Part shown: piece after piece, positions 1 through 64,000 of the stretch
Position numbering within the stretch: position 1 is the stretch's first letter
How the letters are laid out: each line of letters starts with the position of its first letter
IMG/VR virus record: IMGVR_UViG_3300045988_153208
Reading direction: 5' to 3' (one strand)
DNA from: a virus
Length of the DNA: 64,000 nt
Position numbers and translations under genes: made by a program
The notes under the pieces: model-generated
Databases searched by the model: none
What the model was told of the DNA's origin: nothing
What the model saw: the letters and a program-made list of their open reading frames with translations, nothing else

Positions 1-465
1 TATGCCTATGCTGAGAAGTATACTGAGAATGGTGAGGCTAAGGTCCGCTTGGTTCTACGTTCTCCTGATAATAGTGCTGAGACTGGATGCCGTTTCCGCT
101 ATATCGAGCCTGTAATTGAATTTACTTATGAGAATTTGGTAAATGCTCTAAATAAGGCTATTGATAAAGAAGCGGGAATGCATGATAATAAGTTTGTTAC
201 TGATGCTCGTGATGTAGTATCTATTGCAAAAACTTATGATTATGATGCTCTACGTGAAGAGTTCCAGGATTTGGTTGGTACTTTAATGGCTAAGAATCAG
301 GCATATTACACTCCCCGTGTTACTCAGATTGTTGATAAATATTTGGGTAAAGGTAAGAAAGTTAATGATGCGACAATTGATCAGGCTGAATTGATTGATT
401 TGATTGTAACTGAAATTAAAGAAGATTTGATGCCAACAATTGAAGCAAAAACCATTACTGAATAA
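1..465 (+). CDS. 3' part of a hypothetical protein, truncated by the window start
   Basis: The frame is open from nt 1 and stops at TAA 463-465. There is no in-frame TAG, and GC is higher than in the surrounding sequence. A hairpin terminator follows. Confidence 0.5.
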   Translation, partial: YAYAEKYTENGEAKVRLVLRSPDNSAETGCRFRYIEPVIEFTYENLVNALNKAIDKEAGMHDNKFVTDARDVVSIAKTYDYDALREEFQDLVGTLMAKNQAYYTPRVTQIVDKYLGKGKKVNDATIDQAELIDLIVTEIKEDLMPTIEAKTITE

Positions 466-475
466 TTAATATTGA

Positions 476-512
476 CCTGAGGCGAACTCAAATCCGCCTC
501 AGGTTGATTTTT
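476..512 (+). terminator. Rho-independent terminator
   Basis: Perfect 9-bp stem cctgaggcg/cgcctcagg with a 9-nt loop, followed by a T-rich run, directly after the TAA stop. Confidence 0.7.
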
Positions 513-532
513 ATCCATTTTTATGATATAAT
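504..532 (+). promoter_or_regulatory. Sigma70-like promoter with extended -10
   Basis: -35 TTGATT at 504-509, a 17-nt spacer, then TGaTATAAT at 524-532 (extended -10 of the TGnTATAAT type). Confidence 0.55.
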
Positions 533-562
533 ATTTATATAAGGAAATATTGAAAGGAGTGA

Positions 563-1108
563 TTGAAAATAGCACATAAAGTAAAATGTTTTTATTGTGG
601 ATAGATTTTCGATAGAGATAAATTTCCATATGTTCAAGTTGGAGCTCGTCGTTATGCTCATCCTCAATGTGCTGGTGTCACTTCTGAAGAAGAAATTGTT
701 AAACCTCCAGAAGAGAATAAGGAAAAGGCTGAATTAGAACAATATATAATGAAATTACTTGGAGAAAATTATATTAATCCTCGTGTGCGAAAACAATTAA
801 ATCAATATGTAGAGGAATACAATTATACTTATTCAGGTATGTTAAAAGCCCTTATATATTTTTATGAAGTTAAAGGAAATTCTGTCGAAAAAGCAAATGG
901 TGGAGTTGGTATAATTCCTTGGATATATAAAGATGCTTATAATTATTACTATAACTTATGGATGATAAAACAAAGAAATGAAGATAAAAATATCTCATTA
1001 TATGTTCCACAAGTTCAAGAAATAACTATACCAATACCTCAACGGAAACCCTACAAGAAAAATTTATTTTCATTTTTAGACGAAGAGGAGGGTGTGAATG
1101 GCATCTAA
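563..1108 (+). CDS. Hypothetical Cys-rich (zinc-ribbon-like) protein upstream of the helicase. It is a possible replication initiation or loader protein.
   Basis: The frame is open from the stop at 560-562 to TAA 1106-1108 and carries one in-frame TAG at 602-604. It has a CxxC...HPQC motif. It precedes dnaB and overlaps the dnaB start. The start codon is uncertain (TTG at 563 or a later start). Confidence 0.4.
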
Positions 1109-2630
1109 ATATGTCGACCCAACTGCAATAATGCAAGTGATTGGGTGCGTTTATAATTCACCACAATTACTTGATTTTACTGATAAGTATTCAATAACCG
1201 AAGAAGATTTCCCAGACCCATTTCACAGAGTTGTATTTGGGGCTATTTATAAAATTCATGAATTAGGTGCTGAAAAAGTCACCTTAGAAAATATTAATGA
1301 TTTCTTAGCCTCTCGTCCAAAATATCAAGGTATATATAAAGCAAATAAAGGTGAAGAATGGCTTTTAAATATTACAGATACAGCAAAACCATTATCATTT
1401 GATTATTATTATAGTCGTTTAAAGAAAATGTCTCTATTAAGAGCATATGATAATTATGGTATAGATGTGTCATTTATTTATGACCCTGATAATATTTTAG
1501 ATGTCGAGAAAAAACAATTACAAGAAGATAATTTAGATAATTCATCATTAGAAAATATCGCAAAATTAGTTGATGATAGAATTGAAACGATTAAATATGA
1601 ATATGTAAATAATATAGAAGGTGTAGCAGTTCAAGCAGGTCATGGAATTTTTGATTTGCTCGATTCTCTAAAGGAACATCCAGAAATTGGTTCACCATTA
1701 TACGGACCACTCGTGAATACAGTGACACGTGGAGCCAGACTAAAGAAATTTTATTTGCGTTCAGCCCCTTCTGGTATTGGAAAAACTCGTTCAATGATTG
1801 CTGATGCTTGTAATCTTGGGTGTAATAAAATTTATGATGAAACATTTGGTTGGATTAAAAATGGTATTTGTGAACCAGTTTTATATATCACCACAGAGCA
1901 AGAAATTAATGAAATTCAAACTATGATGTTAGCATTTTTATCAAATGTTAATGAAGAGCATATTTTGAATACAAAATTATATGTTGGTGATGAAGAAGAG
2001 CGAGTATTAGAAGCTGGTAAAATTATTGCTTCTAGTCCTATTTATATTCGTGAATTACCTGATTTTTCTCTGATGGATGTTGAGAATGAAATTAAAAAAG
2101 GTATTCGCGACCATGAAGTAAAATATGTATTTCATGATTATATTCATACAAGTTTAAAAATTCTTGAAGAAATTACTCGTCGTAGTGGTGGTGTTAAATT
2201 ACGCGAAGATAATATCTTATTTATGTTATCAACTAAATTAAAAGATATTTGTAATCAATATGGCGTATTTATTATGTCTGCTACTTAGTTAAATGGTGCA
2301 TATCAAGATGCTGAAACACCAGACCAAAATCTATTACGAGGAGCAAAAGCTATCGCTGATAAAATTGACTATGGTTCAATTTTATTACCAGTAAAAGATG
2401 ATGATTTAGTAGCATTAAATGATATTTTGCAAACAAATATTTTTGAAATTCCAACAATAAAAATGTCAGTCTATAAAAATAGACGTGGAAGATATAAGGG
2501 TGTATATTTGTGGTGCAAAGCAGATTTAGGAACTTGTAGAATTAAACCTATGTTTTGTACTACTTATGGATATGAGTTAGTTCCAATAGATGATATAAAA
2601 ATTAATTTTGATGAAGAGAGCGCGTTTTGA
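1098..2630 (+). CDS. dnaB: Replicative DNA helicase, DnaB-like
   Basis: A DnaB N-terminal domain-like region is followed by the Walker A motif SAPSGIGKT. The gene continues in frame through TAG 2286-2288 to TGA 2628-2630. The TAG falls at the conserved Gln of the helicase 'SQLNR' motif (FIMSAT-TAG-LNG). Confidence 0.8.
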
Positions 2631-2693
2631 GCGGACAAAATTCATTAAAATGCTCTCTATTTCTCTTAAAAATAAGAGAAGGAGATGAAAAAG

Positions 2694-3389
2694 ATGGTTG
2701 ATTTAACAGGTCAAGTTTTTAATAGATTAACTGTATTAAAATTAGACACAGAACGAAAATCAAAAAATAAATATTGGATTTGTCAATGCTCTTGTGGAAA
2801 TATTAAAAGTATTTAGCATAGTAATTTAATATCAGGATTAACTCAGTCTTGTGGATGTTTACATAAAGAAAAAATTTCACATACCTTAATTGGTTAGAAA
2901 TTTGGTAAATTAACAGTTATAAAAGACACTGGAAAACGAACTAATAATAGAGGTATTATTTGGGAATGCCAATGTGATTGTGGAAAAATAACTGAAGTAT
3001 CTACAAATAATTTAAAATAGAATAATACTATGTCTTGTGGTTGTATGAAGCAATCTCACGGCGAATATCTTATTGAGACTATTCTTAAAACAAATAATAT
3101 TAAATATAAAAAAGAATATGTTTTTCTTGATTTATTATCTCCTAAAAATGGATACTTAAGATTTGATTTTGCTATTTTAGATGATTAGGATAATGTAAAA
3201 AAATTAATTGAGTATGATGGAGAAACACATTCAATAAATTATATGGGTGGATGGAATACAAAAGAAAAAATTAAATATCAATAGTTATGTGATACATTAA
3301 AAGATAATTATTGTGATACTCATAATATCCCATTAATTAGAGTTTCATATTTAAATAAAAGCAATGAATTAGAAAAATTAATTCTATAA
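2694..3389 (+). CDS. Putative endonuclease with tandem zinc-ribbon repeats and a C-terminal Vsr/PD-(D/E)xK-like domain. This is a homing-endonuclease-like insertion between dnaB and the primase.
   Basis: RBS AGAAGGAG precedes the start, and the frame runs to TAA 3387-3389 with 5 in-frame TAG codons. The N-terminal half has three repeats of FxxLTV...WxCxCxCG...SCGC. The C-terminus reads EYDGETHS...IPLIRVSY, typical of DUF559/Vsr-like nucleases. Confidence 0.5.
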
Positions 3390-3401
3390 GGAGAATAATT
3401 A

Positions 3402-3566
3402 TGGAAAAAGCTGGTCAGATTGAGTATAAAATGTCTAAGCGTCAAGCTACAGAGCTGATTAAAAATTACAAGGGGCCTCGTAAGAATCCACAGGATATTT
3501 TGATTGAATATGTAAATACTAATTTAAATCTTCTGCGCAAATGCGTGAAAGTGATTGTTGATTAAT
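3402..3566 (+). CDS. Small hypothetical protein (54 aa)
   Basis: RBS GGAG precedes an ATG at 3402. The gene overlaps the primase start (TAATG). Confidence 0.4.
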
Positions 3567-4668
3567 GGTTGTATTCGACAAGTCAGAAATCCGGGAAAAA
3601 CTTACTACCGATAATATTTATGACTTGTTGTTAGAATGGGGAGGCGATCCTGAGTATAATGAAACTGGGATCGTCTCTTCAACTATTTGTCATAATATGC
3701 CTGGTGAAGGTAGTAAAAAACTCTATTATTATGAAAATACTGGATTGTTTAAATGTTATACCGGATGCGATGCTACATTTGATGTATTTGAATTATGCAC
3801 GAAAGTAATGCGTATTCAACATGAACGAGAATTTGATTTAAACTCAGCAGTTTTATGGGTAGCTCATCGTTTTGGTTTAGGTGGAACAATTCAAGAATTA
3901 GATGAAGCCAAAACTCTTGAAGATTGGAAAATTTTTAATGAATATAGTCGTATTCAAAGTATTGAGAAGAAAACTAATCAAATAATATTAAAAACTTATG
4001 ATGAAAAAATTTTAACAAGATTTAATTATAAAGTTCAATTAACACCTTGGTTAGATGAAGGTATCTCACAAGAAGCATTAAATGCTGCTAAAATTGGTTT
4101 TTATCCAGGAGGCGACCAAATAACAATTCCACATTATGATATTGATGGACGATTTATTGGTTTGCGCGGGCGATCATTATGTAAAGAAGAGTGTGAATTA
4201 TATGGAAAATATCGACCCATTCATTTAAATAATCAATGGTATAGCCATCCTCTTGGTATGAATTTATATAACTTAAATCTGAGCAAAAATGCTATAAAGA
4301 CATTTAAAAAAGCAATAGTATTTGAAGGAGAAAAATCTGTTTTAAAATATAAAACTTATTTTGGTCTTAATAATGATATATCTGTGGCCTGTTGCGGGAG
4401 TAATTTATCTAGCTATCAAGTTCAATTATTATTAGACTGTGGAGTTGAAGAAATTATTATTGCATTCGATAGACAGTTTAAAGAACTTGGTGATGATGAA
4501 TTTAAACATCTTAAATTAAATTTATTAAAAGCAAGAAGTAAATTTAAAAATTATGCTACAATATCATTTATGTTTGATAAAACAGGATTGCTTGGCTATA
4601 AGGATTCACCAATCGATGATGGTAAAGATATTTTCTTGAAACTATTTAAAGAAAGGATTATAATATAA
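3565..4668 (+). CDS. dnaG: DNA primase, DnaG-like (CHC2 zinc finger plus Toprim)
   Basis: Intact 367-aa ORF with no TAG. It has the zinc-binding motif CHNMPGEG...CYTGCDATFDVFELC and a Toprim-like IVFEGEKSVLK segment. Confidence 0.7.
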   Translation: MVVFDKSEIREKLTTDNIYDLLLEWGGDPEYNETGIVSSTICHNMPGEGSKKLYYYENTGLFKCYTGCDATFDVFELCTKVMRIQHEREFDLNSAVLWVAHRFGLGGTIQELDEAKTLEDWKIFNEYSRIQSIEKKTNQIILKTYDEKILTRFNYKVQLTPWLDEGISQEALNAAKIGFYPGGDQITIPHYDIDGRFIGLRGRSLCKEECELYGKYRPIHLNNQWYSHPLGMNLYNLNLSKNAIKTFKKAIVFEGEKSVLKYKTYFGLNNDISVACCGSNLSSYQVQLLLDCGVEEIIIAFDRQFKELGDDEFKHLKLNLLKARSKFKNYATISFMFDKTGLLGYKDSPIDDGKDIFLKLFKERIII

Positions 4669-4844
4669 TGAACGAATTACATTGGAATAAATATAATGCA
4701 GCCGCAGATTTAGATCCATTCCCAGATATAAGATATCAATGTCCATTATGTTATAAAAGTTTTAAAGAAGAATATGATAAATGTCCCAACTGTGGAAAAG
4801 TAATAAAAGGAGAATCACAATATGAAAGGTATCGTTTGGGGTAA
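4668..4844 (+). CDS. Small zinc-ribbon protein (58 aa)
   Basis: Contains CPLC...CPNCG. Its ATG overlaps the primase TAA. Confidence 0.45.
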   Translation: MNELHWNKYNAAADLDPFPDIRYQCPLCYKSFKEEYDKCPNCGKVIKGESQYERYRLG

Positions 4845-5088
4845 TCGTTGGATTTCAGCAGTAAATAAATTAGATTAGATAGCACTAAAATATGAATATC
4901 TCCATATTAGCCCTATTCAAATAATTAAAACTAAAAATGAATATACAATTGCTTATGAAAATGGAGATAATTGGCGAGCTATACGAGGTAATACTAATAG
5001 TCGAGGATATAAATGTAATATTTCTTATATTGATCGTGAAATTGCTGATGATATTGTTGATACTATTATTAAACCTTGTACCACTTGA
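4822..5088 (+). CDS. Hypothetical protein (88 aa)
   Basis: ATG at 4822 overlaps the upstream gene. The frame has one in-frame TAG and ends at TGA 5086-5088. Confidence 0.4.
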
Positions 5089-5206
5089 TTTTCCTTATCA
5101 TGGGTTTGAATATTATTATCCAGAAAAGGACTGATATAAATAATAAATTTAATAAAAAAATTAAAATATATAGGTAGTGATTTAATGAAAGGAGGGTGAC
5201 TATTCT

Positions 5207-6952
5207 ATGGAATACCGCCTAAGAGCACCCGAGTTCCCGATATATACAGCGGTAGAACAAGTGCTAGTAAATCGTGGAATACCCTACGATTAGATTAATC
5301 ATTATTTAAACACTACTGATAATGACATTTTAGACCCTCGGTTAATACCGCACTTGGATGAAGGCGCTAAAATGCTTATTAAACATATTTCACAAAATGA
5401 CAAAGTTCTGATATAGATAGATAGTGATTGTGATGGATATACTTCTGCCGCATTACTAATGAATTATCTATATTGTCTATTTCCCAGTTTTGTGAATAAT
5501 AACATTTCTTATCGTGTCCATATGGGAAAACAGCACGGCATCATTCCAGATACAATTCCGGAAGATGTTAAATTAGTAATCGCTCCAGATTCAAGTTCAA
5601 ATGATTATGAAGCCCATGAATATTTAAATTTGAGTGGAGTTGACGTGCTGGTAATAGACCACCATGAAGCTGATCACATTTCTGAGTATGCTTGTATAAT
5701 TAATAATTAGTTATGTGATTATCCCACTAAATCATTATCTGGTGTAGCAATGGTCTGGAAATTTTGTTGCTATATTGATATGTTATTAAAGACTGACCAT
5801 GCGTAGAAGTTTTTAGATTTAGTGGCTCTTGGATTGGTGGCTGACATGATGGATGTGCGAGATTTTGAAACAAGAAGATTAATAGATAAAGGACTTCAAC
5901 AAATCCGCAATCCTTACTTCAGAGGTGCGATTGATAAAGACCAATTTCATTTTACAAATGAGATTACACCTATTGGAGTAGCTTTTTATATTGCTCCATT
6001 AATTAACGCGACAACTCGCGTCGGAACGCAAGAAGAAAAGCTCATGCTATTTGAATCAATGCTTGATTTTCGGGGATACGAACTTGTCCCATCAACGAAA
6101 CGTGGATGTAAAGGTCAAGCAGAGACGAGAGTAGAACAAGCTTGTCGAAATTGTACCAATATTAAAAGTAGACAAACCAAAATTCGAGACAATAGCTTGG
6201 AAAGAATTGAATAGATAATCGTAAATCAAAATTTATTGAGTAATAAAATCTTAATCGTTCAATTAGATGATTTGATTACTGACCGCAACCTAACTGGATT
6301 AATAGCAAATCAATTAATGAGTGAATATCAAAGACCTGTTTTAATCTTAAATAAAATTGAAAATGAAGATGGTACAATAACTTGGGAAGGGTCTGGTAGA
6401 GGATACGACAAATCTCGATTGAAAGATTTTAGAGGATTTTTAGAAAATAATAAATACGTTATGTATGCTGAAGGTCATGCTAATGCATTTGGTATTGGCA
6501 TTAAAGATGAAGATATTAGCGCATTTATTGCATCTACAAATTCTGCTCTAGATGGTTTTGATTTCACCCCAATCTATAATGTAGATTTTATCTACAAATC
6601 AGATGAGCTGACTCCTGATGAAGTTATTGACATCGCAGGAATGAAAAGCTTATGGGGCCAAGGAGTAGAAGAAGCTGAAATTGCTGTAGAAGGTATTAAA
6701 GTCCACAAGGACAATATACGTATTCTATCGCCAGATAAAAATCCTACTCTAAAGATAATGTTGCCTAACGGCATCAATTTTATGAAGTTTAGGTCGTCTG
6801 AAGAGGAATATGATAAACTATATTCTGAATTAGGTTATGTGACAATTAATATCGTTGGTGAATGCGAACGAAATATTTGGAATAATAAAATTAGTCCTCA
6901 AGTTATGATTAAAGATTACGAAATTGTAGATAGGGCAAATTATTATTTTTAA
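5207..6952 (+). CDS. recJ: RecJ-like DHH-family single-strand DNA exonuclease
   Basis: RBS AAAGGAGGG precedes ATG 5207. A single frame runs through four TAG codons to TAA 6950-6952 and merges track ORFs 5459-5710, 5822-6214 and 6236-6952. It has DHH motif I (IDSDCDGYTSAALL), the VIDHHE motif, and a DHHA1-like YAEGHANAFG motif. Confidence 0.7.
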
Positions 6953-7005
6953 TAATTGACACTTACGACTAATAGACCAAAAACCTATTAGGAGGAATTA
7001 CAATT

Positions 7006-7836
7006 ATGAAAAATACTATTTTGAATAAATGGCTGATTGCATTAAGCTGTGTATTAATTATTGGATGCAGCGTTAAAATCGTTGAAGCGTCAGCTATTAC
7101 TCGAAATGCACTTTCGGAAGCTTACATCCCTTCTGAAATGTCTTCTGTGGTAGATCTTACTACTACTATTGAGTATAAACAAATTAGAAATATATCTAAA
7201 ACAGAAGATACACAAGAATTAAGAACACTAATCCAAGAGTGTAAAACATTAAAAGAATCCGCTGAACAAATGCTAGTATTGGCTGATAATTTAGGATACA
7301 CTGATAAACATCCAGTAGTTAAGACAACAACCGCTGAAATTGAACAATTAAATGAATTGATTACAATTTATGAAAATCGGTTAGAACAAAAATGTTGGGA
7401 AATTCGAATTGAGAAATATCCAACTGCTTCTAGTATTTGGCTATATTTAAGCGATCAAGGATATAGCGATGAAATATGCGCGGGTATCCTTGGCAATATA
7501 ATGGCTGAGGTTGGTGGGCATACTTTAGATATTGAACATACTACCAATACTCATCCAGGATATTATGGCATATGTCAATGGAGTTTAAAATATAGTAATA
7601 CTAAAGGTATGAATTTATCTGAACAATGTCAATATTTAGTTGAAACTATTGAAAATGAATTTAATTCATTTGGTAGTGAATATAAATCAGGATTTGATTA
7701 TGATGATTTTATTGAAATGACTGATATTGAAGAAATTGCTTTAGCATTTGCTAAATGTTATGAACGCTGTGGATCAGGTTCTTATGATGTGAGACAATCA
7801 AATGCTTTAATCGCTTTTGAATATTTTGCATCTTAA
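7006..7836 (+). CDS. Secreted lipoprotein with a C-terminal lysozyme-like (lytic transglycosylase-like) domain. It is a candidate peptidoglycan hydrolase or endolysin.
   Basis: Signal peptide with lipobox (LIIGC), no TAG. The C-terminal GILGNIMAEVGGH...YYGICQWS resembles the E...GAxGLMQ catalytic region of SLT/GH23 enzymes. Confidence 0.4.
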   Translation: MKNTILNKWLIALSCVLIIGCSVKIVEASAITRNALSEAYIPSEMSSVVDLTTTIEYKQIRNISKTEDTQELRTLIQECKTLKESAEQMLVLADNLGYTDKHPVVKTTTAEIEQLNELITIYENRLEQKCWEIRIEKYPTASSIWLYLSDQGYSDEICAGILGNIMAEVGGHTLDIEHTTNTHPGYYGICQWSLKYSNTKGMNLSEQCQYLVETIENEFNSFGSEYKSGFDYDDFIEMTDIEEIALAFAKCYERCGSGSYDVRQSNALIAFEYFAS

Positions 7837-7844
7837 TTATATAT

Positions 7845-7885
7845 GGTTATATGGAGAGGTATTTCTCCATATAACCCTTATTTTC
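7845..7885 (+). terminator. Hairpin terminator
   Basis: 13-bp perfect inverted repeat ggttatatggaga/tctccatataacc, followed by a T-rich run. Confidence 0.5.
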
Positions 7886-7900
7886 ATTTATGGAGATAAT

Positions 7901-8104
7901 ATGACAGAATTTAAATCAGCTTGGGATATCGCTCAAGACTTACATAATTTACTATATAATACAGAAAAATCTGATAATGAGATATATAATGAAGTATTTG
8001 AAATTAGTAAAATTTTCGCAAAGACATTCCTTACAACACCAGAAGATTTCGCTCGGTCGTTTATGGCTCTAAGAACCGAAATCCAAAATGAAAAAGTGAT
8101 TTAA
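7901..8104 (+). CDS. Small hypothetical protein (67 aa)
   Basis: RBS GGAGATAAT precedes ATG 7901. The track's upstream start at 7817 lies inside the terminator hairpin and is unlikely. Confidence 0.4.
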   Translation: MTEFKSAWDIAQDLHNLLYNTEKSDNEIYNEVFEISKIFAKTFLTTPEDFARSFMALRTEIQNEKVI

Positions 8105-8132
8105 AAATTTTTATACCAAAATGGTGATATAA

Positions 8133-9329
8133 ATGATTTTAACAAATAAGCAAGAACAAGGATTAAAAATAGCAGTAGAACGATATAAAAATAAAGAACG
8201 ATATACAGTAATAGCAGGTTATGCTGGAAGTGGAAAATCGACTCTAATTAAATTTATTATCTCTGCTTTGGGAGTAAATCCAGAAGAAGAAGTTTGTTAT
8301 GTAGCATTTACTGGTAAAGCAGCTACAGTTCTCTAGACTAAAGGTTGCCCAAATGCAACTACTGCTCATTAGTTATTATATAAAGCGCGAATTACACCCA
8401 ATGGAACATATAAATTTTTTCCAAGACCAAGAGAAGAGATAGTACACTATAAAGTAATTGTAGTAGACGAAGTTTCAATGCTTCCTAAAGCTATGTGGGA
8501 ATTGCTCTTATCTCATGGTATCTATATCTTAGCTACTGGAGATCCCGGTCAATTACCACCGATAGTTGATGAAGATAATAATCATGTGCTTGATAATCCA
8601 CACATCTTCCTTGATGAAATTATGCGTCAAGCTCAAGATAGTGAAATTATTAGATTTTCAATGTGGATTCGTGATAACAAACCAATCTCTTCATATAAGG
8701 GTACTGAGGAACAAGTTTTAATTCGATTTAAATGGGATGAAATGCTTCCTTAGATGTATAATTGGGCAGACCAAATTATTTGCTCAACAAATGAAAAACG
8801 AAATGATATTAATCGTATAGTCCGAACTCAAAAAGGATATGACCCAGACCGGCCTTGTATTGGAGATAAATTAATTGGATTACATAACCAATGGGATTTT
8901 ATATCTTCTAATCATACATGGGCGTTAACTAATGGGACTATTGGAACATTAGAAGATTTTTATGTTGAAGACATACGATTCCCATATTGGATTTATAAAA
9001 ATCCTGTACCATTTATGTATGCTCAATTAAGACTTGATGATGATGATACATTTTGTGGAGTTCCTATTGATTATAATCAATTATTAACTGGCAAAAGAAC
9101 ATTTGAAGGAAAACAAATTTATCAAATTAAAAAGAATAAAAATTGTCCTGACCCTCCATTTGATTTTTCATATGCCTATGCTATTACTTGCTGGAAGGCT
9201 CAAGGTAGTGAATATAATAAAGTATTAGGATTTGAAGAAGCTCCACCCTATGATAGAGAAACTCATAAAAAATATTTATATACCTTAGCCACAAGAGCTA
9301 AAGAGAGGCTGGTATTAATTAGGAAATGA
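8133..9329 (+). CDS. SF1 DNA helicase, Dda/RecD-like
   Basis: Walker A AGYAGSGKST, Walker B VVDEVSM, and a GDPGQLPP motif. A single frame runs through three TAG codons (8334, 8370, 8751) to TGA 9327-9329 and merges three track ORFs. Confidence 0.7.
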
Positions 9330-9931
9330 CAAAAATATTAACTATTGATTTTGATATATTAATGTGGGAATCATTGCCTCTATATAATAATTTAGTGCAA
9401 TAGGATTGGAAAACTTTAACTGCTAATTTTAACTTATTAAATTATGTATAGTTTGATGGAGAACTATATAATCGTTTAACTCAAATGATTCTTAGACAAA
9501 CAAAACATATTAAAAAAGAAAATGTGCATTTTATAACTTCACATCATCGAGTAATTAAATATCTTCCATTAAATGATCTTATTGAAATAACTAATATAGA
9601 CCATCATCATGATATTCAATATAATGAAATTGAACCAGAAAATGAATTAAATTGTGGTAATTGGATAAAATATGCTTATGAGCATGGATATGCAATTAAT
9701 CAATATAATTGGATTCATAATGATAATTCTATTTAGTGTCATTTAGATAAAAATAATTATTTATCTAAACAAGATACTATTGAAAATTTTGATTTAACAA
9801 TGGAAGATTATGATATTATAATTATTTGTTTATCTCCACCCTGGGTGCCACCTAAGTACAGACCATTATATAATTGCTGGATTGATATGTTAAATCGGAT
9901 TTATGATACAACATTTGTCGTAGATGATTGA
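9326..9931 (+). CDS. Hypothetical His-rich protein (DHHHD motif)
   Basis: Its ATG overlaps the helicase TGA (ATGA). The frame has three in-frame TAGs and ends at TGA 9929-9931. Confidence 0.4.
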
Positions 9932-9993
9932 TTTATAATAAATTATATAGTATAATATTATTATAAATAAAATAAATAAGAAAGAGGTGGATT

Positions 9994-12900
9994 ATGCGAC
10001 CATATTTTGGCGTACACAACCATACTCACTATTCAAATCTGCGTTTATTAGATTCTATTAATAGACCAGAAGAGTTGATTAAAACAGCAGAAAAATTAGG
10101 ATTAAGTGGTATAGCAATTACTGACCACGAATGTTTATCTGCTCATATGGAAGTTAATCAATTTGCAAAAGATTTTTTAAAAGAGCACCCTGATTTTACT
10201 ATTGCATTAGGCAATGAAATTTATTTAACTGATACAAGAGATTGTGGTCAAAAGTATTACCATTTTATTCTATTAGCAAAAGATGAAATTGGATATAAAG
10301 CATTGAAAGAATTGAGTTCAATTGCTTGGATTAATTCTTATACTGATAGAAAAATGGAACGTGTGCCAACATTAAAATCTGAATTAAAAAATGTAATGGC
10401 ACAATATAAAGGACATGTTATCGCAACAACAGCTTGCATTGGTGGTGAATTAGGTTCTAATTTATATCCAATGTATGAAGCTGAAGTAGTAGGTGATATG
10501 CAAACTAAAAGCATTTATTATAATAATGTTGTTAAATTCATTGAATTTTGTATAAATGTTTTTGGTAAAGATGATTTTTATTTAGAGTGCGCTCCATCTA
10601 CTATGAAAGATCAACTTGTAGTAAATCAAAAGATTTATCAAGTAGCAAAAGCATATGATTTAAAAATGGTAATTGGAACCGATGCTCATTATTTAACAAA
10701 GAAAGATAGACCAATTCATAAAGCTTATTTAAATTCTAAAGATGGCGAGCGTGAAGTTGATTCATTCTATGAGTTTGCTTATGTAATGGATAGTGATGAA
10801 GTAGAAGAATTAATGTTACCATATATGGATACTTGGGATAAAAATAAAACTCCTCAAGAGATTATGAATTGGATTTTTGACAATACATTAGAAATTCAAA
10901 AGAAAATAAAATTTTATTCTCTGGAACGTAAACAACAAATTCCAAGAGTAGAAGTAATTGATTATAAAAAAGGATTCATTCCAGCAGATTGGCTTGAGAA
11001 ATATCCTGTTATTTGTTCACTGATTAATAGTGATGATATTCAAGAACGATATTGGGTGAATGAATGTATTAAAGCACTACAAGAAAAACAATTATATGAG
11101 AATGAAACATATATATCTCGGCTTGAAACTGAAGCTAATGTAATTAAAAATATTGGCGAAAAGCTTGAAGATTGTTTGTTTGCTTATTTTAATACATTTA
11201 AACATTATATTGATTTGTTCTGGGAATGCGGGAGTATTGTTGGCCCCGGTCGAGGCTCAGCAACTGGTTTCTTATCTAATTATTTACTGGGAATTACTCA
11301 GCTAGATCCAATTCGTTGGGGATTACCATATTGGCGTTTCTTGAACTTAGAGCGCGCAGAATTGCCTGATATTGATATCGATCTGGCCCCAAGCAAACGC
11401 CCGGCAATTTTTAGTGCTATCCGTAAAGAACGGGGAACATTAGGTTTAATTCAAGTTGCAACGTTTGGAACTGAAGGAACAAAGCAAGCAATTTTAACTG
11501 CTTGTCGTGGTTATAGAAGTGATGATTATCCCAATGGTATTGATGTAGATGAAGCTCAATTTATGTCTTCATTAATCCCGCAGGAACGTGGATTTTTATG
11601 GCCGATGAAAGATGTAGTAAATGGTAATCCTGATAAAGATAGAAAGCCAGTTACCACATTTATCCAAAAGGTAAACCAGTATCCTGGTCTATTGGATATT
11701 ATTGTATATATTGAAGGAATTGTTAATAAACGTTCTTCTCATGCTTCTGGTGTTATTTTATATGGTGAAGACCCATTTGAAACTGCATCATTTATGAAAA
11801 CTCCCAGTGGTGATTTAATTACTTGTTGGGACTTACATAAAGCTGAAGCAGCCGGAGATACTAAATATGACTTCCTGGTAACAGAAGCATGTGATAAAAT
11901 TATTCAATGTTATAATTTATTAAAAGAGGATAATCAAATTCCTGATATTGGTCTACGTGATTTTTATAATAAATATCTTCATCCAGAAGTAATAGATACG
12001 TCTGATAAACGTATTTGGGAACACTTGGCCGCAGGAGATATTCTTGACGTATTCCAATTCTCTACTGGTGTAGGTTTAGCTATTGCTAAAAAATTGAAAC
12101 CAAAAGATCCTATGGAAATGACCGCCGCGAACGCTATGATGCGTCTAATGAGTGAAAAAGGTAAAGAAAGTCAGCAAGATAGATATTATCGAATCCAAAA
12201 AGCTGGTATTCAAGTTTTTGATAAAGAAATGAAAGATAATCATTTGCCAGAAGAAATGATTGAAAAAATGCACAAGCATTGTGATAGATATTATGGATGT
12301 TGTCCACTTCAAGAGCAAATGATGGAAATCCTTATGGATGTCGCTGGATTTACATTAGGCGAAGCAAATAGTGCGCGTAAAGTTGTTGCTAAAAAACAAA
12401 TGGCAAAAATTCCTCAATTAAAAGAGCAAGTATTTAGTAAATTTACTAATGAACATAATGCTGAATATTTTTGGGAAAATGCAATCGCTCCTCAATTAGG
12501 ATATGCGTTTAGTTTAAATCACTCTCTTCCTTATTCATTTGTCGCAATTCAAATGATTTATTTAGCAATTAATTTCAATCCTATTTATTGGAATTGTGCT
12601 TGTTTAATTGTAAACAGTGGAGCATTGGAAAATGAACCAGAAGAAATAACTGATGAAGATTATGATTATTCTGGTGAAGAATATTGTGGTGCTTCTCCAG
12701 AAGATATAATGGAGAACAAATCAAAAAATAAAAAAGTGGCTAGCACTGATTATGGTAAAATCGCAAAAGCTATTGGAGATATACGGTCAGCTGGTATTAA
12801 AGTAAGTTTGGCTGATATTAATAAGGCTAAATTTGGATTTGCGCCTGATGTTGAAAATAATCAAATTTTATTTGGTTTAAAAGGATTGTTGAATGTTGGC

Positions 12901-13947
12901 GATGATTTGATTAATAATATTATTGCAAATCGTCCATATATATCAGTGAAAGATTTTTATTATCGCATTAAGCCAAGTAAGCAAGCAATGATTTCATTGA
13001 TTAAAAGCGGTGCATTTGATGAAATGATGGACCGTAAAGATTTAATGATTTGGTATATTTGGGAAACGTGTGATAAAAAATCTCGTTTAACATTACAAAA
13101 TTTAGCAACTCTAATTCGTTATAATTTATTACCAGAAGATAAAGATGAATATGTAATGGCAAGACGAGTTTATGAATTTAATAGATATTTAAAAGCTGTC
13201 TGTAAAGATGGTAATATCTATAAAGTTGATGAACGAGCGATTAATTTCTTAATTGAAATTGGTTGTGATGATTTAATTGGTAGTTGTTATTTATTAGATT
13301 CTAAGGCTTGGGATAAAGTATATCAAAAATATATGGATATATTCCGAACTTGGATTGCAGAAAATAAAGATGTTATTTTAAATCAATTAAATAATAAAAT
13401 ATTTAAAGAAGATTGGGATAAATATGCATCTAAATCTATTTCTGCATGGGAAATGGAAGTCTTATGTTTCTATTATCATGAGCATGAATTAGCCCATGTA
13501 AATAATAGTAAATATGGATTTGTTGATTTCTTCCATCTACCAGAAGAGCCTATTGTTGATAAAACATTTTCTAAAGGTAATAAAACAATTACTATGTATA
13601 AATTACATAAGATTTGTGGAACTTGTATTGCTAAAAATAAAACTAAATCTACAGTTACATTACTTACTACTTCTGGAGTTGTCGAGGTTAAATTTAGAAA
13701 AGAATATTTCTCATTATTTGATAAGCAGATTTCAGAAAAACAAATTGATGGTACTAAAAAAGTAATGGAAAAAAGTTGGTTTAATCGTGGCAATATGATT
13801 GCTGTTCAAGGCATTCGTCAAGGCGATAATTTTATAGCAAAAAAGTATGCTAGTTCTGGCGGTCACCAGTTATATAAAATTGATAAAATTTTAGATAATG
13901 GTGATATTGAATTAAAAGATGAAAGATACAATGGAGGAGCTAATTAA
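9994..13947 (+). CDS. dnaE: DNA polymerase III alpha subunit-like replicative polymerase (PHP domain N-terminus)
   Basis: 1317 aa with no TAG. The N-terminus has PHP motifs (GVHNHTHYSNL, ITDHE). It is long and carries conserved pol III alpha core segments. RBS GAAAGAGGTGG precedes the start. Confidence 0.8.
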   Translation: MRPYFGVHNHTHYSNLRLLDSINRPEELIKTAEKLGLSGIAITDHECLSAHMEVNQFAKDFLKEHPDFTIALGNEIYLTDTRDCGQKYYHFILLAKDEIGYKALKELSSIAWINSYTDRKMERVPTLKSELKNVMAQYKGHVIATTACIGGELGSNLYPMYEAEVVGDMQTKSIYYNNVVKFIEFCINVFGKDDFYLECAPSTMKDQLVVNQKIYQVAKAYDLKMVIGTDAHYLTKKDRPIHKAYLNSKDGEREVDSFYEFAYVMDSDEVEELMLPYMDTWDKNKTPQEIMNWIFDNTLEIQKKIKFYSLERKQQIPRVEVIDYKKGFIPADWLEKYPVICSLINSDDIQERYWVNECIKALQEKQLYENETYISRLETEANVIKNIGEKLEDCLFAYFNTFKHYIDLFWECGSIVGPGRGSATGFLSNYLLGITQLDPIRWGLPYWRFLNLERAELPDIDIDLAPSKRPAIFSAIRKERGTLGLIQVATFGTEGTKQAILTACRGYRSDDYPNGIDVDEAQFMSSLIPQERGFLWPMKDVVNGNPDKDRKPVTTFIQKVNQYPGLLDIIVYIEGIVNKRSSHASGVILYGEDPFETASFMKTPSGDLITCWDLHKAEAAGDTKYDFLVTEACDKIIQCYNLLKEDNQIPDIGLRDFYNKYLHPEVIDTSDKRIWEHLAAGDILDVFQFSTGVGLAIAKKLKPKDPMEMTAANAMMRLMSEKGKESQQDRYYRIQKAGIQVFDKEMKDNHLPEEMIEKMHKHCDRYYGCCPLQEQMMEILMDVAGFTLGEANSARKVVAKKQMAKIPQLKEQVFSKFTNEHNAEYFWENAIAPQLGYAFSLNHSLPYSFVAIQMIYLAINFNPIYWNCACLIVNSGALENEPEEITDEDYDYSGEEYCGASPEDIMENKSKNKKVASTDYGKIAKAIGDIRSAGIKVSLADINKAKFGFAPDVENNQILFGLKGLLNVGDDLINNIIANRPYISVKDFYYRIKPSKQAMISLIKSGAFDEMMDRKDLMIWYIWETCDKKSRLTLQNLATLIRYNLLPEDKDEYVMARRVYEFNRYLKAVCKDGNIYKVDERAINFLIEIGCDDLIGSCYLLDSKAWDKVYQKYMDIFRTWIAENKDVILNQLNNKIFKEDWDKYASKSISAWEMEVLCFYYHEHELAHVNNSKYGFVDFFHLPEEPIVDKTFSKGNKTITMYKLHKICGTCIAKNKTKSTVTLLTTSGVVEVKFRKEYFSLFDKQISEKQIDGTKKVMEKSWFNRGNMIAVQGIRQGDNFIAKKYASSGGHQLYKIDKILDNGDIELKDERYNGGAN

Positions 13948-14543
13948 TGTATAATATATTAGCATTAATTGGTGAAGCGGGGAGTGGTAAGGATACCATT
14001 CTCCGTAAACTAATTGATGATACAAAACATTATTATAATGGTAAATTACCACTACATGAAATTATAAGTTATACTTCAAGACCTCCAAGAGAAAAAGAAG
14101 TGGATGGTATTAACTACCATTTTATCTCAGCAGAAAAATTTGCTGAAATGATTTTATAGAATCAAATGTTTGAAGCTACTGTTTTTAATGAATGGTGCTA
14201 TGGCACAGGAATTGAGTCAGTCAAAGAAGGCGCTATCAATGTAGGAGTATTTAATCCAGAAGGTGCAGAGATTTTATTACATGACAAACGAGTAAATTTA
14301 ATTATCGTTTATATTCATGCAGATGATAAAATTCGATTAATTAGATAGTTAAATCGAGAAGCTAACCCAGATATTGATGAAATTATTCGTCGATATAAAA
14401 CAGATAAACTCGATTTTGAAGATGCTGATGATTTATGTAATTGGTTATATACAAATAATACTCCCGCGGAATTAGAATATATATATAAAGATTTAGCATT
14501 ATTCCTGTCTCGGTGGCCGGAGCATCTGGACACAACTTATTAA
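13947..14543 (+). CDS. Deoxynucleoside monophosphate kinase (P-loop kinase)
   Basis: P-loop GEAGSGKDT. The frame continues through TAG 14157 and TAG 14346 to TAA 14541-14543. Its ATG overlaps the polymerase TAA. Confidence 0.55.
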
Positions 14544-14562
14544 TTTATTTACAACAAACACT

Positions 14563-14599
14563 AAATATAGTGGATATCCTAATTTTTTCCACTATATTT
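14563..14599 (+). terminator. Hairpin (terminator or regulatory) between the kinase and nrdD
   Basis: 12-bp perfect inverted repeat aaatatagtgga/tccactatattt with a 13-nt loop. Confidence 0.45.
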
Positions 14600-14615
14600 A
14601 GTGCGGAGGTTATAA

Positions 14616-16886
14616 ATGTTTTATATAATTAAACGTAATGGCGATGTAATGCCATTTAACAAACAAAAAATTATTGATGCTATTACTAAAGCATTTATTG
14701 CTGTAGATAAAAATATTTTTGAATCAGATAGTATTAATAGCATCGCTGATGAAGTAGAATATAGAGCGAGTCATTTTCCCGATGGAAGTGTTAATGTTGA
14801 AGACATCCAAAATTGGATTGAAGAAGCATTAATGGCATCAGAGCGTCCTGATATTGCTCGTGCTTATATTCGCTACAGATATAAAAAAGAAGTCGCTCGC
14901 ACTCATTCAACTGAATTTATTGCAGCAATTGGTGAAAAAATTCGTGGAGCTAATATTCAGAATCAAAATGCTAATGTTGATGAAGCATCATTTGGTGGGC
15001 GTATGGGTGAAGCCAATAGTCTCTTAATGAAGCAATACGCTCTTGATTATATTGTATCTCCTCGCACAAAACGTAATCATGAAGAGAATATGATTTATAC
15101 TCACGACCTTGACCATTATGCTGTGGGTGATCATAACTGTTTATCAATTCCATTTGATGATTTACTTGCTAATGGATTTAATACTCGTCAAACAGATGTG
15201 CGTCCAGCCGGTTCAGTAAATACAGCATTCCAATTAGTTGCAGTTATTTTCCAATTACAATCTCTTCAACAGTTTGGTGGAGTGAGTGCTACTCATCTTG
15301 ATTGGACTATGGTTCCTTATGTTAAAAAGAGTTTTAGAAAACATTTTAAAGCATATTTAACTGATGTTGATGATTATAGTGAAGGTATGGCTTTACAAAT
15401 TATAAGTGATTGTGAGCCTATTGAAATTTCTAATAAAGAATTGCAAAGTCAATTTGGTCATCAAAATGCCTATAATTATGCTCTGAAACAGACAGAAAAA
15501 GAAATCCATCAAGCAGTTGAAGGTATGTATCATAATTTAAATACTCTTCAAAGTCGTAGTGGTAATCAACTTCCATTTACTTCTATTAACTATGGAACTT
15601 GTACTCTTCCAGAAGGAAGAATGATTACAAAAGCCCTATTGGAAGTGTCTCTTGAAGGATTGGGTAAATTACATAAAACTTCTATTTTCCCTTGTGGGAT
15701 TTTCCAATGTATGAAGGGTGTCAATAGAGAACCAGGTGACCCGAATTATGATTTATTTAAACTCGCGTTAAAATCTACTGCTAAAAGATTATATCCTAAT
15801 TATGCGAATGTTGATTGGTCTGGAAATGCTGGTTATGATATTAATGACCCACGGACCTATTTTAGCACAATGGGATGCCGAACCGCTAATGGATATGATA
15901 TTAACGGTTTAGGTCAATTAAAAGATGGCCGTGGAAATATTTGTCCAGTAACCATTATTATGCCTACATTAGCTATGATAGCAAAAACTAAGGTAAATAA
16001 TCTTCTTGTTTTTAAAGTATTAGATGAAGATAGCGAAGTAAAAATTAATGAATATATAAGAACATTTATGGATTTACTTGATGAAAAAATCCATGAAGCA
16101 AAAGATCAATTAATTGAGCGTTTTGATTGGATTTGTTCTCAAAGCCCGGCTTCAGCTAAATTCATGTATGAAAATAATTTGATGGCAGGCTATATTCCAG
16201 AAGAAGGGATTAGAAGCGCGCTTAAACATGGAACACTGGCTCTAGGTCAGTTAGGACTAGCAGAAACTCTACAAATTCTTATTGGCATTGACCACACTAC
16301 TCCAGAGGGGATGGAATTAGCAAAAAAAATTGAATCCTTATTTAAACAGCGTTGTGCGGAATTTAAGGAGCAATATAAATTAAATTTCGGTGTTTATTAT
16401 ACTCCTGCGGAAAATCTCTGTTATACTGCAATGAAGAAATTTAAGGCTAAGTATGGCGAAATTCCTAATGTAAGTGATAAAGAATTTTTTACTAATTCAA
16501 TTCATGTCCCTGTATGGAAAGAAATGAGCCCATTTGACAAAATTGATATTGAGAGTCAATTGACTGGATATAGTAATGCCGGTTGTATTACTTATGTTGA
16601 GTTAGATTCTACAGTATCTAATAATTTAACTGCTCTTGAACAAATTGTAAATTATGCTATGGATAAAGATATCCCTTATTTTGCTGTAAATGTTCCTAAT
16701 GACACTTGTCTCAAGTGTGGATATACTGGTGAATTCAATGATAAATGTCCAGAATGTGGCAGCAAAGAAATCCAGCAGCTTCGTCGTGTGACTGGTTATT
16801 TAACTGGTAATTATAAAACTGCATTTAATTTAGGAAAGCAAGATGAAGTTGAACATCGAGTCAAACATGTAGGAGTGATGGAATGA
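14616..16886 (+). CDS. nrdD: Anaerobic ribonucleoside-triphosphate reductase (class III RNR)
   Basis: 756 aa with no TAG. It has an N-terminal ATP-cone-like region, a C-terminal Cys cluster CLKCGYTGEFNDKCPECG and the glycyl-radical motif RRVTGYL. Confidence 0.85.
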   Translation: MFYIIKRNGDVMPFNKQKIIDAITKAFIAVDKNIFESDSINSIADEVEYRASHFPDGSVNVEDIQNWIEEALMASERPDIARAYIRYRYKKEVARTHSTEFIAAIGEKIRGANIQNQNANVDEASFGGRMGEANSLLMKQYALDYIVSPRTKRNHEENMIYTHDLDHYAVGDHNCLSIPFDDLLANGFNTRQTDVRPAGSVNTAFQLVAVIFQLQSLQQFGGVSATHLDWTMVPYVKKSFRKHFKAYLTDVDDYSEGMALQIISDCEPIEISNKELQSQFGHQNAYNYALKQTEKEIHQAVEGMYHNLNTLQSRSGNQLPFTSINYGTCTLPEGRMITKALLEVSLEGLGKLHKTSIFPCGIFQCMKGVNREPGDPNYDLFKLALKSTAKRLYPNYANVDWSGNAGYDINDPRTYFSTMGCRTANGYDINGLGQLKDGRGNICPVTIIMPTLAMIAKTKVNNLLVFKVLDEDSEVKINEYIRTFMDLLDEKIHEAKDQLIERFDWICSQSPASAKFMYENNLMAGYIPEEGIRSALKHGTLALGQLGLAETLQILIGIDHTTPEGMELAKKIESLFKQRCAEFKEQYKLNFGVYYTPAENLCYTAMKKFKAKYGEIPNVSDKEFFTNSIHVPVWKEMSPFDKIDIESQLTGYSNAGCITYVELDSTVSNNLTALEQIVNYAMDKDIPYFAVNVPNDTCLKCGYTGEFNDKCPECGSKEIQQLRRVTGYLTGNYKTAFNLGKQDEVEHRVKHVGVME

Positions 16887-17377
16887 GATACGCCGGAATA
16901 ATTAAAAATGATATTGCTGGAGCTCCTGGAGTGTGTGTCTCATTTTTCACTCAAGGATGCGCCAGACATTGCGAAGGTTGTTAGAATCCAGAAACTTGGG
17001 ATTTTAATGGCGGAAAAGAATTTACTACTGATACATTAGATGATATAGTAAATGCTCTTACTGCTAATGGTATACATCGTGATTTTTGTATTATGGGTGG
17101 AGAGCCCCTTGCTCCAGAAAATCTATTCCTTGTAGATTTAATTATTGAACATATTAAAGAAGCTCTTCCTAAAACAAAAATTTTCTTATGGACTGGATAT
17201 ACAATGGATGAATTGGCTATGCGCAGAGAGCCACATCTAAAAAATATTGTTGATAATATTGATTGTATTATCGACGGCCCTTTTAAAATTGAACAACGAG
17301 ATGTTACCTTGCCCATGTGCGGCTCACGCAATCAAAAAGTTTATTATGCTCCATTTGACTTATGGGAAAAAATGTGA
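16883..17377 (+). CDS. nrdG: Anaerobic RNR activating protein (radical SAM)
   Basis: Its ATG overlaps the nrdD stop. It has a CxxxCxxC cluster (GCARHCEGC) immediately followed by an in-frame TAG, then continues to TGA 17375-17377. Confidence 0.8.
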
Positions 17378-17383
17378 TATAAT
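17355..17383 (+). promoter_or_regulatory. Sigma70-like promoter with extended -10, inside the 3' end of nrdG
   Basis: -35 TTGACT at 17355-60, a 17-nt spacer, then TGaTATAAT at 17375-83. This is the same consensus as the promoter at 504-532. Confidence 0.55.
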
Positions 17384-17404
17384 ATAGAAAATGGAGGATA
17401 ATAA

Positions 17405-17950
17405 ATGACTAATGGATTAAAATGTATTGGTGTAAAAACCATTAATGAATTAAAATATTCTCCTCAAGTATTTGAAGATGGGGCAATAGCATATACTGAT
17501 GATAAAAAAGTATATTGTTATGTAAATAATAAATGGGAAGAAGTATCAGACTATGGTACTGTTGATAAAATTGATGATACTAAAGCTAATTTAAACTTAA
17601 ATTTATATGATTTAAATAAATCTTTAGTGCGTTCATTACCCGATCCCGATACAGATACATTAGGAGATTATCAACAAAAAATTAATAGTTATCATCGAAA
17701 AATGAATAATAATTATTATCTTATGTTATGTAGAGATTATAATTATTATACTGTATTCCATTATGAACCAACAATTATTGCTGATTCATTTGGTAAATCT
17801 GTATTAGATTGCCTCGCTGATGTTGGTAAAATTAAAACATTAGACTGGAATGAAGAACAAGGCGCAATTGAAATTTGGATGTCCATTGATGATAATATTT
17901 ATATGTTCTATTTATTTGGATATGATGCAGGGGTGGTGGATTTTTCGTGA
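17405..17950 (+). CDS. Hypothetical protein (181 aa)
   Basis: RBS GGAGGATAA precedes the ATG. Intact ORF with no TAG. Confidence 0.5.
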   Translation: MTNGLKCIGVKTINELKYSPQVFEDGAIAYTDDKKVYCYVNNKWEEVSDYGTVDKIDDTKANLNLNLYDLNKSLVRSLPDPDTDTLGDYQQKINSYHRKMNNNYYLMLCRDYNYYTVFHYEPTIIADSFGKSVLDCLADVGKIKTLDWNEEQGAIEIWMSIDDNIYMFYLFGYDAGVVDFS

Positions 17951-17982
17951 ATCGTTTATTTTGTAGCTTATAGCCATTTGAT

Positions 17983-18225
17983 ATGGTTCAACAAATTTAT
18001 GCAGTAGATAATAATGGCAATATCATAGATACATTTAGTTGTACGTTTGATGATATGATTGAAGCTGTTCCATCCTATTGCAAAAATAATAATATTAATG
18101 TAATTCATTTGTTAGGTATTACTGATTACACATTTGAAATGAAACAAAGAATGATGGAATTTTGTAAAACTAATTATGCATATGAAAATTTAAATCTAAT
18201 TATTGATTGTGGAGAAGGAAAATAA
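17983..18225 (+). CDS. Hypothetical protein (80 aa)
   Basis: Track ORF with coding-like composition. No homology was recognised. Confidence 0.35.
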   Translation: MVQQIYAVDNNGNIIDTFSCTFDDMIEAVPSYCKNNNINVIHLLGITDYTFEMKQRMMEFCKTNYAYENLNLIIDCGEGK

Positions 18226-18477
18226 TGGAATACCTAGTAAGTACAACTGAAGTATATAGAGTTGATGATGAAGCCAGTGCCACTTCTCTAATTGAGAAGG
18301 CTAAGCATGACAGTATGTATGAATTGGCTAAGTATAGTTCTGTAAAAAAGGAAAAGAAATAGAAGGGTGAGATTATTGATGAATGGTATCAAGTATCCTT
18401 GACTAAAAAATTCAATGATGAAAAAGACCCTATCTCTGTTGTTAATATTAAATATGGGGAGCAAATTGATTTCTAAT
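18226..18477 (+). CDS. Hypothetical protein (83 aa)
   Basis: ATG immediately follows the TAA of the upstream gene. The frame has one in-frame TAG and ends at TAA 18475-77, overlapping the dut ATG. Confidence 0.4.
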
Positions 18478-19033
18478 GATTAAGTTTGAAAGAGTTTCTA
18501 AATACCCTGATGCAGTAATTCCCACTCGTAGTACAGTGAATTCCGCAGGATACGATTTTACTGTAGCTGAAGATATTGTAATTCCATCTTATTCTAACCA
18601 AATGAGTGAAATGGTTCGATGGGGTAGAACAGGCCATACTTATGCTCTAACTGAAATGGCTAGTTTTACTAAAGAATTAAAAATAAAACCCACTCTTATT
18701 CCTACTGGAATTAAATGTTGTCTTGATGCTGATACATATCTTGAATTATCAGTACGTAGTTCTACTCCATTAAAGCATTGGATTATTCTTGCTAATGGAG
18801 TGGGTATTATTGATGCTGATTATTATAATAATCCCGATAATGAAGGACATATTTATTTTCAAGTAATTAATCTTACTCCATTTGATATTCAACTTAAAAA
18901 GGGAGATAAAATTGGCCAAGGTATTATTAAACCTTATCTAACAACAGATGATGATAATGCTTTTGGTCAACGGCTTGGTGGGTTTGGTTCTACTACAAGT
19001 AGTCCAGAAGCCAATCAAGCTAGTCTAACTTAA
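18476..19033 (+). CDS. dut: dUTP diphosphatase
   Basis: dUTPase motifs AGYDF and GVGIIDADYYNN, and a C-terminal Gly-rich motif RLGGFGSTT. Confidence 0.7.
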   Translation: MIKFERVSKYPDAVIPTRSTVNSAGYDFTVAEDIVIPSYSNQMSEMVRWGRTGHTYALTEMASFTKELKIKPTLIPTGIKCCLDADTYLELSVRSSTPLKHWIILANGVGIIDADYYNNPDNEGHIYFQVINLTPFDIQLKKGDKIGQGIIKPYLTTDDDNAFGQRLGGFGSTTSSPEANQASLT

Positions 19034-19542
19034 TGAATATATTATTCTTAGATTTATCATCTAAATCTACTGGATGGTGTTTATCTTCTGAAAAAGGGGA
19101 AATGCTTAAATGGGGATTAATCCCTATTTCAGGAGATAATACTCTTGAACGTATTAAACAAATGACTGATAAAATTGTAGATTTGATAAAAGAAAATAGT
19201 GTTGGTAAAATAGTCGCAGAAGATGTGCATCCAGAAGCCTATGGGAATAAGTCCCATACTGAACGTGTTTTAATGTGGCTTCAAGGGTCTGTGGCATTAG
19301 GTGCTCATAGTATTGATACTAGCATTGATTACGATTTTATTGAATTTATGAATTCATCATCATGGCGAAAATTACTTGGAATGAAACTTGGTCCAAAAGT
19401 AAAACGAGTAGCACTTAAACAAGCAGATATTGAGTTTGTAAAAAATAAATATGGTATAGTGGCTAATGATGATGTATGCGATGCTATATGTTTATATACT
19501 GCATATTTCACTAAATCTCAAGAAGAGTATAATTGGGAATAA
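19033..19542 (+). CDS. RuvC-like Holliday junction resolvase
   Basis: The N-terminus MNILFLDLSSKSTGW resembles the RuvC/RNase H-fold catalytic start. Acidic residues sit downstream. It follows dut by a 1-nt overlap. Confidence 0.5.
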   Translation: MNILFLDLSSKSTGWCLSSEKGEMLKWGLIPISGDNTLERIKQMTDKIVDLIKENSVGKIVAEDVHPEAYGNKSHTERVLMWLQGSVALGAHSIDTSIDYDFIEFMNSSSWRKLLGMKLGPKVKRVALKQADIEFVKNKYGIVANDDVCDAICLYTAYFTKSQEEYNWE

Positions 19543-19564
19543 GGCCAAAATACAAAAAAAAATA

Positions 19565-19615
19565 ACTCCTTATTTGTAAGAACAAATGGATAGAGATTCT
19601 TACGGAAAGGAGTTT
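19565..19615 (+). promoter_or_regulatory. Terminator-like hairpin whose 3' arm contains the RBS of the downstream gene
   Basis: Outer stem aactcctt/aaggagtt and inner stem gtaagaa/ttcttac, followed by a TTTTTT run. The AAGGAG of the gene at 19621 lies inside the 3' arm. Confidence 0.4.
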
Positions 19616-19620
19616 TTTAA

Positions 19621-20115
19621 ATGCTTGATTTTATCGCCAAATATTGGCTTGAGTTTTTATTTGGTATAATCGCATTAGGACTTACGGGTTTAGCTAAATA
19701 TTTTTATAACTTATATAAAAAAGAAAAATAGCGTTTAGAAGATGAAGCTCATGAAAAAATTATTAAAGAGTTAAAAAGTAAAATTAGTGATGAACATAAA
19801 ACTACAGCTAATTTATTGCAAACTGAGCGAAATTTATCTAAACAAGAAAATGATAGTTTAAAACAAGAAATTTATAATGTAAATGATAAAATAGATGTTG
19901 TAAGAGATGGCATTTTATCTATTTAGGGAAAACAATTTAAAAATGATTGTCGAAAATTATTAAATCCAGATCATGAAATCACTCTCGATGAATTTGAAGA
20001 AATTGAGAGCGACCATGAGACATATAATAAAATGAATGGAAATCACACGGGAGACAAACTATTCCAAATGGTAGAATAGAAATTTAGAAATAGTTTATCT
20101 ACTTATAAAGAATAA
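19621..20115 (+). CDS. Membrane-anchored coiled-coil protein
   Basis: The N-terminal hydrophobic helix (WLEFLFGIIALGLTGL) is followed by a charged coiled-coil region. It has three in-frame TAGs and ends at TAA 20113-15, followed by a terminator. Confidence 0.45.
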
Positions 20116-20120
20116 AAAAT

Positions 20121-20153
20121 AGCCGAGAATTAAATAAAACTTAATTCTCAGCT
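20121..20153. terminator. Bidirectional terminator between convergent genes
   Basis: Hairpin gagaattaa/ttaattctc flanked by A and T runs. It sits between + gene 19621-20115 and - gene 20163-20703. Confidence 0.6.
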
Positions 20154-20162
20154 TATAATAAT

Positions 20163-20703
20163 TTATTCTTCTATTTTATAATAATATTTTAAAAATTCAG
20201 GGCTAAAATCGTAAGCTAACCCTTCTGTAATCAATCCTTCAATCTCACAAATTTCTGCGGAAACATTTTTAATTAATTTTTTAGCTATTTTTAACTCATG
20301 GAATGCCATATTTTCTTTGAAGTGCATTGCAGCTTCTTTATAGATACTCAATGTTTCCTTCTCCCAATCGAGCCAATGGTAGAGACTCTCTTTACTTAAT
20401 GATTTAATAGCTCCCTTGGTAACATCCATAGATGTTTTGCTATACCATTCTGCTGGAATTAATGTTGTGTTTTCCATTTCAAATTGTGGAATTGAAAAAT
20501 ATATTTTTGCATAACAATCTTTAATACATTGAAGAGTTTCTAATTCTTCCTAAGATTGATGGCAATGGATTTCTTTTAAACCATCTAAACATAAAAAACG
20601 GTAATAGTCAGTCATATTTTCATGATAAACTACTCCCTCTGTTTGGCGTTTAATTATAGAAATCATATATTCTTGACAATCCATTCAACTCACCCGACCT
20701 TTA
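20163..20703 (-). CDS. Hypothetical helical protein, possibly ferritin-like or heme-oxygenase-like fold
   Basis: Track ORF 20163-20477 extends upstream through one TAG to an ATG at about 20703 (MDCQEYMIS...). It overlaps the stop of the upstream gene. It has His/Glu-rich helices. Confidence 0.4.
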
Positions 20704-21112
20704 TGATATCGACTTCAACAGTTGAATAGGTTGTTGCACCAGTGTTAACAAATGTCAAATTGGCATTGTTATTTATAGAACGACATGATGGCAGGACTTT
20801 TACTAAGGTAGTAAAATGAACTGTACCAGTGTCAACTAGACTTGCAATTGCGGCTGGAATGGCAGTTCCATTATTGTAAGCCTAGACTGAAAATGTGTTG
20901 CCAGAGCCAGCATTACCAGTTGCGGTTACCGCAACTAAATAAGTGCCGGTTCGAGTTAAACTAATCGCAGTACTGCCTGCAATATGAGAAATACCACAGC
21001 CACTTTGGAATATATTATTTTGGAGTGGAATGGGATTACCCGTAGCAAGAGTCTAGCTAGTTGTAGAGGTAGTCTTTAAAATTGGGTTAGAGCAATTTGA
21101 ACAAGTACTCAT
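20690..21112 (-). CDS. Small Ser/Thr/Gly-rich beta-rich protein, possibly C1q/TNF-like (BclA C-terminal-domain-like)
   Basis: RBS AAAGGAG precedes ATG 21110-12. The frame is open through three TAGs to TGA 20690-92. The sequence is dominated by S/T/G/N/A with beta-strand-like segments (TGTYLVAVTATG...TVHFTTLVKV). Confidence 0.4.
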
Positions 21113-21169
21113 TCGTATGAACTCCTTTCTTAGTTAGAATAGAGGGAGGATATTTCCTCCCTCAATAAA

Positions 21170-21469
21170 TTAATTACCGCAAGCTCCGCATCCACTAAAT
21201 GCGCTATAAATATTACTTGCAGTATAAGGACTACAAGTAATATATGCAGGGGTAGGATATGGGCGTAAGACATTCAATAAATCAGAAGTCTGATTCATGT
21301 TCTGAATTGTTAAGTTGGCAGACTGTAATTCAGTACGCAGACCTTCAATCTTATCGGTAGTTAAATAATCAAGAATACGCTGAACACCAGCATTTTGATT
21401 AGTTTTGAGATTGAGAATAATAGTTATAACTGTTTGGATACATTTTCTAGAAAATACCTCGCTTTCCAA
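21170..21469 (-). CDS. Small protein with a coiled-coil middle and a Cys/Ser/Thr-rich C-terminus
   Basis: Intact 99-aa ORF. The C-terminus reads TPAYITCSPYTASNIYSAFSGCGACGN. The tandem palindromic operators lie immediately upstream. Confidence 0.45.
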   Translation of the reverse strand: MESEVFSRKCIQTVITIILNLKTNQNAGVQRILDYLTTDKIEGLRTELQSANLTIQNMNQTSDLLNVLRPYPTPAYITCSPYTASNIYSAFSGCGACGN

Positions 21470-21484
21470 ATTTTTTACAGCGGA

Positions 21485-21518
21485 GTAAAAAATTTTACAA
21501 TGGTGTAAAAAATTTTAC
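21485..21518. promoter_or_regulatory. Two tandem 14-bp perfect palindromes (candidate dimeric-regulator operators) in a divergent promoter region
   Basis: GTAAAAAATTTTAC at 21485-98 and again at 21505-18. Centre-to-centre spacing is 20 bp. A half-site AAATTTTTTAC sits upstream at about 21470-80. Confidence 0.6.
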
Positions 21519-21633
21519 TAAGCTCCTCCATTATATAATGTAAATTAAGATGGACCAACTAACGATTTTTGCCTGGTTATTTTCGAAAAAACTATCTAGA
21601 ATATTTTTCATATTAAATAGGAATTGACATTTA

Positions 21634-21662
21634 TTGACTTTTCCAAAAATTTATTTTATAAT
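21634..21662 (+). promoter_or_regulatory. Sigma70-like promoter
   Basis: -35 TTGACT at 21634-39, a 17-nt spacer, then TATAAT at 21657-62. A second overlapping TTGACA sits at 21624-29. Confidence 0.5.
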
Positions 21663-21690
21663 ACAGAAAAATAAACGAGGAGGAAAATTT

Positions 21691-22104
21691 ATGGATTGGC
21701 TAGAAATGCTACAACAAATTTTCAATATTCTTATTGTCCCAGTATTAACAGCTGTCTCTTTATTCTTGGTTCGTTTTATTCAGTCTAAAACCAATGAATT
21801 GAAGGCTAAAACCAATGATGAAACTCTTCAAAAATATATGGACATGCTTAATAAAACAATTACTGATTGTGTATTAGCAACAAATCAAACATATGTTGAA
21901 AGTCTGAAGGGGCAAAATGCATTTGATAAAAATGCTCAATTGGAAGCATTCAAAAAGACTTATGATGCCGTAATGGGTATTCTGACTGAAGATGCTAAAG
22001 AGTATCTTGAGGAAGCCCTCGGTGATTTGAGTGGATATATTACCACTAAAATCGAGTCTGAGGTTAATACAAATAAGGCTCAACCTAAAAAGGCCAAAGA
22101 ATAA
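21691..22104 (+). CDS. Small membrane protein (N-terminal TM helix, charged C-terminus)
   Basis: RBS GAGGAGG precedes ATG 21691. The track start at 21634 lies in the promoter. It has one TM segment (ILIVPVLTAVSLFLV). Confidence 0.45.
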   Translation: MDWLEMLQQIFNILIVPVLTAVSLFLVRFIQSKTNELKAKTNDETLQKYMDMLNKTITDCVLATNQTYVESLKGQNAFDKNAQLEAFKKTYDAVMGILTEDAKEYLEEALGDLSGYITTKIESEVNTNKAQPKKAKE

Positions 22105-22437
22105 TTGATCATCTGTTTGTGCGGGAGCACTAAATTCAAAGAGTCCTTCGAGAAATTAGGAGCAATCCTATCTCTCGAAGGACATATTGTTTTATCTCCT
22201 AAAGTATTTGCTCATGCAGATAATATTGTATTACCATCGGACACAGAAACTAGATTATTAAATTCTAGTAAAAATAAAATTAATATGGCTGATGCCGTTT
22301 ATTTTATTACTGGAGAAAATGAATATATTGGGACAACTGGCTATCAAGAAATTTGTTATGCTAGAAAATTAAATAAACCTATTACTTATTTTTCTAATAA
22401 AAAAATTGATGAATATGGTTATAATGTTATTCGATAG
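22105..22437 (+). CDS. Nucleoside 2-deoxyribosyltransferase / DNPH1(Rcl)-like Rossmann-fold protein
   Basis: 110 aa. The N-terminal MIICLCGSTKF resembles YFCGS/YLAGP. The later GTTGYQEICYARKLNKPI resembles the catalytic Glu region (G..G.ExGyA.A.gKPv) of the NDT/DNPH1 family. Confidence 0.4.
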   Translation: MIICLCGSTKFKESFEKLGAILSLEGHIVLSPKVFAHADNIVLPSDTETRLLNSSKNKINMADAVYFITGENEYIGTTGYQEICYARKLNKPITYFSNKKIDEYGYNVIR

Positions 22438-22462
22438 CATGTGAATAACGTAATGAATCAAA

Positions 22463-22522
22463 CAAAAAATGGCGATTAAGAAAAAAACATTACAAGTTTT
22501 CTCTTAATCGCCATTTTTTTTA
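22463..22522. terminator. Bidirectional terminator separating the early (+) and late (-) modules
   Basis: 12-bp stem atggcgattaag/cttaatcgccat with an A-run upstream and a T-run downstream. It lies between + gene 22105-22437 and the - tail fibre ending at 22531. Confidence 0.7.
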
Positions 22523-22530
22523 TTTATAAA

Positions 22531-25500
22531 TTAAAATACTTTAATCCATACACGCCCATTAACTTTAACTTTTCCAGTTCCCCATTCTTCATAATCAGGA
22601 ACAGCTGAAATAGTACCAATCGCGCAATAACCTTTATTTCTATATTCTTCATCAGTCATAATAGAAACTGTTCCATTAGGACCAGAACATACTGGACGCC
22701 CAATATTCTTTTTAAATTCTTCACGAGATTCATATGGATAAGCAAGAACACGTCCACTTACTGCTATTGGAGTTTTTGCCTATTCAGTTTCACCAATAGC
22801 AAAACCAAATGTATCAGATGTAATATTTGCACCGGGCATCATACGTTCAGTTGAAGTAATAAGAGTATCATTACCAACTTCAATTACGCATCTACCTGAT
22901 TCAACAGTATCGCCTTCACGGAATTCAGCATAGTCATTCCATACAGCACCCCAAAGTTTATTTCCTCGTAAAACTCCAGTTCGAGTATTAATAGTCATTG
23001 TCATGCCAGCATTAGTTGAAGGACATCCATCAACAAAACCAATACTCTACCAAGATTTAAAAATTAAATTGGCTTTTCCAGTAGTCCCTAAAATACTACC
23101 ATCTGCATCTCCATTTCCAACATACATTCCATTATTTCCACCAACTAATCCATGACAAATCATTGCTCCAGTATTAGTAGCAGTTGATGTAGTGGCGGGC
23201 AAAGAACAATTAATACTTCCATTCATAGTTCCGCCAGATAATTTTAAATAATTAGTATCAATCTATAAACCATTTATATCTCCCAAAGTTTTACTAGCAC
23301 TATCAGCATTACCATGAAAATAAACATTAGTACCATCACTTTGAACTATCCACTATGTTTTAATACAATCCCATAATCCATATAACTATGCGCCACCATT
23401 ATCGCGAGATAATTCGATATAACCAGTTGAGCCATTATTTACTCGGAACCCCTATCCAGCCTTATCAACAGCCAATTGACCAGTCATTGTATCTCCGGTT
23501 TTTTTGACATAATTAGAATCATGATTGTGTGAACTTGCTGCTGCTCCAATATTAGCTGGAGTTATATTAATATTTTTAGTAGCACTACCATTATAAGTAA
23601 ATTGGTTTGTTCCTTCAGTAGTTCCACTGTTTAGTTTAATGACTAAATTATTATTAACTTTATCGGCACTACTAGCTTTAGTAGCCGTTGTTGCAGTGGT
23701 CGCATTACCGTTTAAATTACCATGAAATCCATCAGGCTTAATGGAAGCAACTAATTTTCCATCAGCCGCAGTTCCTTTAGTATTTTCATAGAAATTCCAA
23801 ATTCCACCATATTCATGAAAATCAACTTGATTATGTCCACTATATCCAAAATCAATAGCATGATAATATGTATCAGCATTGCCTTCACCACGGAATTTTC
23901 TACTTTGAAAATAATGAGTTTTATCAGTGCCCGTGGCAATATAAGGAGCAGTAAATAATCCAGTATTATCAATAGTAACTTTTGGATTATCTTTAATGAC
24001 TTTACCTGTTGCATCAGCGAATGTGGAAACAGCATTTACAGTAGAAGCATTAGGTCCTGTTACCGCATTTGTGCCTGCATCATCACGCCAACCAGGATTA
24101 CCTTTTTCATCAGTTTTCCAAACTTTATTTTTTTGATTAGCTCCAGAAGCCACATAGCCTTCAGATGATGATGTATTAGCTTTCCAAGTATTTGTATTAG
24201 TGGAGCTAATTGTGATATTACCGCTATCATCACTTACTACTGATGTTGCTCCAGTGCCTTTAATAGTAACGCTATTTCTAACTGTAGTATTATCTACTAT
24301 AGTTAATTTAGTATTACCATTAGTAGTAGCAGCATTTTGAGCAGTACCAGTGCCAGCATATAAGTGAGTTGTATAATGTGTATCTGTAAATTTAGCATCT
24401 GAGGGCACTGATTTACCAATAGTAAATCCAGAGTCTTTAATTATTTTACCATTAGCCCCATTGAATATAGCAACGTGATTATTAACCGCGCTAACCGGTC
24501 CAATTACTGCTCCATCAATATTAGTTTGAACAATAGTCCAATCTCCTGCGCTATGAGTAGTTCCATCTTTAATACAAATAATTAAATCGCCAATTTCACA
24601 AACTTCACCATTGCCAAGGTATTTACCATTATTACCACCTTTAATATCATAAACGCGATAAGTTTCACCCGCGTTATGTTTGGCTGGTAATTCATGAATA
24701 GTAGCAGCTGCATCTCCACCGATAGTACCTTTAAATACCATAGCATCATTAGTGGCTAATAAATTATTTAATTTCTTATCAATATCTGATTTTATATAAA
24801 AATTATTTAATGACCAATCATGTACTGCGTCACCCCGTGCAGCAGCATATTGGTATAAATTGTTTCCATAATTTTCCCCGGCTTCACCAGCTTGTAAAAT
24901 TACATGTCGACTAGCTTTATAAGAATTATCACCATCATAGTTAATATATAAATTATCTTTTTCACAAGCCCCGTCATCTGTTGGTTCTGATATACCACAA
25001 ATACCACGAGTCACTAAACCCGCATTTTGAGCAGTTCCACTAAATACTGCCCCCTACTATAATGTAAGTTGATTAGAAATTATAGTATTTATTTTATTAG
25101 TACCAAGGATATTAGCAGCATCGCCTTTAAAAATATGAGTACCACCTATTACAACATTTCCTTCAAATGATGCGCTACCATTCATATTTAAAAGAATATT
25201 ATTGTTTATATTAATACCCCAATTATTTACTAATGATTCTTCACCAGTATTTATAATTTTAATACCAGTGCCAGCTCCTTTATTATCAATAATTAAAGCC
25301 GAGCCTTCATCATTATTTTCAATTAAAACTTCATCTTTACTTCCTGTTTCAACATTAGGAATTACTAATGTCCCATCTTTATAACCAATACTACCATATT
25401 TTAATTCAATTAAATTTTTAGTATTGTCAGCTACTTTGAATGCTAAAATAGGATAAGTTTCTGTATCTTCAATTTTAGTAGCCTTAATCCAATCAGTGCT

Positions 25501-25683
25501 TAAAGCACTAAGAGGAATACGATTATCTCCAATTACAGCTGGAGATGCATTAGTACCATCACCATCAATATCAATGTAAAATTTACCATCATCTGATGTA
25601 AAATATGCAAAACCTTCTTTTGCATATGGTACATTTGTCATTAAATTTTTTGACAAACCTTTACTTATTTTAAATAATGCCAT
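22531..25683 (-). CDS. Long tail fibre / receptor-binding protein (about 1050 aa)
   Basis: RBS AAGGGAG precedes ATG 25681-83. A single frame was checked codon by codon from 25683 down to TAA 22531-33, with at least 9 in-frame TAGs (25057, 23452, 23386, 23353, 23263, 23047, 22780 and others). It merges track ORFs 25057-25683, 23452-25014 and 22780-23004. The sequence is Gly/Thr/Asn-rich and beta-rich. Its N-terminal anchor module and C-terminal domain are shared with other genes in this module. Confidence 0.7.
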
Positions 25684-25820
25684 TAATTTGTAAACTCCCT
25701 TCTCTGAAAAAAAGTTTATAAAAATATTTCTATTAATTTGTAAAAATTTGAATTATATTATTATTTTAATTAGGCCATTTATTTATAATATTAAAATTTA
25801 AATTTTTACAAATTAATAGA
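25682..25820. repeat. Three copies (two direct, one inverted) of a 14-17-nt motif TATTAATTTGTAAA in the divergent region between the tail fibre gene and the + strand gene
   Basis: cattaatttgtaaa at 25681-95, ctattaatttgtaaaaa at 25730-46, and the reverse complement tttttacaaattaatag at 25803-19. Confidence 0.55.
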
Positions 25821-25843
25821 AAACGAGTGAAAGGAGATTAATT

Positions 25844-26614
25844 ATGGCAGAAAAAAAAGTTGTAGATTTAAATAATTTAAAAACTTTTTATATTAAATTA
25901 AAAGATATTTTTGTTCCTAAATTAGAAGGAAAAAATTATCTCACTAGTTCTACTGGAGATGAAGGGTATACTAAAGATGAAATAGATATTAAAATAAGTA
26001 ATATATCACCATCTGGGCCATCTGATAATATTAATCTTAATTGGCAAAATTAGTTTGAAGATGTTGTTTATAATTCTACATCAGCAGATTTTGATAATTA
26101 TACCTATTATTATTTAGATAATGGGATATATAAAATTGTTACTTATGATTAGATTATGACTTGGGTAAACACTCCAAAAGATACGACATAGCCAGCTTCT
26201 GTTGATAATAATATTTTAGAAGATCAAAAATTTTATTTTAATAAAATTTTAAGCCATACTACTCCAGCTTATGGTATTGGAAATACTATTAGTACTTATC
26301 TTACTGGAGCTGGGGCTCAACAAGTTACTAATATCGCGCAAAAGACTCATTATACTTCATATAATCGTGTAAATAATCAAATTGTTAATAAATCATATCC
26401 AGCATATTTTTCTTATTATAAAAAAGACACAACAGGAAATTTTATTAAAATAACTTAGACGGAAGCTAAAACATTAGGTAATACTAATAAAATAGAGATT
26501 TTTGTAAAAAATTTAACTCCAGAAAATATTGAAAACTTAATTAAATCATCTGATATTCAAACAATTATTGACAACCGAATTAAAACATTAGTTAAATCAG
26601 ATTCATTAAAATAA
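25844..26614 (+). CDS. Hypothetical protein encoded on the opposite strand inside the tail-fibre module (256 aa)
   Basis: RBS AAAGGAG precedes ATG 25844. The frame is open through four TAGs to TAA 26612-14. It is flanked downstream by a bidirectional terminator. Confidence 0.5.
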
Positions 26615-26616
26615 AA

Positions 26617-26656
26617 TAAAAAGGCAGATAACATAATTTGTTATCTGCCTTTTTTT
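26617..26656. terminator. Bidirectional terminator
   Basis: Perfect 12-bp stem aggcagataaca/tgttatctgcct flanked by A5 and T6 runs. Confidence 0.7.
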
Positions 26657-27524
26657 ATTTTATTTTAATCCAAATTCGATTATTGATTTGAATTTTATCA
26701 GTACCCCATTCTTTATACTCAGGAATTTCACTTACATAACCAATTATAGCATCAGGCCATTCTTTGATTTCTTCACGAGTCATTAATGATATAGTTCCAT
26801 TAGGTCCTGAGCAAACCGCCGCGCCAGCAGTAAATTTATATCTATCTTCATAAGGATAAGCTAATACTCGTCCACATACCGCAATAGGTGTTTGTGCTTT
26901 ATTAGTTTCACCAATAGAAAAACCAAATGTATCTGAAATAATATTGCTACCCAGCTGTAAACGCTAAGTTGATAATTCTAAGTCTCCATACCCAGTTTCA
27001 ACTACACACCGGCCAGGCTCTTTAATTAACGATTCACGATATTCAGCATAATCATTAAATACAGCACCACGAACTTTTTTAGCTACTAAAACTCCATTAT
27101 CACCGTTTTTTGTTTTACTACCATCGCCTAATACTAAATTCTATGATCGATCAAATCCTTTAATTAATACGCTCTATTTCAAAATATTATTTTCTTTAAT
27201 ATTAAACATACCTGGAGTTAAATTATCATTTTGAGTTAAATTAGTTTCGGGGGAAAAACTTAATTCACCGGTAATAATATACTGCTTATTTAATACATCA
27301 TCATCAGTCGGATCTTCAATAATTAAGTAGGTTTTATTACCATCTGGAACAATTTTTACACTTCTTACATTCTAGATTTGTAATCGCGTACCATCTTTAT
27401 TCGGACGAAGACGAATGCCAGTTTTTTTACCTGCAACTGGATAAGCTTTTATATTAGCAAGCATTTTATTTAATGCTTCATTTTGTAAAATTATTGTAGA
27501 CTCATAAGGTGAATTACTACTCAT
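26655..27524 (-). CDS. Tail spike/fibre protein whose C-terminal domain is paralogous to the C-terminus of the long tail fibre (289 aa)
   Basis: ATG at 27522-24. The frame is open through four TAGs to TAA 26655-57. The C-terminus [77 protein letters not shown] matches fibre residues encoded at 22531-23000. Confidence 0.6.
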
Positions 27525-27612
27525 TTTTCGTGTTCTCCTTTCTCTCATAATTTTATATCTATTTATTATAGAAAATTATAATAAATCATTATTTATATTT
27601 ACCCAAAAAAAT

Positions 27613-27643
27613 AAAGGGAAGACTAATTTAAAGTCTTCCCTTT
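27613..27643. terminator. Terminator hairpin
   Basis: Stem aaagggaagact/agtcttcccttt with flanking A and T runs. Confidence 0.6.
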
Positions 27644-27655
27644 ATTTTTATTTTA

Positions 27656-28264
27656 TTAAAAATTATCAATCCACTCTAAAGCAAATGTACCTTTCTAATG
27701 TGCTTGTTCTAAATCATGAATTGCCTAAATAAATGCTTTATCAAAAACAAATTCTTCCTGAGAAATATTATCTAAATCCCAATTTTGACCTTGCTCTACA
27801 ATTGCTTCAGCAACTAATGTATTTAATTCATACATTAAATGTCCTGCAGCATTAAGACTAAAGAATTTAATAGCAAATTTTACAGTACCAGCATATTTAG
27901 TGGCCGCATTCTGAATCACCCATGGCATAATAATTTTTTGATTTACATTATCAGTAGTAATATCCATATAAGGCACTACATAATAATAGGCTTCACCTTT
28001 TGCATTTTGAAATTGAATAATGCAACAAGTGTTAGATAAATCCATGCCATCAAAATATCGATCAAATGTAAAGTATAAAGTCTCAGCCGAATGGTCCTGA
28101 GAGACGATAATGAAGGACTTAGGCACTTTTATTTTACGTTCATTTAAATCGATAGGGATTAACTCTTCTTTAGGTGGAGTTGGAAGGAGAATGGCTTTGG
28201 AAGTTCGCATCTGTTTGTCGATAGACCAAAGCTTATTCTCATAATCTTGATAATTAGTAATCAT
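27656..28264 (-). CDS. Tail or baseplate accessory protein, a paralogue of the N-terminal domain of the downstream Ig-domain protein (202 aa)
   Basis: RBS AGGAGAAAGGAG precedes the start. The track ORF 27725-28264 continues through three TAGs to TAA 27656-58. It shares IKVPKSFI...QDHSAETLYFTFDRYFDGMDLSNT with the gene at 28294-30228. Confidence 0.55.
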
Positions 28265-28293
28265 GATTATTCATTCTCCTTTCTCCTAATTTA

Positions 28294-30228
28294 TTACTTA
28301 ATATTAATATAGAATGCATCACTATTTAGTGAATAGGCACTTCCATTATATTTATTAGTTACACGAATAAAATAATTACCTTCTTGATTACCAACCATTG
28401 AAGAGGTAATTGTAGTATGTTTCCCACCTTCAATATCAGAAGAATTTAGTTCACAAACAAAAATGGGATTAGTGTCATCACTTTCTTCACCAGGTAATTG
28501 GTATAGACTACAAATTACTTTATCACTATATACTTTTTCATTAATAGCGGTTAAAACATATTTAACATCAAATGATTTTTGAGTGTACTTATCTGTAACT
28601 CCATCAGTAGATGCGTTTAGGTTAATCCAATATTGTCCACCTTGTTTACTTAAACCTAAAACAATACTATTCTCTTCAATTTTAGAAGCTAAAGGAGAAA
28701 CGATATATTCTTTAGATTTAGTTTCGTCTAAAGTAGTTTGATTATTTAAAAATGTTTTAACTCCAACAATATATTTACCTTCTTCGCTAACAACAAAACT
28801 ATTATTTTCAGTAGAACGAATCCACTTTGAAGTATTAACAGGAGTTGTATTCCCATCTTTATACCAAGCATATTGAACTAAAGCCTTAGGTTCAACTCCT
28901 ACAGCAGGAGCTTCATAAGCATCTGTATTATCATATCCAGAAGCAGTAGCAGTTAGAGTAACTTCATTGCCAGTTAAAAATGCCACAGAATCAGCTACAG
29001 ATAAATCAATATCATAACCTTCATCTTTTAAATCACTATTATTAGAAGTAATTGTAATTTCAGCAGGAGCATCGGGTTCAGGGCAAATTACCACTGGAGT
29101 ATGCTCAAGAACACCTTGACCAATTTTCTTATTTTCTTTATCAAAAATAATTCCTTGAGCCTGAATATAATATTCACCGACACCACTTACTTCAATAGTG
29201 GCATAACGAGCATATAATTCACTCTTGTTTGGAATAGCAATCTCTAGATCATTCCAAGTTCTAACGTCTTCACTAGAAGCAACCTTATAAACGCTGCCCT
29301 CTTTTATATAATAAGTGCCAGTAGGGTCTAAAGGAATACGTTTATCATTTTCATCTTTTTTAGAAACTAAAACATATTCATCTACTGGGTCATCTTCTCC
29401 AGCAGGAGTAGAATACTTAATGTCCGCCGCACCTGCTTGTGCGCGAGCATATAATTTTACAGGTACAGAAGATAATGTTTGAGAGTCGCCATTATCTACC
29501 GCATTACCAGCTAAATTTATAGTCTATAAAGCTACTGTAGCGTCGGGGTCAGTGACCAAGCCATTGGTAAGCCATTTTAAATCATCAACTTTAGCTTCGC
29601 CTTCACCAAAACTGCTGTTTTGAAGCATATTTAGAATATCATCATTAACATTAATAACTGTAGGATTAATTAAAACTAATCCTTCTTTAATATTAATTGT
29701 TGAGATTAAAGTATTTAAACTATAGCTAATAACATTATCACGTTCAGCATAAAATTCAACTGCAAAACTTAAAGTACCACTTTTACCAGTTAAATCTTTT
29801 GCCACAGGCCAACCAAAAATAATTTTTCCAGGTTCAGCATCAACGCTCTTAGAGAAATTAACAGATTGACCAGAAACATCACCAATTTTCCAATTGATAC
29901 GAATATTACAATTGTTTAAATCCATATAATCAAAATATCTATCAATACTAAAGAAAACAGTTTCAGCTAAATGATCTCCTTGAACTGATAAACCATTAGC
30001 AGTAAAATCAGAAGGAATTGTAATTTTGCGGCTATTAGCATCAATTTCAAACAAAGGCTCATCCAAAGGAAGTCTTAAAAACTTTTTATCTAACTCACCA
30101 ATTTCTTGTATATATCCGAAAAAGCTCTCAAGGTTATCAATTTGAATTTTACCATTACTAGCTTTGTCAATATCTTCATACAGTTTTTGATAAGCTAATT
30201 TAACAGAGTCTTTATACTTTGTAATCAT
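28294..30228 (-). CDS. Tail protein with an N-terminal paralogous domain and C-terminal Ig-like (BIG2-like) repeats (644 aa)
   Basis: RBS GAAAGGAAGG precedes the start. Track ORFs 29524-30228 and 28294-29094 are in one frame, joined through TAG 29524-26. The gap was checked and has no TAA or TGA. The gene ends at TAA 28294-96. It has the motif ITIPSDF...GDHLAETVFFSIDRYFDYMDLNN. Confidence 0.6.
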
Positions 30229-30266
30229 AGACTAGAAAACCTTCCTTTCTAAAATAATTTTCCCTT

Positions 30267-30299
30267 ATAGAGAGAAGAGAATTAATCTCTTCTCTCTAT
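30267..30299. terminator. Terminator hairpin
   Basis: Stem agagagaagaga/tctcttctctct with loop attaa. Confidence 0.55.
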
Positions 30300-30340
30300 T
30301 TTTCAAAAAAGTTATATATTAGATAATTGGAACTACCCAA

Positions 30341-30556
30341 TTAAACTTCTTTCCACTAATCTAATTCGTCTTCTGGAATAACTACATTTTGAACAAAGTC
30401 TTTTCCATTTTTAGTAAGACGTTTATTATTATCAGCAAGTAATTGAAGTTTTCTAACATAATATATATCTTCAAGATGAATGGGAGAAAGAATCGTTCCA
30501 TTAGTACCTAAATACTCATACATTACAATTTTAGTCATTTTCTTTTCTCCTTTCAT
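30341..30556 (-). CDS. Small protein (71 aa) translationally coupled to the giant tail protein
   Basis: Its ATG overlaps the TGA of the upstream giant gene (ATGA). The frame continues through TAG 30356 to TAA 30341-43. Confidence 0.45.
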
Positions 30557-33500
30557 GAATTAATATAATTAATTTTATTAAATCCTGAGAATAGTGAATT
30601 AGCAGCGTCTTGTTTCAAAGTAGTATACCAATCAACTGATTCTATAGTAATTGCAGACCAAGAGGCATAGTTAATAAAGGCTGGATCGCCAGATACGATA
30701 CGCAATTTAGATTTTTCTTCTGGTGTACCAATAATAATCTTTTTAATACCTAATGTTCTATCACTATTTAAATCACTATAGCTAGAGAAAGTAAAACCAC
30801 CATTATCAATCTTCTAAACATTAGAACCAATAGTTAAGGTATCATTATCTCCAGAGAATGTATTTTGGAATGCGCTTTGATTGATTACTGCAATTGTACC
30901 ACCAATACTTACATTAGAGAATTTTGGATATACTACACGAGATTGACAACCAGGCATTTTAAATGCATAGTCTCCAATCAATCTTAATCCTTCAGGGAAT
31001 TCTACCCACACTAAGTTCATTGAATGAGAGAAAGCGGCACCACAGAAAAATCTAATATTACATTTTTCAACATCATTTTCTTTATATTTTTCAAAGAATA
31101 CATGAGTTAAATTTTCACCATAGCAAACTGGAACATAAGTAACAGAATTTAAAGTAGAAGATTTTCCTGGGAATCCTGGATTACGAGGACTGTCAATATC
31201 TGTATCATAAATATCTCCAGGTGAACCGAATGTCGCATCAATAGCAATAACTTTTTTAGATACTCCATCTACATTAAAGAATGCTGGCACTGTAATCTTT
31301 CCTTTAACTTTTTTAGTCAAAGCTAAAGTCACGCCATCTGTAATATTCCACTTTGTCTCTCCTGCCCAGTCAGTATAGTAAGTATCTGCGGGAGTGAGAC
31401 CAGAGGTCTATTCAGAAACTGCAAAATACTCTGGATGAATATCTTCATATACATTAATAGGATTATTATCAAATACTGCATAAAATGTAGTATCCTCAGT
31501 AATCATATATTCTTCTAATTTCATAGCAGAGGAAGCAGTTGCAGAACGACTATATCCTAAGAATTTATAAGTTTGTTCTAGTGGTAAATCACTATCATCT
31601 TTCCAAGGAATAATCGTAGACATTACAGCGTAATTACCATGAGGAATTTTCTTTTCTTCAATTAATGTATTATCTTTATAATAATATTTAACACTCCATT
31701 TATGAATAGGACAAATTGCATAGAATATATAAGTATGGATACTAGAATCAAGAGTTTGTTCGCTCCACTTATTAATACTTTTATCAATATTAATAAGAAT
31801 ATCAGCACTAGCAGAATTAGTTAGTGCCCAACCATAGAAATCATGATTTGGTTTCTTCTCACTAACATCGCCAAATGCATCAATAGGATCTGCAAACCAA
31901 GTTTCGCCCTCTTTTAAAGTCATAGAACCAATTAATTGATAACGACCATCATTACCTTCATCTTCATCCATAATTACAAATCTAGCAGTATATCCCTGTT
32001 CAACATTCGCACAGAAGATTGTTAAATCAGGATAAGCAGCTTGGATAGTATTACGTAATTCAGATTCTTTAATAACTTCTGTATTATTAATATAAATAAT
32101 ACCAGAAATATCAGGAATATTTTTACTAGAATTTTTAATCCATTTCTTATCACTAATAAATTCTTTAAACATAGCTAAATCAGTAATTTGATTTATTTTA
32201 TCTTCTGGGATTGTTTCATCCTTACGATAAATTTCACCATTTTCAACTTTAATAGTCCATGCATCAAAATTAGTATAAGTGTAAGGTTCTAGTCCATAAT
32301 GTCCATTATCTATATAATAAGTAATAGATGGATTACGTTCATCATCAACAGTCATCTAAACATATGGACACCAATTCACATTGGTCATAGAAATTTGAGA
32401 AGTATTAGTCTATTGACTACGGATAGTATAATATTGTTTTAACAATTTATAACTATCATAGCCTAAGCCACCACCAGCAATATTTAGAGAAGCAATTACT
32501 GTATCACCCTTATCTCCAGTTGAGGTTTTATCAAAGAAACCTTGGAGGTATAAACCAGGATTAGCATGTAAATTACCTTCATCATCACGGGTAGGATTCT
32601 AATATTCATCTTCAGTAATTATATTCTTTAACAAATTAGCTTCAATTAATTCAAGATTTGTAATACTAGTAGGTAAATATACAGTATTTAATGCGACGCC
32701 TTTAGCAAACTAAACGTTAATTAAATTAGAACCAGTAGCACGGAAATCCTCTAATTTTTCACAACTAGTTAAATCTAATATAGGAGAAGCAGCATTAAAC
32801 TGAATATTACTCATATTTACTTCTTTTAATAAAGGCATACCTTTACTATCAGAAGAACTGGCAGGAATACTGAATTGGTTAACATTATCATTATGCCAAC
32901 GCTCTCCATTTGTATCTAAACCATCATATCCTAATTTCAAACTAGTTAATTTAGTAGCATCACCAGAAATTTCAAACTCTTGCCAATATAGATTACTCAT
33001 ATCGCCAAGGTCTTTCATTTGATTAATACCATAAACATATAGTAATTGTTCAGGATAATTTTCACTCTTACGGACACCATTTTCAATAGAGTCAATATTA
33101 AATCTTAATGCATGAACACCATCATATTTACGAGAAGGATAGGCTTCATTATCATCACCAAGAGTAACATAAGAAGAATGGGCTGGAGTTAATGTCATCC
33201 AATATTCAGCATCAAATAAATGATTTTTAGTCAAAGTGCTTTCATCCTTGAAATAAGGATCGCTAGCAGTTTCAATCCATTTATCTGAAGTCTTATTTTT
33301 ATTATTCGCAGCAACACGACCACGGATGCGGTTCGCACCACCACGTTGATAGTTACCTTCATTTAACCAAGAGTCAATATACTCTAAACGATTAGATAAG
33401 AATTGTTGACGAGATAGGCTTCTATTTCCTTGTAAAGCATAGAAATAAGTACCATTAGTATCAACAGTATATACACCAGTTGTATCACTGCTAATATGTC

Positions 33501-36500
33501 CAGTAGTACCATCTAAGTAAGAAGCATCATTTGTAATAGTGATATATTTATAATATTCATCTAAGTTAACTGCTACCAATGGACGAGTACCCAAGTCAGC
33601 TAAGTTATTTGTTGTATTATAATCAGTTAAATAATATGATTCAATACGATCAACAGTTTTTAAAGGTGGCTGTTTTAAATTAGAACCAAATACACTAGTA
33701 GTAATACCGCGTAAATGTCTGTATTTAGGAATAATTAAACCAGTTTTAAAGTATTTATAGAAGTTATTCCATAAAACACTATCAGAAGTAGAATAGTTAC
33801 CATCTTCAGTAGCATCAACATTGTATTCAAATGAAGGAATACCAGTATTATTAATACCTAATTGAGTATCAATATCATAGAAAATTGGATACCAAATATA
33901 GTCTCCGCCTTTCTTTTGAGGACCCCAAGAAGCCATCATACAGTTTTTACCACGAGAGTCATAACATTCAAAAATTTCTGTCATAACGAAATATGTAGCC
34001 ATATATTCTTTATCGAAGTGGTCACTTAATTCATAAGTAAATTTATCACCACGATACTCTTGTGTGTCATATTTATAAGAGCGATCACCATAAATAATAG
34101 TGGTTCCAATATAATATTTATTTGGCTCATAAGTTTCAGCAGTCACAGTAGCTTTAGTTACTGCTTTACCACATTTAGCGTTTCCATCATAATTATAATA
34201 TGTTTTACTTGCATCAAATGCTTCATCTTTACATAAAACAACTAATCTATCAGCCTTTGTATCTAACTCTTCATCGCTATAAGATTCCAAAGTATAATAA
34301 CGTTTATCGGGATTAAATGTATCAGTGCTATAACAAGGAACATAGGTAATATTATTATTTTTATCAATTTCACCAGTATATAATTTAGTTTTAATAGCAC
34401 TAAATAATACTGTTCCAACATAAGCAACGATATATTCATGACTATTTTCTTGATTAGGATTATAGTCAGGATTCTTTTTATAATAAGTAGTGCCTTCTAT
34501 ATATTCTTTAGCTAAGGTATAAATCTGTTCAGAAGTTGATGGATTAGTTGTCATAATATAATGTTTATTACTATCAAATAATTCTTCACCAACATCACAG
34601 ATTTTATAAGTACCATTTGATACAACTTTTTCAGTACAAGTACTCCAAACCCAAGCTACAGCGCGTTCCCAATTAGAATAATCTTTCAATAAATGCTGAG
34701 CGCGATTTTCTTGATTTAATGTAATATCATCCTTAGAAAATGTTAATGTTGGGTCTTTCTTACATTCTCCATCAGGAGCCATAATATAATCAAGAATATC
34801 TTCGTCATTATGATAACGATATTCAAATGAGTCTGCTACCACAGGGGCAGATTGAACTGCATTTAATACACGAGAACCATCAGCATTAAATACATCAAAT
34901 TTCAAATCTTTGCGGTCTTGTGGGTCACGATATGAGCAGAAGGTACGGCTATTGTTTTCAAACTCCCAACATTCTGCTACTTTAGGCATACTCTTAGTAC
35001 CATCGCCTATAAATTTAGCTTTTGGATCTTTACCAGTAGTGCTGTCAAGTGCGAATCCATATACTTCATCAGAACCTTTATCTAAAAGCATATTGTATAT
35101 ACCAATAAATTGATAAATAGGCTCTGTGCTACCATCGACTGGTTTCTTTTTATGGAATGCAAGTACACGGAACCCTCGTACAGAAGTACGATAATCATCA
35201 GTATTTTCAACCTTAAAATCGCTGTATCCAGGTTTCATAATATACCATTTATTATATTTAGGATTACTTGAATCAGCTACTTTTAATTTTGAATAAACAG
35301 TTGGATTTTCAGCCATTAATTTTTGATATAATGCGTATGGACCTAAATCAAAATCTTCTTTGCTGGTAATCACAATATTATCTTCTAAGACTTCATTACT
35401 TGCTGTTTTCGGATTACCCTTATGATTATAATAAGTATAAGTAGTTCCAGGAACATACTCAGTTGTTTCAGTCTCAACAGTTTTGTCAGGGTCTAAAACC
35501 TAAAATGCTTTTGCATTATTATAATCGTCTAATGGATGTTTAGAATAAGCATTTTTAACCATATTTGCAAATCCCATATTATAAGTTCCAGAAGATTCCA
35601 TGTAGTCAATCTTCATAGTAAATTTATGAGTTCCGCAAGTATAATTATTAAAATACCAATATTTTTGACGAGTTTTTTCATTGCCACGTTTTACGTAAGC
35701 AGTATTTTCAATATAAAAAGTATTAGGTTTATAAGGATTAGTTTCGCTAAATGTAACTTCCTTTTCACCATTTTCATCTTCATAATATTTAATTTTTAAT
35801 TGGCCAGTAGCAGAATCAACTAGAGGACCTAATGTTGTACTTAAAATATAAGGCTTCTAAGTAGAACCTAATACATCAGCATTATACTATTCTCTGAATG
35901 GCCCACGGTTTAAGAAAATGTTAACACGCTTTTCGCCATCTACCGCATCGTTATTTTTAGTTTTAACTTTATAATTTCTACGAGGATAGAATTCAGATGA
36001 AGTTCCTTGAACGCTCATTGATGCGCTATCACTAATAAATGAAGGACAATGATATTTATAATAAGTTTCAACAGCTTTTTGTTTTTCAGCTGCTGTCGCA
36101 CCATCACCAAATAATTTATCAGCTTTAGCTAATTCTTCCAATTTACCTTTATTATAATACATTTCAAGTGGAGTATTAACAAATTCAACTCCAACATTTA
36201 ATTTAACCTTTTTAGAATAAGGAAGTTTATTTTCACTATCTTCTAATTTAGTAGTATCAAAAATAATATAAGGCATTAATGGGGCATCAGGATGTTCATT
36301 ATTATACTTTATCATATTAGTATAGCTAAATTGGAATTCATCAATAGCAGTATTTTCTTCTGCTAATTTATTTTGATCGTAAATATTTACATTCTCAAAA
36401 TCAGCAGCATAATTCATGACAATATCATTAACGTTTAAATCAGTGCGATATACTCGGACCTTATATAAATCAATATCACAGTAATCACTGTTAAATTCAA

Positions 36501-38715
36501 TTTTATCATTTTCTACAACAAATCCATTTTCTTGAGTGTTTCTAACAACACTAGTTAGTACACCATTTAAATAAATATAAATTAAATTTTGAATTTTTTC
36601 TTTACTATATTTACATACAACAGATAAAGTAATAATTTTATTTTCTACATAAGATACGTTTACGGTATCAGTACCATTAGAGAAAAACGCATCCTGTGGT
36701 CCTAAACATAAACCAGTAACGGCTTTAGTATTACCAGAAGAGTAACTACCTATAACATTACTTAAATTAATTTGCTTAGCAATATGACTAAATTCTAAAT
36801 CATCATATTCCATTCTACGTTTATTACCATTTTTATCGACAAATTCAACTTCATAAGTTTTTAAATACCAAGCTAAAAATGCATCATAGTTGGTGTATGT
36901 AGTATTAAATTTGCCAGTTTCTTCATCATAAAATGCTTTATATAATTTTTCATCATTTTTATAACGAGTAATAGTACGAATTAAATTTGAATAATCCTAA
37001 ACATTACGAATTTTGAAAGTTAATTCAATACTATGAGACTGCTCAGTAGCTTGAGAGCCACTAGGATTTGAAAATACAGTGCGACCAATAGGAATAGATA
37101 ATTTAGCACCATTACTAATACGTAAACAAGTTTTATTATCTTCATCCGTAGTCCAACCATTATTATACCAATTAAAATTAGTAAAAGTCGCCGCACAAGG
37201 TTCAGCCCCTAGAGCTGTAGAAGAATTTACTAAAGTAGTGCGTTTAGCCAACGTTTCAGAATTAGAACGTCCACTACCTACTGTGTTTAATAAATAAGTT
37301 AAGAAGCCTTGCTTCTAAATACCAAAGTCTGTTCTTGTTGGGTCATTTACAACACGAATTTCAATTTTACGGGTAGTCTCACGCGCTCCATCACCACAAG
37401 TAATAGTGTAGTGATTAATTACATTTAATTCAGGATTAGCAATTTCAAAAATAGCAAATTTCTTAGAATCTGTAATTGTTTGAGGAGAATAAGAAAGTTC
37501 AATATTATTACGTTTAAAATGCACTACTGGGTTTTCAGCCTATGGGTCAAAAACACGGAAAGGAATTTGAATAGTGTCATAATTATAATATTCATCTTTA
37601 TAGTCTCCCAACCAAATAATTGGAGGAGCTTGAGGGTCTAAACCATCATAAACAGCTACTTCAAAAATTAAAGGGTCAACTTCAATTCCTTTTTTGCCAT
37701 TAATTGATTGGAATAAACGAATCCAAACTTTATGATAACCATTAACTACAGGGATATATTGTGAAACATTAACAGTCTATAATGTAGCCGAATTAGCGGC
37801 TAAAGATACACTTAAAAATGGTTCATCTTCATTGTCAAAATAATATTCAACAATTTTATCCATAGCGCCATTAACATTACATTGTAATACTAATTTACTA
37901 GGCTCGAAATAACTTAAATTAGAAAAACTACTTGATTCTTGTAATTCTAACTTAGAAGTTTTAAATGTTACTAAACGAGTAACTGTGCTTGGATGATTGG
38001 TTTGACTAGCCACTAATACTAATCTTGAAGAAGCATCGTCTTTAGCCAATTTACCAAATTCAAAAGCATATTTTTCGCCATCAGGCACTTGGAATGTTCC
38101 TGAATTATATTGGTTGTAATTGGTGCCATCATCAGTATATTCTAACTTCCAATTAATTGTTAGAATAGAGTCATAAGAATTACCCTTTTTATTTTTAGCT
38201 GATGTGGCGACAAATGTTATTTCTTGAGAACGTCCATTAATTAAGTTAACAGTAGGTAATGAGTCTACAGTTAATTCAATATCAGAAGCTAATGAGCTAG
38301 GGTCATCTCCTCCCCCTCCACCAGCAACAGTTAAACGACGACATAGCACATTTTGAAATGCTCGCTGAACTTTTATTACACGATAAAAACAATTATCACC
38401 TAAATTGATAATTAAATCATCTTCTTCGGGATACTCTCCGCCTTCAATAGCTCCGATTGGAATATTGATTTCATCTTCTAGTTTTTCAGCATCAGTCGGA
38501 GTATAATTGGCATAATAAATACCAGAATTACTTCCTGAGCCACCACCACTACCGCTTCCTAAAAGCTTTCGTGATACCATTGTACCATCAGCTTGAGTAT
38601 AGTCTATGAAAATTTTACCAGTATCAACTGCAAAATAAACATATCCATCATTAAAACCCATTAAATCTAATTTAGCTTCAGTACCACGAACAGGGATGAA
38701 TCGTTTATTGCTCAT
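30553..38715 (-). CDS. Giant multidomain tail fibre or baseplate protein (about 2720 aa)
   Basis: RBS AAAGGAG precedes ATG 38713-15. Track ORFs 37777-38715, 37315-37524, 36997-37251, 35887-36813, 32710-35373, 31408-32355 and 30814-31332 are all in one frame. Every gap was scanned and contains only TAG, no TAA or TGA. The first true stop is TGA 30553-55. The N-terminus carries the shared fibre anchor module and Gly/Ser linkers. Confidence 0.65.
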
Positions 38716-38764
38716 GCAAGTATCTCCTTTCTATCTTAAATTTTATATAAAACAAAATTATATA

Positions 38765-38800
38765 TAAAAAAAATGGGAGAGGAATTTTCCTCTCCCAAAT
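38765..38800. terminator. Terminator hairpin
   Basis: Stem gggagagg/cctctccc flanked by A8 and T runs. Confidence 0.6.
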
Positions 38801-38856
38801 TCCTTCGTTGATTTTTAAAAAAACCACGAATATAATTATTATAGATTGTCCTTAAA

Positions 38857-40500
38857 TTAGAAAGAACCCCAAACCAAATCAGCAGTAACAGTACTACCAG
38901 ATGCAGTTAGTTTTAAAGTATCAGATTTTAATACCATCTTTGCATTTTTATCAGATACTAAACTAGTTCCAGCTTGTAAAGTATGTGCTACAGTAACAGT
39001 GTTAGTAGCATCATCACGAGTAGCACTATCTGGACCGGGCTTATATTCTAAAGTCTGGATAGTTTTAGTATTAATACCAGTGATATGACCATTATCATAA
39101 GTGACAGAATCGATAACATCGAAAGTACCACCATTAGTTAATGATTTGCCATCAGTAGTTGATGTAGTATCATAAGTATCATGCTTGATAGTTACAGATA
39201 ATTGATTTGGTGCTGAACCACCATTATCAGTAGAATCAATAACAATGCCATCACCTTCGGTAAAAGCAATTTTACCAACTACTCCACCACCATTACTAGA
39301 AGTAATGGTCATGCTATCGGTTGCACCTGCAGCTTTAAAAATATAAGTAGTATCAATCTATGCATCATCGCCAGAAGGAACATAAGTCCATTCGACATCA
39401 CCAATAGCTAAAACACCATTGGTTTCAGATTTTTTATCTTTGGCAGTCGCAATTAATAAATCGCCAATACCAGCAGTTTTACCAGTAGCATAAGTTAAAT
39501 TGCCACCTTGAACTAAGAACATGTCGCCAATATGAATCTCAGCAGCAGTTCCACCCTTTAATACATTGAAACTTGCATCCATAGTAAAGGTAGTGCCACT
39601 AGTGCCAATAGTGCCACGATAAGTCATACCGTCAAGTTTATTAATTAACGCATCGACTTGGTCTTTAGAGTAAACAGGAAGGTCTACTTGTTTAGTATCG
39701 CTACCAATACCATAATAACTACCATCAACGAAATAACCTAACTTTTGTGTCTTTAAAAGACCAGTAGTTCCAGCAGTATCAGAAGCTCCTACTTGTAATT
39801 CACCATCATTGTTTAGACCTAAAATAATACCATTTAATTTAGTATCTTTAGATGCAATTTGAATACCATTACTTTTATCAATTTTAGTAACAGTTACATT
39901 GTCGCCGCCTTTGATGTGGACAGTGCTATCATCCTATAATGCGCTACCTAATACTAAATCAATATCATTAGTAGTATTAGCATCCTCTTGAACATTAAGA
40001 GTATAGGTATCACCAGTAATTGTGAGTGCTTTATTATTAGCCATGGCTACTTGAGCACCCTTAGCTCCAGTAATAGTTACATCAGCTGCGGTAATAGTTT
40101 TACCAGCATCACTATTAGTACCACCAGTAGTAATCTTAACACCCTTGTCAACTGAAGAAACAACTTGAGTTAGAGCAGTTAAAATAGTATCGTCATCAGG
40201 ATTGATTTGCGCCCAAGTAGTACCATTATAATATGCTAAAACATTTTCAGTTACACAATAAGCGATATCGCCTTTAGTAGATACCGTTGGTTTTGCCTTT
40301 AATTTACTTAAATTATCATAAATTTCAACACTTTTATTTAAAAGAGCCAGTTCATCAGCTTGACCAATATATAAACGACTACTATCAGAAGTTAAATAAA
40401 ATGTACCTACTTCCCAGCCCTTTTGAGAATCTTTTAATGTATTTAAACTCGCTTGAGTACCAAGTTTAAATTTTACAGCATTACCAGTATAATCAGCCAT
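38857..40500 (-). CDS. Tail fibre protein (547 aa) with the shared N-terminal anchor module
   Basis: RBS AAAAGGAG precedes the start. Track ORFs 39934-40500, 39358-39627 and 38857-39312 are in one frame joined by TAGs, ending at TAA 38857-59. Thr/Gly/Asp-rich beta-rich repeats are present. Confidence 0.6.
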
Positions 40501-40527
40501 AATAAAATCTCCTTTTTATTTTAAAAA

Positions 40528-41466
40528 TTACTCTGAGAGTTCACCCCAAATAATACTCTCATAAACTTTATTAATTTCGTTGACAATATTAGTAGTATCT
40601 CCAGCCACATAAGCTTTACCGAGGTCATTTAATGAGCCAACAGTAGAATTAAATACCTCAAGCGAAGTATATTCTTCAACAAGTTTCTTTTCAACAGCTT
40701 GTAACTGAGAAACTTTTGCATATCCAGTTAAATCAGCATTACCAAATGTACCTAATTTTTCTGGTTTTGAGTTAATAAGCATATATTCATCATAAGAATT
40801 GTTATCATCTCCACTACTATTAGGCACTAAGTAAACAACATTTTCTTTATTATTTTCCGCTGAAGTAATATCTTCTAAGCTGCCAACAGGTTTATAGGTT
40901 AAATGATTCGCATTAGCGATTTCATTTTTAATAACAGTATTAAAATTATCAACTTGATTTTGTAGATTAACAATTTTAGTACTAATAGTATGAAAATCTT
41001 CTTCGGACTTTTCCCACTCTAACTTACCAGCAGCTCCTTTTTTCAAATAAGAGCCACTTTCTGCAGTATCAAATCCAATGAGATTTAATTCAGGATTTGA
41101 CCCTTCAACAGTTTTAAATTCAAATGTATTAGCATTAACATTAATCTCTAATTGACTAGCTATTAAACTAGCAACATCAGCTAATGATTTACTTTCCCAT
41201 TTACCACTGTCATTTTTAACTAAAAACGCACCAGCATCAGTTACAGTTTCTAAAACATCACTAATATCAGATAACTTAGTAATATTAGTCCCCGAGCCAG
41301 AGCCACTAATTAATTTATCACCTAAATATAAATATCCATTTTTCTTATCCGCAGATTCATAGATAAAATATAAAGTATTAGGATCTATTAGTTTTCGCGC
41401 CTTTAATGAATTATAAGCAGTTATTGTACCGCGCTAAAACTTTACATAATTAACATTATTTGGCAT
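40528..41466 (-). CDS. Tail fibre or accessory protein (312 aa) with the shared N-terminal anchor module
   Basis: RBS GAAAGGAG precedes ATG 41464-66. The frame continues through TAG into track ORF 40528-41046 and ends at TAA 40528-30. Confidence 0.55.
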
Positions 41467-41541
41467 ATTAATCTCCTTTCCTTTAGAATCATTTATAATT
41501 ATAAAAGAAATCTTTTCCCTTACTATTGGTATATAAAAAAA

Positions 41542-41572
41542 GTTGGCCCATAATTAATCCTTATGGGCCAAC
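41542..41572. terminator. Terminator hairpin
   Basis: Stem gttggcccataa/ttatgggccaac with A7 upstream (a T-run on the minus strand). Confidence 0.65.
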
Positions 41573-41577
41573 GTTAT

Positions 41578-44500
41578 TTATTCCTAAAAAATCGAAAGAA
41601 TTTCTTCTGGTTTATAGTAAGAAATATTAATTACCTACTCACTATCTTCATAATAATTTTCTTTATCACTAGCACTAATTGCAATTTTTTTCCATAGCCC
41701 ATCAATATTATGAGCATCTAATAAATACCCACTTTTATCTAATCTATAATATTCAGCATTTGGAATATATTCATCATTCGCTTGAACAACAATATACTAT
41801 GGAGATTCAGTTTCATCTAAATAATAAACCATTAATCTCTAATCAGGGGTTAATGAATTAAAAACTGATTTTAATGTTGTAGTATCTTTAATAGAAGTTT
41901 CTAAAACATAATCAGTGCCATCTTTGAAATTATTATATTCAATTTCAGCAGCTTTTTTAGTGCTATAAATTACACTAGGCCGATTCTAAATATAGGAAGG
42001 TGAACCTGGATGATCTTGAGTCCAATTAGCTTGATATTTATCTCTACATTGCTGGAATTCTCTTAATAAACCCCATAGAGAATTTATATCACGATAATAT
42101 TGTACTCCTTCTTCAAAACCAGATGCTTTTTTATATAGTAAATATGCTGTATAATATGTCTTTTTATTATTAAATTTAGTAATATTTCCAGCATATACTT
42201 TATCACCATTATCATTTTCAATATAATAGGCAGTATCAGGACTGGGGTCATTATCTAAATTTTCAACTTTTTCCCAAATGGGATAATTATCTTGGACAAC
42301 ATATAATGGCCCAAAAGCTCCAGTATGTAGAGTTGAAAATGTTTTTTCAGTTTTAATATCCCATTGATTGTTAGGATTTCTTAAACCAAAGTCAATCTCA
42401 CCACGTTTACCATAATACACTACGTCTTTTGCCGGCTCGCCTGTTAAAATATTACCTTTTGAATCTACTATCGGATTACCATTTTGATCATATAAATCTG
42501 CCCAAACATATTCACTTTTTACTGGAATAAAATTATTAATGCTATATGAATCAGTGTATTTACCTAATAAATTTAATAATGCATTATACATACCCCAAAT
42601 AGTTTCTTGTGAAGGTATATCATAATAATCATTATCTGTTTCTAATCCTAATAATTTATATAAATAACGAATTAATTCAGAAATAGTTTTAGGATATAGC
42701 GTTGAGTCATTAGGATCTCTATCGTTACCTATAAACAAATAACGCTTTTTATCTGTGGTATTTTTATCTGCTGGGATAAAAATACAATAAGCTTGACGGT
42801 ATAGTTTGTCACTTTTACCAACTTGAATATACTATTCTGGATCCATAATATAATATACCTAATTTGAATCAAAATTATTCTAATTGGGTATATATTTATT
42901 ATCTTTTTTAATATATAAAATTTCATCAATTTCATCGAAAGCATGCTAATCTAATTCAATTTTTACATAAGTAGTATTAGGATCGGGGTAATATAACTCA
43001 CCATTTAAATACTTTTTATCACTATAATCAACATAAGTATTAGTTTCACCATAATCTTGAGGATTATATATGACCCAAGTACCACGAGGATATACTAAAT
43101 CCCACATTAACGAAGCCATATTACCTAATTCTGGAAGATTAATATCAAATGTACGCTAGTCAATTTGTTTAGCATATTTTAATTCATTATTAACATAGAA
43201 TCCTGAATCAGATAATTGAAGAGAAAATGGTTCATCTATGTTTGATAATGTTCCTTCATCAAGTTTATTGTTAATTAATTTATATCCTTTGGTATCCATA
43301 TGGACTGGATATAATTCACCAGAACTAGTTTTCTTTAAATAAATTTCATTTACTCTATCAGGAATATAATGCTATCTACGTTTATTAAATCCTTCAATAT
43401 TATAATGGAAATCTGTATTTGTATTAAATTTCCAATTACGAGGTAAATGTAATTTATAATCTAAATCAGTACTTCTAAAAGTATCTATATGAGGTCCATG
43501 ATTATGATGTACTCTAACTTTTTGAGCATACTATCTTCTCTATTGATTGTATTTTTTCTCATTATAAGAAATATTACCAGCATCATCTGTAATAATATAT
43601 TCATCAATAGTAGCTTCTATTAATTTATTATTATCAAAATAATATAATTGCTAAGGGATTTTTACTAATCGTTTAAATAATTCAAATGAAATGTATCCAG
43701 GTTCTTCTAATTTTTTATGATAATATTTTAATGTAATACCATTATTTTCAGTAGCAGAATATTTTGACCCAACAGACAAAGCAGTATAATGAGGCGGGTC
43801 ATTTACAATATAATCTGAACTATAATAAATATTACCAAGGGTTTCTAAATACATATCAAGAATTTCTTGACTTGTAATAATTTCAAGTTTTTTACCATTT
43901 ACATCTTTTTCTAATGGTTCATAAATAATTATATCGCTAGTAATTTTTTTATATTCAAATAAGGGACCACGATAAATATCTTTTATAGGTAATGCCTTAT
44001 ATTCTTCTTTACGAGCTTTTTTTAAATCAGCAATAGCTTGTTTCCAAATTTGAACTTTAGATGCATATTGAGATAACATATCATCTAAATTTGTAATTTT
44101 AGTGTTATAATATTCTTCAGAGACTTTATCTCCTGCATATTGAGCAAGAGCTTTTTCACGAACTAAATTTGCTCTATATTCACTATATCCACCAATTTTA
44201 TCAGCATTCGCCTCATGATTAGTGTCAAATGTAAATAAACCTTTATATTCTTCAGAATTATTAATTTTTTCTTCATAATCAATAATTTCTTCTAAATTTT
44301 CTTTTACTGATTCTTCTAATTTTTTTACCTTAGGAGTGCTAGCATTCCATTTATCAACAATATAACTAATATCTAATTCTTTATATTTAGGAATAGTAAG
44401 AGCAGTTTCTCCTTCTCCTATAATTGTTTCGCCGTCTAATTGATAATAACTATTTAATGGAGACAACTAAACACGGCTATTATCTTCATATAAAAAACTA

Positions 44501-45204
44501 ACTTTTTCATATTCATCATTATCATCAGGAGCGTCTACTATAGCTTCAAATTTAGGAGCTTTAGAATCTAAACTCGCAACCATAATATACTTTTCAGTAA
44601 TTGTAGTATTATTACTAACTGAACACCAAATTTTTTGCCATACAGTATGGTCATAATTAGCTTGATAATGTTTTTTATCTATTTCTTTATTTATAGAATA
44701 TTCACAATTTTCATCAATTCCATCAGGTGTTAAATTATTTAATGGGTCTTGAGTAATACTATCTTTTAATAAATAATATCTCTAATTGGAATCATAAAAA
44801 TCAGTTTTAGGGTCTACTTTAAAATAGTCTCCATAAGGACGCTATGAAGTAAGTTTTGGGTCCATATCACCAATAGTCTAAATACTACCTTGAATTTTAT
44901 AAACCCACAACACTGGACAATTAGCCGTAAATTTTTCAACTTCTTTGCCCTTTTCGTCATTAGCAGTTTGATGCCACTAAGCTTTTATTTCTGTTGATAT
45001 ATAAGGACTATATCGACGTTCGCCATAATTAATAAATACATAACGAGTGTTATACACTCCATCGCCATTAATATTCCCAGTAGAGGAGCCATCTGGAGCG
45101 CGTTTAGCTATGGCTTGTTCCATTTCATAACGATTGGTATAAGTTTTATCAAATGTTAAAGCAATTCGTGGATTAACTTTTAAATTACCATAAAATGAAC
45201 TCAA
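41578..45204 (-). CDS. Large tail or baseplate structural protein (about 1208 aa)
   Basis: Track ORFs 44977-45204, 43651-44466 and 41986-42738 are in one frame. Stretches were spot-checked for TAG-only interruptions. The true stop is TAA 41578-80. The start is a probable TTG directly after the upstream TAA, with RBS GGAGGGG. Confidence 0.5.
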
Positions 45205-45546
45205 TTAACTCCCCTCCTTTTCGTATAAAATATCTATTAATAAATAAGCATCTTGATTTTCATCTATATTAGTTAATGACATTTCATCAAAATTAATAGA
45301 TGTTACTACACCAGAGCCCTAAGTCATATCTAATTCATACAAACCAACTCCACCAATCATTATATAGTCTTGATTGGCATTAAGTCTAAATTTAGTACCT
45401 GGTAAACTTTGGATTCCTAATTTTATAATAGGAGTATAATCATCAAAAATTACTCCTGACATTAATTTAGCTTTAGTTATTGTTACTGGATAATTTTTTT
45501 CATTTAATTCACCAAAATATCGAAACTAAACAACACTTTTAGCCAT
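45205..45546 (-). CDS. Small structural or assembly protein (113 aa)
   Basis: RBS AGAGGAGACGGAG precedes ATG 45544-46. The frame has two in-frame TAGs and ends at TAA 45205-07. Confidence 0.45.
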
Positions 45547-45562
45547 TACTCCGTCTCCTCTC

Positions 45563-48373
45563 TTATAGCAATCTTGGAGGGGCTTTTGTAGCCACTACAG
45601 TCATCATACCATTATGATTTAACTAAATGGTAATTTTATTTAAAATATATTCTCCATGTATATCACTTTTATTATCATCAACTGTAATAATTGTATTTGG
45701 TTCTAAATAATAAACAGGGACAGATTTTAAATTTATTTTTTCATTCAAATAAGCATATTGATATAATAAATTATTCAATTCATCATATGTTGTTTTACCC
45801 TAAGATGAAATAACAAATTTATCTTCATACATTTTAGGTAATGGTATATAAGCATATCCATCCTATAATAAATTTTGTTTCTAATATAAGCTATATTTTT
45901 CAGGACTAATATAAATTATATTAGGAGTATCCCTATAAATAATAGATTTAATAGCATCATTATTAACAATTTTCGGCCTATCTCCAATAGCTTTCACAGA
46001 GTACTTGCCTATCGTACATTCTGAATCTTCTATAAAATCCATCCAAAATTCTAATGTAGAAGGGTCAGTAATATATTTTCTATTCCATCCATAATACTCT
46101 TTTTCATTATCTGGTAATGGCATCTACTCCTCAGGTTTTTGTGGATTCGGCATGCCAACAAAATAATTTTTATAATCAGTTGTTGTAGGATTATATATTT
46201 TTCTCCAATATGCTAATAAATCAGCATAATAACTTTCATAACCAGTACATCCATTTTTAAATTCTGGATTATTTTGAGTTAATTTTACTGCATAATCATC
46301 ATTATGTCCATATTTCTCATAATCTAATGCCATTTGATAAATTAATTCACGCCAATTCTATTTTACATAATACTATGTATTTTTATCTTGGTCTGGCATT
46401 ACTGGCTAATACACATAAGCCTTGCCGCCTTTTTGATACAAAGGATCAAACCAACTTGCCCAGGGATGCGTACACATAGAACCATGTCCAGTATATCCTA
46501 TACTACCATCTGACAATAAATCAAAAACATATAATTTTTTATTTTCCCAATCATTCCACTAACCATAACTTGAACTGCAGGAAGTGCCATAAAATTTTTT
46601 CATTAACTCATCATTATGGCATTCACCATAAAGAGAAGCAATATCTATATTTACTCCTCCATTTTTCCCATCATAATAGTCTCCCAGCTCTCTATCAGGA
46701 TACTATCCTAAATATAACTTATAAAGTTCAGCCCAGTCTTTAACATCCCACCATTGTTCATCAAGAGCAGTTCCCTATAAAGTATCTTTTGGATTAGGAG
46801 TTTTTACAAATTCTCCAGTTTTTAATGGATCATAAGAACGATAAACTCTTCCATCAATTGTAGTATATTTTTTAGGTTTTTCATCAATAGCATATCGTAA
46901 ATGAATGGGTACGCCTTCACTATTCGCAGTAGTTGGATTCTTTTTGCCCCAAATCATAAAATTATTTTTTATTTTAGAAAAATCAGGAGTATGCTAAAAT
47001 GAAGAAATTAAAACATTATCTGAAAAATTATAAGAACTTTTTGAAGCTAACATTGCAACTTCTGCATAAATCTAATTATAAGTATACTAATTATCATGCT
47101 TTTCATAAATAGAATTTAATTTTTCATCTTCTTCAGGATTAACTGAATCTGTAGTTTTTATCATACTAGTCCAAGACTAATTTACATAAGTCCGCTTTTT
47201 CTAAAAAACAAATTGTCCATCAAGATTATAAAAATATTCATAATCTCCAAAAGTAGAACAAATTTTATCAAGCACTGAAGTGATTGTATCTCCTACATTA
47301 ACTACCAAACCATCTTCATCAGGCCAATATAAATCTACTGCTCGATATCCAGCCGTACCAGTACCACTAATTTTAGAAACATAATATCCTATTTTATCAT
47401 TAGGACTATCTTTTACTTTAGTTTTAAAAGTATTTGAACCAATTTCAGTTAATTCACTATCTGTCAATTGATTTAATTGGACTTTTTTCCCAGTAGTAGT
47501 ATATTTTGTTAAAGTTGTATCAAAAGTAATATTGACATAAATACCATTATCATCTAAAAAAGCATAAAAATCACCATCAGTATATCGTAATAATTCTAAA
47601 CCTTTATCATCAACATCTTTAATTAAAATATTATGAAAAGGCTCATTTCCATAAAAATGGATCATTTCACGAATAATATATGTGATAGGACGTCTTATTT
47701 TTTTATATTTTTTAATTTCTCCACTAATACTATCTTTAACTTCAACAATACCCAACATTAATTCATTATTTTGCTATTCGGTTAAATATGCTATACCTTC
47801 ATCAGTTAAATATTGAGTTTCAGTATTTTTATCAATTCTCCAATGCAAATTTTTTATTAAATTATATTTTACAATTAATTCAGATACATTTAAATTTTCT
47901 TCATCATATTCAACTAATTCTATTGCAAAATCAATTGGATTAGGAAAATTTCCTCCAATATCACCATTTAATAAACACATTTTATCTTTCCCTGAAATAG
48001 CAATTTTACATCCAGTAGAAGTAAGTGTTGTATTAAAAGCAGTAATTAAAAACATACCTTGCGGGAACCAAATTAAATCATCATAATCAGAATCAATATT
48101 ATTAATTAGGCCAATATAAAGATTAAATTTAGTTGTTAATCCCCAATATACATCAGTAATATTTACTCCTTCAGATACTAATTGTACTGAACAAGAACGA
48201 CGAACAGCGGAGGACCCATCAATATTGATGGATCCTCCAGAAGCTTTGCCTTCAATCGATTCAACAGGTTCTTCATCTTTATTTAAACTTACAATTTTAA
48301 TAAAAACTTCTTTCTAGTTGTCTAAATCTAACTATTTCAAAAAATGAGTATCTAACAAAGGATTATTTTTCAT
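45563..48373 (-). CDS. Tail protein (about 936 aa) with a Cys/His-containing putative hydrolase-like region
   Basis: Its ATG overlaps the TGA of the upstream giant gene (ATGA). Track ORFs 47774-48055, 47201-47758, 46775-46957, 46124-46333 and 45881-46123 are in one frame. The gap 46334-46774 was checked and contains TAG only. The gene ends at TAA 45563-65. It carries the motif GHGSMCTHPWASWFD. Confidence 0.5.
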
Positions 48374-51300
48374 TGATACATACCCGCCTCTATCTCTTTA
48401 GTAAACCCTCTATCGAGAGCTAATATAAATTTATTCCAAGCATCTTTTACTGCTTCAATTAATTCACGCATCTATTTATCTTTTGATACAGTATCATTAA
48501 TATCATAATAGTCATAAAATCGTGTTGATAGGAATCCTCTAAAAATAGTAAGATATTTTTCATATTCAATCTAATAATATTCAGCTTTTGTTTTATAATT
48601 TTCTTGTTTATTAGTGTAAATAGTAATTAAAAATTCTGCCTATTCAATCGCGTCTTTATAAGCATTTATATCTTTGTTTAAAACATTTTCAATATACCAA
48701 TAAAAAATTCCCATACTTGTAATTGAAGAATAATTTTCATTAGGGTTAGATAATTTAGGTAAATTAGTAAATAATTCAATTAATAATGGATCAATTCTAT
48801 ATTCATTAAATAATTGAGTATTACACCAATAGCACAATTCTGAAATTTTTGCCAATCCTTTTAACATTAATAAATGCTGATATCTTACTTCATTAATAGT
48901 AGGATTTGTTTTTGAAATATTTACCTTATATTCTGACAAATTATTTAAAGATTTTATTTTATCCTAAATAAAGATTTTATTGCCTAAAGATTTATAACTT
49001 CTTAATAGAGTGGTATATAATCCATCTAAATTAGAATTATATAACTCTAATACTGATTTTAATGTACCATAATCAGATAATGCATTATCTCCACCAGTAT
49101 TATTAGAAATAAAATTAGAACGTGTTTTATAAGTATAATTTATAATATTATCAATAATATTACGTTCAGGATGTTTTTTAATATCTTCACTATCACTTTG
49201 ATTTTCTTCACTTAAAACAGTAGAAATAAATTTATTATTAGAATATAAATTAAATGTTCCCTATTGTAAATTAGCAAGTTTAGTAGCAGTTAAATATGGT
49301 TCAATAAAATTATAATTATTATTTTTCTAATCATTCGCTGATACTGCTAATTGATTAAAATAATCAATAAAACTTTTTATTAAATAATCTTTTTCATTCA
49401 AATAATAATCTACATTTAAATCATAATTATTTAAAGTAGCTTGTTTATAAAAATTATTTTCTAAATAATAATATTTTCCCAGAGTTAAGAAAATATCATT
49501 TTTTTCAATTTTTCCTACTAATTTATAGGTTGAAGTATTTATGCCATTACTAACCAATAGCTATTGATAATTTGTAATAGTAGAATTATAATTAGTTATT
49601 ATAGTATTAGCATCTAATAAACGAGAAAATCCAGTATTCATATAATTATTTGTAGCATTTGGAGTAATTAAATCAATAATAGCATCTAAAACATATTTAT
49701 ATCCATTTTCTTTTACTGGTAAACAGGTATTATCAATAATATATAATAGTTTATTAATTTTAGCTATACGAATATTAGTGGCTTCAAGATTATAAGTATT
49801 CTAATCAAATTCAATACTATTAAAAATTGAATTATCTCCTTCATCTAAATTATTTCCTTCAATATCTAAAATAATATTACGATTAGAACTAGATCGAATA
49901 GTACTTTGTATAGAAGACCCTAATTTAGTTATATAAGAATCTGAATATTTACGATTATTCTTCTCATAATAATAGAATGAATATAATAATCGATCTCTAA
50001 AAGCTAAACAATATAAAAGATCTCTTTTTCTATCATTCCACCAACCTGAGAATGTAATAGATTTCTATAAATAATAATTTAACTTAGATGATAAACTAGT
50101 ACTATCATTTATAATTAAATTAGGCCAATTTAATTCTTTTGCTGACTAACAAACATAATCTAATTTATCTGCCGCTAAAATAAATTTAATAATAGAAGAA
50201 CTGTCTTCATCTTCCAAGCCATTCTATTCAGTACCGCCTTGTAATTTTAAATTTAAGGCAGTATAATCAGAAGCAATAGTATTTCCTATATCAATTAAAC
50301 TAGATACCTAAAATAAATCCTTTAGAGTATCCATATTGTCTAAATCAATTTTAGTATTTTTTAATTTCTCAATTAAATCAATACAAGCATCAAAAGGATA
50401 TAAAAAATTATCATTATCATCAGTGCCAATAAAATTAATAAATGCTTTAGTATCAGAATCTAAATTATCAGTCTATCCTAATAATTTATTTAAATTTCTA
50501 CGAGATTGTTTTAAACGTCCATAATACCATAAAATTTCATGTATGCCACCCAAAACTTTTTGATATAATAATTTATCTAAAGCATCATCGTCATCTTGGT
50601 CTTTTATAATAGCTAAATATCCTATTATAGTATCATATAATCCTTGAATAGAAGTCCAAGCATCAATATAATAATTCATTTGAATCCGGCGCGCCTCAGC
50701 TTCAGAAGTATTAGTGCTACCTAACCCTGCTGAAACTCTATTATAATGATTTTTTATATTAGTTAAAATCTCAGTAATATTAATTGAAGATTCAATTTGC
50801 TCAAGATTATCTTTTATTGAATTATAATTAGAAGAAGTAACATTTGTTAATTGATTAGCTATACTCTAATAAATTAAACAATATAACCACAATGCTGCTT
50901 TATATCTATAAACAATTGCATTATAACCATCATCAGTAAGAGTTTGACCATTTTTATCAGTGATTTCATAAATTTGATTTAATAAACCACCATAATCATT
51001 CGCAATTGAATTAGCATTTTCAATAGCAGAATTCTAATTATTATAAAGAGATTGTAATAAAGAATCTAATTTATTTAATTTAGAATTAATACCTTCTTTA
51101 GTCGGCTGCTAAATTAAATCTAATAAATCCTATTCTTCTTCATCCTATAATTTTAATTCAGTATACATACCTTTATTTATCTACATTCGCTTAATTGTTT
51201 TTAATACTTCTTTTTTTATTTCAGCTTTCTTCTCTTCAGTAATATTATTTGACCATAAATCAACAATATTAAAATTCTTTAATGCTGCTGGTTTCATAGT

Positions 51301-54300
51301 ATTTAAAATTTCATTAATAATATTGCGATCCTGCCAATTAATTATTCTCTCTAAACGAGATTGATGATCATTTAAATCTTCATAAGGAATATTATTTGAT
51401 TCTGATAAACCATTTAATAAAGTATTATAACTGCGAGTTAAAGTTAAATATTTCTAAAAATTATTATCAGCTTCTGCTATTAATTCATAATTACGATATA
51501 AAGCTCTTAAAAATTCTGATTGCTATATATAATTATCTTTCGCGCGTCTTGTTTCACTATCATTTACTTCAGTATAATAATCTAAAATCTCTAACTAAAA
51601 TGTTGCTTCCGCGATTAATCCTGTGCCAATTTTAATTATATCAGGAGATTTTAAATTAGAAAAATATCTATTATCATCATACTCTAACTCTACAGAATTA
51701 TTAAAACGAATATAAAAATCTTTAATCTAATCTTGCTATACAATTGATTTAGCAATATTATTTTCATCTACAGTCCAATCAGTATGATAAAATTCAGGGA
51801 CTGGATTATAGTCTTCTTTATTCAACCAACGAATAGCTGTTGATAAATAATCTTTTTCATGAATTAATTCATTATTATTTTTTATAGTTTTATAGAATGT
51901 AGCATTTTTTAATAAATCTTCTAAAGATTTTATCTAAGCGTCATAAAAATCATTAATAGCTTTATGATCAAACATAATAGCAGTTTGTAATTTTTTTTCT
52001 CTTAAATCATTTAATGCTTTAATTTGATTATTAATATAATCTTGATATTTATCTGTAGCCCCTTTAGGAATAATATAAACATCCTTAACTAATTTATATT
52101 TTCCATCTTTTTCAACATACAACTCTAATTCATCATTTAAATATGTCTTTTTATTTTTAATTAAAACATAATATAATCCAACTTCTTCGTCATATTGAAT
52201 GTCATGTAATTTTTCATAACGATATTTTTCATTGATATAAAATGAAGTGTCAAAATCGTCAATCACTGATTTCCAATAACAGTCATAATATTGACCGGTC
52301 TTTACTCCAAAAATATTAGTACGCTATGTTGGCATCCAAGAATCAAATTGAGGGAAATACTCGTACATCTAAAATACACAAAATTCATCATTTACATTAA
52401 AATATTCTTTTACTTTTGGAGTTAATTCATCTATTGGATAGGGCTATCCAAAAGGAGAAACAGAATATAATAAATACTGACTACCAAAATTTTCTTCATA
52501 ATCATATTTAGAATAACTACCATCTGCTTGAGGTAGACACACATGCGTTGCTTTCCCATCACTAATAGCCCAAGGCACTCCAGATGGATTAGCCGCAGTT
52601 ATTTTTGCCCATCCTTCAGGAGTTACATATTCATAAGGGACCGCATAAATAGGTATTAATTCACGTACTTTTATATGTAATTGTTCTAAATTTAAAACTT
52701 TTAATTTGTCTCTGGTGTAATTATGGAATTGAGTATTAATATAAGACATAATGTTGCCAGGCTCAAATCCTTTGGCAGCTAAAGTATCATAAATTTTTTC
52801 AAATGCAGAATTTACATCTAATTTATTTAATACAATTCTCTCATTTAAAGAACTCAAAGCATTTCTAAATTTATTAATATCTGACTCAGTTAAAGACTAA
52901 TCTTTCTATTTAGTAACTAAAGTATCTAATTCAGTTAATACTGGATTAACTCCCACAAACTAATGGCTTAAAATCGTCTTTAATTTTACTTCAGTAATTG
53001 CATCAAAATTTCCGTATCGTACTCCTTGATATTGGCACTCTAAAATACCTACTGGATGAGTGTATTCATCATTAGGTATTCTAATACGACTTATTTTTCG
53101 GCTTGAATTATTATAAGTATATGAGCCAGTAATTCCAATTAAAATTTCATCTTCTGTCTTTTCTGATATATCTCCGTAAGTTAAGAAAATACTAGATCCA
53201 GGCAATAAATCTTGAACAGAAAATTGACTAATATTATTAGATTCAAAATCTATAATAATATCCATGCCAGGCTCATATTCATTTAAATAATAACTGCGCC
53301 ATAATGAAACATATTTACTAACAATATCAGATTTTATAAATCCGTATTTTAATAAATTTTCATAAGTTAAATCCGCTATTTCAACACATTGTCCGGTAAA
53401 AGAATGAAGCATGCGCCCTAGTGTATCTACTGGAGACATAGAAACATTCATAATACGAATGATAAAATTCCCTTCTGGCCCAGACCGGAATAATTTAGGC
53501 TATCCATTATTTAACCAATCTAAGACTTCCATTTTAAAATTGCGCTCTTTATGAATATTATTTTCAATTAAATCACAAGGATTTTCTAATATTTTTTCCA
53601 TGCGATTAAAAAATTCTGTACTGTTTTTAATATCAGCATGGTCAGTACAAGTTCTAATATAGTCTTGAATTTCTCTATCATAAAATAAAATTTCATCATC
53701 CATTTGGTAAGAAATTAATCCACTAATAGGAAATTCTTTATAAGCAACTTTTCCATTTCTGAAAATAAAGGGAAATTTATTGCCAATTGTATTTGTTTTT
53801 TGTTCGAGTATTGTAGTTTTAAATGAAGATACTTTAGGATTGAATTTTACTTTTAAAACTCTATCTCCATCATATAAAAAGATATCTTCAAAATCAACTG
53901 AAACAGGTTCACTTTCAATGCGAGAAGAATAAATACCAAACAAATTATATTGAATTATACCATAAATATATTTAACACCTTGTTTAACGGTATAATCATT
54001 ATAATCTATTAATGATGGTTTCATATTTTCAAGTTTAAATCGTTTTAATTCTAACCAAGAACGATATTCATCTTCTTCGCTGGCCCTCACTAAAATGTAT
54101 TGACCAAAATAAGTATCTTCTTGTTTATCTACTTGGTATTCAATATTAGAATCATATCCTAAAATATGTAAATATTCTTTAGCTAATTCAGTAGATAAAC
54201 CAGCTGTAGTAATAATATTTTGACATAAGTTAATTAAACTCTAATCTGTAACAATCTGGTCTAACTCTGTTTCATCAACATTTATAGAATCCTATAAATA

Positions 54301-55638
54301 ATTTAAATAAGAATTTACTCTATTCTATAAAATAATATTTAAATTTTTATATCCTTCAAATGAAGTAGCAATATATACTGTAGTATTCCATAAAAATTTA
54401 CTAAATAAATTATAATAATTTATTTCTTCTTTTTCTTTACCAATATTTTCTATAACAGAACCTAAATATTCTCCTAAATATAAATCAAATTCTTTTGATT
54501 CCATAATTAAAGACTCTAAAATACCAGTAGAAATACCACACATATCATTTAATAATGAAACATTATCTCGTAAATATATTCTATACTTTTCTAAAATATT
54601 GACAACAAATCCTGACTCCTAAATTCGATCAACCCATTCTTTAATTTGCGGGTTATCTGAACTATTTGTTCCTTGATAGAATCGTTTTAATTTTGTCATT
54701 AAATTTTTAGAATAATTATAATAAGTATTAATACGAGTCATTTCCTTAATAACATTTTCTTGACGAACTACTCGTTCAATACCATGAAAATTAACATTAA
54801 TACATCCACTATTTGGATGAGGTTCTGTTGTGATTGAAATACTTTTACTAGGGGCTAATAAAGTTTCTGCTGTTACTCTATACATTGGGCTTGATGCCAC
54901 ATATCCATTTAAAGTTGTAACAGTATAAACTAATTTATAAACTTCACTAGTTTTAATGAAACTACTTAAAACGACTGAATCAGTAGATATTCCATATTCA
55001 ATATCATTAGAATTATTATGTAATAATTCACCAGTAGTATAATATAATTCCCCTTCTTCTGTATAAAATGAAAAATTATAAGAATATACTTTTTCACTCT
55101 AATCAAAATCAGAAGATAATTCATACAAACCGAATAAATTATTATTAAATAAATTAATACTATCAATTGAATATCCTTTAACTGAAATTTTAGGCTCCTG
55201 AATACATTTAATAATACCAATAGTAGAATAGTATCCTGTTAACTTTTTAATAACATCAACTGTAATAGTTTCTTTCGTGTCAGGGTCTTCTTTTGTTTCA
55301 GTCTATGTATATTGTGAAATATAAGCTAATTGTACTTTGTAATACTAACCTTCATTTAATAAAGCTCCCTAAGAAGGAGGTATAGTAAATGTAACAGTAG
55401 AATTAGCAGTATTAAAATCCATTGATTCAATTGGATTAAATAAATAAGTATTTGTTGAAGCAGTTTTTAATCGCAAAACAAATCCAACAAATTCTTTATC
55501 ATTAACTGCGGCACTCGCAGTAAAAGGAATTGTAATCTAAATATCCTTTAATACTTTCGTGTCGCCTGTTTCAATATAACTCTTACAAAAAGCAGGTAAA
55601 GTACCTGCTATTACAGGAGGATATAATCTTTCAGGCAT
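48370..55638 (-). CDS. Giant tail-associated or baseplate hub-like protein (about 2422 aa), Tal-like by position
   Basis: RBS AAAGGAGAATG precedes ATG 55636-38. Track ORFs 54619-54900, 54325-54543, 53500-54090, 52960-53451, 52444-52857, 51934-52266, 50473-50679, 49327-49557 and 48640-48939 are all in frame. The regions 54901-55638 and 48370-48640 were scanned completely and 51121-51934 almost completely; only TAG interruptions were found. The first TAA/TGA is TGA 48370-72. Confidence 0.55.
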
Positions 55639-55664
55639 AGTCATTCTCCTTTACCACATAATTA

Positions 55665-58565
55665 TTATTTATTTTCTAATGCTTGGATACGTTTTACTAA
55701 ATTTGGAATCGTTGTTTGCTATAATGTAGTGAAACTTGTTTCCAAAGTTTTAACGCGTGATTCTAATGCAGCACATCTATCAATTAAAGTTTTAATAGCA
55801 GAATTTGAAGATAGATTGCATTGGACAGGGACTCCATTTAAAAAATATACTGGATTTTCAGAACTTCCAACATTTAATAAAGCTTCATGCTCAGCATCCA
55901 CCAAATTCTAAGCATTCTAAGCTGAAGTCGCAGTTTTTATCCAAGCTTCTCCCTAATCATTTATTTTAAATATATTCTTTTTATCATCAAAAGCGTATAA
56001 ACCATATTCTTCTAAATTATTATTATTTTTAAATGTACCCATTAGTACACCTTTAGTCTAATTACTATTTAATTGTCCTACTGTAGTAGAAATTAATTGT
56101 AAAGTTTCGTCATTAAAATCAATAACTGCCCCTTGTAAATCATTCCACATTGCAATAGGATAATTATTTTTAATCACTACAATAGGCTATATCCATACTA
56201 TTTTGTCTGTTTTATTCTATGCCTATACATAGAGACAAGTTGAATTATTATCTTGAGAGGAAAATACAGTAGGCGGAATAATTATATTATTTTCAAATTT
56301 CCACTATGTTAAAATTTTGTTCTCATCATTTTTAATATTATTCTGCAAGCTCCAATTTAAATTTTCAGATACAGTTTCAAACCCATCCATTTCAGTTGTA
56401 TATTTAAAAATTTGATAATTAGTTTTTTCATATACCGGTTTTTTACCAGTAATATCATAAGTTATTATAGAGCATCCATCAGCACAAACATATTCTGGAT
56501 TAAATGTAGTAGGAATACTAATATATCCCTCTAAATTATTATTATTATAAGTTCCTTTTACTTTAACGACTAATTTTGATAAAAGATTAATATCAGATTC
56601 TGTTAATGCTTCATGAATTTTAATAATATTATCCACTAATGAAATCTTATCAGAATTTAAAGAATTATAATACCATTCATAAGTTAATTCAATATCAGAA
56701 CGTCCTTGCCAAGTATAATCATATAAATTAGCAACTATTCGATACTCCTTATCTTGAGAAATAGGACAAATAACTTTACAATCTTTATACTAATCTTTAA
56801 TTTTTTCTTGTAATGATAATTGAAGCACACAATTAGCCCCAGAAGAGCCGCTATTACCAAATAATAATTCAATTGAACTGGTGTATATCTAATTATTAAT
56901 TTCAATTTCACATTTAATTGTATTATTTCTAAAAAGTGGATTATATAAAGAGTTAATTCTAAAAGGTATATAATATATTTTAGTTGTAGGATTTAAATAG
57001 TCATACATAGGAGCAGTATTTTTATCAGTATTTAATATATGCTCAAACTCATACTCATCATGCTTATTTATCTTTCCATTTTCCACTGGAATAATCATTG
57101 TTTTTTTAGAAGGTAGCATATATCGTAATCGAACACCGTTTGTCAATGTTGTAGTCTTACTAGTATCTTTGCTATTAAATTCTACCGCAATATAATGGAT
57201 TTTTTCTCCATCAGAACGAGCTAATAATTGGTTATCTTGTCCATATATATAAAATGTATTATTGTTATTATTCGTAAATAAATTTAAACCAGCTAATAAA
57301 CCAATATCTGGATTATATAATGTATTTGTATAAGAACATGACTAAGAATATCCTAAAACTTCTCTTGTTCCTATTTTACCTTTAAAATAAATCCTATATG
57401 ATTGAGTAAAAATCTAATCTCCTAAACGAAGAGAGGTAGAAATTGTATTACCCGCAAGAATAGGAATCTCATCATAGCTGCCATCTGCTCTTACACCTAA
57501 GCGCCACCAACCTTGACCAAATACCGAACTGTTTTCAGTTACATCTTTATCATAAGAATATAACCATATTTCTGCCCCAGTAAATGTAGCCAAAGTCCCC
57601 GAAGTCATATCTATAACTCTAAACCCCATTGCAACCTTACGCTTTTCTTCATCTTGAGAGGGAGTGAACTAATATCTATTGCTACCTCTTGGATATAAAT
57701 AAACGCCAATATTACTATCAGTTGTAATATCTGAAAAATTACTTTTATAATATCCTAAATATAAATTTATATTTTTAAAAACAATTGAAAAAGAATCTGA
57801 ACTATCAATTTTATTATTATCACTATCGTAAAAATTGCCATTTTCCCATAATTCAATTTGGATATCATTAATAATTAAATTAGTAACATCTATATCAAAA
57901 TATTGAGAAGTATAACCTCCTGTTTTATATGCACTTAAAAATAACATATCTTTATTAGAGGATATTGTTGTGATCTGTCGAGTAAATGTTTTTAATTCTT
58001 TTGTGGTCTAATCTTTTCCACTTAATATAATACGGATACCATAAGTACCTTTATTTAAAGTTTTTGTACCATTATATAAATCAGCCATTAAATTATAAGA
58101 AATACGTAAAGTTGTATATCCTACTAATTCATTATTATTTATATAACTTTGAGGGCCCATAATAGTTTTACTAGATTCTCGGCCTTCAGAACTAGGAATT
58201 AACACAATTTCTTTATTTTGATTAAAAAGCTAATTGGCTGCATAAAAAGTTTTAGAATCATCTTTACCAATTACTTCATAATCACTAATTACGCGTCCAG
58301 TAATTAATTTTTTACCAGAAAAATTACCTTGTGGAATTAATACATAAACTTCTTCATTAAGAGCATAAGATTTATCTTTTTCATTAACAAAAACTGTTAA
58401 TTTAGCTCCTTTATAATTTACAATATATTTCTATGCCCCCTCAGAACTTTCAGGGACACTTTCTATTATTCCAACTATTGTCTAATCAAAAGGTAAATTC
58501 TATAATCGAGCAGATACAATTGTGTCTACTGATCGGAATATTTTTTCATTTAATTCATTAGACAT
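55665..58565 (-). CDS. Large tail protein immediately after the tape measure (about 966 aa), Dit-like by position
   Basis: RBS AAAAGGAGAG precedes ATG 58563-65. Track ORFs 58008-58205, 57669-57947, 57414-57629, 56889-57146, 56304-56636 and 55719-55904 are all in one frame joined by TAGs. The gene ends at TAA 55665-67. Confidence 0.5.
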
Positions 58566-58645
58566 AATTCGCTCTCCTTTTTCTCATATTCTAATAAATT
58601 TTGAGAAAAAATCTTATTTTATTATTTATATTTGACCAATAAAAA

Positions 58646-58673
58646 AATGGCGAGGTAATTAAACCTCGCCATT
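58646..58673 (-). terminator. Intrinsic terminator or attenuator between the tape measure and downstream tail genes
   Basis: Stem aatggcgaggt/acctcgccatt with loop aatta, followed on the minus strand by a T7 run, immediately after the TMP TAA. Confidence 0.6.
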
Positions 58674-58677
58674 TAAA

Positions 58678-61600
58678 TTAAACAGTCTTTCGACTTGCAT
58701 ATTGACTTGCTTCATTCTCCATCATTTCAAATGCTTCCATAATTTCATTACTATCAGTCACATTCGGGAAATCAGCATTAATAGAAACTTGCTGCATAAA
58801 TTCTTGTGCAATTCTATCAACCCCAAGAGAAGAAGGAATAAGATTAGATAAATAACTCACAATAGTCTAAACATTTAGCCCTATATTTTGTAATATAGTA
58901 GAAATATCTAAACTATCCATTAAAGCAGTATCAATGTTTAATTCATTATTACTCATCCAATCTTCAATTTGTTTATTCATATCTAATTGATCTAACATAT
59001 CTAAATAAGAGAATTGAGAAATATAATCTGGCACTTCAACTGTTTTATTAAAACTCTCAGAATTGTGCTAAGTACTAATTATATTATTTGCTGTTGCAGT
59101 TGAACGAGAATCAATGGCATTTTCATATTTACCATAATCAATACTATTCATTCCAGATAAAGCCGCCATCATTTCATTCATAGTTTTTACTAAAGCTTCA
59201 TTCCGCTTAATCGCACTATCAATTTTAAAAACATAAATAGATTCCCAATCACTCGCTGCTTTAATAACACCATTAAATGATTCTGTGGCATTTTTAACAA
59301 TTTTTTCCATATCTGCTACAGCTTTATCTGATTCACCAGTAATTTTAATCGACCATCCAGAAGCTGCATCAGCAAAACTTCCTTCAATACCTGCTGTACT
59401 ATTAATTTCTTTAATTTTATTTAAATAATCATCAAGTAATTTATTAGAATCAGCAACATAATTATCATGGCTTTTCCAAAATGCGTTAAACATTTCATCT
59501 AATGTAGAATATCCTGTTTTTAATGCCAAAGTAGTCTGATCAAAACTATCAACTAATGCGCCAGAACTATCTTTATAATATGCTACAAATTTTTCATTAG
59601 CATCTTTACTATTTTTAAATACTTCTTCATATTGCTAATGAATCTATTGCATACGTTCATCATAATATTTTTCTAAATCAGCAGCCTATTTCTCGTATTC
59701 AGCTTGAGAAATTTCTCCTTGAGTAAATGATAGCTTTATCGCTGTTAACTTTTCTTGATAGTCAGATTGTAATTGAAGAATATTATTTTCTAATGTTTTT
59801 AAATATTCTTCATTAGCTTTTTGATAAGCATTTAATTTATCTTCATATTCTTGTTCAGCTTCAGCTATTTTATCTTCATTAGCACTATATACATATCCCC
59901 AATTACCATTATTATCACGGGTTAAACGAACAGTTTCATTAGAATTTTGAACATCTTCCAATTTCTATCTTGCTAACTCTAATTCATATTTAGATTGTAA
60001 AATCTTTAAATCATATTCACTAATTTTAGAACCATCTTTTAATTTTTTATTTAACTCATCTTGTAATTTATTTAATGCTTGTTTATGAGGAATAATATTA
60101 GTATCATCAATAGAACCTTCAATCTGACGTCTTAATTTATTTAATTCATAAGTTTTATCAGCATCACTTAAATACTAATCATTTAATTCATTGGCCCTAG
60201 TAATAGCATCTTGCAAAGCTTCAATAGAACCATAAATTGGAGATATACCGTCTTCAAATTCTTTGACAATATTATCCATTTCTTCTTCAAAGATATCGCG
60301 TGCTCTTTCTAAAGCTTCTTGCCAAGTATCTAAGAAATTTTCTTCAGCACTATGGACTTGCTCATCGATTTCTTTTAAACTATCACTCCATTGTTTAATC
60401 CCAATTGAATCTCCATTGGCAACAGCTTTATCATATTGCTCTTGAGCATTAGCACGCATTTGTTTTAATGTCTCTACTTGCTATTTAGCTCCGGCAAGAT
60501 TATTAATACTATTGTTCATTAATGAACGATTTAAATTACGCAATACTAGTTTTGATTGCTCATTTAATTGAGCCCCTAATAATGAAGTAATATCTTTAAC
60601 ACCTTCAAGAATATTTTGATAATGTTCAAATAAATCAATTTGGTCTTGAACATCCTCACTAAATTGATTAAAACTATCAAGGACTTTTTCTTGAATGGTC
60701 GCTCTCATTTCAAGTAATTCTTGATTAGCTTCTAAAATACTAGAACGCCATTCTCGAATTTGATCAATTTCATCTTCAGTGAAATTCTTAGCTTTTAAAT
60801 CATCAACTGTTAATTTGTCAAGCTCTTCAATAGAATTAATACCATGATTATTCAATAATTCCAGCAAACCATCAGAATAAGTTTTAGTTTTTTCTAAGGC
60901 ATTTTCTGCTTTTTCACCAATTAAAGCAATAGCCTCAGCCGCAGAATAAGCATCATCTTCAATTTTACTTAATAAATAATCAAGATATTCCAATTCATCA
61001 TCTTTAACAGCAATTTTAATTTCAATTTTATACTAAGTCTTTTCAAAAATTACATCAGCTAATTCAGTTTGTAAATCATATAATTTTTCCAATTCATCTT
61101 GGCGCAGATTATTAGTTTCTTCATACTATTCTAAAGCTTCAATAAAATCATCATAAGCTTCTTCAGCTGCATTATCAGCATCTTCATTTTTACCAATAGA
61201 TGAATTGTATTTATCAATCTGGCGCTTCATAATTTCATCATAATTAGTAATAACACCAGTTTCATCAAATTCAGCACCATAAGATGCAATTAAAGCTTTA
61301 TCTTCATCCCAATATTTATTAATTTCATCAAGATATTGATTCTATAAATCAATCATTTCATCATATTTCTCAATTTCTTGATCCATTAATTCTAATTTAG
61401 AAGTACCAAATGCTCGCTCTTTAGCTTTTGCTAAATGCTCCATTACTTCTTCTAAATCTTCAATTTTTTGCTTAATTACATGATAACGCTCAATTTCATC
61501 TTTATATTCTTTTGGAGGAGGAGGAGTATATGAACTTCCACCACCACCATTTCCACCTCCGCCATTATTGTTAGTGGCAGTGGGATTAGTAGTTAAATCA

Positions 61601-64000
61601 GTTGTTTTCCCACCATACTCTTTACCCGACCAATCAAGAGTTTTAACTGTTGGCACATTAACCATAGTCGTAGTATCAATAGGAACAACAGATGGAGGAT
61701 CTAAATGATGTCCATGTTCATCAATATTACTAGTATAAACAACTGCTTCTTCGTGTGAAGTAACAGGAGTTGGTTCACTTTCAATTTCTGCATCAAATCC
61801 CATACTAGCAACAAAAGCTTGAGCTTGTTCTGCAGTAAAACCAAAGGCTGAAATCAATGTATTTAAAGAAGCAATTGCTTCAGTTGTATCAAATTTTGGA
61901 TCAAGCTATAATCCATTCGCAGCCTCTTGTATCTAAGTAAAACAAGTATTAATTTCTAACTAAACGCTACTTAAAGAATCTCCAAAAGCTGCTTTTAAAT
62001 CATCTCTACCACTATTAGCTATATTTTGTAAAACTTGATTTACCTATTCCCCAGTTGTATAAAATGAACGCTAAGTTGCAATATTTAATTCCGCTAATGC
62101 TTTTTGGTTACCTTTTGCTACATCGGGCATTAATTTAGCAACTTTACGAGCATATCTTTTATCTTCTTTGTATAATTTTTCAAATGTATCTTTAGATACT
62201 CCAGCTAAATCTGATAAAGCATCAGAATTCTATGCAACAAATTCATCAAAAGCTGCTTCATTTTCTGCATTATATTTTTTAGTAAGACTGGTAGAGTCAT
62301 TCATCCAATCTGAAAATGCTTTTACTTTATCATTACATTTATCCCAAGAACCAGCTAATTCATCAACTAGTTCTTGTCCATGAGTGCCTAATGAGCCCAT
62401 TTCATCTCGTAATTCATTAATCGCTCCAGAATCACCTTCAACAGCCTGTTGTAATTTTCCAAAATTCTCTGTTAAATTATTAGCATCTCCAGCCCAAGCC
62501 TTAAAATCATCTTCAGACATACCGAATATATCAGCGAATGATTCAGAATTACTCGTCAAAAATTCTTGTAATTTTCCAATTTCAGAGGGTAAAGCACTAC
62601 CCTATCCCATATTTTCTAAAGCAGAAGCTTGTTCCTAAATTTTATCTTCATCAAAATTCTATTCATCCCAAGAAGGCTTTAATCGGCTAGCAGCATCAAA
62701 AGCTTTTTGGCTATAAATTTGCTCATCAAAATAATTATCTTGCTAACTCAATCCCCATTGACGAGACTACTCTGCCGCGAAATTCTTCAATATAGTATCA
62801 TAATCAAAAGTAACTTCAGAATTTTCAACAGTTCCGCCATTTTCATCAGTCAATTTTACTGGTATTGTTGTATTACCGCTAGTAAAATCTTGTAACCAAT
62901 TATCTCCTAATTCACTTACTGAATATCCTTGCTATGATAATAGATTTAAAATTTCAGATTCAGTTAATTCATTACCACTATTACTACCACGCGATGCAAT
63001 TATTTTATTTTCATAATCTATAACATCTTGACTAATTAATTCTCCAATACCATTTCGATATTTTTCATCATATCCTGATAAATCTAGTCCTCGTGAAAGT
63101 AATTCATTTAAAACATCATTCTAATAAGAATCAGCTAATCTACTTGTTTCAGCAGTCAATTTTTCTAATGCTTCTCTAGTTTCGTGATTTGAAGTAATTA
63201 ATTTAGCTGTATTTTCATCTAAACCTGCTTTATTTATTAAGTCTTCTTTACTAAAATCAAAACTAGAATCTTTCATAGCAGCTTTAACTACTTTATTTAT
63301 TTCTGATGTTGTTAATGTGTCAGTCGCATTAACAGTATGATAACGATATTCATTAGGTCTAAACTGATATTTTTCTCGCTTTGTTCCTACAACTATGTTT
63401 TCATTTTTCTTTGAAATTTCTCTAGTTTTTGCTTCCAGCTATAACTATTCATCTCTATTGTTCTAAGAATTAACAGCTGTTTGAGCTTTATTCTATTTAT
63501 CAAGAGCCTGCTATTTAATCTTATTCCAACCAGATTCAGTTAAATGCTAAATATTATTAACATCATAATACCAGTCTTCACCTTTTTTAAGTTGAGAATC
63601 AGCATCTGCCATTTTATTATAATTATCAATTAAATCTTGAACTTCATTATTTACATCATATAAAGCTTCTCGCCATTCAGTAGTGCCATATTTTAAATCT
63701 TTAAAAGCATCATATTTACTTGATAAACCATCTAGAGATGAAGTTACTTTCTATACTTCAGAATTAACATTATCTAAATTACTTTGTAGTATTTGTAAAT
63801 CTTCATTAGATTGTTTAAGTTCAGTATTAAAAGATTGAGAACGTTTAACTAATGTATAAATAGCAAATCCAACAGCCGCAATTATTGCAGCAATTAATAT
63901 AAATTTAGCAATTAACGGTAATAAACTTACCTGAACCCCTTTTAAAGCGATATTTAATTCTTGAGTCGCTGCAGTTAATCCTTTAGTTGCTAAAGTATTA
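58678..64000 (-). CDS. Tail tape measure protein, C-terminal about 1770 aa (the 5' end lies beyond the window)
   Basis: Track ORFs 62230-62559, 61342-61857, 60481-60993, 60175-60459, 59686-59961, 59068-59529 and 58678-58860 are all in frame. The gaps 59962-60174 and 60460-60480 were checked and contain TAG only. The sequence is highly alpha-helical, coiled-coil and Glu/Lys/Ala-rich with a Gly-rich GGGGNGGGG stretch. It ends at TAA 58678-80. Confidence 0.7.

Follow-up and report, generated by a model that had tools for sequence, protein, structure and literature searches.

A large AT-rich tailed phage that very probably reads TAG as glutamine

The DNA analysed here, a stretch of 64 kb (the window), is a segment of a roughly 166-201 kb AT-rich tailed-phage genome, with a GC content of 29.8%. 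Its plus strand carries a series of replication and nucleotide-metabolism genes: a DnaB-like helicase at 1098..2630 (Pfam DnaB_C and DnaB); a primase-like protein of 368 aa at 3562..4668, whose Toprim match of 20.7 bits is sub-threshold against a cut-off of 23.1; a RecJ-like DHH exonuclease at 5207..6952 (DHH and RecJ_OB); a Dda/RecD-like SF1 helicase at 8133..9329 (AAA_30 and UvrD_C_2); a DnaE-type DNA polymerase III alpha of 1,323 aa at 9976..13947, with 39% identity to SPbeta-like and Enterococcus phages; a guanylate-kinase-like nucleotide kinase at 13944..14543 (Guanylate_kin); the anaerobic ribonucleotide reductase NrdD, of 756 aa, at 14616..16886; and the NrdG activase at 16883..17377. 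On the minus strand lie a tail-fibre-like protein at 22531..25683, a tail-module ORF of 2,729 codons at 30553..38742 (PHROG 14959), and at 41578..63999 a run of giant virion-module ORFs with function unassigned, of 1,208, 131, 944, 2,426, 972 and at least 1,773 codons, the last of which extends beyond the window and has a counterpart of 2,790 aa in the related contig L127.

Many of these genes contain TAG in frame. The TAGs quoted in the original prediction at 2286, 8334, 8370 and 8751 are all TAG and all in frame: the first (2286-2288) is the single TAG of DnaB, and the other three belong to the Dda-like helicase, which ends at TGA 9327 just as described. For the RecJ-like gene and the tail fibre the claimed readthrough holds while the counts need correction, since RecJ has five TAGs (5291, 5414, 5708, 5804 and 6212) instead of four, and the tail fibre has eight instead of at least nine, including a TAG-TAG doublet at 25057-25059 and 25054-25056 (plus-strand numbering). 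Moreover, there are two TAGs in the kinase (14157 and 14346), one in NrdG (16982), 14 in the tail-module ORF and 132 in the giant ORFs together, or 1.77 per 100 codons; TerL has 11, and the portal gene is also TAG-containing. On the other side, DnaE, NrdD, the primase-like gene and dUTPase have none, all 45 glutamine codons of DnaE being CAA or CAG, and TAG is likewise absent from two conserved virion-module proteins of relatives, namely phrog_4088, a capsid-module protein (function unassigned), and phrog_2729, a virion structural protein. In TAGs per 100 codons, the density goes from zero in DnaE, NrdD and the primase up to about 1.8 in the giant ORFs of the virion module, with values of 0.47, 0.62 and 1.77 in the three thirds of the window. 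Recoding as such is borne out, but the wording that it runs across the whole element is overstated because several large genes are free of TAG.

With only TAA and TGA as stops, the window is filled by 36 tightly packed ORFs with 20,405 codons and 202 in-frame TAGs, 27 of the ORFs ending at TAA and 9 at TGA; the lack of TAA and TGA inside these 36 main ORFs is by construction. Re-prediction with TAG as a sense codon raises the residues in ORFs of at least 100 aa from 14,094 under the standard code to 22,388, the longest ORF from 1,323 to 2,729 aa, and the fraction of the window that lies within ORFs of 150 codons or more from 0.55 to 0.93. As controls, TGA as sense brings no gain in the longest ORF, which stays at 1,323 aa, and a fraction of 0.57, while TAA as sense yields many short additional ORFs with a maximum of just 1,344 aa. 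A TAA/TGA-free frame of 2,000-2,700 codons at 30% GC cannot be a product of chance, because by an estimate from base composition TAA or TGA should occupy about 6% of random codons. Of the 202 TAGs, 193 are spanned by alignments to homologues of less than 90% identity, and among relatives at least 90% identical TAG is retained in 458 of 510 aligned cells. Neither TAA/TGA interruptions at a frequency comparable to TAG nor a loss of similarity downstream of TAGs was found.

These observations bear directly on a reading under the standard code, in which the TAG-interrupted genes would be pseudogenes, assembly errors or functional split fragments. Such a reading agrees with public gene calls, which break at TAG and leave for example a 396-aa DnaB fragment in a Logan contig; yet just one stop codon of the three ever interrupts the frames, conservation runs on across the 193 TAGs, identical TAGs turn up in independent assemblies of many samples, and essential genes including TerL, portal and DnaB would be destroyed, so that we regard it as scarcely conceivable. 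It is also extremely improbable that TAG is still a stop with occasional leaky, regulatory readthrough. The avoidance of TAG by highly expressed virion proteins and presumed early genes would fit such an inefficient process, but single ORFs in the window hold 19-41 TAGs and the L127 ORF holds 61, and by simple arithmetic a readthrough of 90% per site over 41 sites leaves about 1% of full-length product. Furthermore, TAG makes up 39% of all glutamine codons in the giant ORFs together (39-56% in such TAG-rich ORFs) and is more than three-fold commoner than CAG overall. Taken as a sense codon, TAG is then to be assigned an amino acid.

For this assignment glutamine, as the original prediction proposed, is by far the best fit in each of three independent bands of identity. 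Opposite the TAGs of the window, the relatives at least 90% identical have Q 37 times, E 7 and K 4; those of 60-90% identity have Q 130, K 42 and D 36; and those below 60% have Q 212 and K 136. When the TAG partners are judged by the substitution profile of each candidate amino acid, Q leads in all three bands, each time with a margin of at least 170 log-likelihood units over any other residue. The reverse test gives the same picture, as glutamine positions of the window show TAG in a relative at 2.7-3.7% of aligned cells and any other residue at no more than 1%. At the codon level, the orthologues of related contigs for the most part have CAG or CAA in place of TAG; at 90% identity or more the counts are CAG 26, CAA 11 and GAG 7, and the TAG/CAG exchanges there are mostly single-step.

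Alignments of the conserved genes, which had been proposed as a check, find the expected glutamine columns. The DnaB TAG (aa 397) falls on the conserved Gln of the ALSQLSR-type helicase motif, pairing with that Gln in Thermus aquaticus DnaB (PDB 2q6t), and the codons of relatives at this site are CAG 25, CAA 3 and TAG 3, which upholds the claim that the site is the invariant Gln of the motif. An invariant Gln is likewise seen in relatives at RecJ TAG 5708 (aa 174) and, in the 36 relatives without TAG there, at kinase TAG 14346 (aa 135). The TAG directly behind the CxxxCxxC cluster of NrdG does exist as described, but it is not diagnostic of the code because homologues have His, Gln or Phe at this position, with His in PflA. 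Many other single sites are uninformative as well, since the majority of TAGs lie at variable positions and Q is the plurality residue at just 47 of 182 sites. Where the column is invariant in at least five relatives, 9 of 13 sites are Gln, and D, K, N and E occur once each. Another amino acid, namely Leu (code 16), Tyr, Trp, Glu, Lys, Ser or pyrrolysine, is therefore very unlikely. It is true that at variable sites TAG is often paired with K, E, N or D, but these four are also what usually takes the place of Gln itself, and neither the likelihoods, the invariant sites nor the predominant exchange with CAG in close relatives favour any of these residues.

A search of the 64-kb window found no tRNA, in agreement with the first reading of the sequence, which placed the suppressor elsewhere. 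Consistent with this, a tRNA(CUA) is found within a tRNA array of the related contig L339 at 418-491 (ARAGORN; Rfam tRNA 52.5 bits, gathering score 29); synteny puts it about 40 kb left of the first base of the window. This is a relative about 91% identical in nucleotides and not the window's own genome: L339 has 91-92% nucleotide identity over 10.7-20 kb to loci of certain close-relative contigs, other loci of which match the window at 98-99% identity. The tRNA has a U1.U72 mismatch, and C2-G71 and C3-G70 in place of the G2-C71 and G3-C70 of bacterial tRNA-Gln, so its acceptor stem differs from the canonical one, a point on the side of another amino acid. With the tRNA-Gln(CUG) of phage phAss-1, on the other hand, it shares a CCGG acceptor core, U72 and G73, and by these acceptor features we infer that it is Gln-like. 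ARAGORN labels any CUA anticodon as 'Pyl', which speaks for pyrrolysine in name; tRNA-Pyl has a D-loop and T-loop architecture unlike the ordinary GG-containing D-loop and TTCGAAT T-loop seen here. We rejected pyrrolysine decoding on account of these canonical loops and of the pairing of TAG with Q and not K; no Pyl genes were found among the annotated ORFs, a subset of the ORFs being scanned. The Pfam domains PCRF and RF-1 have zero matches in the annotated loci and scanned window ORFs, a coverage that leaves out about 30-57 kb of the closest full-length contigs, and no aminoacyl-tRNA-synthetase gene was found in the annotated regions. Altogether, the phage very probably uses genetic code 15, where TAG is glutamine and termination occurs at TAA and TGA only.

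MAG bins and the cultured relatives, whose hosts are Enterococcus, Geobacillus and Bacillus, suggest a large siphovirus-like phage of gut Bacillota. In principle the host itself could use code 15 with the phage merely following, as the code-25 phages do with Absconditabacteria, and the lack of a tRNA and of a release-factor gene in the window would agree with this. This is nevertheless highly improbable, as the close relative carries its own tRNA(CUA), the use of TAG is strongly uneven with several large genes fully avoiding it, and the same phage family has standard-code members and members with TGA recoded to Trp. In the more distant relative L328, moreover, all 40 called genes stop at TAA or TGA, and most of them lie within a block of 43-52% GC made of small, presumed early genes, where TAG is absent both in frame and as a stop. 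We know of no bacterium in which TAG is Gln. Where the host shares the code, about 90% of phage genes are recoded (Borges et al., 10.1101/2021.08.26.457843), far above the level here.

With a host reading the standard code, the course of infection might be as follows. Early on, only TAG-free genes would be made, in the window DnaE, NrdD and primase, and the GC-rich small-gene block of L328 could likewise be expressed at this stage. The phage tRNA(CUA) would then be transcribed and charged with Gln by host enzymes, in Bacillota likely through a non-discriminating GluRS and GatCAB; it has a weak 1:72 pair, G73 and an acceptor stem resembling that of a phage tRNA-Gln. The charged tRNA would outcompete RF1, and TAG-containing genes would therefore become translatable, the TAG-rich TerL, portal and giant virion proteins depending most strongly on the switch. 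The absence of TAG from the most abundant virion proteins would make sense if suppression works less efficiently than normal decoding does. Replication in the standard code and late genes in the recoded one are not cleanly separated, because DnaB, RecJ and the Dda-like helicase hold TAGs. It is possible, though we offer it only tentatively, that the density of TAG reflects a graded dependence of each gene on the phage suppressor tRNA and not a simple early/late switch. A first, code-neutral class without any TAG would comprise the presumed early genes together with the most abundant virion proteins; replication genes with few TAGs would form a second class; and the giant virion genes, with 19-61 TAGs, would have their output throttled by the supply of suppressor. 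In a Bacillota host without GlnRS, the U1.U72 tRNA(CUA) would need the GluRS/GatCAB transamidation route, which to our knowledge is unexamined for any code-15 phage.

The lineage is absent from the GenBank phages searched, to none of which megablast gave a match, while recoding itself is amply described for phages of the gut (Borges et al., 10.1101/2021.08.26.457843; Peters et al., PMC9523058; Babkin et al., PMC10607447). The identity of TerL is 52% to Enterococcus phages VRE9_4, H1 and EF1, 50% to Geobacillus E3 and 44% to phAss-1 (OQ749652), and on the best-hit similarity of TerL and DnaE only, the phage belongs to the wider EF1 / Geobacillus E3 / phAss-1 siphovirus group. Its wider family mixes standard-code, TAG-recoded and TGA-recoded (Trp) members. 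phAss-1 is a human-gut tailed phage with code 15, proposed for the Phassvirus group, whose two described relatives are 82.7% and 86.4% identical to it in nucleotides (Babkin et al. 2023, PMC10607447). Besides the code, the two have in common a tRNA array including tRNA-Sup(CUA) and TAG-containing genes for TerL, portal, tail and part of replication; NrdD/NrdG are present as well, as are a tail protein about 3,000 aa long and a tail fibre of about 1,070 aa, and both phages lie in the TerL neighbourhood of Enterococcus phage EF1. It differs in size (136 kb vs 166-201 kb) and in having three tRNA(CUA) genes vs one seen so far in the present family, which moreover has a long GC-rich block of small genes and does not place its suppressor beside NrdD, the gap between kinase and NrdD in the window being 72 nt. 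Membership of the genus Phassvirus was rejected, given the lack of a megablast match, the TerL identity of 44% and the different tRNA placement.

The TAG-recoded gut clades of Borges et al. (10.1101/2021.08.26.457843), namely crAss-like, Lak, Jade, Sapphire, Agate, Garnet and others, are also similar in their low GC, TAG opposite Gln, a suppressor tRNA, recoding that centres on structural genes and varies among those for replication, and codes 11, 15 and 4 mixed within clades. With Jade, Sapphire and Agate the likeness is limited to genomes of about 150-210 kb and the mixed-code pattern, clade placement being defined by TerL phylogeny with at least 95% bootstrap. Unlike in some Lak and Agate phages, which have an RF2 gene, none was seen in the annotated regions here, nor was a 'code change module' seen beside a lysis cassette. 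In crAss-like phages code 15 was verified proteomically at the peptide level (Peters et al. 2022, PMC9523058), and the same reassignment is deduced here from sequence. They also belong to another phage order, with a Bacteroidota host. Finally, E. coli supE is a tRNA-Gln(CUA), a chromosomal mutation that suppresses weakly in a cell with the standard code. The present tRNA resembles it in having a tRNA-Gln-like body and a CUA anticodon and in inserting, as we suppose, Gln at UAG in competition with RF1, but it is carried by the phage and has to cope with dozens of TAGs in a single gene.

Our results revealed that the long frames of the window, whose GC content is 29.8%, are interrupted under the standard code and become continuous when TAG is read as sense. 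With TAG as sense the residues contained in ORFs of at least 100 aa increase from 14,094 to 22,388, the maximum ORF length goes up from 1,323 to 2,729 aa, and the fraction of the window lying in ORFs of at least 150 codons rises from 0.55 to 0.93; with TGA as sense instead, the longest ORF is still 1,323 aa and the fraction is 0.57, and with TAA as sense the gain consists only of numerous short ORFs. Altogether 36 ORFs carry 202 in-frame TAGs in 20,405 codons, which confirms the original prediction that the genes are broken at TAG alone and that in-frame TAG is a sense codon here. An explanation by pseudogenes or by chance is excluded, since homologue alignments of less than 90% identity cross 193 of the 202 TAGs. 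The coordinates quoted in that prediction all proved correct on checking the window, but its TAG counts are off by one for two genes, RecJ having five and the tail fibre eight.

According to the ORF map and Pfam, a replication and nucleotide-metabolism module occupies 1-22.5 kb on the plus strand, with DnaB, primase, RecJ, a Dda-like helicase, DnaE, a guanylate-kinase-like enzyme, NrdD, NrdG and dUTPase. The ORF map further places a virion module on the minus strand from 22.5 kb to the window end, with the tail fibre, a 2,729-aa tail protein and a series of giant ORFs. Five of the latter (1,208, 944, 2,426, 972 and at least 1,773 aa) lie at 41578-63999 on the minus strand with a short 131-aa ORF among them, and in the related locus L127 the last has 2,790 aa and 61 TAGs. 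Pfam and PHROG profile searches gave essentially no function for these ORFs, the sole function match being a weak tail-protein match of the 944-aa one. Amid the replication module, the gene at 6973-7836 (plus strand) encodes a Phage_lysozyme2-domain protein, either secreted or membrane-anchored, and has no TAG downstream of its likely start codon. The same region holds a homing-endonuclease-like ORF with zinc-ribbon repeats at 2676-3389 (plus strand), where five TAGs in 237 aa are dense for the replication region; similarly in the relative L093, TAG is frequent for this region in the GIY-YIG-type homing-endonuclease-like ORFs at 1494-2198 and 7511-8485 of the replication region. Borges et al. 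(10.1101/2021.08.26.457843) described a comparable recoded endonuclease, from an intron within an early gene.

As to which amino acid TAG encodes, about 90 related IMG/VR loci were fetched around DnaE, a giant-ORF fragment and the 2,729-aa protein, their ORFs were translated with TAG as X and aligned to the window proteins, and the codon opposite each window TAG was read. In alignments of at least 90% identity, the residues opposite window TAGs are TAG 458, Gln 37, Glu 7 and Lys 4 times; at 60-90% they are Gln 130, TAG 126, Lys 42 and Asp 36; and below 60% they are Gln 212, Lys 136 and TAG 125. When the TAG profile was scored by likelihood against the substitution profile of each amino acid in the same alignments, Gln ranked first in all three identity bands by a margin of at least 170 log-likelihood units. 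The reverse test gives the same picture: relatives have TAG at 2.7-3.7% of the aligned cells for window Gln positions, and at 1% or less for every non-Gln residue. Moreover, the codons replacing TAG in close relatives are CAG 26, CAA 11 and GAG 7 times, for the most part synonymous exchange in a single step.

Among the 13 TAG sites with an invariant non-TAG partner in at least five relatives, nine have Gln, including DnaB residue 397, RecJ 174 and kinase 135, and the DnaB TAG lies opposite the Gln of ALSQLSR in Thermus DnaB (PDB 2q6t). At 47 of 182 TAG sites Gln is the most frequent residue; since most TAGs fall at variable positions, many single sites are uninformative. One of these is the NrdG TAG, which the original prediction also pointed out and which is rejected as evidence for Gln, because homologues carry His, Gln or Phe there. 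Nevertheless, the ranking in all bands, the invariant sites and the DnaB motif together support Gln as the meaning of TAG in this window.

A suppressor tRNA had been guessed to lie outside the window, and in fact neither ARAGORN nor Rfam, in gathering and E-value modes, found any tRNA or other RNA family inside it. The search was therefore moved outward through IMG/VR, ENA and GTDB loci. As a control, ARAGORN recovered a test tRNA and all annotated tRNAs of phAss-1, a code-15 phage of the human gut, including its three tRNA(CUA) genes; no tRNA was found in the family loci fetched before this control (L001-L323, about 127 kb of a 166-kb relative). Two candidate positions were rejected. Upstream of NrdD, where phAss-1 has its suppressor, the window has only a 72-nt gap. 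A GC-rich block upstream of TerL, considered as a tRNA island or host junction, consists of small protein genes kept in all close relatives, with no tRNA even at relaxed thresholds and no Rfam match. Since the tRNA array of phAss-1 is located upstream of its metabolic and replication genes, the search was extended further left; homologues of a vault-like fragment, tried first, lay on short contigs only, and the array was then reached through homologues of a cREC_REC protein.

The array lies on an 80-kb contig of a relative (L339; ENA ERZ1026856 NODE_56) in the order tRNA(CUA), Tyr, Thr, Ser, Gly, Lys, Cys. The tRNA(CUA) at L339:418-491 reaches 52.5 bits with the Rfam tRNA model, whose gathering score is 29; its D and T loops are canonical, U1.U72 is a mismatch, the discriminator is G73, and CCA is encoded. 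Its acceptor stem, with a CCGG core, U72 and G73, is close to that of phAss-1 tRNA-Gln(CUG). Features of bacterial Gln identity, as recognised by GlnRS and GatCAB, include G73 and a weak 1:72 pair. This contig is 91-92% identical at the nucleotide level over 10.7-20 kb to L145 and L268, loci on contigs whose other loci are 98-99% identical to the window, and synteny places the suppressor some 40 kb to the left of the window's first position. The guess of an outside location thus holds, with the tRNA(CUA) in a relative of about 91% identity. Neither a release-factor gene nor a synthetase gene was detected among the Pfam-annotated loci, the fetched loci covering all but 30-57 kb of the full-length contigs closest to the window.

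Immediately downstream of the array, the relatives have a roughly 830-aa protein that matches Pfam MVP_shoulder and, faintly, Vault_3 (L335:5460-10309; L339:5481-10312; L331:3396-8228), and beside it lie a DUF2828/DUF7788 protein of some 508 aa and a cREC_REC protein; judged from these domains, the region appears to hold a major-vault-protein-like pair in a phage. In one relative the DUF2828 and MVP-like genes are separated by an insertion of three tandem radical-SAM genes of only 18-25% GC (L332:3202-7093), of which the others have single or no copies. Between the array and the replication module, an RNA ligase, a KTI12/AAA_33 kinase-like protein and metallophosphatases are clustered (L334:8725-13215; L268:6866-10756), resembling a tRNA-repair set.

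TAG was originally predicted to be used across the whole element; its use as sense stands, but it is by no means uniform. Among the Gln codons of the window, TAG occurs 202, CAA 500 and CAG 60 times, so that TAG has a share of 26.5% and exceeds CAG more than three-fold. DnaE (1,323 aa), NrdD, the primase and dUTPase have no TAG; DnaB, RecJ and the helicase have one to five each; and the giant ORFs at 41578-63999 (minus strand) are the richest, the ORFs at 41.5-64 kb having 1.6-2.3 TAGs per 100 codons, with TAG making up 29-56% of Gln codons. In relatives, TerL carries 11 TAGs and a portal-like ORF nine, and two conserved proteins of the virion module, the capsid-module protein phrog_4088 of no assigned function and the virion structural protein phrog_2729, carry none. 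The GC-rich block, which is divergent from TerL and outside the window (L190:1-5500; L328:3000-20372), is made of small genes of 40-230 aa with 43-52% GC within a genome of 27-31% GC; every close relative shows at least 5.5 kb of it, and in the more distant relative L328, whose marker protein is 75% identical, it spans at least 17 kb. All 40 called genes of L328, mostly in this block, end at TAA or TGA without in-frame TAG.

Such a pattern fits the published timing model, which we infer here: genes required before the suppressor builds up would be readable under both codes, and TAG-rich genes would wait for its accumulation. Since DnaB, RecJ and the helicase contain TAGs, the boundary is not simply one between replication and structure. 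Near-terminal TAGs were also observed in two ORFs, namely in a 125-aa ORF of the GC-rich block (L190:1829-2221, minus strand), where TAG is followed by four codons and a stop and is kept in three relatives, and in the 1,208-aa window ORF, which ends at 41578-41586 with TAG, one codon and TAA. These could be standard-code stops with a backup stop under code 15.

The family's TerL shares 52% identity with that of Enterococcus phages VRE9_4, H1 and EF1, 50% with that of Geobacillus virus E3 and 44% with that of phAss-1, and DnaE is 39% identical to that of SPbeta-like and Enterococcus phages; megablast with 50 kb of the window gave no GenBank phage nucleotide match. Contigs of 129-201 kb with 98-99% identity occur in IMG/VR and ENA human-gut assemblies. 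The GTDB matches are phage contigs binned in MAGs of mixed taxonomy, mostly Bacillota, which makes a Bacillota host likely but unproven. Of the fetched loci, 74 are TAG-recoded, 42 standard (among them the group L066-L091) and three called TGA-recoded. The virion module of IMGVR_UViG_3300021387_000299 (177,819 bp; L058 and L241) is clearly TGA-recoded: long-ORF coverage, 0.45 in the standard code, climbs to 0.97 if TGA counts as sense, and Trp lies opposite TGA in 18 of 36 cells. The family thus spans codes 11, 15 and 4.

Standard-code gene callers fragment this genome, the DnaB in public databases being a 396-aa fragment, and annotation and protein clustering of a phage family abundant in the human gut will therefore be wrong unless table 15 is used. 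The concept of phage recoding is unchanged by this window, which adds a well-resolved case: one family in which different members use the standard code, TAG = Gln or TGA = Trp, TAG usage is clearly graded across gene classes, and the suppressor tRNA has been located, all of which makes it a usable test system for whether recoding times or throttles late expression.

TAG = Gln has been reported in crAss-like, Lak and several 'gemstone' clades (10.1101/2021.08.26.457843), verified in phages through metaproteomics (PMC9523058), and found in phAss-1 and its relatives (PMC10607447), and NCBI taxonomy lists a 'Caudoviricetes code 15 clade'. At the sequence level the present phage shows every feature that defines a code-15 phage, and it stands outside Phassvirus, with no nucleotide match to a GenBank phage, a TerL only 44% identical to that of phAss-1 and a different placement of the tRNA. 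Several clades of Borges et al. (10.1101/2021.08.26.457843) span codes 11, 15 and 4 as the present family does. The phenomenon is hence already known, and this phage is a clean example of it, with the suppressor located, TAG use graded and relatives of mixed code.

Follow-up and report, generated by a model that had tools for sequence, protein, structure and literature searches.

In-frame TAG frequency is a conserved property of individual genes in a glutamine-recoded gut phage

The frequency of in-frame TAG in a siphovirus-like gut phage is a real and conserved property that is set gene by gene and not by a simple switch from early to late. The phage has a genome of ~186 kb and ~30% GC, of which a 64-kb part (the window, meaning the whole stretch of DNA that was analysed) is described here, and it is a member of a large family mixing standard-code members, which are many and in which TAG terminates genes, with recoded members in which TAG encodes glutamine. 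It shows the traits of the EF1/Phass-like group of large siphoviruses, that is, homologues of the DnaE-type polymerase, the major capsid protein (MCP), TerL and the portal, and a very long tape measure (2,790 codons in the conspecific contig L057); no lysis cassette or lysis genes were identified in the window. The usual account of stop-codon recoding in gut phages is a switch that holds back late and lytic proteins, an idea that has never been tested directly, and an abundant family with both recoded and standard-code members provides a natural comparison set. From homologues that number in the thousands in public assemblies, 40–50 recoded and ~30 standard-code relatives were fetched; these are phylogenetically non-independent, so that family-level counts overstate the sample size.

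Genes were delimited with TAA and TGA as the sole stops and, judged by sequence comparison, in-frame TAG is read as glutamine in this phage. Reading through TAG raised the ORF coverage from 42 kb under the standard code to 67 kb, and the public gene calls of the source contig already read through it. Glutamine was the commonest partner of the window TAG sites in relatives (168 Gln and 47 TAG at ~550 aligned sites) and again the commonest when the TAGs of relatives were aligned to the window (171 sites). The window TAGs align to CAA or CAG in relatives, with conserved glutamine sites including DnaB codon 397, RecJ codon 168, dNMP kinase codon 134 (CAA/CAG in 34 relatives) and helicase codon 68 (CAA in 19 relatives). 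Pfam alignments of DnaB_C, DHH, AAA_30, Guanylate_kin and Fer4_12 span TAG positions, as do PHROG domains, and 99 of the ~108 late-gene TAGs were kept in conspecific strains, the differences being mostly between TAG and CAG. The view of the first-pass annotation that the minus-strand tail module requires TAG read-through is upheld. No Pfam domain for release factor 2 or Gln-tRNA synthetase was found among the scanned window proteins or the gene calls of the flanking loci; these genes are optional, and few of the genomes studied by Borges et al. (bioRxiv 10.1101/2021.08.26.457843) carry them.

That annotation had also described an early/late gradient, with TAG-free core replication enzymes and late tail genes saturated with TAG. 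The 'gradient' consists of three tiers, namely the replication module, the fibre genes and the tape-measure/baseplate block, with 4.0, 5.8 and 17.7 TAGs per 1000 codons, respectively. The underlying features are the following:

1098–2630, + strand: DnaB-like helicase; 1 in-frame TAG at codon 397 (2286–2288), spanned by Pfam DnaB_C
2685–3389, + strand: endonuclease-like gene; 5 TAGs in 234 codons (21 per 1000, the densest of the module)
3565–4668, + strand: primase with a Toprim domain; 0 TAGs in 367 codons
5207–6952, + strand: RecJ-like exonuclease (Pfam DHH and RecJ_OB); 5 TAGs in 581 codons
7006–7836, + strand: lipoprotein with a Phage_lysozyme2 domain; 0 TAGs in 276 codons
8133–9329, + strand: SF1 (PIF1/RecD-like) helicase; 3 TAGs, two of them spanned by AAA_30
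9994–13947, + strand: DnaE-type DNA polymerase III alpha (Pol); 0 TAGs in 1317 codons
13947–14543, + strand: dNMP (guanylate-type) kinase; 2 TAGs, both inside the Pfam domain
14616–16886, + strand: NrdD; 0 TAGs in 756 codons
16883–17377, + strand: NrdG activase; 1 TAG at codon 34, within the Cys-cluster motif
18476–19033, + strand: dUTPase; 0 TAGs in 185 codons and mostly none in relatives
19033–19542, + strand: RuvC-like gene; 0 TAGs in 169 codons
22531–41466, − strand: low-TAG late block with fibre-like genes and one giant gene of 2720 codons; 35 TAGs in 6028 codons (20% of Gln codons), a count that includes the + strand gene at 25844–26614
41578–63999, − strand: TAG-dense late block of tail/baseplate proteins and the C-terminal 1773 tape-measure codons, with PHROG tail-protein and tape-measure matches; 131 TAGs in 7393 codons (one per 56 codons, 39% of Gln codons)

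The saturation reported for the late tail genes holds only for the dense block at 41578–63999 and not for the fibre block, and the 1050-codon fibre at 22531–25683, credited with at least nine TAGs at intervals of a few tens of codons, contained eight, or one per 131 codons. The fibre block did not differ per codon from the replication module (25 TAGs in 6292 codons; Fisher P = 0.16), with P = 0.02 per Gln codon. TAG use varied between genes far more than chance allows, both overall (Monte Carlo G-test, P < 5e-5) and inside the replication module (P ~ 5e-5), and each late block was homogeneous (P = 0.23 for the fibre block and P = 0.98 for the dense block). The observation was borne out in part: TAG use is non-uniform, and within the window the deficit reaches significance for two single genes, Pol (0 TAGs among 45 Gln codons; leave-one-out P = 9e-4) and NrdD (P = 0.01), but the primase, dUTPase, RuvC-like gene and lipoprotein are too short to be so alone (P = 0.06–0.36). 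TAG positions in the dense block were uniform along the genes (KS P = 0.76), and the first TAG lay at most 50 codons from the start in every gene of that block, or at most 83 codons from the window edge in the truncated tape measure. The overall GC content was 0.31–0.35 in the fibre block versus 0.25–0.30 in the dense block.

The earlier counts agree with ours for the six genes that have zero in-frame TAG (Pol, primase, NrdD, dUTPase, RuvC-like gene and lipoprotein), as well as for DnaB (1) and the accessory genes with 1–5 each (NrdG 1, dNMP kinase 2, SF1 helicase 3, RecJ 5 and the endonuclease-like gene 5). Across ~40–50 recoded relatives, TAG avoidance holds for Pol, primase and lipoprotein and fails for NrdD and the RuvC-like gene. 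Pol, whose sequence shares 39% identity with SPbeta YorL and with polymerases of Enterococcus phages, had no TAG in 29 of 36 recoded relatives (10 TAGs in 46,110 aligned codons, 0.2 per 1000); its own Gln codons are 39 CAA and 6 CAG, and it shows the AT-rich codon usage of the phage at large. The primase was without TAG in 24 of 28 recoded relatives (5 TAGs in 10,242 aligned codons, 0.5 per 1000), and the lipoprotein had none in 5,642 aligned codons from 21 recoded relatives. The absence of TAG from NrdD, on the other hand, is not conserved, since relatives contained 0–9 TAGs (family density 2.6 per 1000) and contigs with a 98% identical Pol carried five in this gene, and the RuvC-like gene contained 3–7 TAGs in relatives (15.2 per 1000). 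Among the TAG-bearing genes, the endonuclease-like gene reached a family density of 18.2 per 1000, and its homologue, Phass-1 ORF18, is annotated 'endonuclease' and flagged as TAG-containing; RecJ had a family density of 10.1 per 1000, its TAGs at codons 70 and 336 being common to 15 and 12 relatives, respectively. Of 33 recoded relatives, 31 had one or more TAGs in NrdG; codon 34 of this gene is CAT, CAA or CAG in relatives. The single TAG of DnaB looks like a recent CAG-to-TAG change, because the site is CAG (20) or CAA (3) in relatives and five conspecific contigs have no TAG in the gene.

The late module just outside the window has its own conserved TAG-free genes, namely MCP, the putative tail tube and their neighbours, and also p310 and p195. 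MCP was identified by its 50% identity to Phass-1 ORF25, which its authors annotated as the major capsid protein and listed as TAG-free. Among relatives, the TAG/Gln codon counts were 11/632 for MCP, 4/317 for the putative tail tube and 5/588 for p310, and 362/1,021 for TerL and 335/1,062 for the portal; the corresponding family densities were 0.3 (p310), 0.4 (tube) and 0.7 (MCP) versus 13.3 (TerL), 14.5 (portal) and 37.7 (p242) per 1000 codons. In 19 of 20 identity tiers, TAG was sparser in MCP than in TerL (P = 4e-5). Per-gene densities are conserved, with a ~100-fold spread within the replication module and again within the structural one, and a lack of TAG does not mark a gene as early, since the late MCP, putative tube and neighbours are TAG-free.

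A GC-rich region outside the window contained at least 28 consensus sigma-70 promoters and 26 ORFs (2,514 codons) with no in-frame TAG and 23 TAGs out of frame, and is read here as presumably immediate-early. The window yielded no perfect match to the sigma-70 promoter consensus, so its 'early' genes look like middle genes. The TAG-free late genes and the presumed immediate-early ORFs have a host-like codon set in common: AAG reached 79% and 55%, respectively, versus 10–21% elsewhere, and the CAG share of CAA plus CAG reached 68% and 69% versus 6–13% elsewhere. Pol and primase showed no general codon adaptation (GC3 0.17), so output-driven selection fails for both, and only timing or another specific constraint would explain their avoidance of TAG.

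Searches with ARAGORN and Rfam for a suppressor tRNA(CUA) were negative both for the window and for ~138 kb of conspecific contigs (of the ~186-kb genome), and the comparison of TAG density with suppressor position and promoter class that the first reading had proposed was made in relatives. A tRNA(CUA) is present in the relatives L212, L216 and L217 and in Phass-1. Its location in the former three is the early-strand block, in two of them with a sigma-70-like promoter of host type directly upstream (TTGATT or TTGACA, a 17-nt spacer and a TG-extended −10) and in the third after another tRNA-like sequence; Phass-1 has two suppressor tRNA copies immediately upstream of NrdD. The position and promoter of the suppressor in the window phage are thus extrapolated from relatives whose neighbouring proteins are ~60% identical.

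The explanation that we prefer, with about even confidence, is that TAG density reflects per-gene selection for translatability when suppressor capacity is absent or limiting, in which both timing and output would count and no binary gate would operate. TAG would be an ordinary Gln codon created when strong mutational pressure towards AT turns the C of CAG into T, and would accumulate because its decay to TAA would kill the gene. The extent of accumulation is gene-specific and conserved: almost zero in the presumed immediate-early region, the replisome core (Pol and primase) and what are presumably the most abundant virion proteins (MCP, the putative tube and neighbours), intermediate in accessory replication genes and fibres, and ~40% of Gln codons in the tape measure, baseplate, terminase and portal. 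Suppression probably begins early and then ramps up, as the tRNA(CUA) position and promoters in relatives suggest. A crude mutational expectation, based on Leu TTR/CTR and on the third positions of Glu and Lys codons, puts TAG at 0.4–0.7 of Gln codons against 0.39 in the dense block; this neutral-equilibrium estimate is rough and lies above the observed value in every gene class. Direct observation covers the counts, the glutamine assignment, the conserved densities, the classes of codon usage and where the tRNA lies in relatives; timing, direction of selection and expression levels are inferred, the last being assumed from function and codon bias.

A further possibility, which we hold tentatively, is that recoding in this family has nothing to do with timing: TAG would be one more synonymous codon for Gln, slightly costly, driven by an AT-biased CAG-to-TAG ratchet within two codon regimes. 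One regime would be the host-like TAG-free set for immediate-early genes and the most abundant virion proteins, and the other an AT-rich, TAG-tolerant set relying on phage tRNAs that host-type promoters would express as soon as infection begins. If so, the TAG density of a gene would report translational selection and not infection phase.

A pure temporal code switch, in which genes expressed before suppression are TAG-free and TAG-containing genes are translationally blocked until the suppressor accumulates, enforcing late expression, seems unlikely. This reading, which the first-pass annotation had also offered, is already published as a hypothesis, early genes being translatable in the standard code before the switch (Borges et al., bioRxiv 10.1101/2021.08.26.457843), and has been put forward for several other recoded phage clades; it is only partly supported here. 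A TAG-free presumed immediate-early region with out-of-frame TAGs, Pol and primase conserved as TAG-free without general codon adaptation, and a first TAG near the start of dense-block genes are all consistent with it, but the replication machinery as a whole is not translatable in the standard code, as DnaB, RecJ, SF1 helicase, dNMP kinase and NrdG all contain TAG, and NrdD and the RuvC-like gene are not conserved as TAG-free. NrdG is the activase on which the TAG-free NrdD depends, and these TAG-containing replication genes correspond in spirit to the required early genes with TAG that the annotation itself had named as counter-evidence. The early/late contrast stands insofar as TAG use is strongly non-uniform and the replisome core avoids TAG; nevertheless, the fibres are late but TAG-poor, and the late structural genes are split, with TAG in the tape measure, tail, TerL and portal genes and not in MCP, the putative tube, p310 and p195. 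The uniform TAG positions along late genes and the suppressor tRNA of relatives, which sits in an early-strand block and follows a consensus-like promoter of host type in two of the three, also argue against a switch.

Quite improbable is a historical origin, in which the TAG-poor genes (Pol, NrdD, fibres and capsid) recently recombined in from standard-code relatives and had less time to gain TAG. Such relatives are many in the family, the difference of zero versus five TAGs in NrdD between contigs with nearly identical Pol suggests allele exchange, and the fibre block has the higher GC content; however, avoidance in Pol, primase, lipoprotein, MCP and tube recurs over at least 20 identity tiers, which makes repeated acquisition unlikely, Pol uses the phage's own AT-rich codons, and CAG makes up 13–22% of the Gln codons in Pol and NrdD, none of which turned into TAG. 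An artefact, with TAG a true stop and the long ORFs chance fusions of short genes or pseudogenes, would suit a window without suppressor tRNA but is next to impossible given TAA/TGA-free runs of up to 2,730 codons in DNA of 25–31% GC, together with the spanned domains, the glutamine partners, the sites kept or exchanged for CAG between strains and the public gene calls.

The code-15 gut phages described by Borges et al. (bioRxiv 10.1101/2021.08.26.457843) are alike in that TAG encodes glutamine, GC is low, close standard-code relatives exist, and structural genes are heavily and replication genes variably recoded. They differ in that their Jade phages carry a 'code change module' upstream of the lysis cassette, whereas the tRNA of our relatives lies in the early-strand block. 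Their crAss-like tail tube family is preferentially recoded, the opposite of the conserved TAG-free MCP and putative tube here, an observation that runs against our preferred explanation. Phass-1 (OQ749652; proposed Phassvirus group, Babkin et al. 2023, PMC10607447) likewise reads TAG as glutamine, its homologues are 38.5% (Pol III alpha), 40% (NrdD), 50% (MCP), 44% (TerL) and 39% (portal) identical, and both of its suppressor tRNA(CUA) types are near-identical to those of the window's relatives. Its Data S1 (PMC10607447) shows the same pattern, with MCP and neighbours, Pol, helicase, primase and NrdD free of TAG and with TAG in the tape measure, TerS, TerL, portal and RecJ; Babkin et al. (PMC10607447) do not discuss gene-specific TAG avoidance. 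Phass-1 is 136 kb with ~50% GC over the profiled third (record 100–136 kb) and a different synteny, whereas the window phage, at ~186 kb and 30% GC, carries a separate GC-rich region dense in promoters and lacks a tRNA at the NrdD site. Large standard-code siphoviruses of Firmicutes (Enterococcus EF1, H1 and VRE9; SPbeta YorL) have a DnaE-type polymerase at ~39% and MCP and tube at ~40% identity; EF1 falls in the same monophyletic group (Babkin et al., PMC10607447) but no stop-codon recoding was found in it. An MCP and a putative tube as TAG-free as Pol fit a pure timing gate poorly and suggest that translational cost is a co-determinant. What is known of code-15 phages stays as it was, and what is gained is concrete gene sets for ribosome-profiling and proteomic tests.

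The window has a GC content of 30% and is composed of two convergent modules, in which most tail genes gained few matches from PHROG and Pfam. By its exact primase sequence it was placed at positions 96,292-160,291 of ENA metagenome contig k119_14822 of ERZ27261223, 186,118 bp long, for which TAG is already read through in the public gene calls.

1-22.4 kb, plus strand: replication and nucleotide-metabolism module (Pfam), with DnaB, primase, RecJ, SF1 helicase, DnaE-type Pol III alpha, dNMP kinase, NrdD, NrdG, dUTPase and a RuvC-like protein
22.5-64 kb, minus strand: tail module, convergent with the former (PHROGs), with fibre-like genes, giant genes, a tail protein and the C-terminal 1,773 codons of the tape measure
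19621-20115: membrane protein at the junction, 3 TAG
21691-22104: membrane protein at the junction, 0 TAG

The small genes of the junction (19621-22479), these two membrane proteins among them, could include lysis functions; no endolysin or holin was assignable within the window. The polymerase (Pol) is ~39% identical to SPbeta YorL and Enterococcus phage polymerases, and no near-identical DNA was found in INPHARED (megablast, 25 kb). About 50 relatives with 41-99% polymerase identity were recovered from IMG/VR, on contigs of up to ~197 kb (most of the longer ones 160-197 kb), and kinship to Phage Phass-1 and its group was recognized from the major capsid protein (MCP, 50% identical) and the polymerase (38.5%).

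Genes were delimited from the first ATG, and only TAA and TGA were treated as stops. The first-pass annotation had counted no in-frame TAG in Pol (1317 codons), primase (367), NrdD (756), dUTPase, the RuvC-like protein and the lipoprotein, one in DnaB and one to five in each accessory gene. These counts were reproduced, with 1 TAG in DnaB, 3 in the helicase, 5 in RecJ, 2 in the dNMP kinase, 1 in NrdG and 5 in the endonuclease-like gene; the 1050-codon fibre contains 8 TAGs instead of the at least 9 reported. The read-through is genuine: TAG positions are spanned by Pfam domains, TAA/TGA-free frames reach 2,730 codons in AT-rich DNA, and 99 of ~108 late-gene TAGs are kept in conspecific strains, the differing sites being almost all TAG/CAG. 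By alignment, TAG encodes glutamine: its partners in relatives were Gln (168), Asp (60), Lys (56) and TAG (47) (tblastn, code 15), and several window TAG sites are invariant Gln in relatives. TAG positions are uniform along genes, and 5' clustering as a gate signal was rejected. Among the 195 in-frame window TAGs, the following base is A in 44%, a modest excess over the 32-35% after other G-ending codons used as control (P=0.001-0.04), and G and C are rare immediately 5'; this context agrees with the classical context preference for amber suppression. The 1181-codon gene at 41578-45123 (minus strand) carries a TAG two codons ahead of the terminal TAA (codon 1206 of a 1209-codon reading frame), which could be a leaky or dual terminator instead of a sense codon.

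TAG density is non-uniform, as had been claimed; however, it follows three tiers and not the proposed early-to-late slope.

TAG density in the three tiers of the window
Replication module: 25 TAG in 6,292 codons, 4.0 per 1000, 11% of Gln codons
Fibre block, 22,531-41,466, minus strand: 35 in 6,028, 5.8 per 1000, 20% of Gln codons
Tape-measure/baseplate block, 41,578-63,999, minus strand: 131 in 7,393, 17.7 per 1000, 39% of Gln codons

The replication module and the fibre block do not differ per codon (P=0.16), and the tape-measure/baseplate block differs from both (P=1e-10 to 1e-15). The density is homogeneous inside each late block and strongly heterogeneous inside the replication module (P about 5e-5). 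On window data, Pol (leave-one-out P=9e-4) and NrdD (P=0.01) are the only TAG-free genes that reach significance by themselves; for these two, shortness or low Gln content as the cause was rejected. The dUTPase, RuvC-like, primase and lipoprotein genes are too short to reach individual significance, and on window data alone shortness or low Gln content may be the cause of their TAG-free state.

Per-gene densities were also obtained from recoded relatives, dereplicated by TAG pattern but phylogenetically non-independent. Per 1000 codons, Pol has 0.2 TAG (10 in 46,110), primase 0.5 and the lipoprotein 0.0; DnaB (2.3), NrdD (2.6), helicase (4.4), dNMP kinase (5.6) and NrdG (6.3) are in the middle, and RecJ (10.1), RuvC-like (15.2) and endonuclease (18.2) are high. 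TAG avoidance is therefore conserved for the replisome core and the lipoprotein. It is not conserved for NrdD and the RuvC-like gene, which are TAG-free in the window genome; NrdD has 5 TAGs in contigs whose Pol is 98% identical. The TAG of DnaB is probably of recent origin, since its site is CAG in the conspecific contigs and most relatives. Free-standing endonuclease-like genes are among the most TAG-dense (17-21 per 1000).

2685-3389, plus strand: endonuclease-like gene between DnaB and primase
L061 (conspecific contig) 3579-3950: endonuclease-like gene between terminase (TerL) and portal

In the conspecific contigs L057 and L061 the late module goes on through the remainder of the tape measure (61 TAG in 2,790 codons) as well as connectors, head genes, portal and TerL, and in this stretch four genes are TAG-free or nearly so, namely those of MCP, p310, p195 and a putative tube protein. 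The MCP candidate, a 368-aa protein adjoined by p310 and p195, is 50% identical to Phass-1 ORF25, which is a major capsid protein by the authors' annotation and entered without TAG (PMC10607447). For the MCP and tube candidates, PHROG functional and Pfam domain matching gave nothing beyond 'virion structural protein' for the tube, and PDB sequence searches gave no meaningful match, so the MCP identity rests on homology to the annotated MCP of Phass-1. The 358-aa protein we take to be the putative major tail tube protein because of its PHROG match, its position two genes upstream of the tape measure and its codon bias.

TAG share of Gln codons in late genes (50 recoded loci in 20 identity tiers)
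MCP: 1.7%
Tube (putative): 1.3%
p310: 0.9%
TerL: 35%
Portal: 32%
p384: 41%
p242: 57%

TAG density is lower in MCP than in TerL in 19 of the 20 tiers (P=4e-5). In the TAG-free late genes, AAG makes up 79% of Lys codons (10-21% elsewhere in the genome), GAG 46% of Glu codons (13-18%) and CAG 68% of CAA plus CAG (6-13%).

Diverging from the late module, conspecific contigs contain at least 17 kb of DNA at 42-52% GC, within a genome of 30% GC.

L164 1-8000: GC-rich region
L189 3000-20366: GC-rich region
L196 1-12000 and 15000-20342: GC-rich region

It carries at least 28 perfect TTGACA-17-TATAAT promoters, mostly with the TG extension, together with terminators and small ORFs with strong Shine-Dalgarno sequences, and by promoter density and orientation, from which its timing is judged, it looks like an immediate-early or host-takeover region. 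With ORFs scored for a ribosome-binding site under the standard code and retained only when ending in TAA or TGA, 26 presumed immediate-early ORFs (2,514 codons) contained 0 in-frame and 23 out-of-frame TAGs; they have a common G/C-ending codon set with the capsid genes. Several assemblies end inside this region, a hint of a terminal repeat. The window lacks a perfect sigma-70 consensus promoter, and 'middle genes' is therefore the better term for its replication genes.

No suppressor tRNA turned up with ARAGORN or Rfam, either in the window or in the conspecific sequence walked, ~138 kb reaching from about -26 to about +112 kb as counted from the window start; ~48 kb of the source genome lie outside this scope. 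The Phass-1 tRNAs were detected by ARAGORN as positive control. The tRNA clusters were reached by protein homology only in relatives ~60% identical.

L212 1016-1090: suppressor tRNA(CUA) of a relative
L216 6534-6624: suppressor tRNA(CUA) of a relative
L217 6627-6717: suppressor tRNA(CUA) of a relative
L139 12442-12610: Phass-1 suppressor tRNAs(CUA), two, immediately upstream of NrdD

In all three relatives, whose neighbouring proteins are ~60% identical, tRNA(CUA) lies ~3 kb upstream of a conserved DUF2828 gene, in the early-strand block and among tRNAs for A-ending codons. In two of them it is directly preceded by a sigma-70-like promoter whose -10 is TG-extended; in the third, another tRNA-like sequence comes before it, and it is apparently one of a cluster. 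Two kinds of tRNA(CUA) are common to this family and Phass-1: one of 75 nt, tRNA-Gln-like (U1/C72 unpaired, G2-C71, G3-C70, G73), and one of 91 nt, which has G73 and a long variable arm; this class II shape would usually point to Ser identity, but Ser is seldom the partner of TAG in alignments. The same early-strand block holds a tRNA-repair-like gene set (a 472-aa RNA ligase, a PNK-like kinase and a metallophosphatase; L198 2722-6612, ~16-26 kb upstream of the window in conspecific contigs, and L208 17793-18620), with Thg1 additionally in relatives; neither the RNA ligase nor an SPFH/flotillin-like gene contains TAG, and both strongly prefer CAG.

The observations fit a model in which TAG is an ordinary Gln codon, arising from CAG and accumulating under AT pressure; the dense genes have almost no CAG left, and ~40% of their Gln codons are TAG, of the order of the crude mutational expectation. 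This accumulation would be opposed by gene-specific purifying selection, probably most strongly in genes that have to be translated while suppressor is lacking or limiting. Three groups would fall there: the genes presumed to be immediate-early, those of the replisome core and those of the virion proteins with the highest output, whose expression levels and timing we infer. Recoding had been proposed to act as a temporal switch, and a timing component is plausible for the presumed immediate-early genes and for Pol and primase, as the latter two are without general codon adaptation. A clean early/late gate is contradicted by the TAGs in essential replication genes, the paucity of TAG in fibre genes, its absence from the capsid and tube genes, and the suppressor in the early block of relatives.

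The temporal-switch reading was already published as a hypothesis by Borges et al. (10.1101/2021.08.26.457843), according to whom alternative-code use in the replication machinery varies, and the TAG-dense endonuclease-like genes echo their heavily recoded homing endonuclease. The supplementary table of the Phass-1 paper holds the same per-gene TAG pattern, uncommented by its authors (PMC10607447). In standard-code members of this family TAG is the terminator, as Borges et al. described in other clades. Relatives without in-frame TAG (L012, L036, L038, L065, L068, L077 and others) contribute ~30 of the 81 loci of the head module and 4 of the 52 of the polymerase; those that were checked are slightly richer in GC (31-38%), and for most of them TAG is a true stop. 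The family has therefore seen gain or loss of recoding. The recoded phage thus belongs to an already known type, and the added value of its analysis is that it qualifies the switch model.

Follow-up and report, generated by a model that had tools for sequence, protein, structure and literature searches.

A probable decayed copy of a widespread five-gene phage accessory operon retains genes for predicted jelly-roll and ferritin-like proteins

What kind of unit is formed by a short group of phage genes that is transcribed against its surroundings, and how is it controlled? We addressed this for a stretch of 64,000 nucleotides (hereafter the window, meaning the whole stretch that was analysed) from a phage of about 30% GC, for which a nucleotide search against deposited phages returned no similar sequence. 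The cassette is coded on the minus strand at 20163-21469 with plus-strand genes on both sides, confirming the orientation given in the first-pass annotation. The same annotation had placed these genes inside an early module; instead, we found the island at the boundary of the plus-strand replication and minus-strand structural blocks, beside a holin gene, and its TAG usage is closer to that of the late genes.

The phage reads TAG as glutamine: ORF cover rose from 42 to 67 kb when TAG was read through, and TAG stood opposite CAA or CAG of relatives in four of six comparisons. TAG density, counted per 1,000 codons, rises from 4.0 for the plus-strand block through 9.5 for the island to 12.3 for the structural block, the island value resting on three TAG codons only. 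Under the standard code, ORF B (gene D of the five-gene cassette A146-B68-C225-D140-E173 described below) is fully closed and ORF C (gene E) is open for a 104-aa piece only, and a standard-code annotation of the phage genome conceals these two cassette genes. The cassette genes were thus shown to use code 15 (TAG = Gln) with a TAG density like that of structural genes, from which we infer that they would be translated only after the code switch of the phage, i.e., late. In this respect the phage resembles gut phages recoded from TAG to Gln, its relatives being gut-sample contigs of about 200 kb and its in-frame TAG codons likewise being concentrated in structural genes, as described for recoded clades (bioRxiv 10.1101/2021.08.26.457843), whereas no suppressor tRNA(CUA), or tRNA of any kind, was found in the 64-kb window.

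In relatives that are 95-98% identical, the same locus carries five genes, A146, B68, C225, D140 and E173, so that the three genes previously described are what is left of a cassette truncated in the window. The features of the truncated part are:

21399..21443, minus strand: gene A stub of 14 codons (MYPNSYNYYSQSQN followed by a stop), holding the deletion junction at about 21401-21405
21170..21403, minus strand: gene C stump, the last 77 codons plus stop, and the real portion of the "99-aa protein"
21146..21163, minus strand: GC-rich hairpin between the gene C stump and gene D (GAGGGAGGAAATATCCTCCCTC on the minus strand)

By blastn against one of these relatives (L001), the window aligned as two segments corresponding to L001 618-2709 and 3709-6112, with exactly 1,000 bp missing; the flanks are collinear with L001 at 97-98% identity and meet in a clean junction that bears a short microhomology of the CAAAA(T/C) type. 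Loss of 1,000 bp at this microhomology would have taken gene A from codon 15 on, the whole of gene B and codons 1-148 of gene C. The remaining gene C stump shares 96% identity with the C-terminus of P0028 and with those encoded by the 225-aa genes in L001 and L002. Upstream of the junction, the 99-aa ORF (21170-21469, minus strand) merely extends to a TTG at 21469 that lacks a Shine-Dalgarno sequence and lies in another frame than the gene A start, and its first 22 codons are the gene A start region read in the wrong frame. Judged from these alignments, the 99-aa ORF is a deletion product, namely the C-terminal stump of gene C, and not a gene, and the stump is probably not translated. Genes D and E are intact in the window and, since they are still located downstream of the operon promoter and leader, probably still expressed. 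The most eye-catching ORF of the island, the Cys-rich "peptide", would thus be a deletion artefact whose annotation needs correcting, and because the window copy is broken, this feature alone matters little.

It is improbable that the 1-kb gap is an assembly artefact and that the true genome has all five genes. The junction sequence has no other copy in IMG/VR or in the JGI metagenome contigs, and a short repeat lies at the junction, two points in favour of a misassembly; the collinear flanks and the clean junction argue against it, as does an independent natural deletion at the same place in three other contigs. This second deletion removed 878 bp in L020 and created an in-frame A::C fusion, and the variability among relatives that the first-pass annotation proposed to look for was accordingly found as two independent deletions. 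Such natural variants reveal which parts of the cassette are dispensable.

Even less credible is the original picture of an intact three-gene cassette encoding a 99-aa peptide precursor or DNA-binding protein and regulated by a dimeric repressor on perfect palindromes. The ORF is indeed open for 99 codons, its C-terminal motif is conserved, and the tandem repeats do exist and have been kept within the clade, but the comparison with L001-L007 largely refuted this picture: the opening codons belong to another gene in the wrong frame after the 1-kb deletion, the TTG start has no Shine-Dalgarno sequence, and the repeats are imperfect palindromes (see below). Moreover, the Cys/Ser/Thr-rich tail belongs to longer proteins, of 205-250 aa and with a predicted membrane segment, in which it forms the conserved C-terminus; gene C contains one hydrophobic 19-mer (Kyte-Doolittle 1.66), and none is present in D or E. 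A RiPP precursor or small-peptide module was rejected for the same reason, the ORF being a 3' fragment of a 225-aa gene, and no RiPP maturation enzyme was found in the cassette of any relative examined or nearby in the window, where the sole radical-SAM gene encodes an NrdG-type activase adjoining nrdD.

The two intact genes are:

20690..21112, minus strand: gene D, 140 aa, a predicted jelly roll of the TNF/C1q type, BclA-C/ExsF-like and stand-alone
21053-21055 and 20882-20884, minus strand: the two in-frame TAG of gene D (codons 20 and 77)
20163..20684, minus strand: gene E, 173 aa, a putative divergent ferritin-like helical protein, open only with TAG read through
20550-20552, minus strand: the single in-frame TAG of gene E (codon 45)

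Both genes are preceded by a Shine-Dalgarno sequence, which is AAAGGAG in the case of gene D. The fold searches suggested in the first-pass annotation were informative for these two products, pointing to a jelly roll for D and a ferritin-like protein for E, and the 99-aa ORF proved to be a fragment. For gene D, an AF2 model of pLDDT 85 matched best the C-terminal domain (CTD) of F-BclA (9h38; Foldseek E 4e-11, TM 0.76-0.80), followed by BclA and ExsFA, and over the four structures 9h38, 3twi, 1wck and 7r1m the values were E 4e-11 to 7e-8 and TM 0.70-0.80. The model thus indicates that gene D encodes a ten-strand jelly-roll fold superposable on BclA-CTD or ExsFA. Pfam PF18573 gave no match to the window protein at E <= 1, and the homologues P0027 and P0023 scored 31.9 and 29.3 bits against a gathering threshold of 38. 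Compared with the BclA CTD and ExsFA/BxpB of the Bacillus exosporium (PF18573), gene D has the same predicted jelly-roll fold and, as with ExsF, the protein is a small domain standing alone behind a short N-terminal peptide, in this case of about 25 residues ahead of the jelly roll and with a CxxC. In contrast to BclA and ExsF, it has no exosporium leader, its Pfam score is sub-threshold, and it is phage-encoded, including on contigs binned with non-spore-formers; the 140 aa contain no GXY collagen repeats, which sets it apart from BclA proper. Among the papers searched, none dealt with stand-alone phage BclA_C proteins. We also considered a spore-specific role for the BclA/ExsF fold, and this was weakened because relatives of gene C occur on contigs of non-spore-former bins (Treponema, Gastranaerophilales, Mycoplasmatota, Phascolarctobacterium and Bacteroides), bins of phage contigs being unreliable either way. 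Among relatives, the gene D slot is taken by two mutually exclusive protein types, between which hhalign did not establish homology (probability 65% over 22 columns).

Gene E belongs to a family of 298 representative clusters. A profile of 60 of its sequences aligned in register with archaeal and bacterial ferritins of the PDB (3kx9, E 5e-5), with positions 18-61 on residues 23-66 and positions 101-164 on residues 88-151. The model is all-helical and of low confidence (pLDDT 57), and Foldseek with this low-confidence model retrieved almost only ferritins and bacterioferritins (top E 0.1-0.7, TM 0.35-0.46). A complete ferroxidase di-iron ligand set consists of E...ExxH twice. In gene E, the acidic residues E47, E108 and E144 are conserved at ferritin metal-ligand positions and an invariant H21 takes the place of a ferritin tyrosine, whereas the His of the first ExxH is not conserved and is Thr in the window protein, where the sequence reads QEELETL. 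The window-type protein did not reach the gathering score of Pfam Ferritin (PF00210), which matched only two of 60 family members (E 0.003). By its profile, gene E is probably a divergent member of the ferritin-like superfamily, with metal-ligand acidic residues kept as in ferritin and bacterioferritin, but under the Pfam thresholds, with the ExxH His replaced and with a low-confidence model.

With regard to the control of the cassette, the relevant features are:

20121..20153: hairpin terminator with a 15-pair stem, then ATTTTTTATT on the minus strand
21442..21455: perfect 14-bp palindrome ATTTTCTAGAAAAT, between GAGG (21457-21460) and the gene A ATG
21465..21518: repeat array R3-R1-R2, imperfect inverted repeat GTAAAA-NN-TTTTAC, period 20, 2.3 copies
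21468-21478: R3, an 11-nt inverted partial copy, the third 20-bp-phased site
21485-21498 and 21505-21518: R1 and R2, exact copies of GTAAAAAATTTTAC, 20 bp apart
21523..21558, minus strand: probable cassette promoter, -35 TTGGTC at 21553-21558, 17-nt spacer, -10 TATAAT at 21530-21535
21634..21662, plus strand: divergent holin promoter, TTGACT-17-TATAAT, 11/12 matches
21691-22104, plus strand: holin gene (phrog_13712, E 5e-33)

The terminator is common to the cassette and the convergent plus-strand gene 19621-20115; its hairpin and the T-run following on the minus strand were confirmed, but it bounds just one end of the island and does not bracket it. The plus-strand promoter was likewise confirmed as near-consensus and is invariant in relatives. 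On the cassette side, the -10 and the GGAGGAG directly following it (21523-21529) are nearly invariant in the clade, one relative having A as the first G, and the -35 is weak, variable in relatives and under the threshold of the promoter scan. Transcription would start just downstream of the TATAAT at 21535-21530, and the transcript would then cross the three 20-bp-phased copies of GTAAAA-NN-TTTTAC ahead of the gene A Shine-Dalgarno sequence, GAGG at 21457-21460. The palindrome at 21442-21455 is also invariant among close relatives.

The two exact 14-bp copies at a 20-bp spacing and the half-site were found as described earlier. However, the 14-mer, GTAAAA-AA-TTTTAC, had been called a perfect palindrome, and its reverse complement differs at two positions, the 6 + 6 bp arms being complementary and the asymmetric AA centre of 2 bp not; nor do the sites lie between the two promoters: they occupy the predicted leader, downstream of the sole plausible -10. 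No other exact 14-mer recurs at a distance of 14-40 nt anywhere in the window, and a pair of the same type arose at least once in 7% of 100 third-order Markov simulations. In nine close relatives, not selected on the motif, R1 and R2 had variable columns at 0/28 positions compared to 38/220 in the rest of the intergenic region (Fisher p 0.007, which is optimistic since the nine relatives are related by descent). Conservation among relatives, on which the first-pass annotation had staked its reading, was thus seen as invariance in the close clade, whereas L010 and L011 lack the repeats and have all five genes at 69-88% amino-acid identity, which goes part of the way towards the refutation named in that annotation.

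Whether these repeats act in DNA or in RNA leads to two readings. That they form a DNA operator array is the one we favour, although we would put it at somewhat less than an even chance: a dimeric DNA-binding protein specific to the clade would occupy the same-face sites and block elongation or initiation. As in tandem phased phage operators such as lambda OR1-OR3, three related sites of imperfect dyad symmetry are found in a divergent promoter region, here regularly spaced by two helical turns; unlike those, the sites are downstream of the -10, have an asymmetric dyad centre and are absent from distant relatives with the same operon. The position downstream of the -10 and the absence from L010 and L011 speak against operators, as do the substitutions of close relatives, all of which hit positions unpaired in a predicted RNA hairpin, and a Pfam scan of nine plus-strand ORFs returned helicase domains only and hence no candidate regulator. 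The main alternative, to which we give a lower probability, is an RNA hairpin, and the data suit it no less than they suit an operator. R1 would pair with R2 in a 5'-terminal stem-loop next to the conserved GGAGG, and this stem-loop would make the mRNA more stable or adjust how gene A is translated. Bacillus mRNAs are stabilised by 5' stem-loops and STAB-SD elements, a precedent in keeping with such a role, and the predicted leader folded with -19.4 kcal/mol (z = -2.84), R1:R2 forming the main hairpin from the predicted 5' end. All variable columns of 15 relatives fell in loops or bulges, one change turned G-C into G-U, and a GGAGG-like element also follows the -10 directly in L010 and L011. 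On the other hand, R2 copies R1 directly and not as its complement, so that a stem of A and U alone is interrupted at its centre by a UU.UU mismatch; the stem shows no compensatory change because the boxes never vary; a hairpin has no need for the regular 20-bp phasing of three sites; and the transcription start it depends on was deduced from sequence. A wider regulon under the 14-mer was rejected: the exact 14-mer occurs nowhere else in the window and, with up to two mismatches, only this locus and one chance-level site were found (4.6 expected), and in related contigs of 101 kb and 166 kb it is present only as the same pair, among the matches listed.

The locus of the window is probably a decayed copy of a widespread five-gene phage accessory operon, A146-B68-C225-D140-E173, and the lead is the intact cassette, whose gene order is kept over hundreds of gut phage genomes. 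The order A-B-C-D-E is also kept in the Clostridium perfringens phages CPD1 and XP41-N3, in Dulem virus 36, in L013 and in part of 24 genome or MAG contigs. Of 227 IMG/VR contigs, the best 80 included 74 with A, 75 with B, 62 with E and 79 with D as one of its two types, and the cassette genes always shared one strand and one order. The genomes carrying the cassette range from 30 to 200 kb, and structural matches to gene D came from phages labelled myo-, sipho- and podovirus. Usually the cassette is next to lysis genes, often after a small sigma-region-4-like regulator: a holin and/or endolysin adjoins it in the window and in L024, L027, L029, L061 and L090, in cr1_1 it is close to a gene annotated "putative pholin", and in Dulem virus 36 the receptor-binding protein gene directly precedes it. 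These results support that the cassette is a self-contained accessory unit with its own promoter region and terminator, as the first-pass annotation had proposed, and that it moves between very different phage genomes. It resembles the morons and accessory cassettes that Firmicutes phages carry next to their lysis module in having its own promoter and terminator, in being transcribed against its neighbours, in occupying differing sites in unrelated phages and in being dispensable as judged from recurrent deletion; it differs in the fixed order of five genes over more than 200 phage contigs and in its own sigma-region-4-like regulator, which often precedes it. Overall, we find it probable that the locus is such a decayed operon, with a deletion stump, intact D and E, late TAG-read genes and a repeat-bearing leader.

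Database searches gave few leads to function. Pfam, NCBIfam and PHROGs returned nothing for the three window products except phrog_16490 ("unknown function"), the five cassette families had no match in Pfam or NCBIfam and PHROG matches labelled "unknown function" only, and when profiles of A, C and the alternative D type were run against the PDB, nothing scored under E 0.06. A defence or anti-defence system was also considered and rejected, as PADLOC had no real match for seven cassette proteins. We tentatively propose that the intact cassette works as a complex anchored by gene C, in which residues 33-51 would lie in the membrane and a helical stalk would end in the conserved GCG-CG cysteine motif, gene D would form TNF-like trimers docking on C via the cysteine-bearing N-terminal peptide, and gene E would be a ferritin-like partner. 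The docking of D on C would be comparable to that of ExsF/BclA-type proteins on their partners, and in ExsF trimers the clefts between subunits bind partner peptides (PMC12357932). With the anchor of gene C missing, the window copy would be partly functional at best. With the same reserve, A-B-C-D-E may be an undescribed widespread phage system, a membrane-anchored and cysteine-linked assembly of TNF/C1q trimers and a ferritin-like protein, which its own regulator would switch on late and which would act on the host envelope, e.g., in egress, lysis timing, exclusion of other phages or surface remodelling. At least 227 IMG/VR contigs carry it, ranging from phages of 30 kb to recoded phages of 200 kb, as do cultured C. 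perfringens phages, and it joins a fold known from spore surfaces (BclA/ExsF) with a ferritin-like protein.

Two other roles appear unlikely, and to a similar degree. The cassette could be an ordinary structural module of the virion, in which a stalk formed by C would carry D as fibre or decoration head, given that TNF/C1q-like heads are common on phage fibres (PRD1 P5, collagen-repeat proteins, a Bacillus phage receptor-binding protein), that the cassette of Dulem virus 36 directly follows a receptor-binding protein gene and that the TAG usage resembles that of structural genes. This is at odds with its presence in genomes of 30-200 kb, with matches of D across myo-, sipho- and podovirus, with its usual place after lysis genes and a sigma-like regulator, with the inclusion of a ferritin-like product and of another that has a predicted membrane segment, and with the deletions by which two otherwise intact-looking lineages have lost it. 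Alternatively, it might be a lysis or egress accessory, where C, which combines a membrane segment at the N-terminus with a long cysteine-containing helical domain, would be a holin regulator or a spanin-type membrane protein. T4 holin T and Rz have a layout like that of gene C, and the adjacent holin and endolysin genes as well as the "putative pholin" of cr1_1 would fit; but neither sequence nor profile comparisons linked the cassette to any lysis family, the neighbourhood of lysis genes is a usual site for unrelated accessory genes, and parts for D and E are not obvious. Since the cassette is present in the cultured C. perfringens phages CPD1 and XP41-N3, its function is genetically testable.

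Read with the standard code, the region 20163-21469 has only three ORFs on its minus strand, of 104, 44 and 99 aa, separated by single TAG codons. Reading through one TAG yields a 173-aa protein at 20163-20684 (gene E), and reading through two yields a 140-aa protein at 20690-21112 (gene D). Over the whole window, treating TAG as sense increased the total length of stop-to-stop ORFs (at least 100 aa) from 42 kb to 67 kb, and the fragmented minus-strand genes past 22531 joined up, the longest resulting ORF having 2,720 aa:

Long ORFs obtained when TAG is read through
30553-38715, minus strand: 2,720-aa ORF, 13 in-frame TAG
48370-55644, minus strand: 2,424-aa ORF, 41 in-frame TAG
58678-63612, minus strand: 1,644-aa ORF, 30 in-frame TAG

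Since a TAG of the window corresponded to CAA or CAG in more distant relatives in four of six comparisons, and ORFs were gained with TAG as sense, we conclude that the phage reads TAG as glutamine (genetic code 15) throughout the window. TAG-recoded gut phages of ~200 kb have already been described (bioRxiv 10.1101/2021.08.26.457843). No tRNA genes were found within the 64-kb window. TAG frequency per 1,000 codons was 12.3 in the minus-strand structural block, three times the 4.0 of the plus-strand replication block, and 9.5 in the island, a value based on three TAG codons only.

The first-pass annotation had outlined an island of three minus-strand genes within an early module; the outline stands, but the genetic code, a gene stump and the perfection of the palindromes were misread, and neither the count of three genes nor the early placement holds. 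Database relatives of the 99-aa ORF are solely longer proteins with differing N-termini. In contigs that share 95-98% identity with the window, several of which are 195-200 kb long, five genes, A to E (146, 68, 225, 140 and 173 aa), are flanked by the holin gene and the terminator. By blastn against these contigs both flanks are collinear and exactly 1,000 bp are missing from the window, whose segments align to 618-2709 and 3709-6112 of contig L001; the junction, at ~21401-21405, coincides with a short repeat of the CAAAA(T/C) type. One remnant keeps its native start:

ATG at 21443, minus strand: remnant of the 146-aa gene A, with GAGG Shine-Dalgarno, 14 codons and a stop

The remnant of the 225-aa gene C comprises its last 77 codons, in a frame different from the gene A start and open by chance back to a TTG at 21469, before which there is no Shine-Dalgarno; the two genes downstream have AAAGGAG and GGGTGAG. 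Judged from these alignments, the 99-aa "gene" is a stump left by a deletion, and the proposal of a RiPP precursor was abandoned. A misassembly, which we consider very improbable, could also have removed the 1,000 bp, since the junction sequence had no match in IMG/VR and JGI contigs. A second, independent deletion of 878 bp at the same place, found in three contigs, joins A residues 1-77 in frame with the C-terminal 54 residues of C (L020, 892-1287), thus indicating that in nature the cassette loses its upstream half repeatedly. Genes D, E and the Cys-rich C-terminus of C are retained in both deletion variants.

The intact C protein has an acidic N-terminus, a single hydrophobic stretch at residues 33-51 (Kyte-Doolittle 1.66), a long helical region and a conserved C-terminal PYT...GCG-CG motif. 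It matches PHROG 16490 (unknown function; E 1e-29) and 39 deposited phage records, six of them from C. perfringens phages. The order A-B-C-D-...-E is repeated in CPD1 and XP41-N3, with an endonuclease-type gene inserted in the CPD1 cassette, and A-B-C-D-E also occurs in some of 24 genome or MAG contigs. Dulem virus 36 carries the same order directly after the receptor-binding protein gene, and in a crAss-like phage a C relative lies near a gene annotated 'putative pholin'.

Cassette genes in the best 80 of 227 IMG/VR contigs carrying a C relative
Gene A: 74/80
Gene B: 75/80
Gene D, BclA-C-like type: 57/80
Gene D, alternative small Cys-rich type: 22/80
Gene E: 62/80

Among these best 80, the two D types are mutually exclusive, one or the other being present in 79, and the cassette genes keep a single strand and a single order throughout. 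Genes that recur near the cassette are tail and virion genes and those for a holin and two small membrane proteins. In many phages a sigma-70-region-4/DUF1492-type regulator (76-97 aa) lies close upstream, often directly (including L023, L024, L025, L027 and L030); in 37 clustered loci, a 77-aa sigma-region-4-like regulator is immediately upstream. In the window's clade the cassette lacks such a gene upstream and has the 20-bp repeats there instead. The cassette proteins matched no defence models and, by sequence, no solved structures. The distribution, fixed order and recurrent neighbours mark the cassette as a unit that is conserved and mobile and is mostly found next to lysis genes. In the window, a 164-aa plus-strand protein convergent with the cassette (19621-20115; 3 TAG codons, N-terminal membrane segment, coiled coil) is weakly matched in PHROG by Rz-like spanins; with the holin (21691-22104), lysis-type membrane proteins thus flank the cassette on both sides.

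The structure of gene D was predicted confidently (pLDDT 85), with the F-BclA C-terminal head, BclA and ExsFA as best PDB matches, ahead of C1q and TNF-family domains. Against Pfam BclA_C, gene D relatives scored below threshold and the window's protein gave no detectable match; gene D contains no collagen repeats. It shares the fold of BclA without being its orthologue. Stand-alone proteins of this fold (~135-145 aa) are frequent among gut phage genomes. The family of gene E comprises about 300 representative clusters; a 60-sequence profile aligned in register to archaeal and bacterial ferritins (E 5e-5), and the low-confidence, all-helical model of E matched almost exclusively ferritins and bacterioferritins. 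Three acidic positions are conserved, whereas the first ExxH histidine is not; we regard E as ferritin-like. Neither a signal peptide nor a membrane segment was found in D or E. In our working model, C would form a membrane-anchored stalk on which TNF-like trimers of D may dock via cysteine-bearing peptides, with E as a putative ferritin-like partner; the intact cassette would be made late in infection. The window copy has lost this predicted anchor of C.

The window has exactly two copies of GTAAAAAATTTTAC, R1 and R2, at a distance of 20 bp from each other, with an 11-nt inverted partial copy (R3) another 20 bp along; the site centres are 21471.5, 21491.5 and 21511.5, and Tandem Repeats Finder reported a period-20 array of 2.3 copies. 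On the reverse strand the motif matches with two mismatches, so it is not the perfect palindrome previously described. Among nine relatives not retrieved through the motif, 0/28 positions of R1 and R2 varied compared to 38/220 other intergenic columns, and variation inside the block was confined to spacers and the third copy. The palindrome had been expected in related genomes with the same genes; these nine keep it, but L010 and L011, with all five genes (69-88% protein identity), lack the repeats and have shorter leaders than the window, which suggests a tandem duplication within the window's clade.

21558-21530, minus strand: predicted promoter TTGGTC-17-TATAAT, the sole plausible minus-strand promoter

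Its -10 is invariant and its -35 weak and variable. This predicted promoter and the recurrent deletions among relatives bear out the earlier view of a separately regulated, variable accessory cassette. Given the promoter position, the repeats fall within the predicted transcribed leader, where they are flanked by a conserved GGAGGAG and the gene A Shine-Dalgarno. As RNA, R1 and R2 would pair into a hairpin (-19.4 kcal/mol, z -2.84) at the predicted 5' end, with natural variation wholly in unpaired positions, as might be expected of an RNA element; R2, however, repeats R1 directly instead of complementing it, which leaves a central mismatch, and the phasing is strict, and we find this role unlikely. 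The same features favour candidate protein-binding sites in DNA, and an operator is our tentative preference, at somewhat less than even confidence; the remaining probability falls to neither role.

In the gene A stub, a perfect 14-bp palindrome, ATTTTCTAGAAAAT (21442-21455), lies between Shine-Dalgarno and start codon; close relatives carry it unchanged, and apart from one extra base it resembles a CodY box. Palindromes of a related form, ATTTTC..GAAAA, occur at 21578-21609. Elsewhere, a plus-strand 234-aa ORF (2685-3389, 5 TAG codons) has, in two tandem copies, a Cys-rich N-terminal module that is also found in CPD1_038 (blastp 1e-10 to 1e-12), the gene interrupting the same cassette in CPD1 and probably a mobile endonuclease-type gene. 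At 9048-10975, the more distant relative L010 carries a GIY-YIG homing-endonuclease gene beside a shortened nrdD (410 aa vs 756 aa in the window). Two minus-strand tail-fibre-like ORFs (22531-25683 and 26655-27548) have a common 155-aa C-terminal domain with 55% identity.

Follow-up and report, generated by a model that had tools for sequence, protein, structure and literature searches.

A moron-like, probably fibre-type accessory gene on the opposite strand of the tail-fibre region in an uncultured TAG-recoded gut phage

Introduction

Morons, of which lom and bor of phage lambda and gene 15 of phage HK97 are examples in the literature of Hendrix and Juhala, are among the described systems closest to the locus analysed here. 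Each is an autonomous unit of promoter, gene and terminator that separates two genes which lie side by side in related phages (PMC6469090). The plus-strand gene that we describe resembles them in four respects: it lies inside a tail-fibre region, a promoter of its own can be predicted and a terminator follows it, it stands out in base composition (24.3% GC, as compared to 31.7–33.8% in four neighbouring genes), and it is missing in two related contigs (L019 and L021), in which the flanking genes are directly adjacent. However, while classical morons reside on temperate phages, are expressed from the prophage and benefit the host, this gene contains four sense TAG codons and is probably expressed late in lytic infection. 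Furthermore, unlike a moron, its presence is the common state and probably the ancestral one in its clade (44 of 46 loci), and its product resembles a virion-type protein more than a factor for host conversion.

The gene also shares features with the accessory or second receptor-binding fibre cassettes of mosaic phages, in which an N-terminal anchor is conserved and the distal domain can be exchanged, namely an invariant N-terminal module, a swapped middle (27% identity) and independent assortment. It differs from such cassettes in that its protein has no detectable homology to annotated fibre or receptor-binding families, in that the C-terminal ~30 aa are conserved instead of variable, and in its location on the opposite strand with its own predicted promoter. 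Like the genes for the chaperones gp38 of T4, Tfa of lambda and U/U' of Mu, it is a small gene adjoining a long fibre gene in a late region; unlike them, it is divergent and not co-directional downstream, shows neither homology to these families nor co-variation with the fibre, and can be deleted while the fibre gene is kept. Finally, back-to-back units separated by ~160 bp of repeated, partly palindromic sequence recall lambda-type OR regions and the invertible Mu Gin/G and P1 Cin/C systems, although at this locus we found no regulator or invertase gene and no inversion polymorphism, and conservation of the repeats ends with the immediate lineage.

Results

A gut phage that reads TAG as a sense codon

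The window, by which we mean the whole 64,000-nucleotide stretch analysed (IMG/VR record IMGVR_UViG_3300045988_153208), is part of an uncultured gut phage of ~197–200 kb, the size reached by related contigs, in which TAG is a sense codon. Reading TAG as sense doubles the total ORF length in the window, from 10,991 to 20,735 aa. The first 20 kb hold plus-strand replication genes with few TAGs; PHROGs assigned a DnaB helicase and a primase among these, and we presume from the sequences that PolIII-alpha and NrdD are encoded there as well. The minus-strand genes from 22.5 kb on contain up to 41 TAGs each, matching the published pattern for such phages, in which it is the structural and lysis genes, expressed late, that are marked by recoded TAG codons (Borges et al. 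preprint, doi 10.1101/2021.08.26.457843).

The window is AT-rich (~30% GC), and stretches of low GC content are found in it at places other than the plus-strand gene. A tRNA search of the 64 kb returned none, and no integrase was seen in the window. Searches of GenBank phages with DNA and by tblastn found nothing similar to the window; weak matches to a Roseburia phage and to human faecal phages, together with the strong Shine–Dalgarno sites, hint at a Firmicutes host.

An opposite-strand gene between two minus-strand neighbours

The genes of the locus and their terminator are as follows.

22531–25683, minus strand: long fibre-type gene of 1050 aa with 8 in-frame TAGs
25844–26614, plus strand: gene of 256 codons with in-frame TAG at codons 70, 103, 116 and 205
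26618–26654, both strands: bidirectional intrinsic terminator with a perfect 16-bp stem and a 5-nt loop (z = -11.6)
26655–27524, minus strand: 289-aa gene; the ORF reaches 27548 (297 aa), the true start being probably M9

A first-pass annotation had described the plus-strand gene as native to the recoded genome and as lying between two minus-strand genes, and our results agree on both counts. The flanking ORFs, 22531–25683 and 26655–27548, are indeed on the minus strand, and the four TAG codons occupy the same positions in the window, L002, L004 and L008. The gene is under purifying selection, with a dN/dS of 0.27 relative to L002, as compared to 0.09 and 0.16 for two neighbouring genes. Because it contains four sense TAG codons, its translation is probably restricted to the late phase of lytic infection.

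The long gene gave a weak tblastn match to a 'tail fiber domain-containing protein', and several of its orthologues carry precomputed Pfam PF12789 (phage tail repeat). These orthologues range from less than 700 to 1959 aa, with conserved N- and C-termini and a hypervariable middle, and their length varies even between genomes with identical neighbours. The C-terminal 147 aa of the 289-aa protein are 57% identical to the fibre C-terminus; Pfam returned nothing for this common domain at E <= 10, and it may resemble an auto-chaperone domain of the Peptidase_G2 type. The homology search with the 289-aa protein, which contributed to our population survey, recovered near-identical proteins only; P0025 is an exact match, on contigs up to 199 kb.

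That the plus-strand gene is closed off by a perfect bidirectional terminator was likewise borne out: the stem is flanked by an A-run and a T-run, at opposite sides, and was called on both strands. This terminator is common to the plus-strand gene and the convergent 289-aa gene. Other alleles have terminators with different stem sequences. Rfam gave only sub-threshold matches, all on the terminator.

Predicted promoters and leaders of the two divergent genes

The following signals were recognized between the fibre gene and the plus-strand gene.

25691–25718, minus strand: fibre 5' leader with Shine–Dalgarno sequence GGGAG (25699–25695), the most conserved block of the spacer in all allele types
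25784–25789, plus strand: TATAAT, predicted -10 element of the plus-strand gene's promoter, conserved in every allele type
25831–25836, plus strand: Shine–Dalgarno sequence AAGGAG of the plus-strand gene, 7 nt before its ATG, in all alleles

Upstream of the plus-strand gene, all allele types have the fixed layout GGCCA-6 nt-TATAAT-25 nt-AATAGA-SD, with GACCA and 16 nt in the L009 variant, and we predict that the gene has its own promoter at this TATAAT. We saw no clear -35 element. The conserved block on the fibre side, AAACTTTTTTTCAGAGAAGGGAGTTTA, could form a 12-bp hairpin over the Shine–Dalgarno sequence (consensus fold -7.5 kcal/mol), for which two one-sided changes that keep the pairing provide modest support. 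A second candidate fibre promoter, TTTACA-18-TATAAA, picked out by eye, would take one of the motif copies described below (copy 2) as its -35 element. A near-consensus sigma-70 promoter, TTGACA-17-AATAAT, in the 5' end of the fibre gene (25650–25678) was rejected, as its -35 element is not kept in L001, L002, L005 and L006.

Repeats in the divergent spacer

The repeated elements of the spacer are listed below.

25681–25694, plus strand: motif copy 1, CATTAATTTGTAAA, a 13/14 match that overlaps the fibre start codon (CAT, 25681–25683)
25727–25764: left arm of the inverted repeat, containing motif copy 2 (25731–25744) and a minus-strand TATAAT (25757–25752) that faces the fibre gene
25765–25784: palindrome centre, with GGCC at 25773–25776; the deletion breakpoint of L019 and L021 lies just after A25777
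25785–25822: right arm, containing motif copy 3 (25805–25818, inverted) and AATAGA (25815–25820)

The first-pass annotation had reported one motif three times, twice direct and once inverted, with the first copy overlapping the fibre start codon. While the overlap is as described, the triplication has to be qualified: the exact 14-mer TATTAATTTGTAAA occurs only twice, at 25731–25744 (plus strand) and 25805–25818 (minus strand), and copy 1 matches it at 13 of 14 positions, so that the exact common unit is the 13-mer ATTAATTTGTAAA. Three copies of this 13-mer within 140 bp, as compared to 0.08 expected and with none of 100 shuffles reaching three, place the motif well above its expectation for AT-rich sequence. 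The further copies upstream of late genes for which a search had been suggested did not materialize, as no other copy with at most one mismatch is present in the 64 kb; copies with two mismatches occur at the level of chance (10 versus 9.99 expected). In IMG/VR, the 14-mer gave only single chance matches among the matches listed.

Copies 2 and 3 form the outer ends of an inverted repeat that had previously been overlooked (25727–25764 and 25785–25822), which has 38-nt arms that are 92% complementary and is the longest in the window. Each arm has an outward-facing TATAAT or TAAAAT box. Copy 1 fills the spacer between the Shine–Dalgarno sequence and the AUG of the fibre mRNA, and it constitutes the 3' end of a 23-nt direct repeat of copy 2 (87% identity).

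The long palindrome and the exact triple motif are confined to the window-type allele. Among 10 window-type spacer variants, from relatives that are ~90% identical, copy 1 and the fibre leader are invariant and copies 2 and 3 drift independently; the right-arm sequence of close relatives has changed to ATTGATTTATAAA or ATTATTTTATAAA. Nowhere is the palindrome as perfect as in the sub-lineage of the window; elsewhere it is degraded, in L001-6 with a register shift of 1 nt, and it is missing in the L008, L013, L015 and L009 alleles. The spacer as a whole is nevertheless only ~5% diverged from that of L002, as compared to a dS of 0.20–0.36 in the neighbouring genes, indicating that it is constrained; a bound factor could explain this constraint.

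Gene order and an empty site in related phages

Whether the plus-strand ORF is conserved in related phages, a question raised by the first-pass annotation, can be answered affirmatively: its position and orientation are conserved in 44 related loci. Every locus that has the gene keeps the order of fibre gene (minus strand), spacer of 159–251 nt, plus-strand gene, terminator, and gene of 281–410 aa (minus strand). This includes relatives at only ~75% backbone identity, in which both the motif and the long palindrome are missing.

In the IMG/VR contigs L021 and L019, blastn found window positions 24502–25777 and 26610–30000 to be contiguous (92.8% and 90.5% identity), which defines one further feature.

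25778–26609: 832-bp segment comprising the right arm, the ribosome-binding site and the ORF, absent in L019 and L021

The empty site thus reads fibre start, copy 1, copy 2 with the left arm, GGCCA, and then the terminator and the 289-aa gene, with the left arm 100% intact and alone. From this we conclude that the plus-strand gene and the right arm together form a unit that can be separated and dispensed with, that upstream of the fibre gene no more than the left arm is required, and that the terminator, being retained in these genomes, primarily serves the 289-aa gene. One of the empty-site genomes encodes elsewhere a 229-aa protein with the same N-terminal module (hhalign probability 98%), the gene for which is a lone plus-strand gene among minus-strand genes, inside a tRNA array that includes a tRNA with a CUA anticodon.

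A small protein family with constant ends

The protein consists of a near-invariant 43-aa N-terminal module, an exchangeable middle domain that is 27% identical between alleles, and near-invariant C-terminal ~30 aa that comprise conserved helices. Its alleles among the loci have 256, 246/248, 259, 350 and 419 aa, and the N-terminal module is re-used on proteins of 229–531 aa with differing distal parts. In the longer relatives P0011 and P0017, the module runs on into regions with LPLTGG and DAANKxYVD-type motifs, which we take to be tail-fibre-like, and a YLTSxTGxEGYTKxEVD unit is repeated in P0014, P0015 and P0024.

The family is tiny, with 7–9 clusters in 5.8 billion proteins, and an exhaustive profile search identified only 18 relatives among 1.84 billion representatives. 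No match was obtained in Pfam and PHROGs with the protein (E <= 0.01) or with 13 family members (E <= 0.1), in a sequence search of the PDB with the protein, or in DNA and tblastn searches of GenBank phages with the gene and its product. Two AlphaFold runs, on alignments of 6 and 8 sequences led by the relatives P0001 and then P0002, gave pLDDT values of 47 and 50, and a Foldseek search with these low-pLDDT models against BFVD and the PDB returned nothing with E < 0.1. The homology and structure prediction that had been recommended for this protein therefore came back empty, and none of these tools (Pfam, PHROGs, PDB, GenBank phages, Foldseek) supports its assignment as fibre-type.

Discussion

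The plus-strand gene is genuine and conserved; it is modular in build, differs in composition from its surroundings and can be deleted. As to what it is, the evidence leans, if modestly, towards a late, self-contained and dispensable cassette with a duplicated, inverted promoter/leader, encoding an accessory fibre-type protein. Such a cassette would consist of the ORF with its own predicted promoter, back-to-back with the fibre gene, and would use the terminator of the convergent 289-aa gene. The promoter-proximal and leader sequences of the two divergent genes appear to be inverted copies of each other (TATAAT ... AAATTTTTACAAATTAATAGAAA); an inverted duplication or gene conversion of promoter and leader would have generated the palindrome along with motif copies 2 and 3, and copy 1 may be a shorter repeat of the same sequence, located in the fibre SD-to-AUG spacer. 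Having this TATAAT ... AAATTTTTACAAATTAATAGAAA start region in common would make the fibre gene and the plus-strand gene fire together; both the promoter positions and this co-expression we infer from the sequences. The palindrome would accordingly seem best explained as a recent inverted duplication, and not as an operator array kept by conservation or a hairpin kept by selection. As to which side was duplicated, a comparison with L008 by eye offers no more than a hint that the side of the plus-strand gene is the original.

The more likely assignment for the protein, in our view, is an accessory one of the fibre type, which would be associated with the virion, bind a ligand and assort without regard to the main fibre. 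A conserved C-terminus, such as it has, would be unusual in a receptor-binding tip.

The principal rival to the cassette with a duplicated promoter/leader is the regulator-binding array proposed in the first-pass annotation, in which a DNA-binding regulator of the phage uses the three motif copies as operators and has both the fibre gene and the plus-strand gene under its control. We consider this unlikely, even though the clustering of three copies far beyond chance, the centre-to-centre spacings of 50 and ~73 bp (roughly 5 and 7 helical turns) and a spacer that evolves 4–6 times slower than synonymous sites fit it. Furthermore, a core of 10–11 nt, GTAAAAA(A)TTT, occurs six times in the 64 kb, and the module's two divergent spacers account for five of these; in the one not treated above (21468–21515) it lies within the near-palindrome GTAAAAWWTTTTAC, arrayed at 20-nt spacing. 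Both this array and the motif of the spacer studied here are missing in L008 and L013, whereas L015 has the array and lacks the motif. It is on account of this shared core, and of its mixed co-occurrence, that we keep the operator model as the main rival. However, operators of a joint regulator would hardly be expected to lack further copies with at most one mismatch throughout 64 kb that include most of the structural genes, with two-mismatch copies at chance, nor would copies 2 and 3 be expected to mutate independently in relatives that are ~90% identical. The motif is also lost from alleles in which the gene order is intact, including the syntenic relatives at ~75% identity, and in the empty-site genomes the left arm works by itself. 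In addition, no DNA-binding domain was found in the neighbouring small genes, within a window that spans about one third of the genome.

A broader and more speculative scheme, which strikes us as less probable still, would treat the 43-residue N-terminal module as a universal adaptor that mounts interchangeable small ligand-binding virion proteins, each encoded by a solo opposite-strand cassette: one beside the fibre gene, and another in the tRNA array, beside the amber-suppressor tRNA, where the first has been lost. The GTAAAAA(A)TTT repeats of the two divergent late-module spacers would then be operators of a phage regulator that times these cassettes with the fibre.

A role for the 256-aa protein as an assembly chaperone dedicated to the long fibre next to it, the first of the functions suggested previously, is improbable in our judgement. 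A small gene that adjoins a fibre gene and carries late-type TAG codons would suit a chaperone, and the fibre C-terminal domain is conserved in all loci, so that a chaperone for this constant part is conceivable. The gene is, however, divergent from the fibre gene and upstream of it, rather than downstream in the same operon. Moreover, an identical plus-strand protein is paired with fibres of 701, 854, 1835 and 1959 aa, while in L007 the fibre termini are 99% and 90% identical to those of the window and the middle of the plus-strand protein is only 27% identical, both of which argue against a dedicated chaperone. The deletion of the gene in L019 and L021 with retention of the fibre gene, the lack of a match to any tail-fibre-assembly family in Pfam or PHROGs, and the family members with long fibre-like extensions likewise disfavour a chaperone or assembly factor.

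We give very little weight to the possibility that the 96-nt palindrome acts as an RNA leader hairpin, an antisense pairing element or a DNA cruciform that controls one or both genes. Thermodynamically, the palindrome is striking, as both strands fold at -30 to -32 kcal/mol (z about -6.3) and none of 200 shuffles was as stable, and one of its pairs has been seen as G-C, A-U and G-U and never as A-C. Nevertheless, the palindrome carries no covariation: in a pair-count test on 9 distinct variants, close sequences that limit the power of such a test, 29 of 36 pairs were invariant, four varied only by breaking, none had changed on both sides, and all measures fell within those of shuffles. The palindrome is also degraded outside the window's sub-lineage, absent in distant alleles and without a match in Rfam, and because conserved TATAAT boxes lie inside the arms, each predicted transcript would hold only one arm.

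An inversion switch between the fibre gene and the plus-strand gene, in which a promoter between the inverted repeats could be flipped or the repeats would serve a site-specific recombinase, can be rejected: although 110 bp lie between the inverted 13-mers of copies 1 and 3, the 38-nt arms flank 20 bp, and one breakpoint of the presence/absence polymorphism falls at the palindrome centre, the central segment has the same orientation in all 34 recovered spacers, the neighbourhood yielded no recombinase, 20 bp is too short to be plausible for an invertible segment, and inversion would change nothing, as both arms have outward-facing -10 boxes. Of the earlier suggestion of a switchable host-range determinant, what remains plausible is thus an exchangeable or deletable cassette, and not one that switches by inversion.

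We therefore return to the dispensable cassette, and view the locus as a real but fairly ordinary instance of phage mosaicism, in which a moron-like accessory gene, probably of the fibre type, lies beside the main fibre gene. The locus does not overturn current understanding, and it offers a caution for motif scans, as an AT-rich palindrome or triple motif can stem from the recent inverted duplication of a promoter and leader and need not be a regulatory device under conservation. If the protein is an exchangeable and deletable virion appendage, it would be a candidate determinant of host range or attachment in an abundant clade of uncultured recoded gut phages, and the invariant 43-aa N-terminal module would mark its docking interface.

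Repeats and hairpins in the divergent spacers

The motif found three times in the spacer between the fibre gene and the 256-codon plus-strand gene (the + gene) has its core, GTAAAAA(A)TTT, in common with an array of near-palindromes in a second divergent spacer. This array lies downstream of a TATAAT, within the leader of the minus-strand gene, and among the corresponding loci of related phages it is kept in L003, L004 and L015 and absent from L008 and L013. The fibre leader itself could fold over its ribosome-binding site, and this predicted hairpin is kept in four allele types, in which two one-sided changes both preserve pairing.

21444-21690: second divergent spacer, with 2.5 copies of GTAAAAWWTTTTAC at 20-nt spacing
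25691-25718, minus strand: potential 12-bp hairpin in the fibre 5' leader, over the Shine-Dalgarno sequence

The sole non-intergenic occurrence of the core is TTTGTAAAAAATTTAA (26501-26516), in the 3' part of the + gene, with 88% identity to 25737-25752, the tail of motif copy 2. The more distant allele L009 has approximately 90 nt of additional sequence in its divergent spacer, an additional terminator-like hairpin inside that spacer (4325-4354), and a near-consensus predicted promoter (TTGACC-18-TATAAT) for its + gene.

Possible late promoters

Boxes of the sequence TATAAATA, the T4 late-promoter consensus, lie just past terminator hairpins and upstream of late genes:

27590-27597, minus strand: TATAAATA box
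58623-58630, minus strand: TATAAATA box
22521-22528, minus strand: TATAAATA box

Eight of the 29 copies are intergenic, while intergenic DNA accounts for only 4.9% of the window. This box may represent the late promoter type of this phage.

Genome organization and paralogues

In-frame TAG density is strongly bimodal, with 0-5 per replication gene (window 1-20000) versus up to 41 per structural gene (22500-64000); the GC skew reverses its sign around 20-22 kb, where the genes switch strand. Roughly 1 kb that is present in L003, L004, L008 and L013, comprising three small minus-strand genes (229, 68 and 146 aa), is absent from the window at 21403/21404. The 99-aa ORF (21170-21469) appears to be a remnant formed by fusion.

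The N-terminal module of the + gene protein recurs in a 229-aa paralogue, the lone plus-strand gene within an array of eight tRNA genes on two IMG/VR contigs, 3300045988_120995 (L016) and 3300045988_141926 (L017).

L016 4001-4690 and L017 4001-4690, plus strand: 229-aa paralogue
L016 6131-6204: tRNA of this array with anticodon CTA (amber suppressor)

The fibre gene and the 289-aa protein

Translation of the 297-aa ORF probably starts at its ninth codon, for a product of 289 aa. AAGGAG lies shortly before that codon, and every homologue in the databases, one of them an exact match, is 289 aa long. The C-terminal 147 aa of this protein and of the fibre are 57% identical (E = 3e-54). This common domain had no Pfam match even at E <= 10; it may resemble an auto-chaperone (Peptidase_G2-like) domain.

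27525-27548, minus strand: upstream extension of the 297-aa ORF, eight codons before the probable start
22531-22980 and 26655-27100, minus strand: common C-terminal domain

The fibre gene (22531-25683, minus strand) and its orthologues (L001-L015, L143-L170) encode proteins ranging from fewer than 700 to 1959 aa, some orthologues containing PF12789, in phages in which the genes on either side match exactly or at about 90% identity. Conserved termini around a shuffled or repeated middle, together with this spread of lengths, suggest very rapid, repeat-mediated diversification of the fibre gene.

What the first reader, a model, noticed from the sequence alone, without database searches (positions are those of the whole stretch)
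30553..64000. Exceptionally large tail module: three contiguous giant reading frames (at least 1770, 2422 and 2720 aa) plus 966-, 936- and 1208-aa proteins
After merging TAG-split pieces, about 36 kb of the minus strand encode only about 15 proteins. These include a tape measure of at least 1770 aa, which implies a very long tail, and two proteins over 2400 aa.

The frames were verified by scanning inter-ORF gaps for TAA and TGA. None were found until TGA 48370-72 and TGA 30553-55.

Giant baseplate and fibre proteins of this size suggest an unusually elaborate adsorption apparatus.
Basis: seen in the sequence. Interest (0 to 1): 0.6.

Follow-up and report, generated by a model that had tools for sequence, protein, structure and literature searches.

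The report
Giant tail genes, TAG-recoded gut phage
This is the tail-building gene block of a large (at least 186 kb) gut bacteriophage that reads the TAG stop codon as glutamine. Its huge genes are real, including a tail ruler of about 2,780 residues and a 2,720-residue fibre-like protein with a CotH kinase-like domain, but they belong to phage and protein groups already reported from metagenomes.

Summary
With TAG read as sense, the minus strand from 22.5 to 64 kb carries 13 genes without a single internal TAA or TGA. Nine of them lie in 30553-64000, with products of >=1773, 966, 2422, 936, 113, 1208, 312, 547 and 2720 aa.

At the window's TAG sites, homologues carry ordinary Gln codons six times more often than background. 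Independent assemblies encode the same full-length proteins at 92-97% identity.

The >=1773-aa frame is the C-terminal two-thirds of a tape measure protein that is 2757-2784 aa in close relatives. That predicts a tail of roughly 400 nm, probably non-contractile.

The 2422-aa protein has three FN3-like domains, a conserved beta-rich core, and a lineage-specific extension of about 1,500 aa that looks like coiled coil.

No Dit or Tal signature was found in any of these proteins. The nearest known phages are the phAss-1 / Enterococcus EF1 group. The nearest known proteins are the CotH-containing ~2,000-aa targets of phage diversity-generating retroelements.

Verdict: real, and a new member of a known kind; moderate interest.

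The parts
58678..64000 (-). gA: C-terminal ~1773 aa of the tail tape measure protein; the N-terminal ~1000 aa lie beyond the window. 31 in-frame TAG. Hydrophobic segment at 63847-63924.
   Evidence: Tape-measure PHROGs at E 1e-10 to 5e-6. Full-length homologues are 2757-2784 aa in L007/L008/L010/L011. The N-terminal 1069 aa of the L008 homologue hit tape-measure PHROGs at 3e-44. phmmer against the Enterococcus phage VRE9_2 tape measure gives 1e-19.
55665..58565 (-). gB: 966-aa protein in the position directly after the tape measure (the usual Dit position). 19 TAG. C-terminal coiled-coil-like tail. Function not established.
   Evidence: Shine-Dalgarno site plus ATG. Homologues of 926-972 aa sit in the same position in relatives. 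Residues 1-97 are 35% identical to the N-terminus of a 2156-aa phAss-1 protein; that this protein follows the phAss-1 tape measure is my inference from coordinates and the published 3149-aa length, since the tape measure lies outside locus L014. No Pfam, PHROG or NCBIfam hit.
48370..55638 (-). gC: 2422-aa giant protein with 41 TAG. In gC numbering from the first ATG at 55644 (subtract 2 for the preferred 2422-aa start): three FN3-like beta-sandwich domains (aa 1-300; 54745-55644), a helical insertion (aa ~310-495), a conserved beta-rich core (aa ~495-885; 52990-54162), and a lineage-specific, coiled-coil-like extension (aa ~886-2424; 48373-52989).
45563..48373 (-). gD: 936-aa conserved tail protein with 19 TAG. 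Its start overlaps the gC stop (ATGA).
   Evidence: phrog_32343 at 4e-35 and phrog_1887 'tail protein' at 2.5e-11. More than 1953 homologous clusters. Homologues in phAss-1, MT835469 and Enterococcus phages. No PDB sequence or SPP1 Dit/Tal similarity.
45205..45546 (-). gE: 113-aa protein, conserved with gD in relatives.
   Evidence: Homologues of 109-113 aa lie directly after the gD homologue in L003-L006 (38-100% identity); in L018 a 113-aa gene occupies the same slot (no sequence comparison made). No family hit.
41578..45204 (-). gF: 1208-aa protein with a TTG start and 19 TAG. A variable slot: present only in the closest relatives and replaced by a 1755-aa DUF6273 protein in L018.
   Evidence: Start assignment. 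Homologues only in L003/L004, at 93%. L018 gene order. No family hit.
40528..41466 (-). gG: 312-aa fibre-like protein.
   Evidence: N-terminal motif loosely shared with gH, gI and gM. phrog_24103 and phrog_35541, both of unknown function.
38857..40500 (-). gH: 547-aa Thr/Gly-rich fibre-like protein.
   Evidence: Shared N-terminal motif. The C-terminal half is 26% identical to a 561-aa protein of L005.
30553..38715 (-). gI: 2720-aa giant appendage protein with 13 TAG. Fibre-like N-terminus; a beta-rich region (aa ~130-800); a CotH-type atypical kinase fold with large insertions (aa ~880-1850; 33166-36078), carrying invariant motifs VQGTSSEFYPRRNYK (35968-36012), KIDYMESSG (35587-35613), YDSRGKN (33943-33963) and YDIDTQLG (33856-33879); LRR-like repeats at aa ~1900-2100 (my reading of the sequence, not a tool result); and a C-terminal BspA-type LRR (aa ~2480-2700; 30616-31278).
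28294..30228 (-). gJ: 644-aa protein, paralogous to gK over ~135 aa.
   Evidence: blastp of gJ against gK: 35% identity, E 3e-18. phrog_25888, unknown function.
27656..28264 (-). gK: 202-aa paralogue of the gJ N-terminal region.
26655..27548 (-). gL: 297-aa protein whose C-terminal 147 aa are 57% identical to the C-terminus of gM.
   Evidence: blastp E 3.5e-53. Matching DNA repeats D1-D3 and D7.
22531..25683 (-). gM: 1050-aa tail-fibre-like protein with 8 TAG; the last gene of the minus-strand block.
   Evidence: Shared N-terminal motif. phrog_21765, unknown function. Hairpin terminator at 22464-22519 downstream.

Best explanation
The region is the tail, tail-tip and host-recognition module of a large (at least 186 kb) lytic-type gut phage that decodes TAG as glutamine.

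Proposed mechanism, with each step marked as shown or inferred:
1. Decoding (partly shown). The late genes can only be translated once TAG is suppressed. That TAG is sense is shown. The suppressor itself was not found in the window.
2. Tail length (inferred). gA, about 2,780 aa when complete, sets tail length during assembly. At roughly 1.5 Å per residue this predicts a tail of about 400 nm. The 1.5 Å rule is established knowledge from lambda and mycobacteriophages; applying it here is inference.
3. Tail type (inferred). The tail is probably non-contractile. No sheath gene was seen in the 7 kb upstream of the tape measure in relatives. The 358-aa, TAG-free phrog_2729 protein that I take to be the tube protein (assignment not established) looks too large to sit under a sheath.
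4. Tail tip (inferred from gene position and conservation only). gB, gC, gD, gE and gF build the tail tip. gD and the gC core are the widely conserved parts. The 1,500-aa coiled-coil-like extension of gC is a lineage-specific addition, perhaps a long central fibre or a lumen-filling protein.
5. Host recognition (domains shown, role inferred). gG, gH, gI and gM are several different fibre-type proteins that attach to the tip and bind the host surface. gI combines a BspA-type LRR binding module with a highly conserved CotH-type kinase-fold domain. Whether that domain phosphorylates something at the cell surface or acts only as a binding or structural module is unknown.
For: Reality of the frames and the code:
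- Stop-free frames.
- At 367 aligned TAG sites, homologues have canonical Gln 16.9% of the time against 2.7% background, and TAG 21% against 1.8%.
- The Pfam DnaB_C match runs through an in-frame TAG.
- Shine-Dalgarno sites lie before nearly all starts.
- Full-length homologues at 92-97% identity come from other assemblies, in clusters of 508-754 member sequences.

Tape measure.

Synteny:
- Relatives from IMG/VR, and a Hadza gut contig, keep the order tape measure, ~930-970 aa, ~2300-2400 aa, ~880-940 aa, 113 aa.
- The PHROG order upstream of the tape measure is shared with Enterococcus phage VRE9_2, whose annotation has no sheath.

gI domains.

gC domains.

Context: a replication module on the opposite strand, and the source contig of 186,118 bp.

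Literature: TAG-recoded gut phages with 3149-aa tape measures (PMC10607447), and late-gene recoding (bioRxiv 10.1101/2021.08.26.457843).
Against: - No suppressor tRNA in the window or in 13 related loci. The rest of the genome was not examined.
- No Dit, Tal, baseplate, peptidase or lysozyme family was detected in gB-gF, so their structural roles rest on position alone.
- GenBank labels list the related phages EF1 and EF5 as Myoviridae (PMC6435515), so a contractile tail is not excluded.
- Pfam CotH does not hit gI itself.
- There is no residue-level alignment of gI to the CotH active site.
- No virion proteomics or microscopy exists for this lineage.
Confidence: 0.82

Rival explanations
1. 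The genome uses the standard code. On this reading the TAG-split pieces are real short genes or decayed pseudogenes, and the long frames are an artefact of ignoring TAG.
For: Under table 11 the region does give many ORFs of 200-930 aa. No suppressor tRNA was found in the window.
Against: - P of about 1e-76 for a 2720-codon frame free of TAA and TGA.
- Homology runs collinearly across the TAGs for full length.
- TAG sites align with Gln in homologues.
- Shine-Dalgarno sites occur only at the merged-gene starts.
- A standard-code relative (MT835469, 0 TAG) encodes uninterrupted homologues: a 963-aa protein matching the gC core and a 785-aa match to gD.
Confidence: 0.01
2. The module belongs to a contractile-tailed (myovirus-type) phage. 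gD, gE and gF would then be hub, wedge and gp6-like baseplate proteins, and the giants would be baseplate-attached.
For: - The related Enterococcus phages EF1 and EF5 carry a 'Myoviridae' database label (PMC6435515).
- The order large protein, ~113-aa protein, large protein resembles hub, gp25-like, gp6-like orders. This is a recollection, not a test.
- Baseplate proteins over 1000 aa occur in Herelleviridae (my own knowledge).
Against: - No sheath-annotated gene lies between the head genes and the tape measure in VRE9_2, nor in the 7 kb upstream in L008.
- gE has no GPW_gp25 hit.
- A tape measure of ~2,780 aa implies a tail of about 400 nm, which is typical of non-contractile tails.
- The phAss-1 authors read the long tape measure as siphovirus-type (PMC10607447).
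Confidence: 0.15
3. One or both giants (gC especially) are not external adsorption parts. They would instead be internal or ejected proteins: a second ruler-like or lumen-filling protein, or a channel-forming protein delivered into the host envelope.
For: - The gC extension resembles only coiled-coil and tape-measure-like proteins.
- It is encoded right after the tape measure and gB.
- Its length varies greatly between lineages, from 617 to 2945 aa, as the length of a tail-related ruler might.
Against: - Three N-terminal FN3-like domains are typical of exposed phage surface or fibre proteins. The best phage hit is the T1 tail-tip fibre.
- No transmembrane segment was noted in gC (I did not run a formal prediction).
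Confidence: 0.2
4. The CotH-like domain of gI is a catalytically dead scaffold or binding module, as fungal CotH invasins are, and not a working kinase.
For: - Pfam CotH does not hit gI directly.
- Identity to B. cereus CotH is only 10%.
- The domain carries very large insertions.
- The extracellular location of a tail fibre offers little ATP (inference).
Against: - Conservation is extreme. The YDSRGKN and YDxDTQLG motifs are invariant across 43 family members of 45-95% identity to the query segment. Their core residues (D-x-R-x-K-N and Y-D-x-D-T-x-L-G) stay invariant in 22 more distant members (23-36% identity to the reference member).
- The motifs have the D-x4-N and DxD pattern and the spacing expected of a kinase catalytic loop and metal-binding site. 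In B. subtilis CotH the catalytic residues D228 and D251 lie 23 residues apart (PMC7821199).
Confidence: 0.5

Closest known systems
phAss-1 / proposed Phassvirus and the wider group that includes Enterococcus phages EF1, EF5, VRE9_1-4 and H1 (PMC10607447; GenBank OQ749652, MF001358, PP680568)
   Same: - Human-gut origin; phAss-1 also uses TAG as Gln.
- A very long tape measure: 3149 aa in phAss-1, 2673 aa in VRE9_2.
- Giant proteins next to it: 2156 and 1880 aa in phAss-1, 2533 aa in VRE9_2.
- Homologues of gD and of the gC core.
- The same PHROG series upstream of the tape measure.
- A replication module with DnaB, RecJ, an SF1 helicase and PolIII-alpha.
   Different: - No nucleotide-level similarity.
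- Only 22-38% protein identity.
- gB, gE, gF and gI have no detectable counterpart in VRE9_2.
- The gC core and gD lie after the lysis genes in VRE9_2 but directly after gB here.
- The genome is larger: 186 kb against 134-142 kb.
- The Enterococcus phages use the standard code.
'Agate' clade of alternatively coded phages (Borges et al., bioRxiv 10.1101/2021.08.26.457843)
   Same: TAG recoding concentrated in structural genes, a genome of about 154 ± 27 kb, and a bidirectional GC-skew pattern. The window shows a skew switch near 21 kb.
   Different: Membership could not be tested, because no Agate sequence was available to the tools.
Very long (~2,000-2,300 aa) phage-encoded DGR target proteins with CotH and Laminin_G_3 motifs (category f1, PMC5758913; PC_00012, bioRxiv 10.1101/2020.04.01.020958; also noted in PMC8008677)
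   Same: - A giant phage protein with a central CotH-like kinase domain.
- gI aa 1544-1804 matches proteins of Bacteroides phage p00 ('hankyphage', by my recollection) at 25% identity and 1e-10, and Bacillus phage G gp353 at 1e-17.
- The function is uncharacterised in both cases.
   Different: - gI ends in a BspA-type LRR, not a hypervariable C-type-lectin region.
- Neither a reverse transcriptase nor a template/variable repeat pair was seen in the parts of the window examined.
- gI is 400-700 aa longer.
Bacillus CotH spore-coat protein kinase (PDB 5JDA; Pfam PF08757)
   Different: - 10% identity, and no direct Pfam hit.
- The domain is embedded in a 2720-aa virion-type protein, with an insertion of about 500 aa between the lobes.
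- The substrate and any activity are unknown.
Canonical tape measure, Dit, Tal tail-tip cassette of Gram-positive siphophages (SPP1 gp18, gp19.1, gp21)
   Same: Gene order: a tape measure followed by several large tip proteins and then fibre-like proteins, all on one strand.
   Different: There is no Sipho_tail or Prophage_tail Pfam hit, and hhalign probability against SPP1 Dit and Tal is below 1%. The proteins are 3-10 times larger.

Membership tests
Tail tape measure protein | Sequence match to curated tape-measure profiles | tested here: met
   The window part hits 4 tape-measure PHROGs at 1e-10 to 5e-6. The N-terminus of the 85%-identical homologue hits 10 tape-measure PHROGs, the best at 3e-44.
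Tail tape measure protein | Position between the tube/chaperone genes and the tail-tip genes | tested here: met
   In L008, L010 and VRE9_2 the gene follows phrog_2729 (a virion structural protein) and small proteins, and precedes gB-like and tail proteins.
Tail tape measure protein | Protein length sets tail length | not testable with these tools
   Needs microscopy of a virion. The prediction is about 415 nm from 2757-2784 aa.
Genetic code 15 (TAG = Gln) phage | In-frame TAG inside conserved genes, with homology continuing across it | tested here: met
Genetic code 15 (TAG = Gln) phage | TAG positions correspond to Gln in homologues | tested here: met
   Canonical Gln at 16.9% of 367 aligned sites against 2.7% background; the next most frequent residues are Lys and Glu.
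Genetic code 15 (TAG = Gln) phage | Phage-encoded suppressor tRNA(CUA) | tested here: inconclusive
   None in the 64-kb window or in 13 related loci. About 122 kb of the source contig was not available.
Dit (Sipho_tail, PF05709) | Profile or fold match in the gene after the tape measure | tested here: not met
Tal / gp27-like hub (Prophage_tail, PF06605) | Profile match in a large tip protein | tested here: not met
   No Pfam hit for gB, gC, gD or gF. hhalign against SPP1 gp21 gives probability below 1%. gD hits only 'tail protein' phrog_1887.
CotH kinase family (PF08757) | Direct Pfam match | tested here: not met
   No CotH hit on gI whole or in segments, even at a permissive E threshold of 10.
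CotH kinase family (PF08757) | CotH fold | tested here: met
CotH kinase family (PF08757) | Sequence continuity with recognised CotH proteins | tested here: met
   10 of 22 distant proteins retrieved with the gI C-lobe profile (E 1e-35 or better) hit PF08757, the best at 3e-7.
CotH kinase family (PF08757) | Catalytic Asp and metal-binding Asp/Asn present | tested here: inconclusive
   Invariant YDSRGKN (aa 1585-1591) and YDIDTQLG (aa 1613-1620) fit the pattern. No residue-level superposition on CotH D228/D251 was available.
CotH kinase family (PF08757) | Kinase activity | not testable with these tools
   Needs biochemistry.
BspA-type leucine-rich repeat (PF13306) | Profile match at the C-terminus | tested here: met
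   gI scores 24.5 bits (E 2.7e-5, just under the 27.7-bit cut-off). Most homologues carry PF13306. The family profile hits PDB BspA-like LRR proteins at 3.5e-22.
DGR target protein | C-terminal C-type-lectin variable region, with a reverse transcriptase and template repeat nearby | tested here: not met
   The C-terminus is an LRR. No reverse transcriptase was found among the window proteins scanned with Pfam. The repeat search of 22-31 kb shows only paralogous gene segments. The rest of the genome was not examined.
Contractile-tailed (myovirus-type) phage | Tail sheath gene upstream of the tube and tape measure | tested here: not met
   The eight genes in the 7 kb upstream in L008 have no sheath PHROG. 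The VRE9_2 annotation from portal to tape measure has none. Weak point: several of these PHROGs are of unknown function.
Proposed genus Phassvirus | At least ~70% genome nucleotide identity to phAss-1 | tested here: not met
   No megablast match for 19 kb of the module in 50,697 phage records, which include OQ749652. Only 28% protein identity in gD.

The most novel reading that the evidence does not exclude
The giant gI family (more than 1,200 clusters at 50% identity) would be a virion-borne enzyme-adhesin. In this reading a tail appendage docks on the host through its BspA-type LRR. It then uses an active CotH-type kinase to phosphorylate a host surface, cell-wall or (after ejection) intracellular target as part of adsorption or takeover. 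That would be an enzymatic step in phage entry that has not been described.

A second, independent novel reading concerns gC. Its 1,500-aa coiled-coil extension could be a second length-determining or lumen-filling component of an ultra-long tail.
Probability: 0.15. Interest if true: 0.75.

Novelty: new member of a known kind. Interest (0 to 1): 0.35.

Why it matters
It confirms that standard-code annotation shreds about 40 kb of real structural genes in this phage lineage, and that code-15 translation recovers them.

It adds a 186-kb member to the poorly studied group of gut phages with tape measures of 2,700-3,150 aa, and so with predicted tails of about 400 nm.

It links a very large, unannotated family of ~2,000-2,900-aa proteins to the CotH kinase fold, by structure and by transitive sequence evidence. 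The family has 1,240 clusters at 50% identity and is often found on 100-250 kb contigs. In this member the kinase fold is paired with an LRR binding module, not with a DGR-diversified lectin.

That gives a concrete domain (gI aa ~880-1850) and concrete residues (D1586, N1591, D1614, D1616) for testing whether phage appendages carry kinase activity. This question was raised but left open in the DGR literature.

None of this overturns current understanding.

Tried and rejected
- crAss-like virion RNA polymerase or cargo proteins were my first suspicion for giant TAG-recoded ORFs. I rejected this: the block starts with a tape measure, and the replication genes and relatives point to the EF1/phAss-1 group.
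- Pfam, NCBIfam, PHROGs and PDB sequence searches of gB, gC, gD, gE and gF, whole and in segments, gave nothing functional beyond 'tail protein' and unknown PHROGs.
- Fold searches of the gC N-terminal model were swamped by FN3 hits, so the conserved core (aa 495-885) stays unassigned.
- hhalign against SPP1 Dit and Tal was negative.
- A search for the exact window end in IMG/VR found no match.
- A suppressor tRNA search was negative.
- I considered an invertible tail-fibre segment around gL, the plus-strand ORF and gM. I rejected it: only a local 38-nt palindrome and hairpin terminators are present, with no long inverted repeats flanking a segment.
- A literature search for morphology of EF1, VRE9 or PMBT10 found only a database label.

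Full report
**1. The observation**

The window has 29.8% G+C. When only TAA and TGA are treated as stops, the minus strand from 22.5 kb to the window end resolves into 13 long genes.

| Gene | Coordinates | Product |
|---|---|---|
| gA | 58678-63999 | >=1773 aa, open at the window edge |
| gB | 55665-58565 | 966 aa |
| gC | 48370-55638 | 2422 aa |
| gD | 45563-48373 | 936 aa |
| gE | 45205-45546 | 113 aa |
| gF | 41578-45204 | 1208 aa |
| gG | 40528-41466 | 312 aa |
| gH | 38857-40500 | 547 aa |
| gI | 30553-38715 | 2720 aa |
| gJ | 28294-30228 | 644 aa |
| gK | 27656-28264 | 202 aa |
| gL | 26655-27548 | 297 aa |
| gM | 22531-25683 | 1050 aa |

Under the standard code the longest piece in this region is 929 aa.

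- For gC, the Shine-Dalgarno spacing and the start of homologue P0001 favour the second ATG, giving 2422 aa.
- For gF, the start is TTG at 45204, preceded by GGAGGGGAG. The three differences from relative L003 in the 81-nt extension are all synonymous third positions.

A frame of 2720 codons free of TAA and TGA has a chance probability of about 1e-76 on this strand. The two other frames of the same genes each contain 100-450 such stops.

**2. TAG is a sense codon, most likely Gln**

- At 367 aligned positions where the window has in-frame TAG, homologues from related contigs have an ordinary CAA or CAG Gln in 16.9% of cases, against a background of 2.7%. They have TAG in 21%, against 1.8%. Lys and Glu come next.
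- Homology is collinear across all the TAGs. Full-length proteins of 92-97% identity occur in independent assemblies, in clusters of 508-754 member sequences. This also rules out assembly error.
- Even on the other strand, the DnaB_C Pfam match (residues 207-472) runs through a TAG at codon 397.
- TAG supplies 33% of Gln codons in the late block and 10% in the replication block. PolIII-alpha, NrdD and the primase have none. This matches the pattern described for alternatively coded phages (bioRxiv 10.1101/2021.08.26.457843).
- No tRNA is present in the window or in 13 related loci, so the suppressor must lie elsewhere in the genome or be supplied otherwise.

**3. Source and relatives**

The TAG-free PolIII-alpha is found exactly on ENA contig ERZ27261223 k119_14822, which is 186,118 bp. 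There is no near-identical DNA in 50,697 deposited phage genomes.

IMG/VR holds relatives of 101-198 kb with 52-96% protein identity. A 199.5-kb Hadza gut contig has the same gene order.

More distant relatives have 22-38% identity in gD and the gC core:
- phage phAss-1 (TAG-recoded, 136 kb, tape measure of 3149 aa; PMC10607447);
- an unverified 176-kb human-faecal phage, MT835469;
- the cultured standard-code Enterococcus phages EF1, EF5, H1 and VRE9_1-4.

The plus-strand replication module of the window comprises DnaB, a primase, a RecJ-like protein, an SF1 helicase, PolIII-alpha, a guanylate kinase, NrdD/NrdG and a dUTPase. It shares several gene types with VRE9_2.

**4. The tape measure**

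gA hits four tape-measure PHROGs. In relatives the complete protein is 2757-2784 aa with 56-63 TAGs.

The N-terminal 1069 aa of the 85%-identical L008 copy hit ten tape-measure PHROGs, the best at 3e-44. So the window holds the C-terminal two-thirds.

At about 1.5 Å per residue (established for lambda and mycobacteriophages; my own knowledge) the predicted tail is about 415 nm.

Upstream in L008 lie eight genes. They include a TAG-free 358-aa phrog_2729 virion protein, which I take to be the tube protein, and a 174-aa protein. None matches a sheath family.

The pharokka-annotated VRE9_2 genome has the same PHROG series from portal to tape measure, with no sheath. I therefore favour a non-contractile tail, with confidence of about 0.7. 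The only contrary evidence is a database label of 'Myoviridae' for EF1 and EF5 (PMC6435515).

**5. The 2422-aa protein (gC)**

No library profile hits the whole protein. Forty-six homologous clusters of 1389-2945 aa exist, none carrying a Pfam domain.

An AlphaFold model of residues 1-1000 of the 92%-identical P0001 (pLDDT 78) shows:
- a helical insertion at aa ~310-495;
- a beta-rich core at aa ~495-885.

The core and the N-terminal domains are what is shared with the 617-1880-aa homologues of VRE9_2, MT835469, L005/L006 and phAss-1.

The remaining ~1,500 aa are specific to the close lineage and have the lowest G+C in the window (23-25%). At profile level they resemble only long coiled-coil proteins such as SMC, Spc110 and a tape measure.

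The role of gC is not established. From position and the FN3 content I infer a tail-tip protein with a long fibrous extension. An internal, ruler-like role is a live rival.

**6. gB, gD, gE, gF**

- gD belongs to a very large family of more than 1,953 clusters. It hits phrog_32343 and the 'tail protein' phrog_1887, and overlaps the gC stop by ATGA.
- gE (113 aa) travels with gD in relatives.
- gB sits in the post-tape-measure position. Its first 97 residues resemble the N-terminus of a 2156-aa phAss-1 protein that, judged from coordinates and the published 3149-aa length, follows the phAss-1 tape measure (PMC10607447).
- gF is present only in the closest relatives. A 1755-aa DUF6273 protein replaces it in the Hadza contig.
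- None of these shows Dit, Tal, gp25-like, peptidase or lysozyme signatures. hhalign of the gC and gD families against SPP1 Dit and Tal gives probabilities below 1%.

**7. The 2720-aa protein (gI)**

It has at least 155 homologous clusters of 2039-2871 aa, most carrying Pfam LRR_5 at the C-terminus.

Pfam CotH does not hit gI directly. A profile of the C-lobe region finds 1,240 clusters at 50% identity, mostly giants of 2,000-2,960 aa. Ten of 22 distant members do hit PF08757, the best at 3e-7. So fold and transitive sequence evidence agree.

The motifs YDSRGKN (aa 1585-1591) and YDIDTQLG (aa 1613-1620) are invariant across the close family. Their core residues remain invariant in the distant set.

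Their D-x4-N ... D pattern fits a kinase catalytic loop and metal site. For comparison, B. subtilis CotH has catalytic D228 and D251 (PMC7821199). No residue-level superposition could be made, so catalytic competence is open.

The C-terminus is a BspA-type LRR. The family profile hits PDB LRR surface proteins at 3.5e-22.

The N-termini of gG, gH, gI and gM share a loose motif. It recalls tail-fibre anchor sequences, but that is a recollection and was not tested.

**8. Prior art for gI**

Very long (~2,000-2,300 aa) phage proteins with CotH-like and Laminin_G_3 motifs are already known as targets of diversity-generating retroelements. They are uncharacterised (PMC5758913; bioRxiv 10.1101/2020.04.01.020958; PMC8008677).

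gI matches proteins of Bacteroides phage p00 and Bacillus phage G gp353 over aa ~1544-2026. It differs in ending with an LRR rather than a hypervariable lectin, and in having no DGR nearby in the window.

**9. Mosaic signal**

TAG density and G+C split the late block in two.
- gA-gF have 16-20 TAG per 1000 codons and 25-30% G+C.
- gG-gJ have 1.6-4.8 per 1000 and 31-35% G+C. Within gI, a 929-codon stretch has no TAG at all.
- gK, gL and gM are intermediate, at 7.6-13.5 TAG per 1000 codons and 32-34% G+C.

This fits more recent acquisition of the distal receptor-binding genes from standard-code phages. That reading is an inference.

**10. Verdict**

The assignment of the giants to 'baseplate and fibre' is only partly backed.

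The module is a new member of a known kind, namely large TAG-recoded gut phages with ultra-long tape measures. It includes a non-DGR member of the known but unstudied CotH-containing giant phage protein family.

Interest is moderate (0.35). The most novel reading not excluded is an active virion-borne kinase-adhesin (probability about 0.15).

Noticed in passing
window 22531-64000, minus strand: TAG use and G+C fall into two main tiers inside the late block. gA-gF have 16-20 TAG per 1000 codons and 25-30% G+C. gG-gJ have 1.6-4.8 per 1000 and 31-35% G+C, and gK-gM are intermediate. This suggests the distal fibre genes, including the 2720-aa gene, were acquired more recently from standard-code phages.
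   Followed up: partly
window 25684-26654: A plus-strand ORF (25844-26614; 256 aa, 4 TAG) with a fibre-like N-terminus sits inside the minus-strand block between gM and gL. A 38-nt, 92% palindrome (25727-25822) lies in the divergent intergenic region. A bidirectional hairpin terminator lies at 26608-26664. No evidence for an invertible segment.
   Followed up: partly
window 26655-27095 and 22531-22978: The C-terminal 147 aa of gL are 57% identical to the C-terminus of gM. This looks like a duplicated C-terminal module, perhaps an assembly or chaperone domain or an alternative receptor-binding tip. It has no family hit.
   Followed up: partly
window 27656-30228: gK (202 aa) is a paralogue of the N-terminal region of gJ (644 aa), at 35% identity. 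Both hit phrog_25888, which has no known function.
   Followed up: no
window 7006-7836, plus strand: A TAG-free 276-aa protein with a hydrophobic, signal-peptide-like N-terminus (my reading of the sequence) and a Phage_lysozyme2 ('phage tail lysozyme') domain is encoded in the middle of the replication module, not with the tail genes.
   Followed up: no
window 1098-2630, plus strand: The DnaB-like helicase needs read-through of one TAG at codon 397. The DnaB_C Pfam match spans residues 207-472. So recoding is not confined to late genes, although PolIII-alpha, NrdD and the primase have no TAG at all.
   Followed up: partly
window ~20000-22500: Plus-strand and minus-strand gene blocks converge here, and the cumulative GC skew peaks near 21 kb. 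That is consistent with a replication terminus, or with strand-biased transcription in a bidirectionally replicating genome. Several small ORFs in this stretch are unassigned.
   Followed up: no
window 48370-48373: The gD start codon overlaps the gC stop codon (ATGA), which suggests translational coupling of the 2422-aa and 936-aa proteins.
   Followed up: no
L018 20017-25284 (Hadza gut contig, 199.5 kb): In a 41%-identical relative, the slot occupied by gF (1208 aa) holds a 1755-aa protein with Pfam DUF6273. The position after the 113-aa gene is therefore a variable cassette.
   Followed up: no
L015 25056-32657 (Enterococcus phage VRE9_2): A cultured, standard-code Enterococcus phage has an unannotated 2533-aa protein (phrog_33923) two genes after its 2673-aa tape measure. 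It has no detectable similarity to gC, gF or gI. Giant tip-region proteins seem to have arisen more than once in this group.
   Followed up: partly
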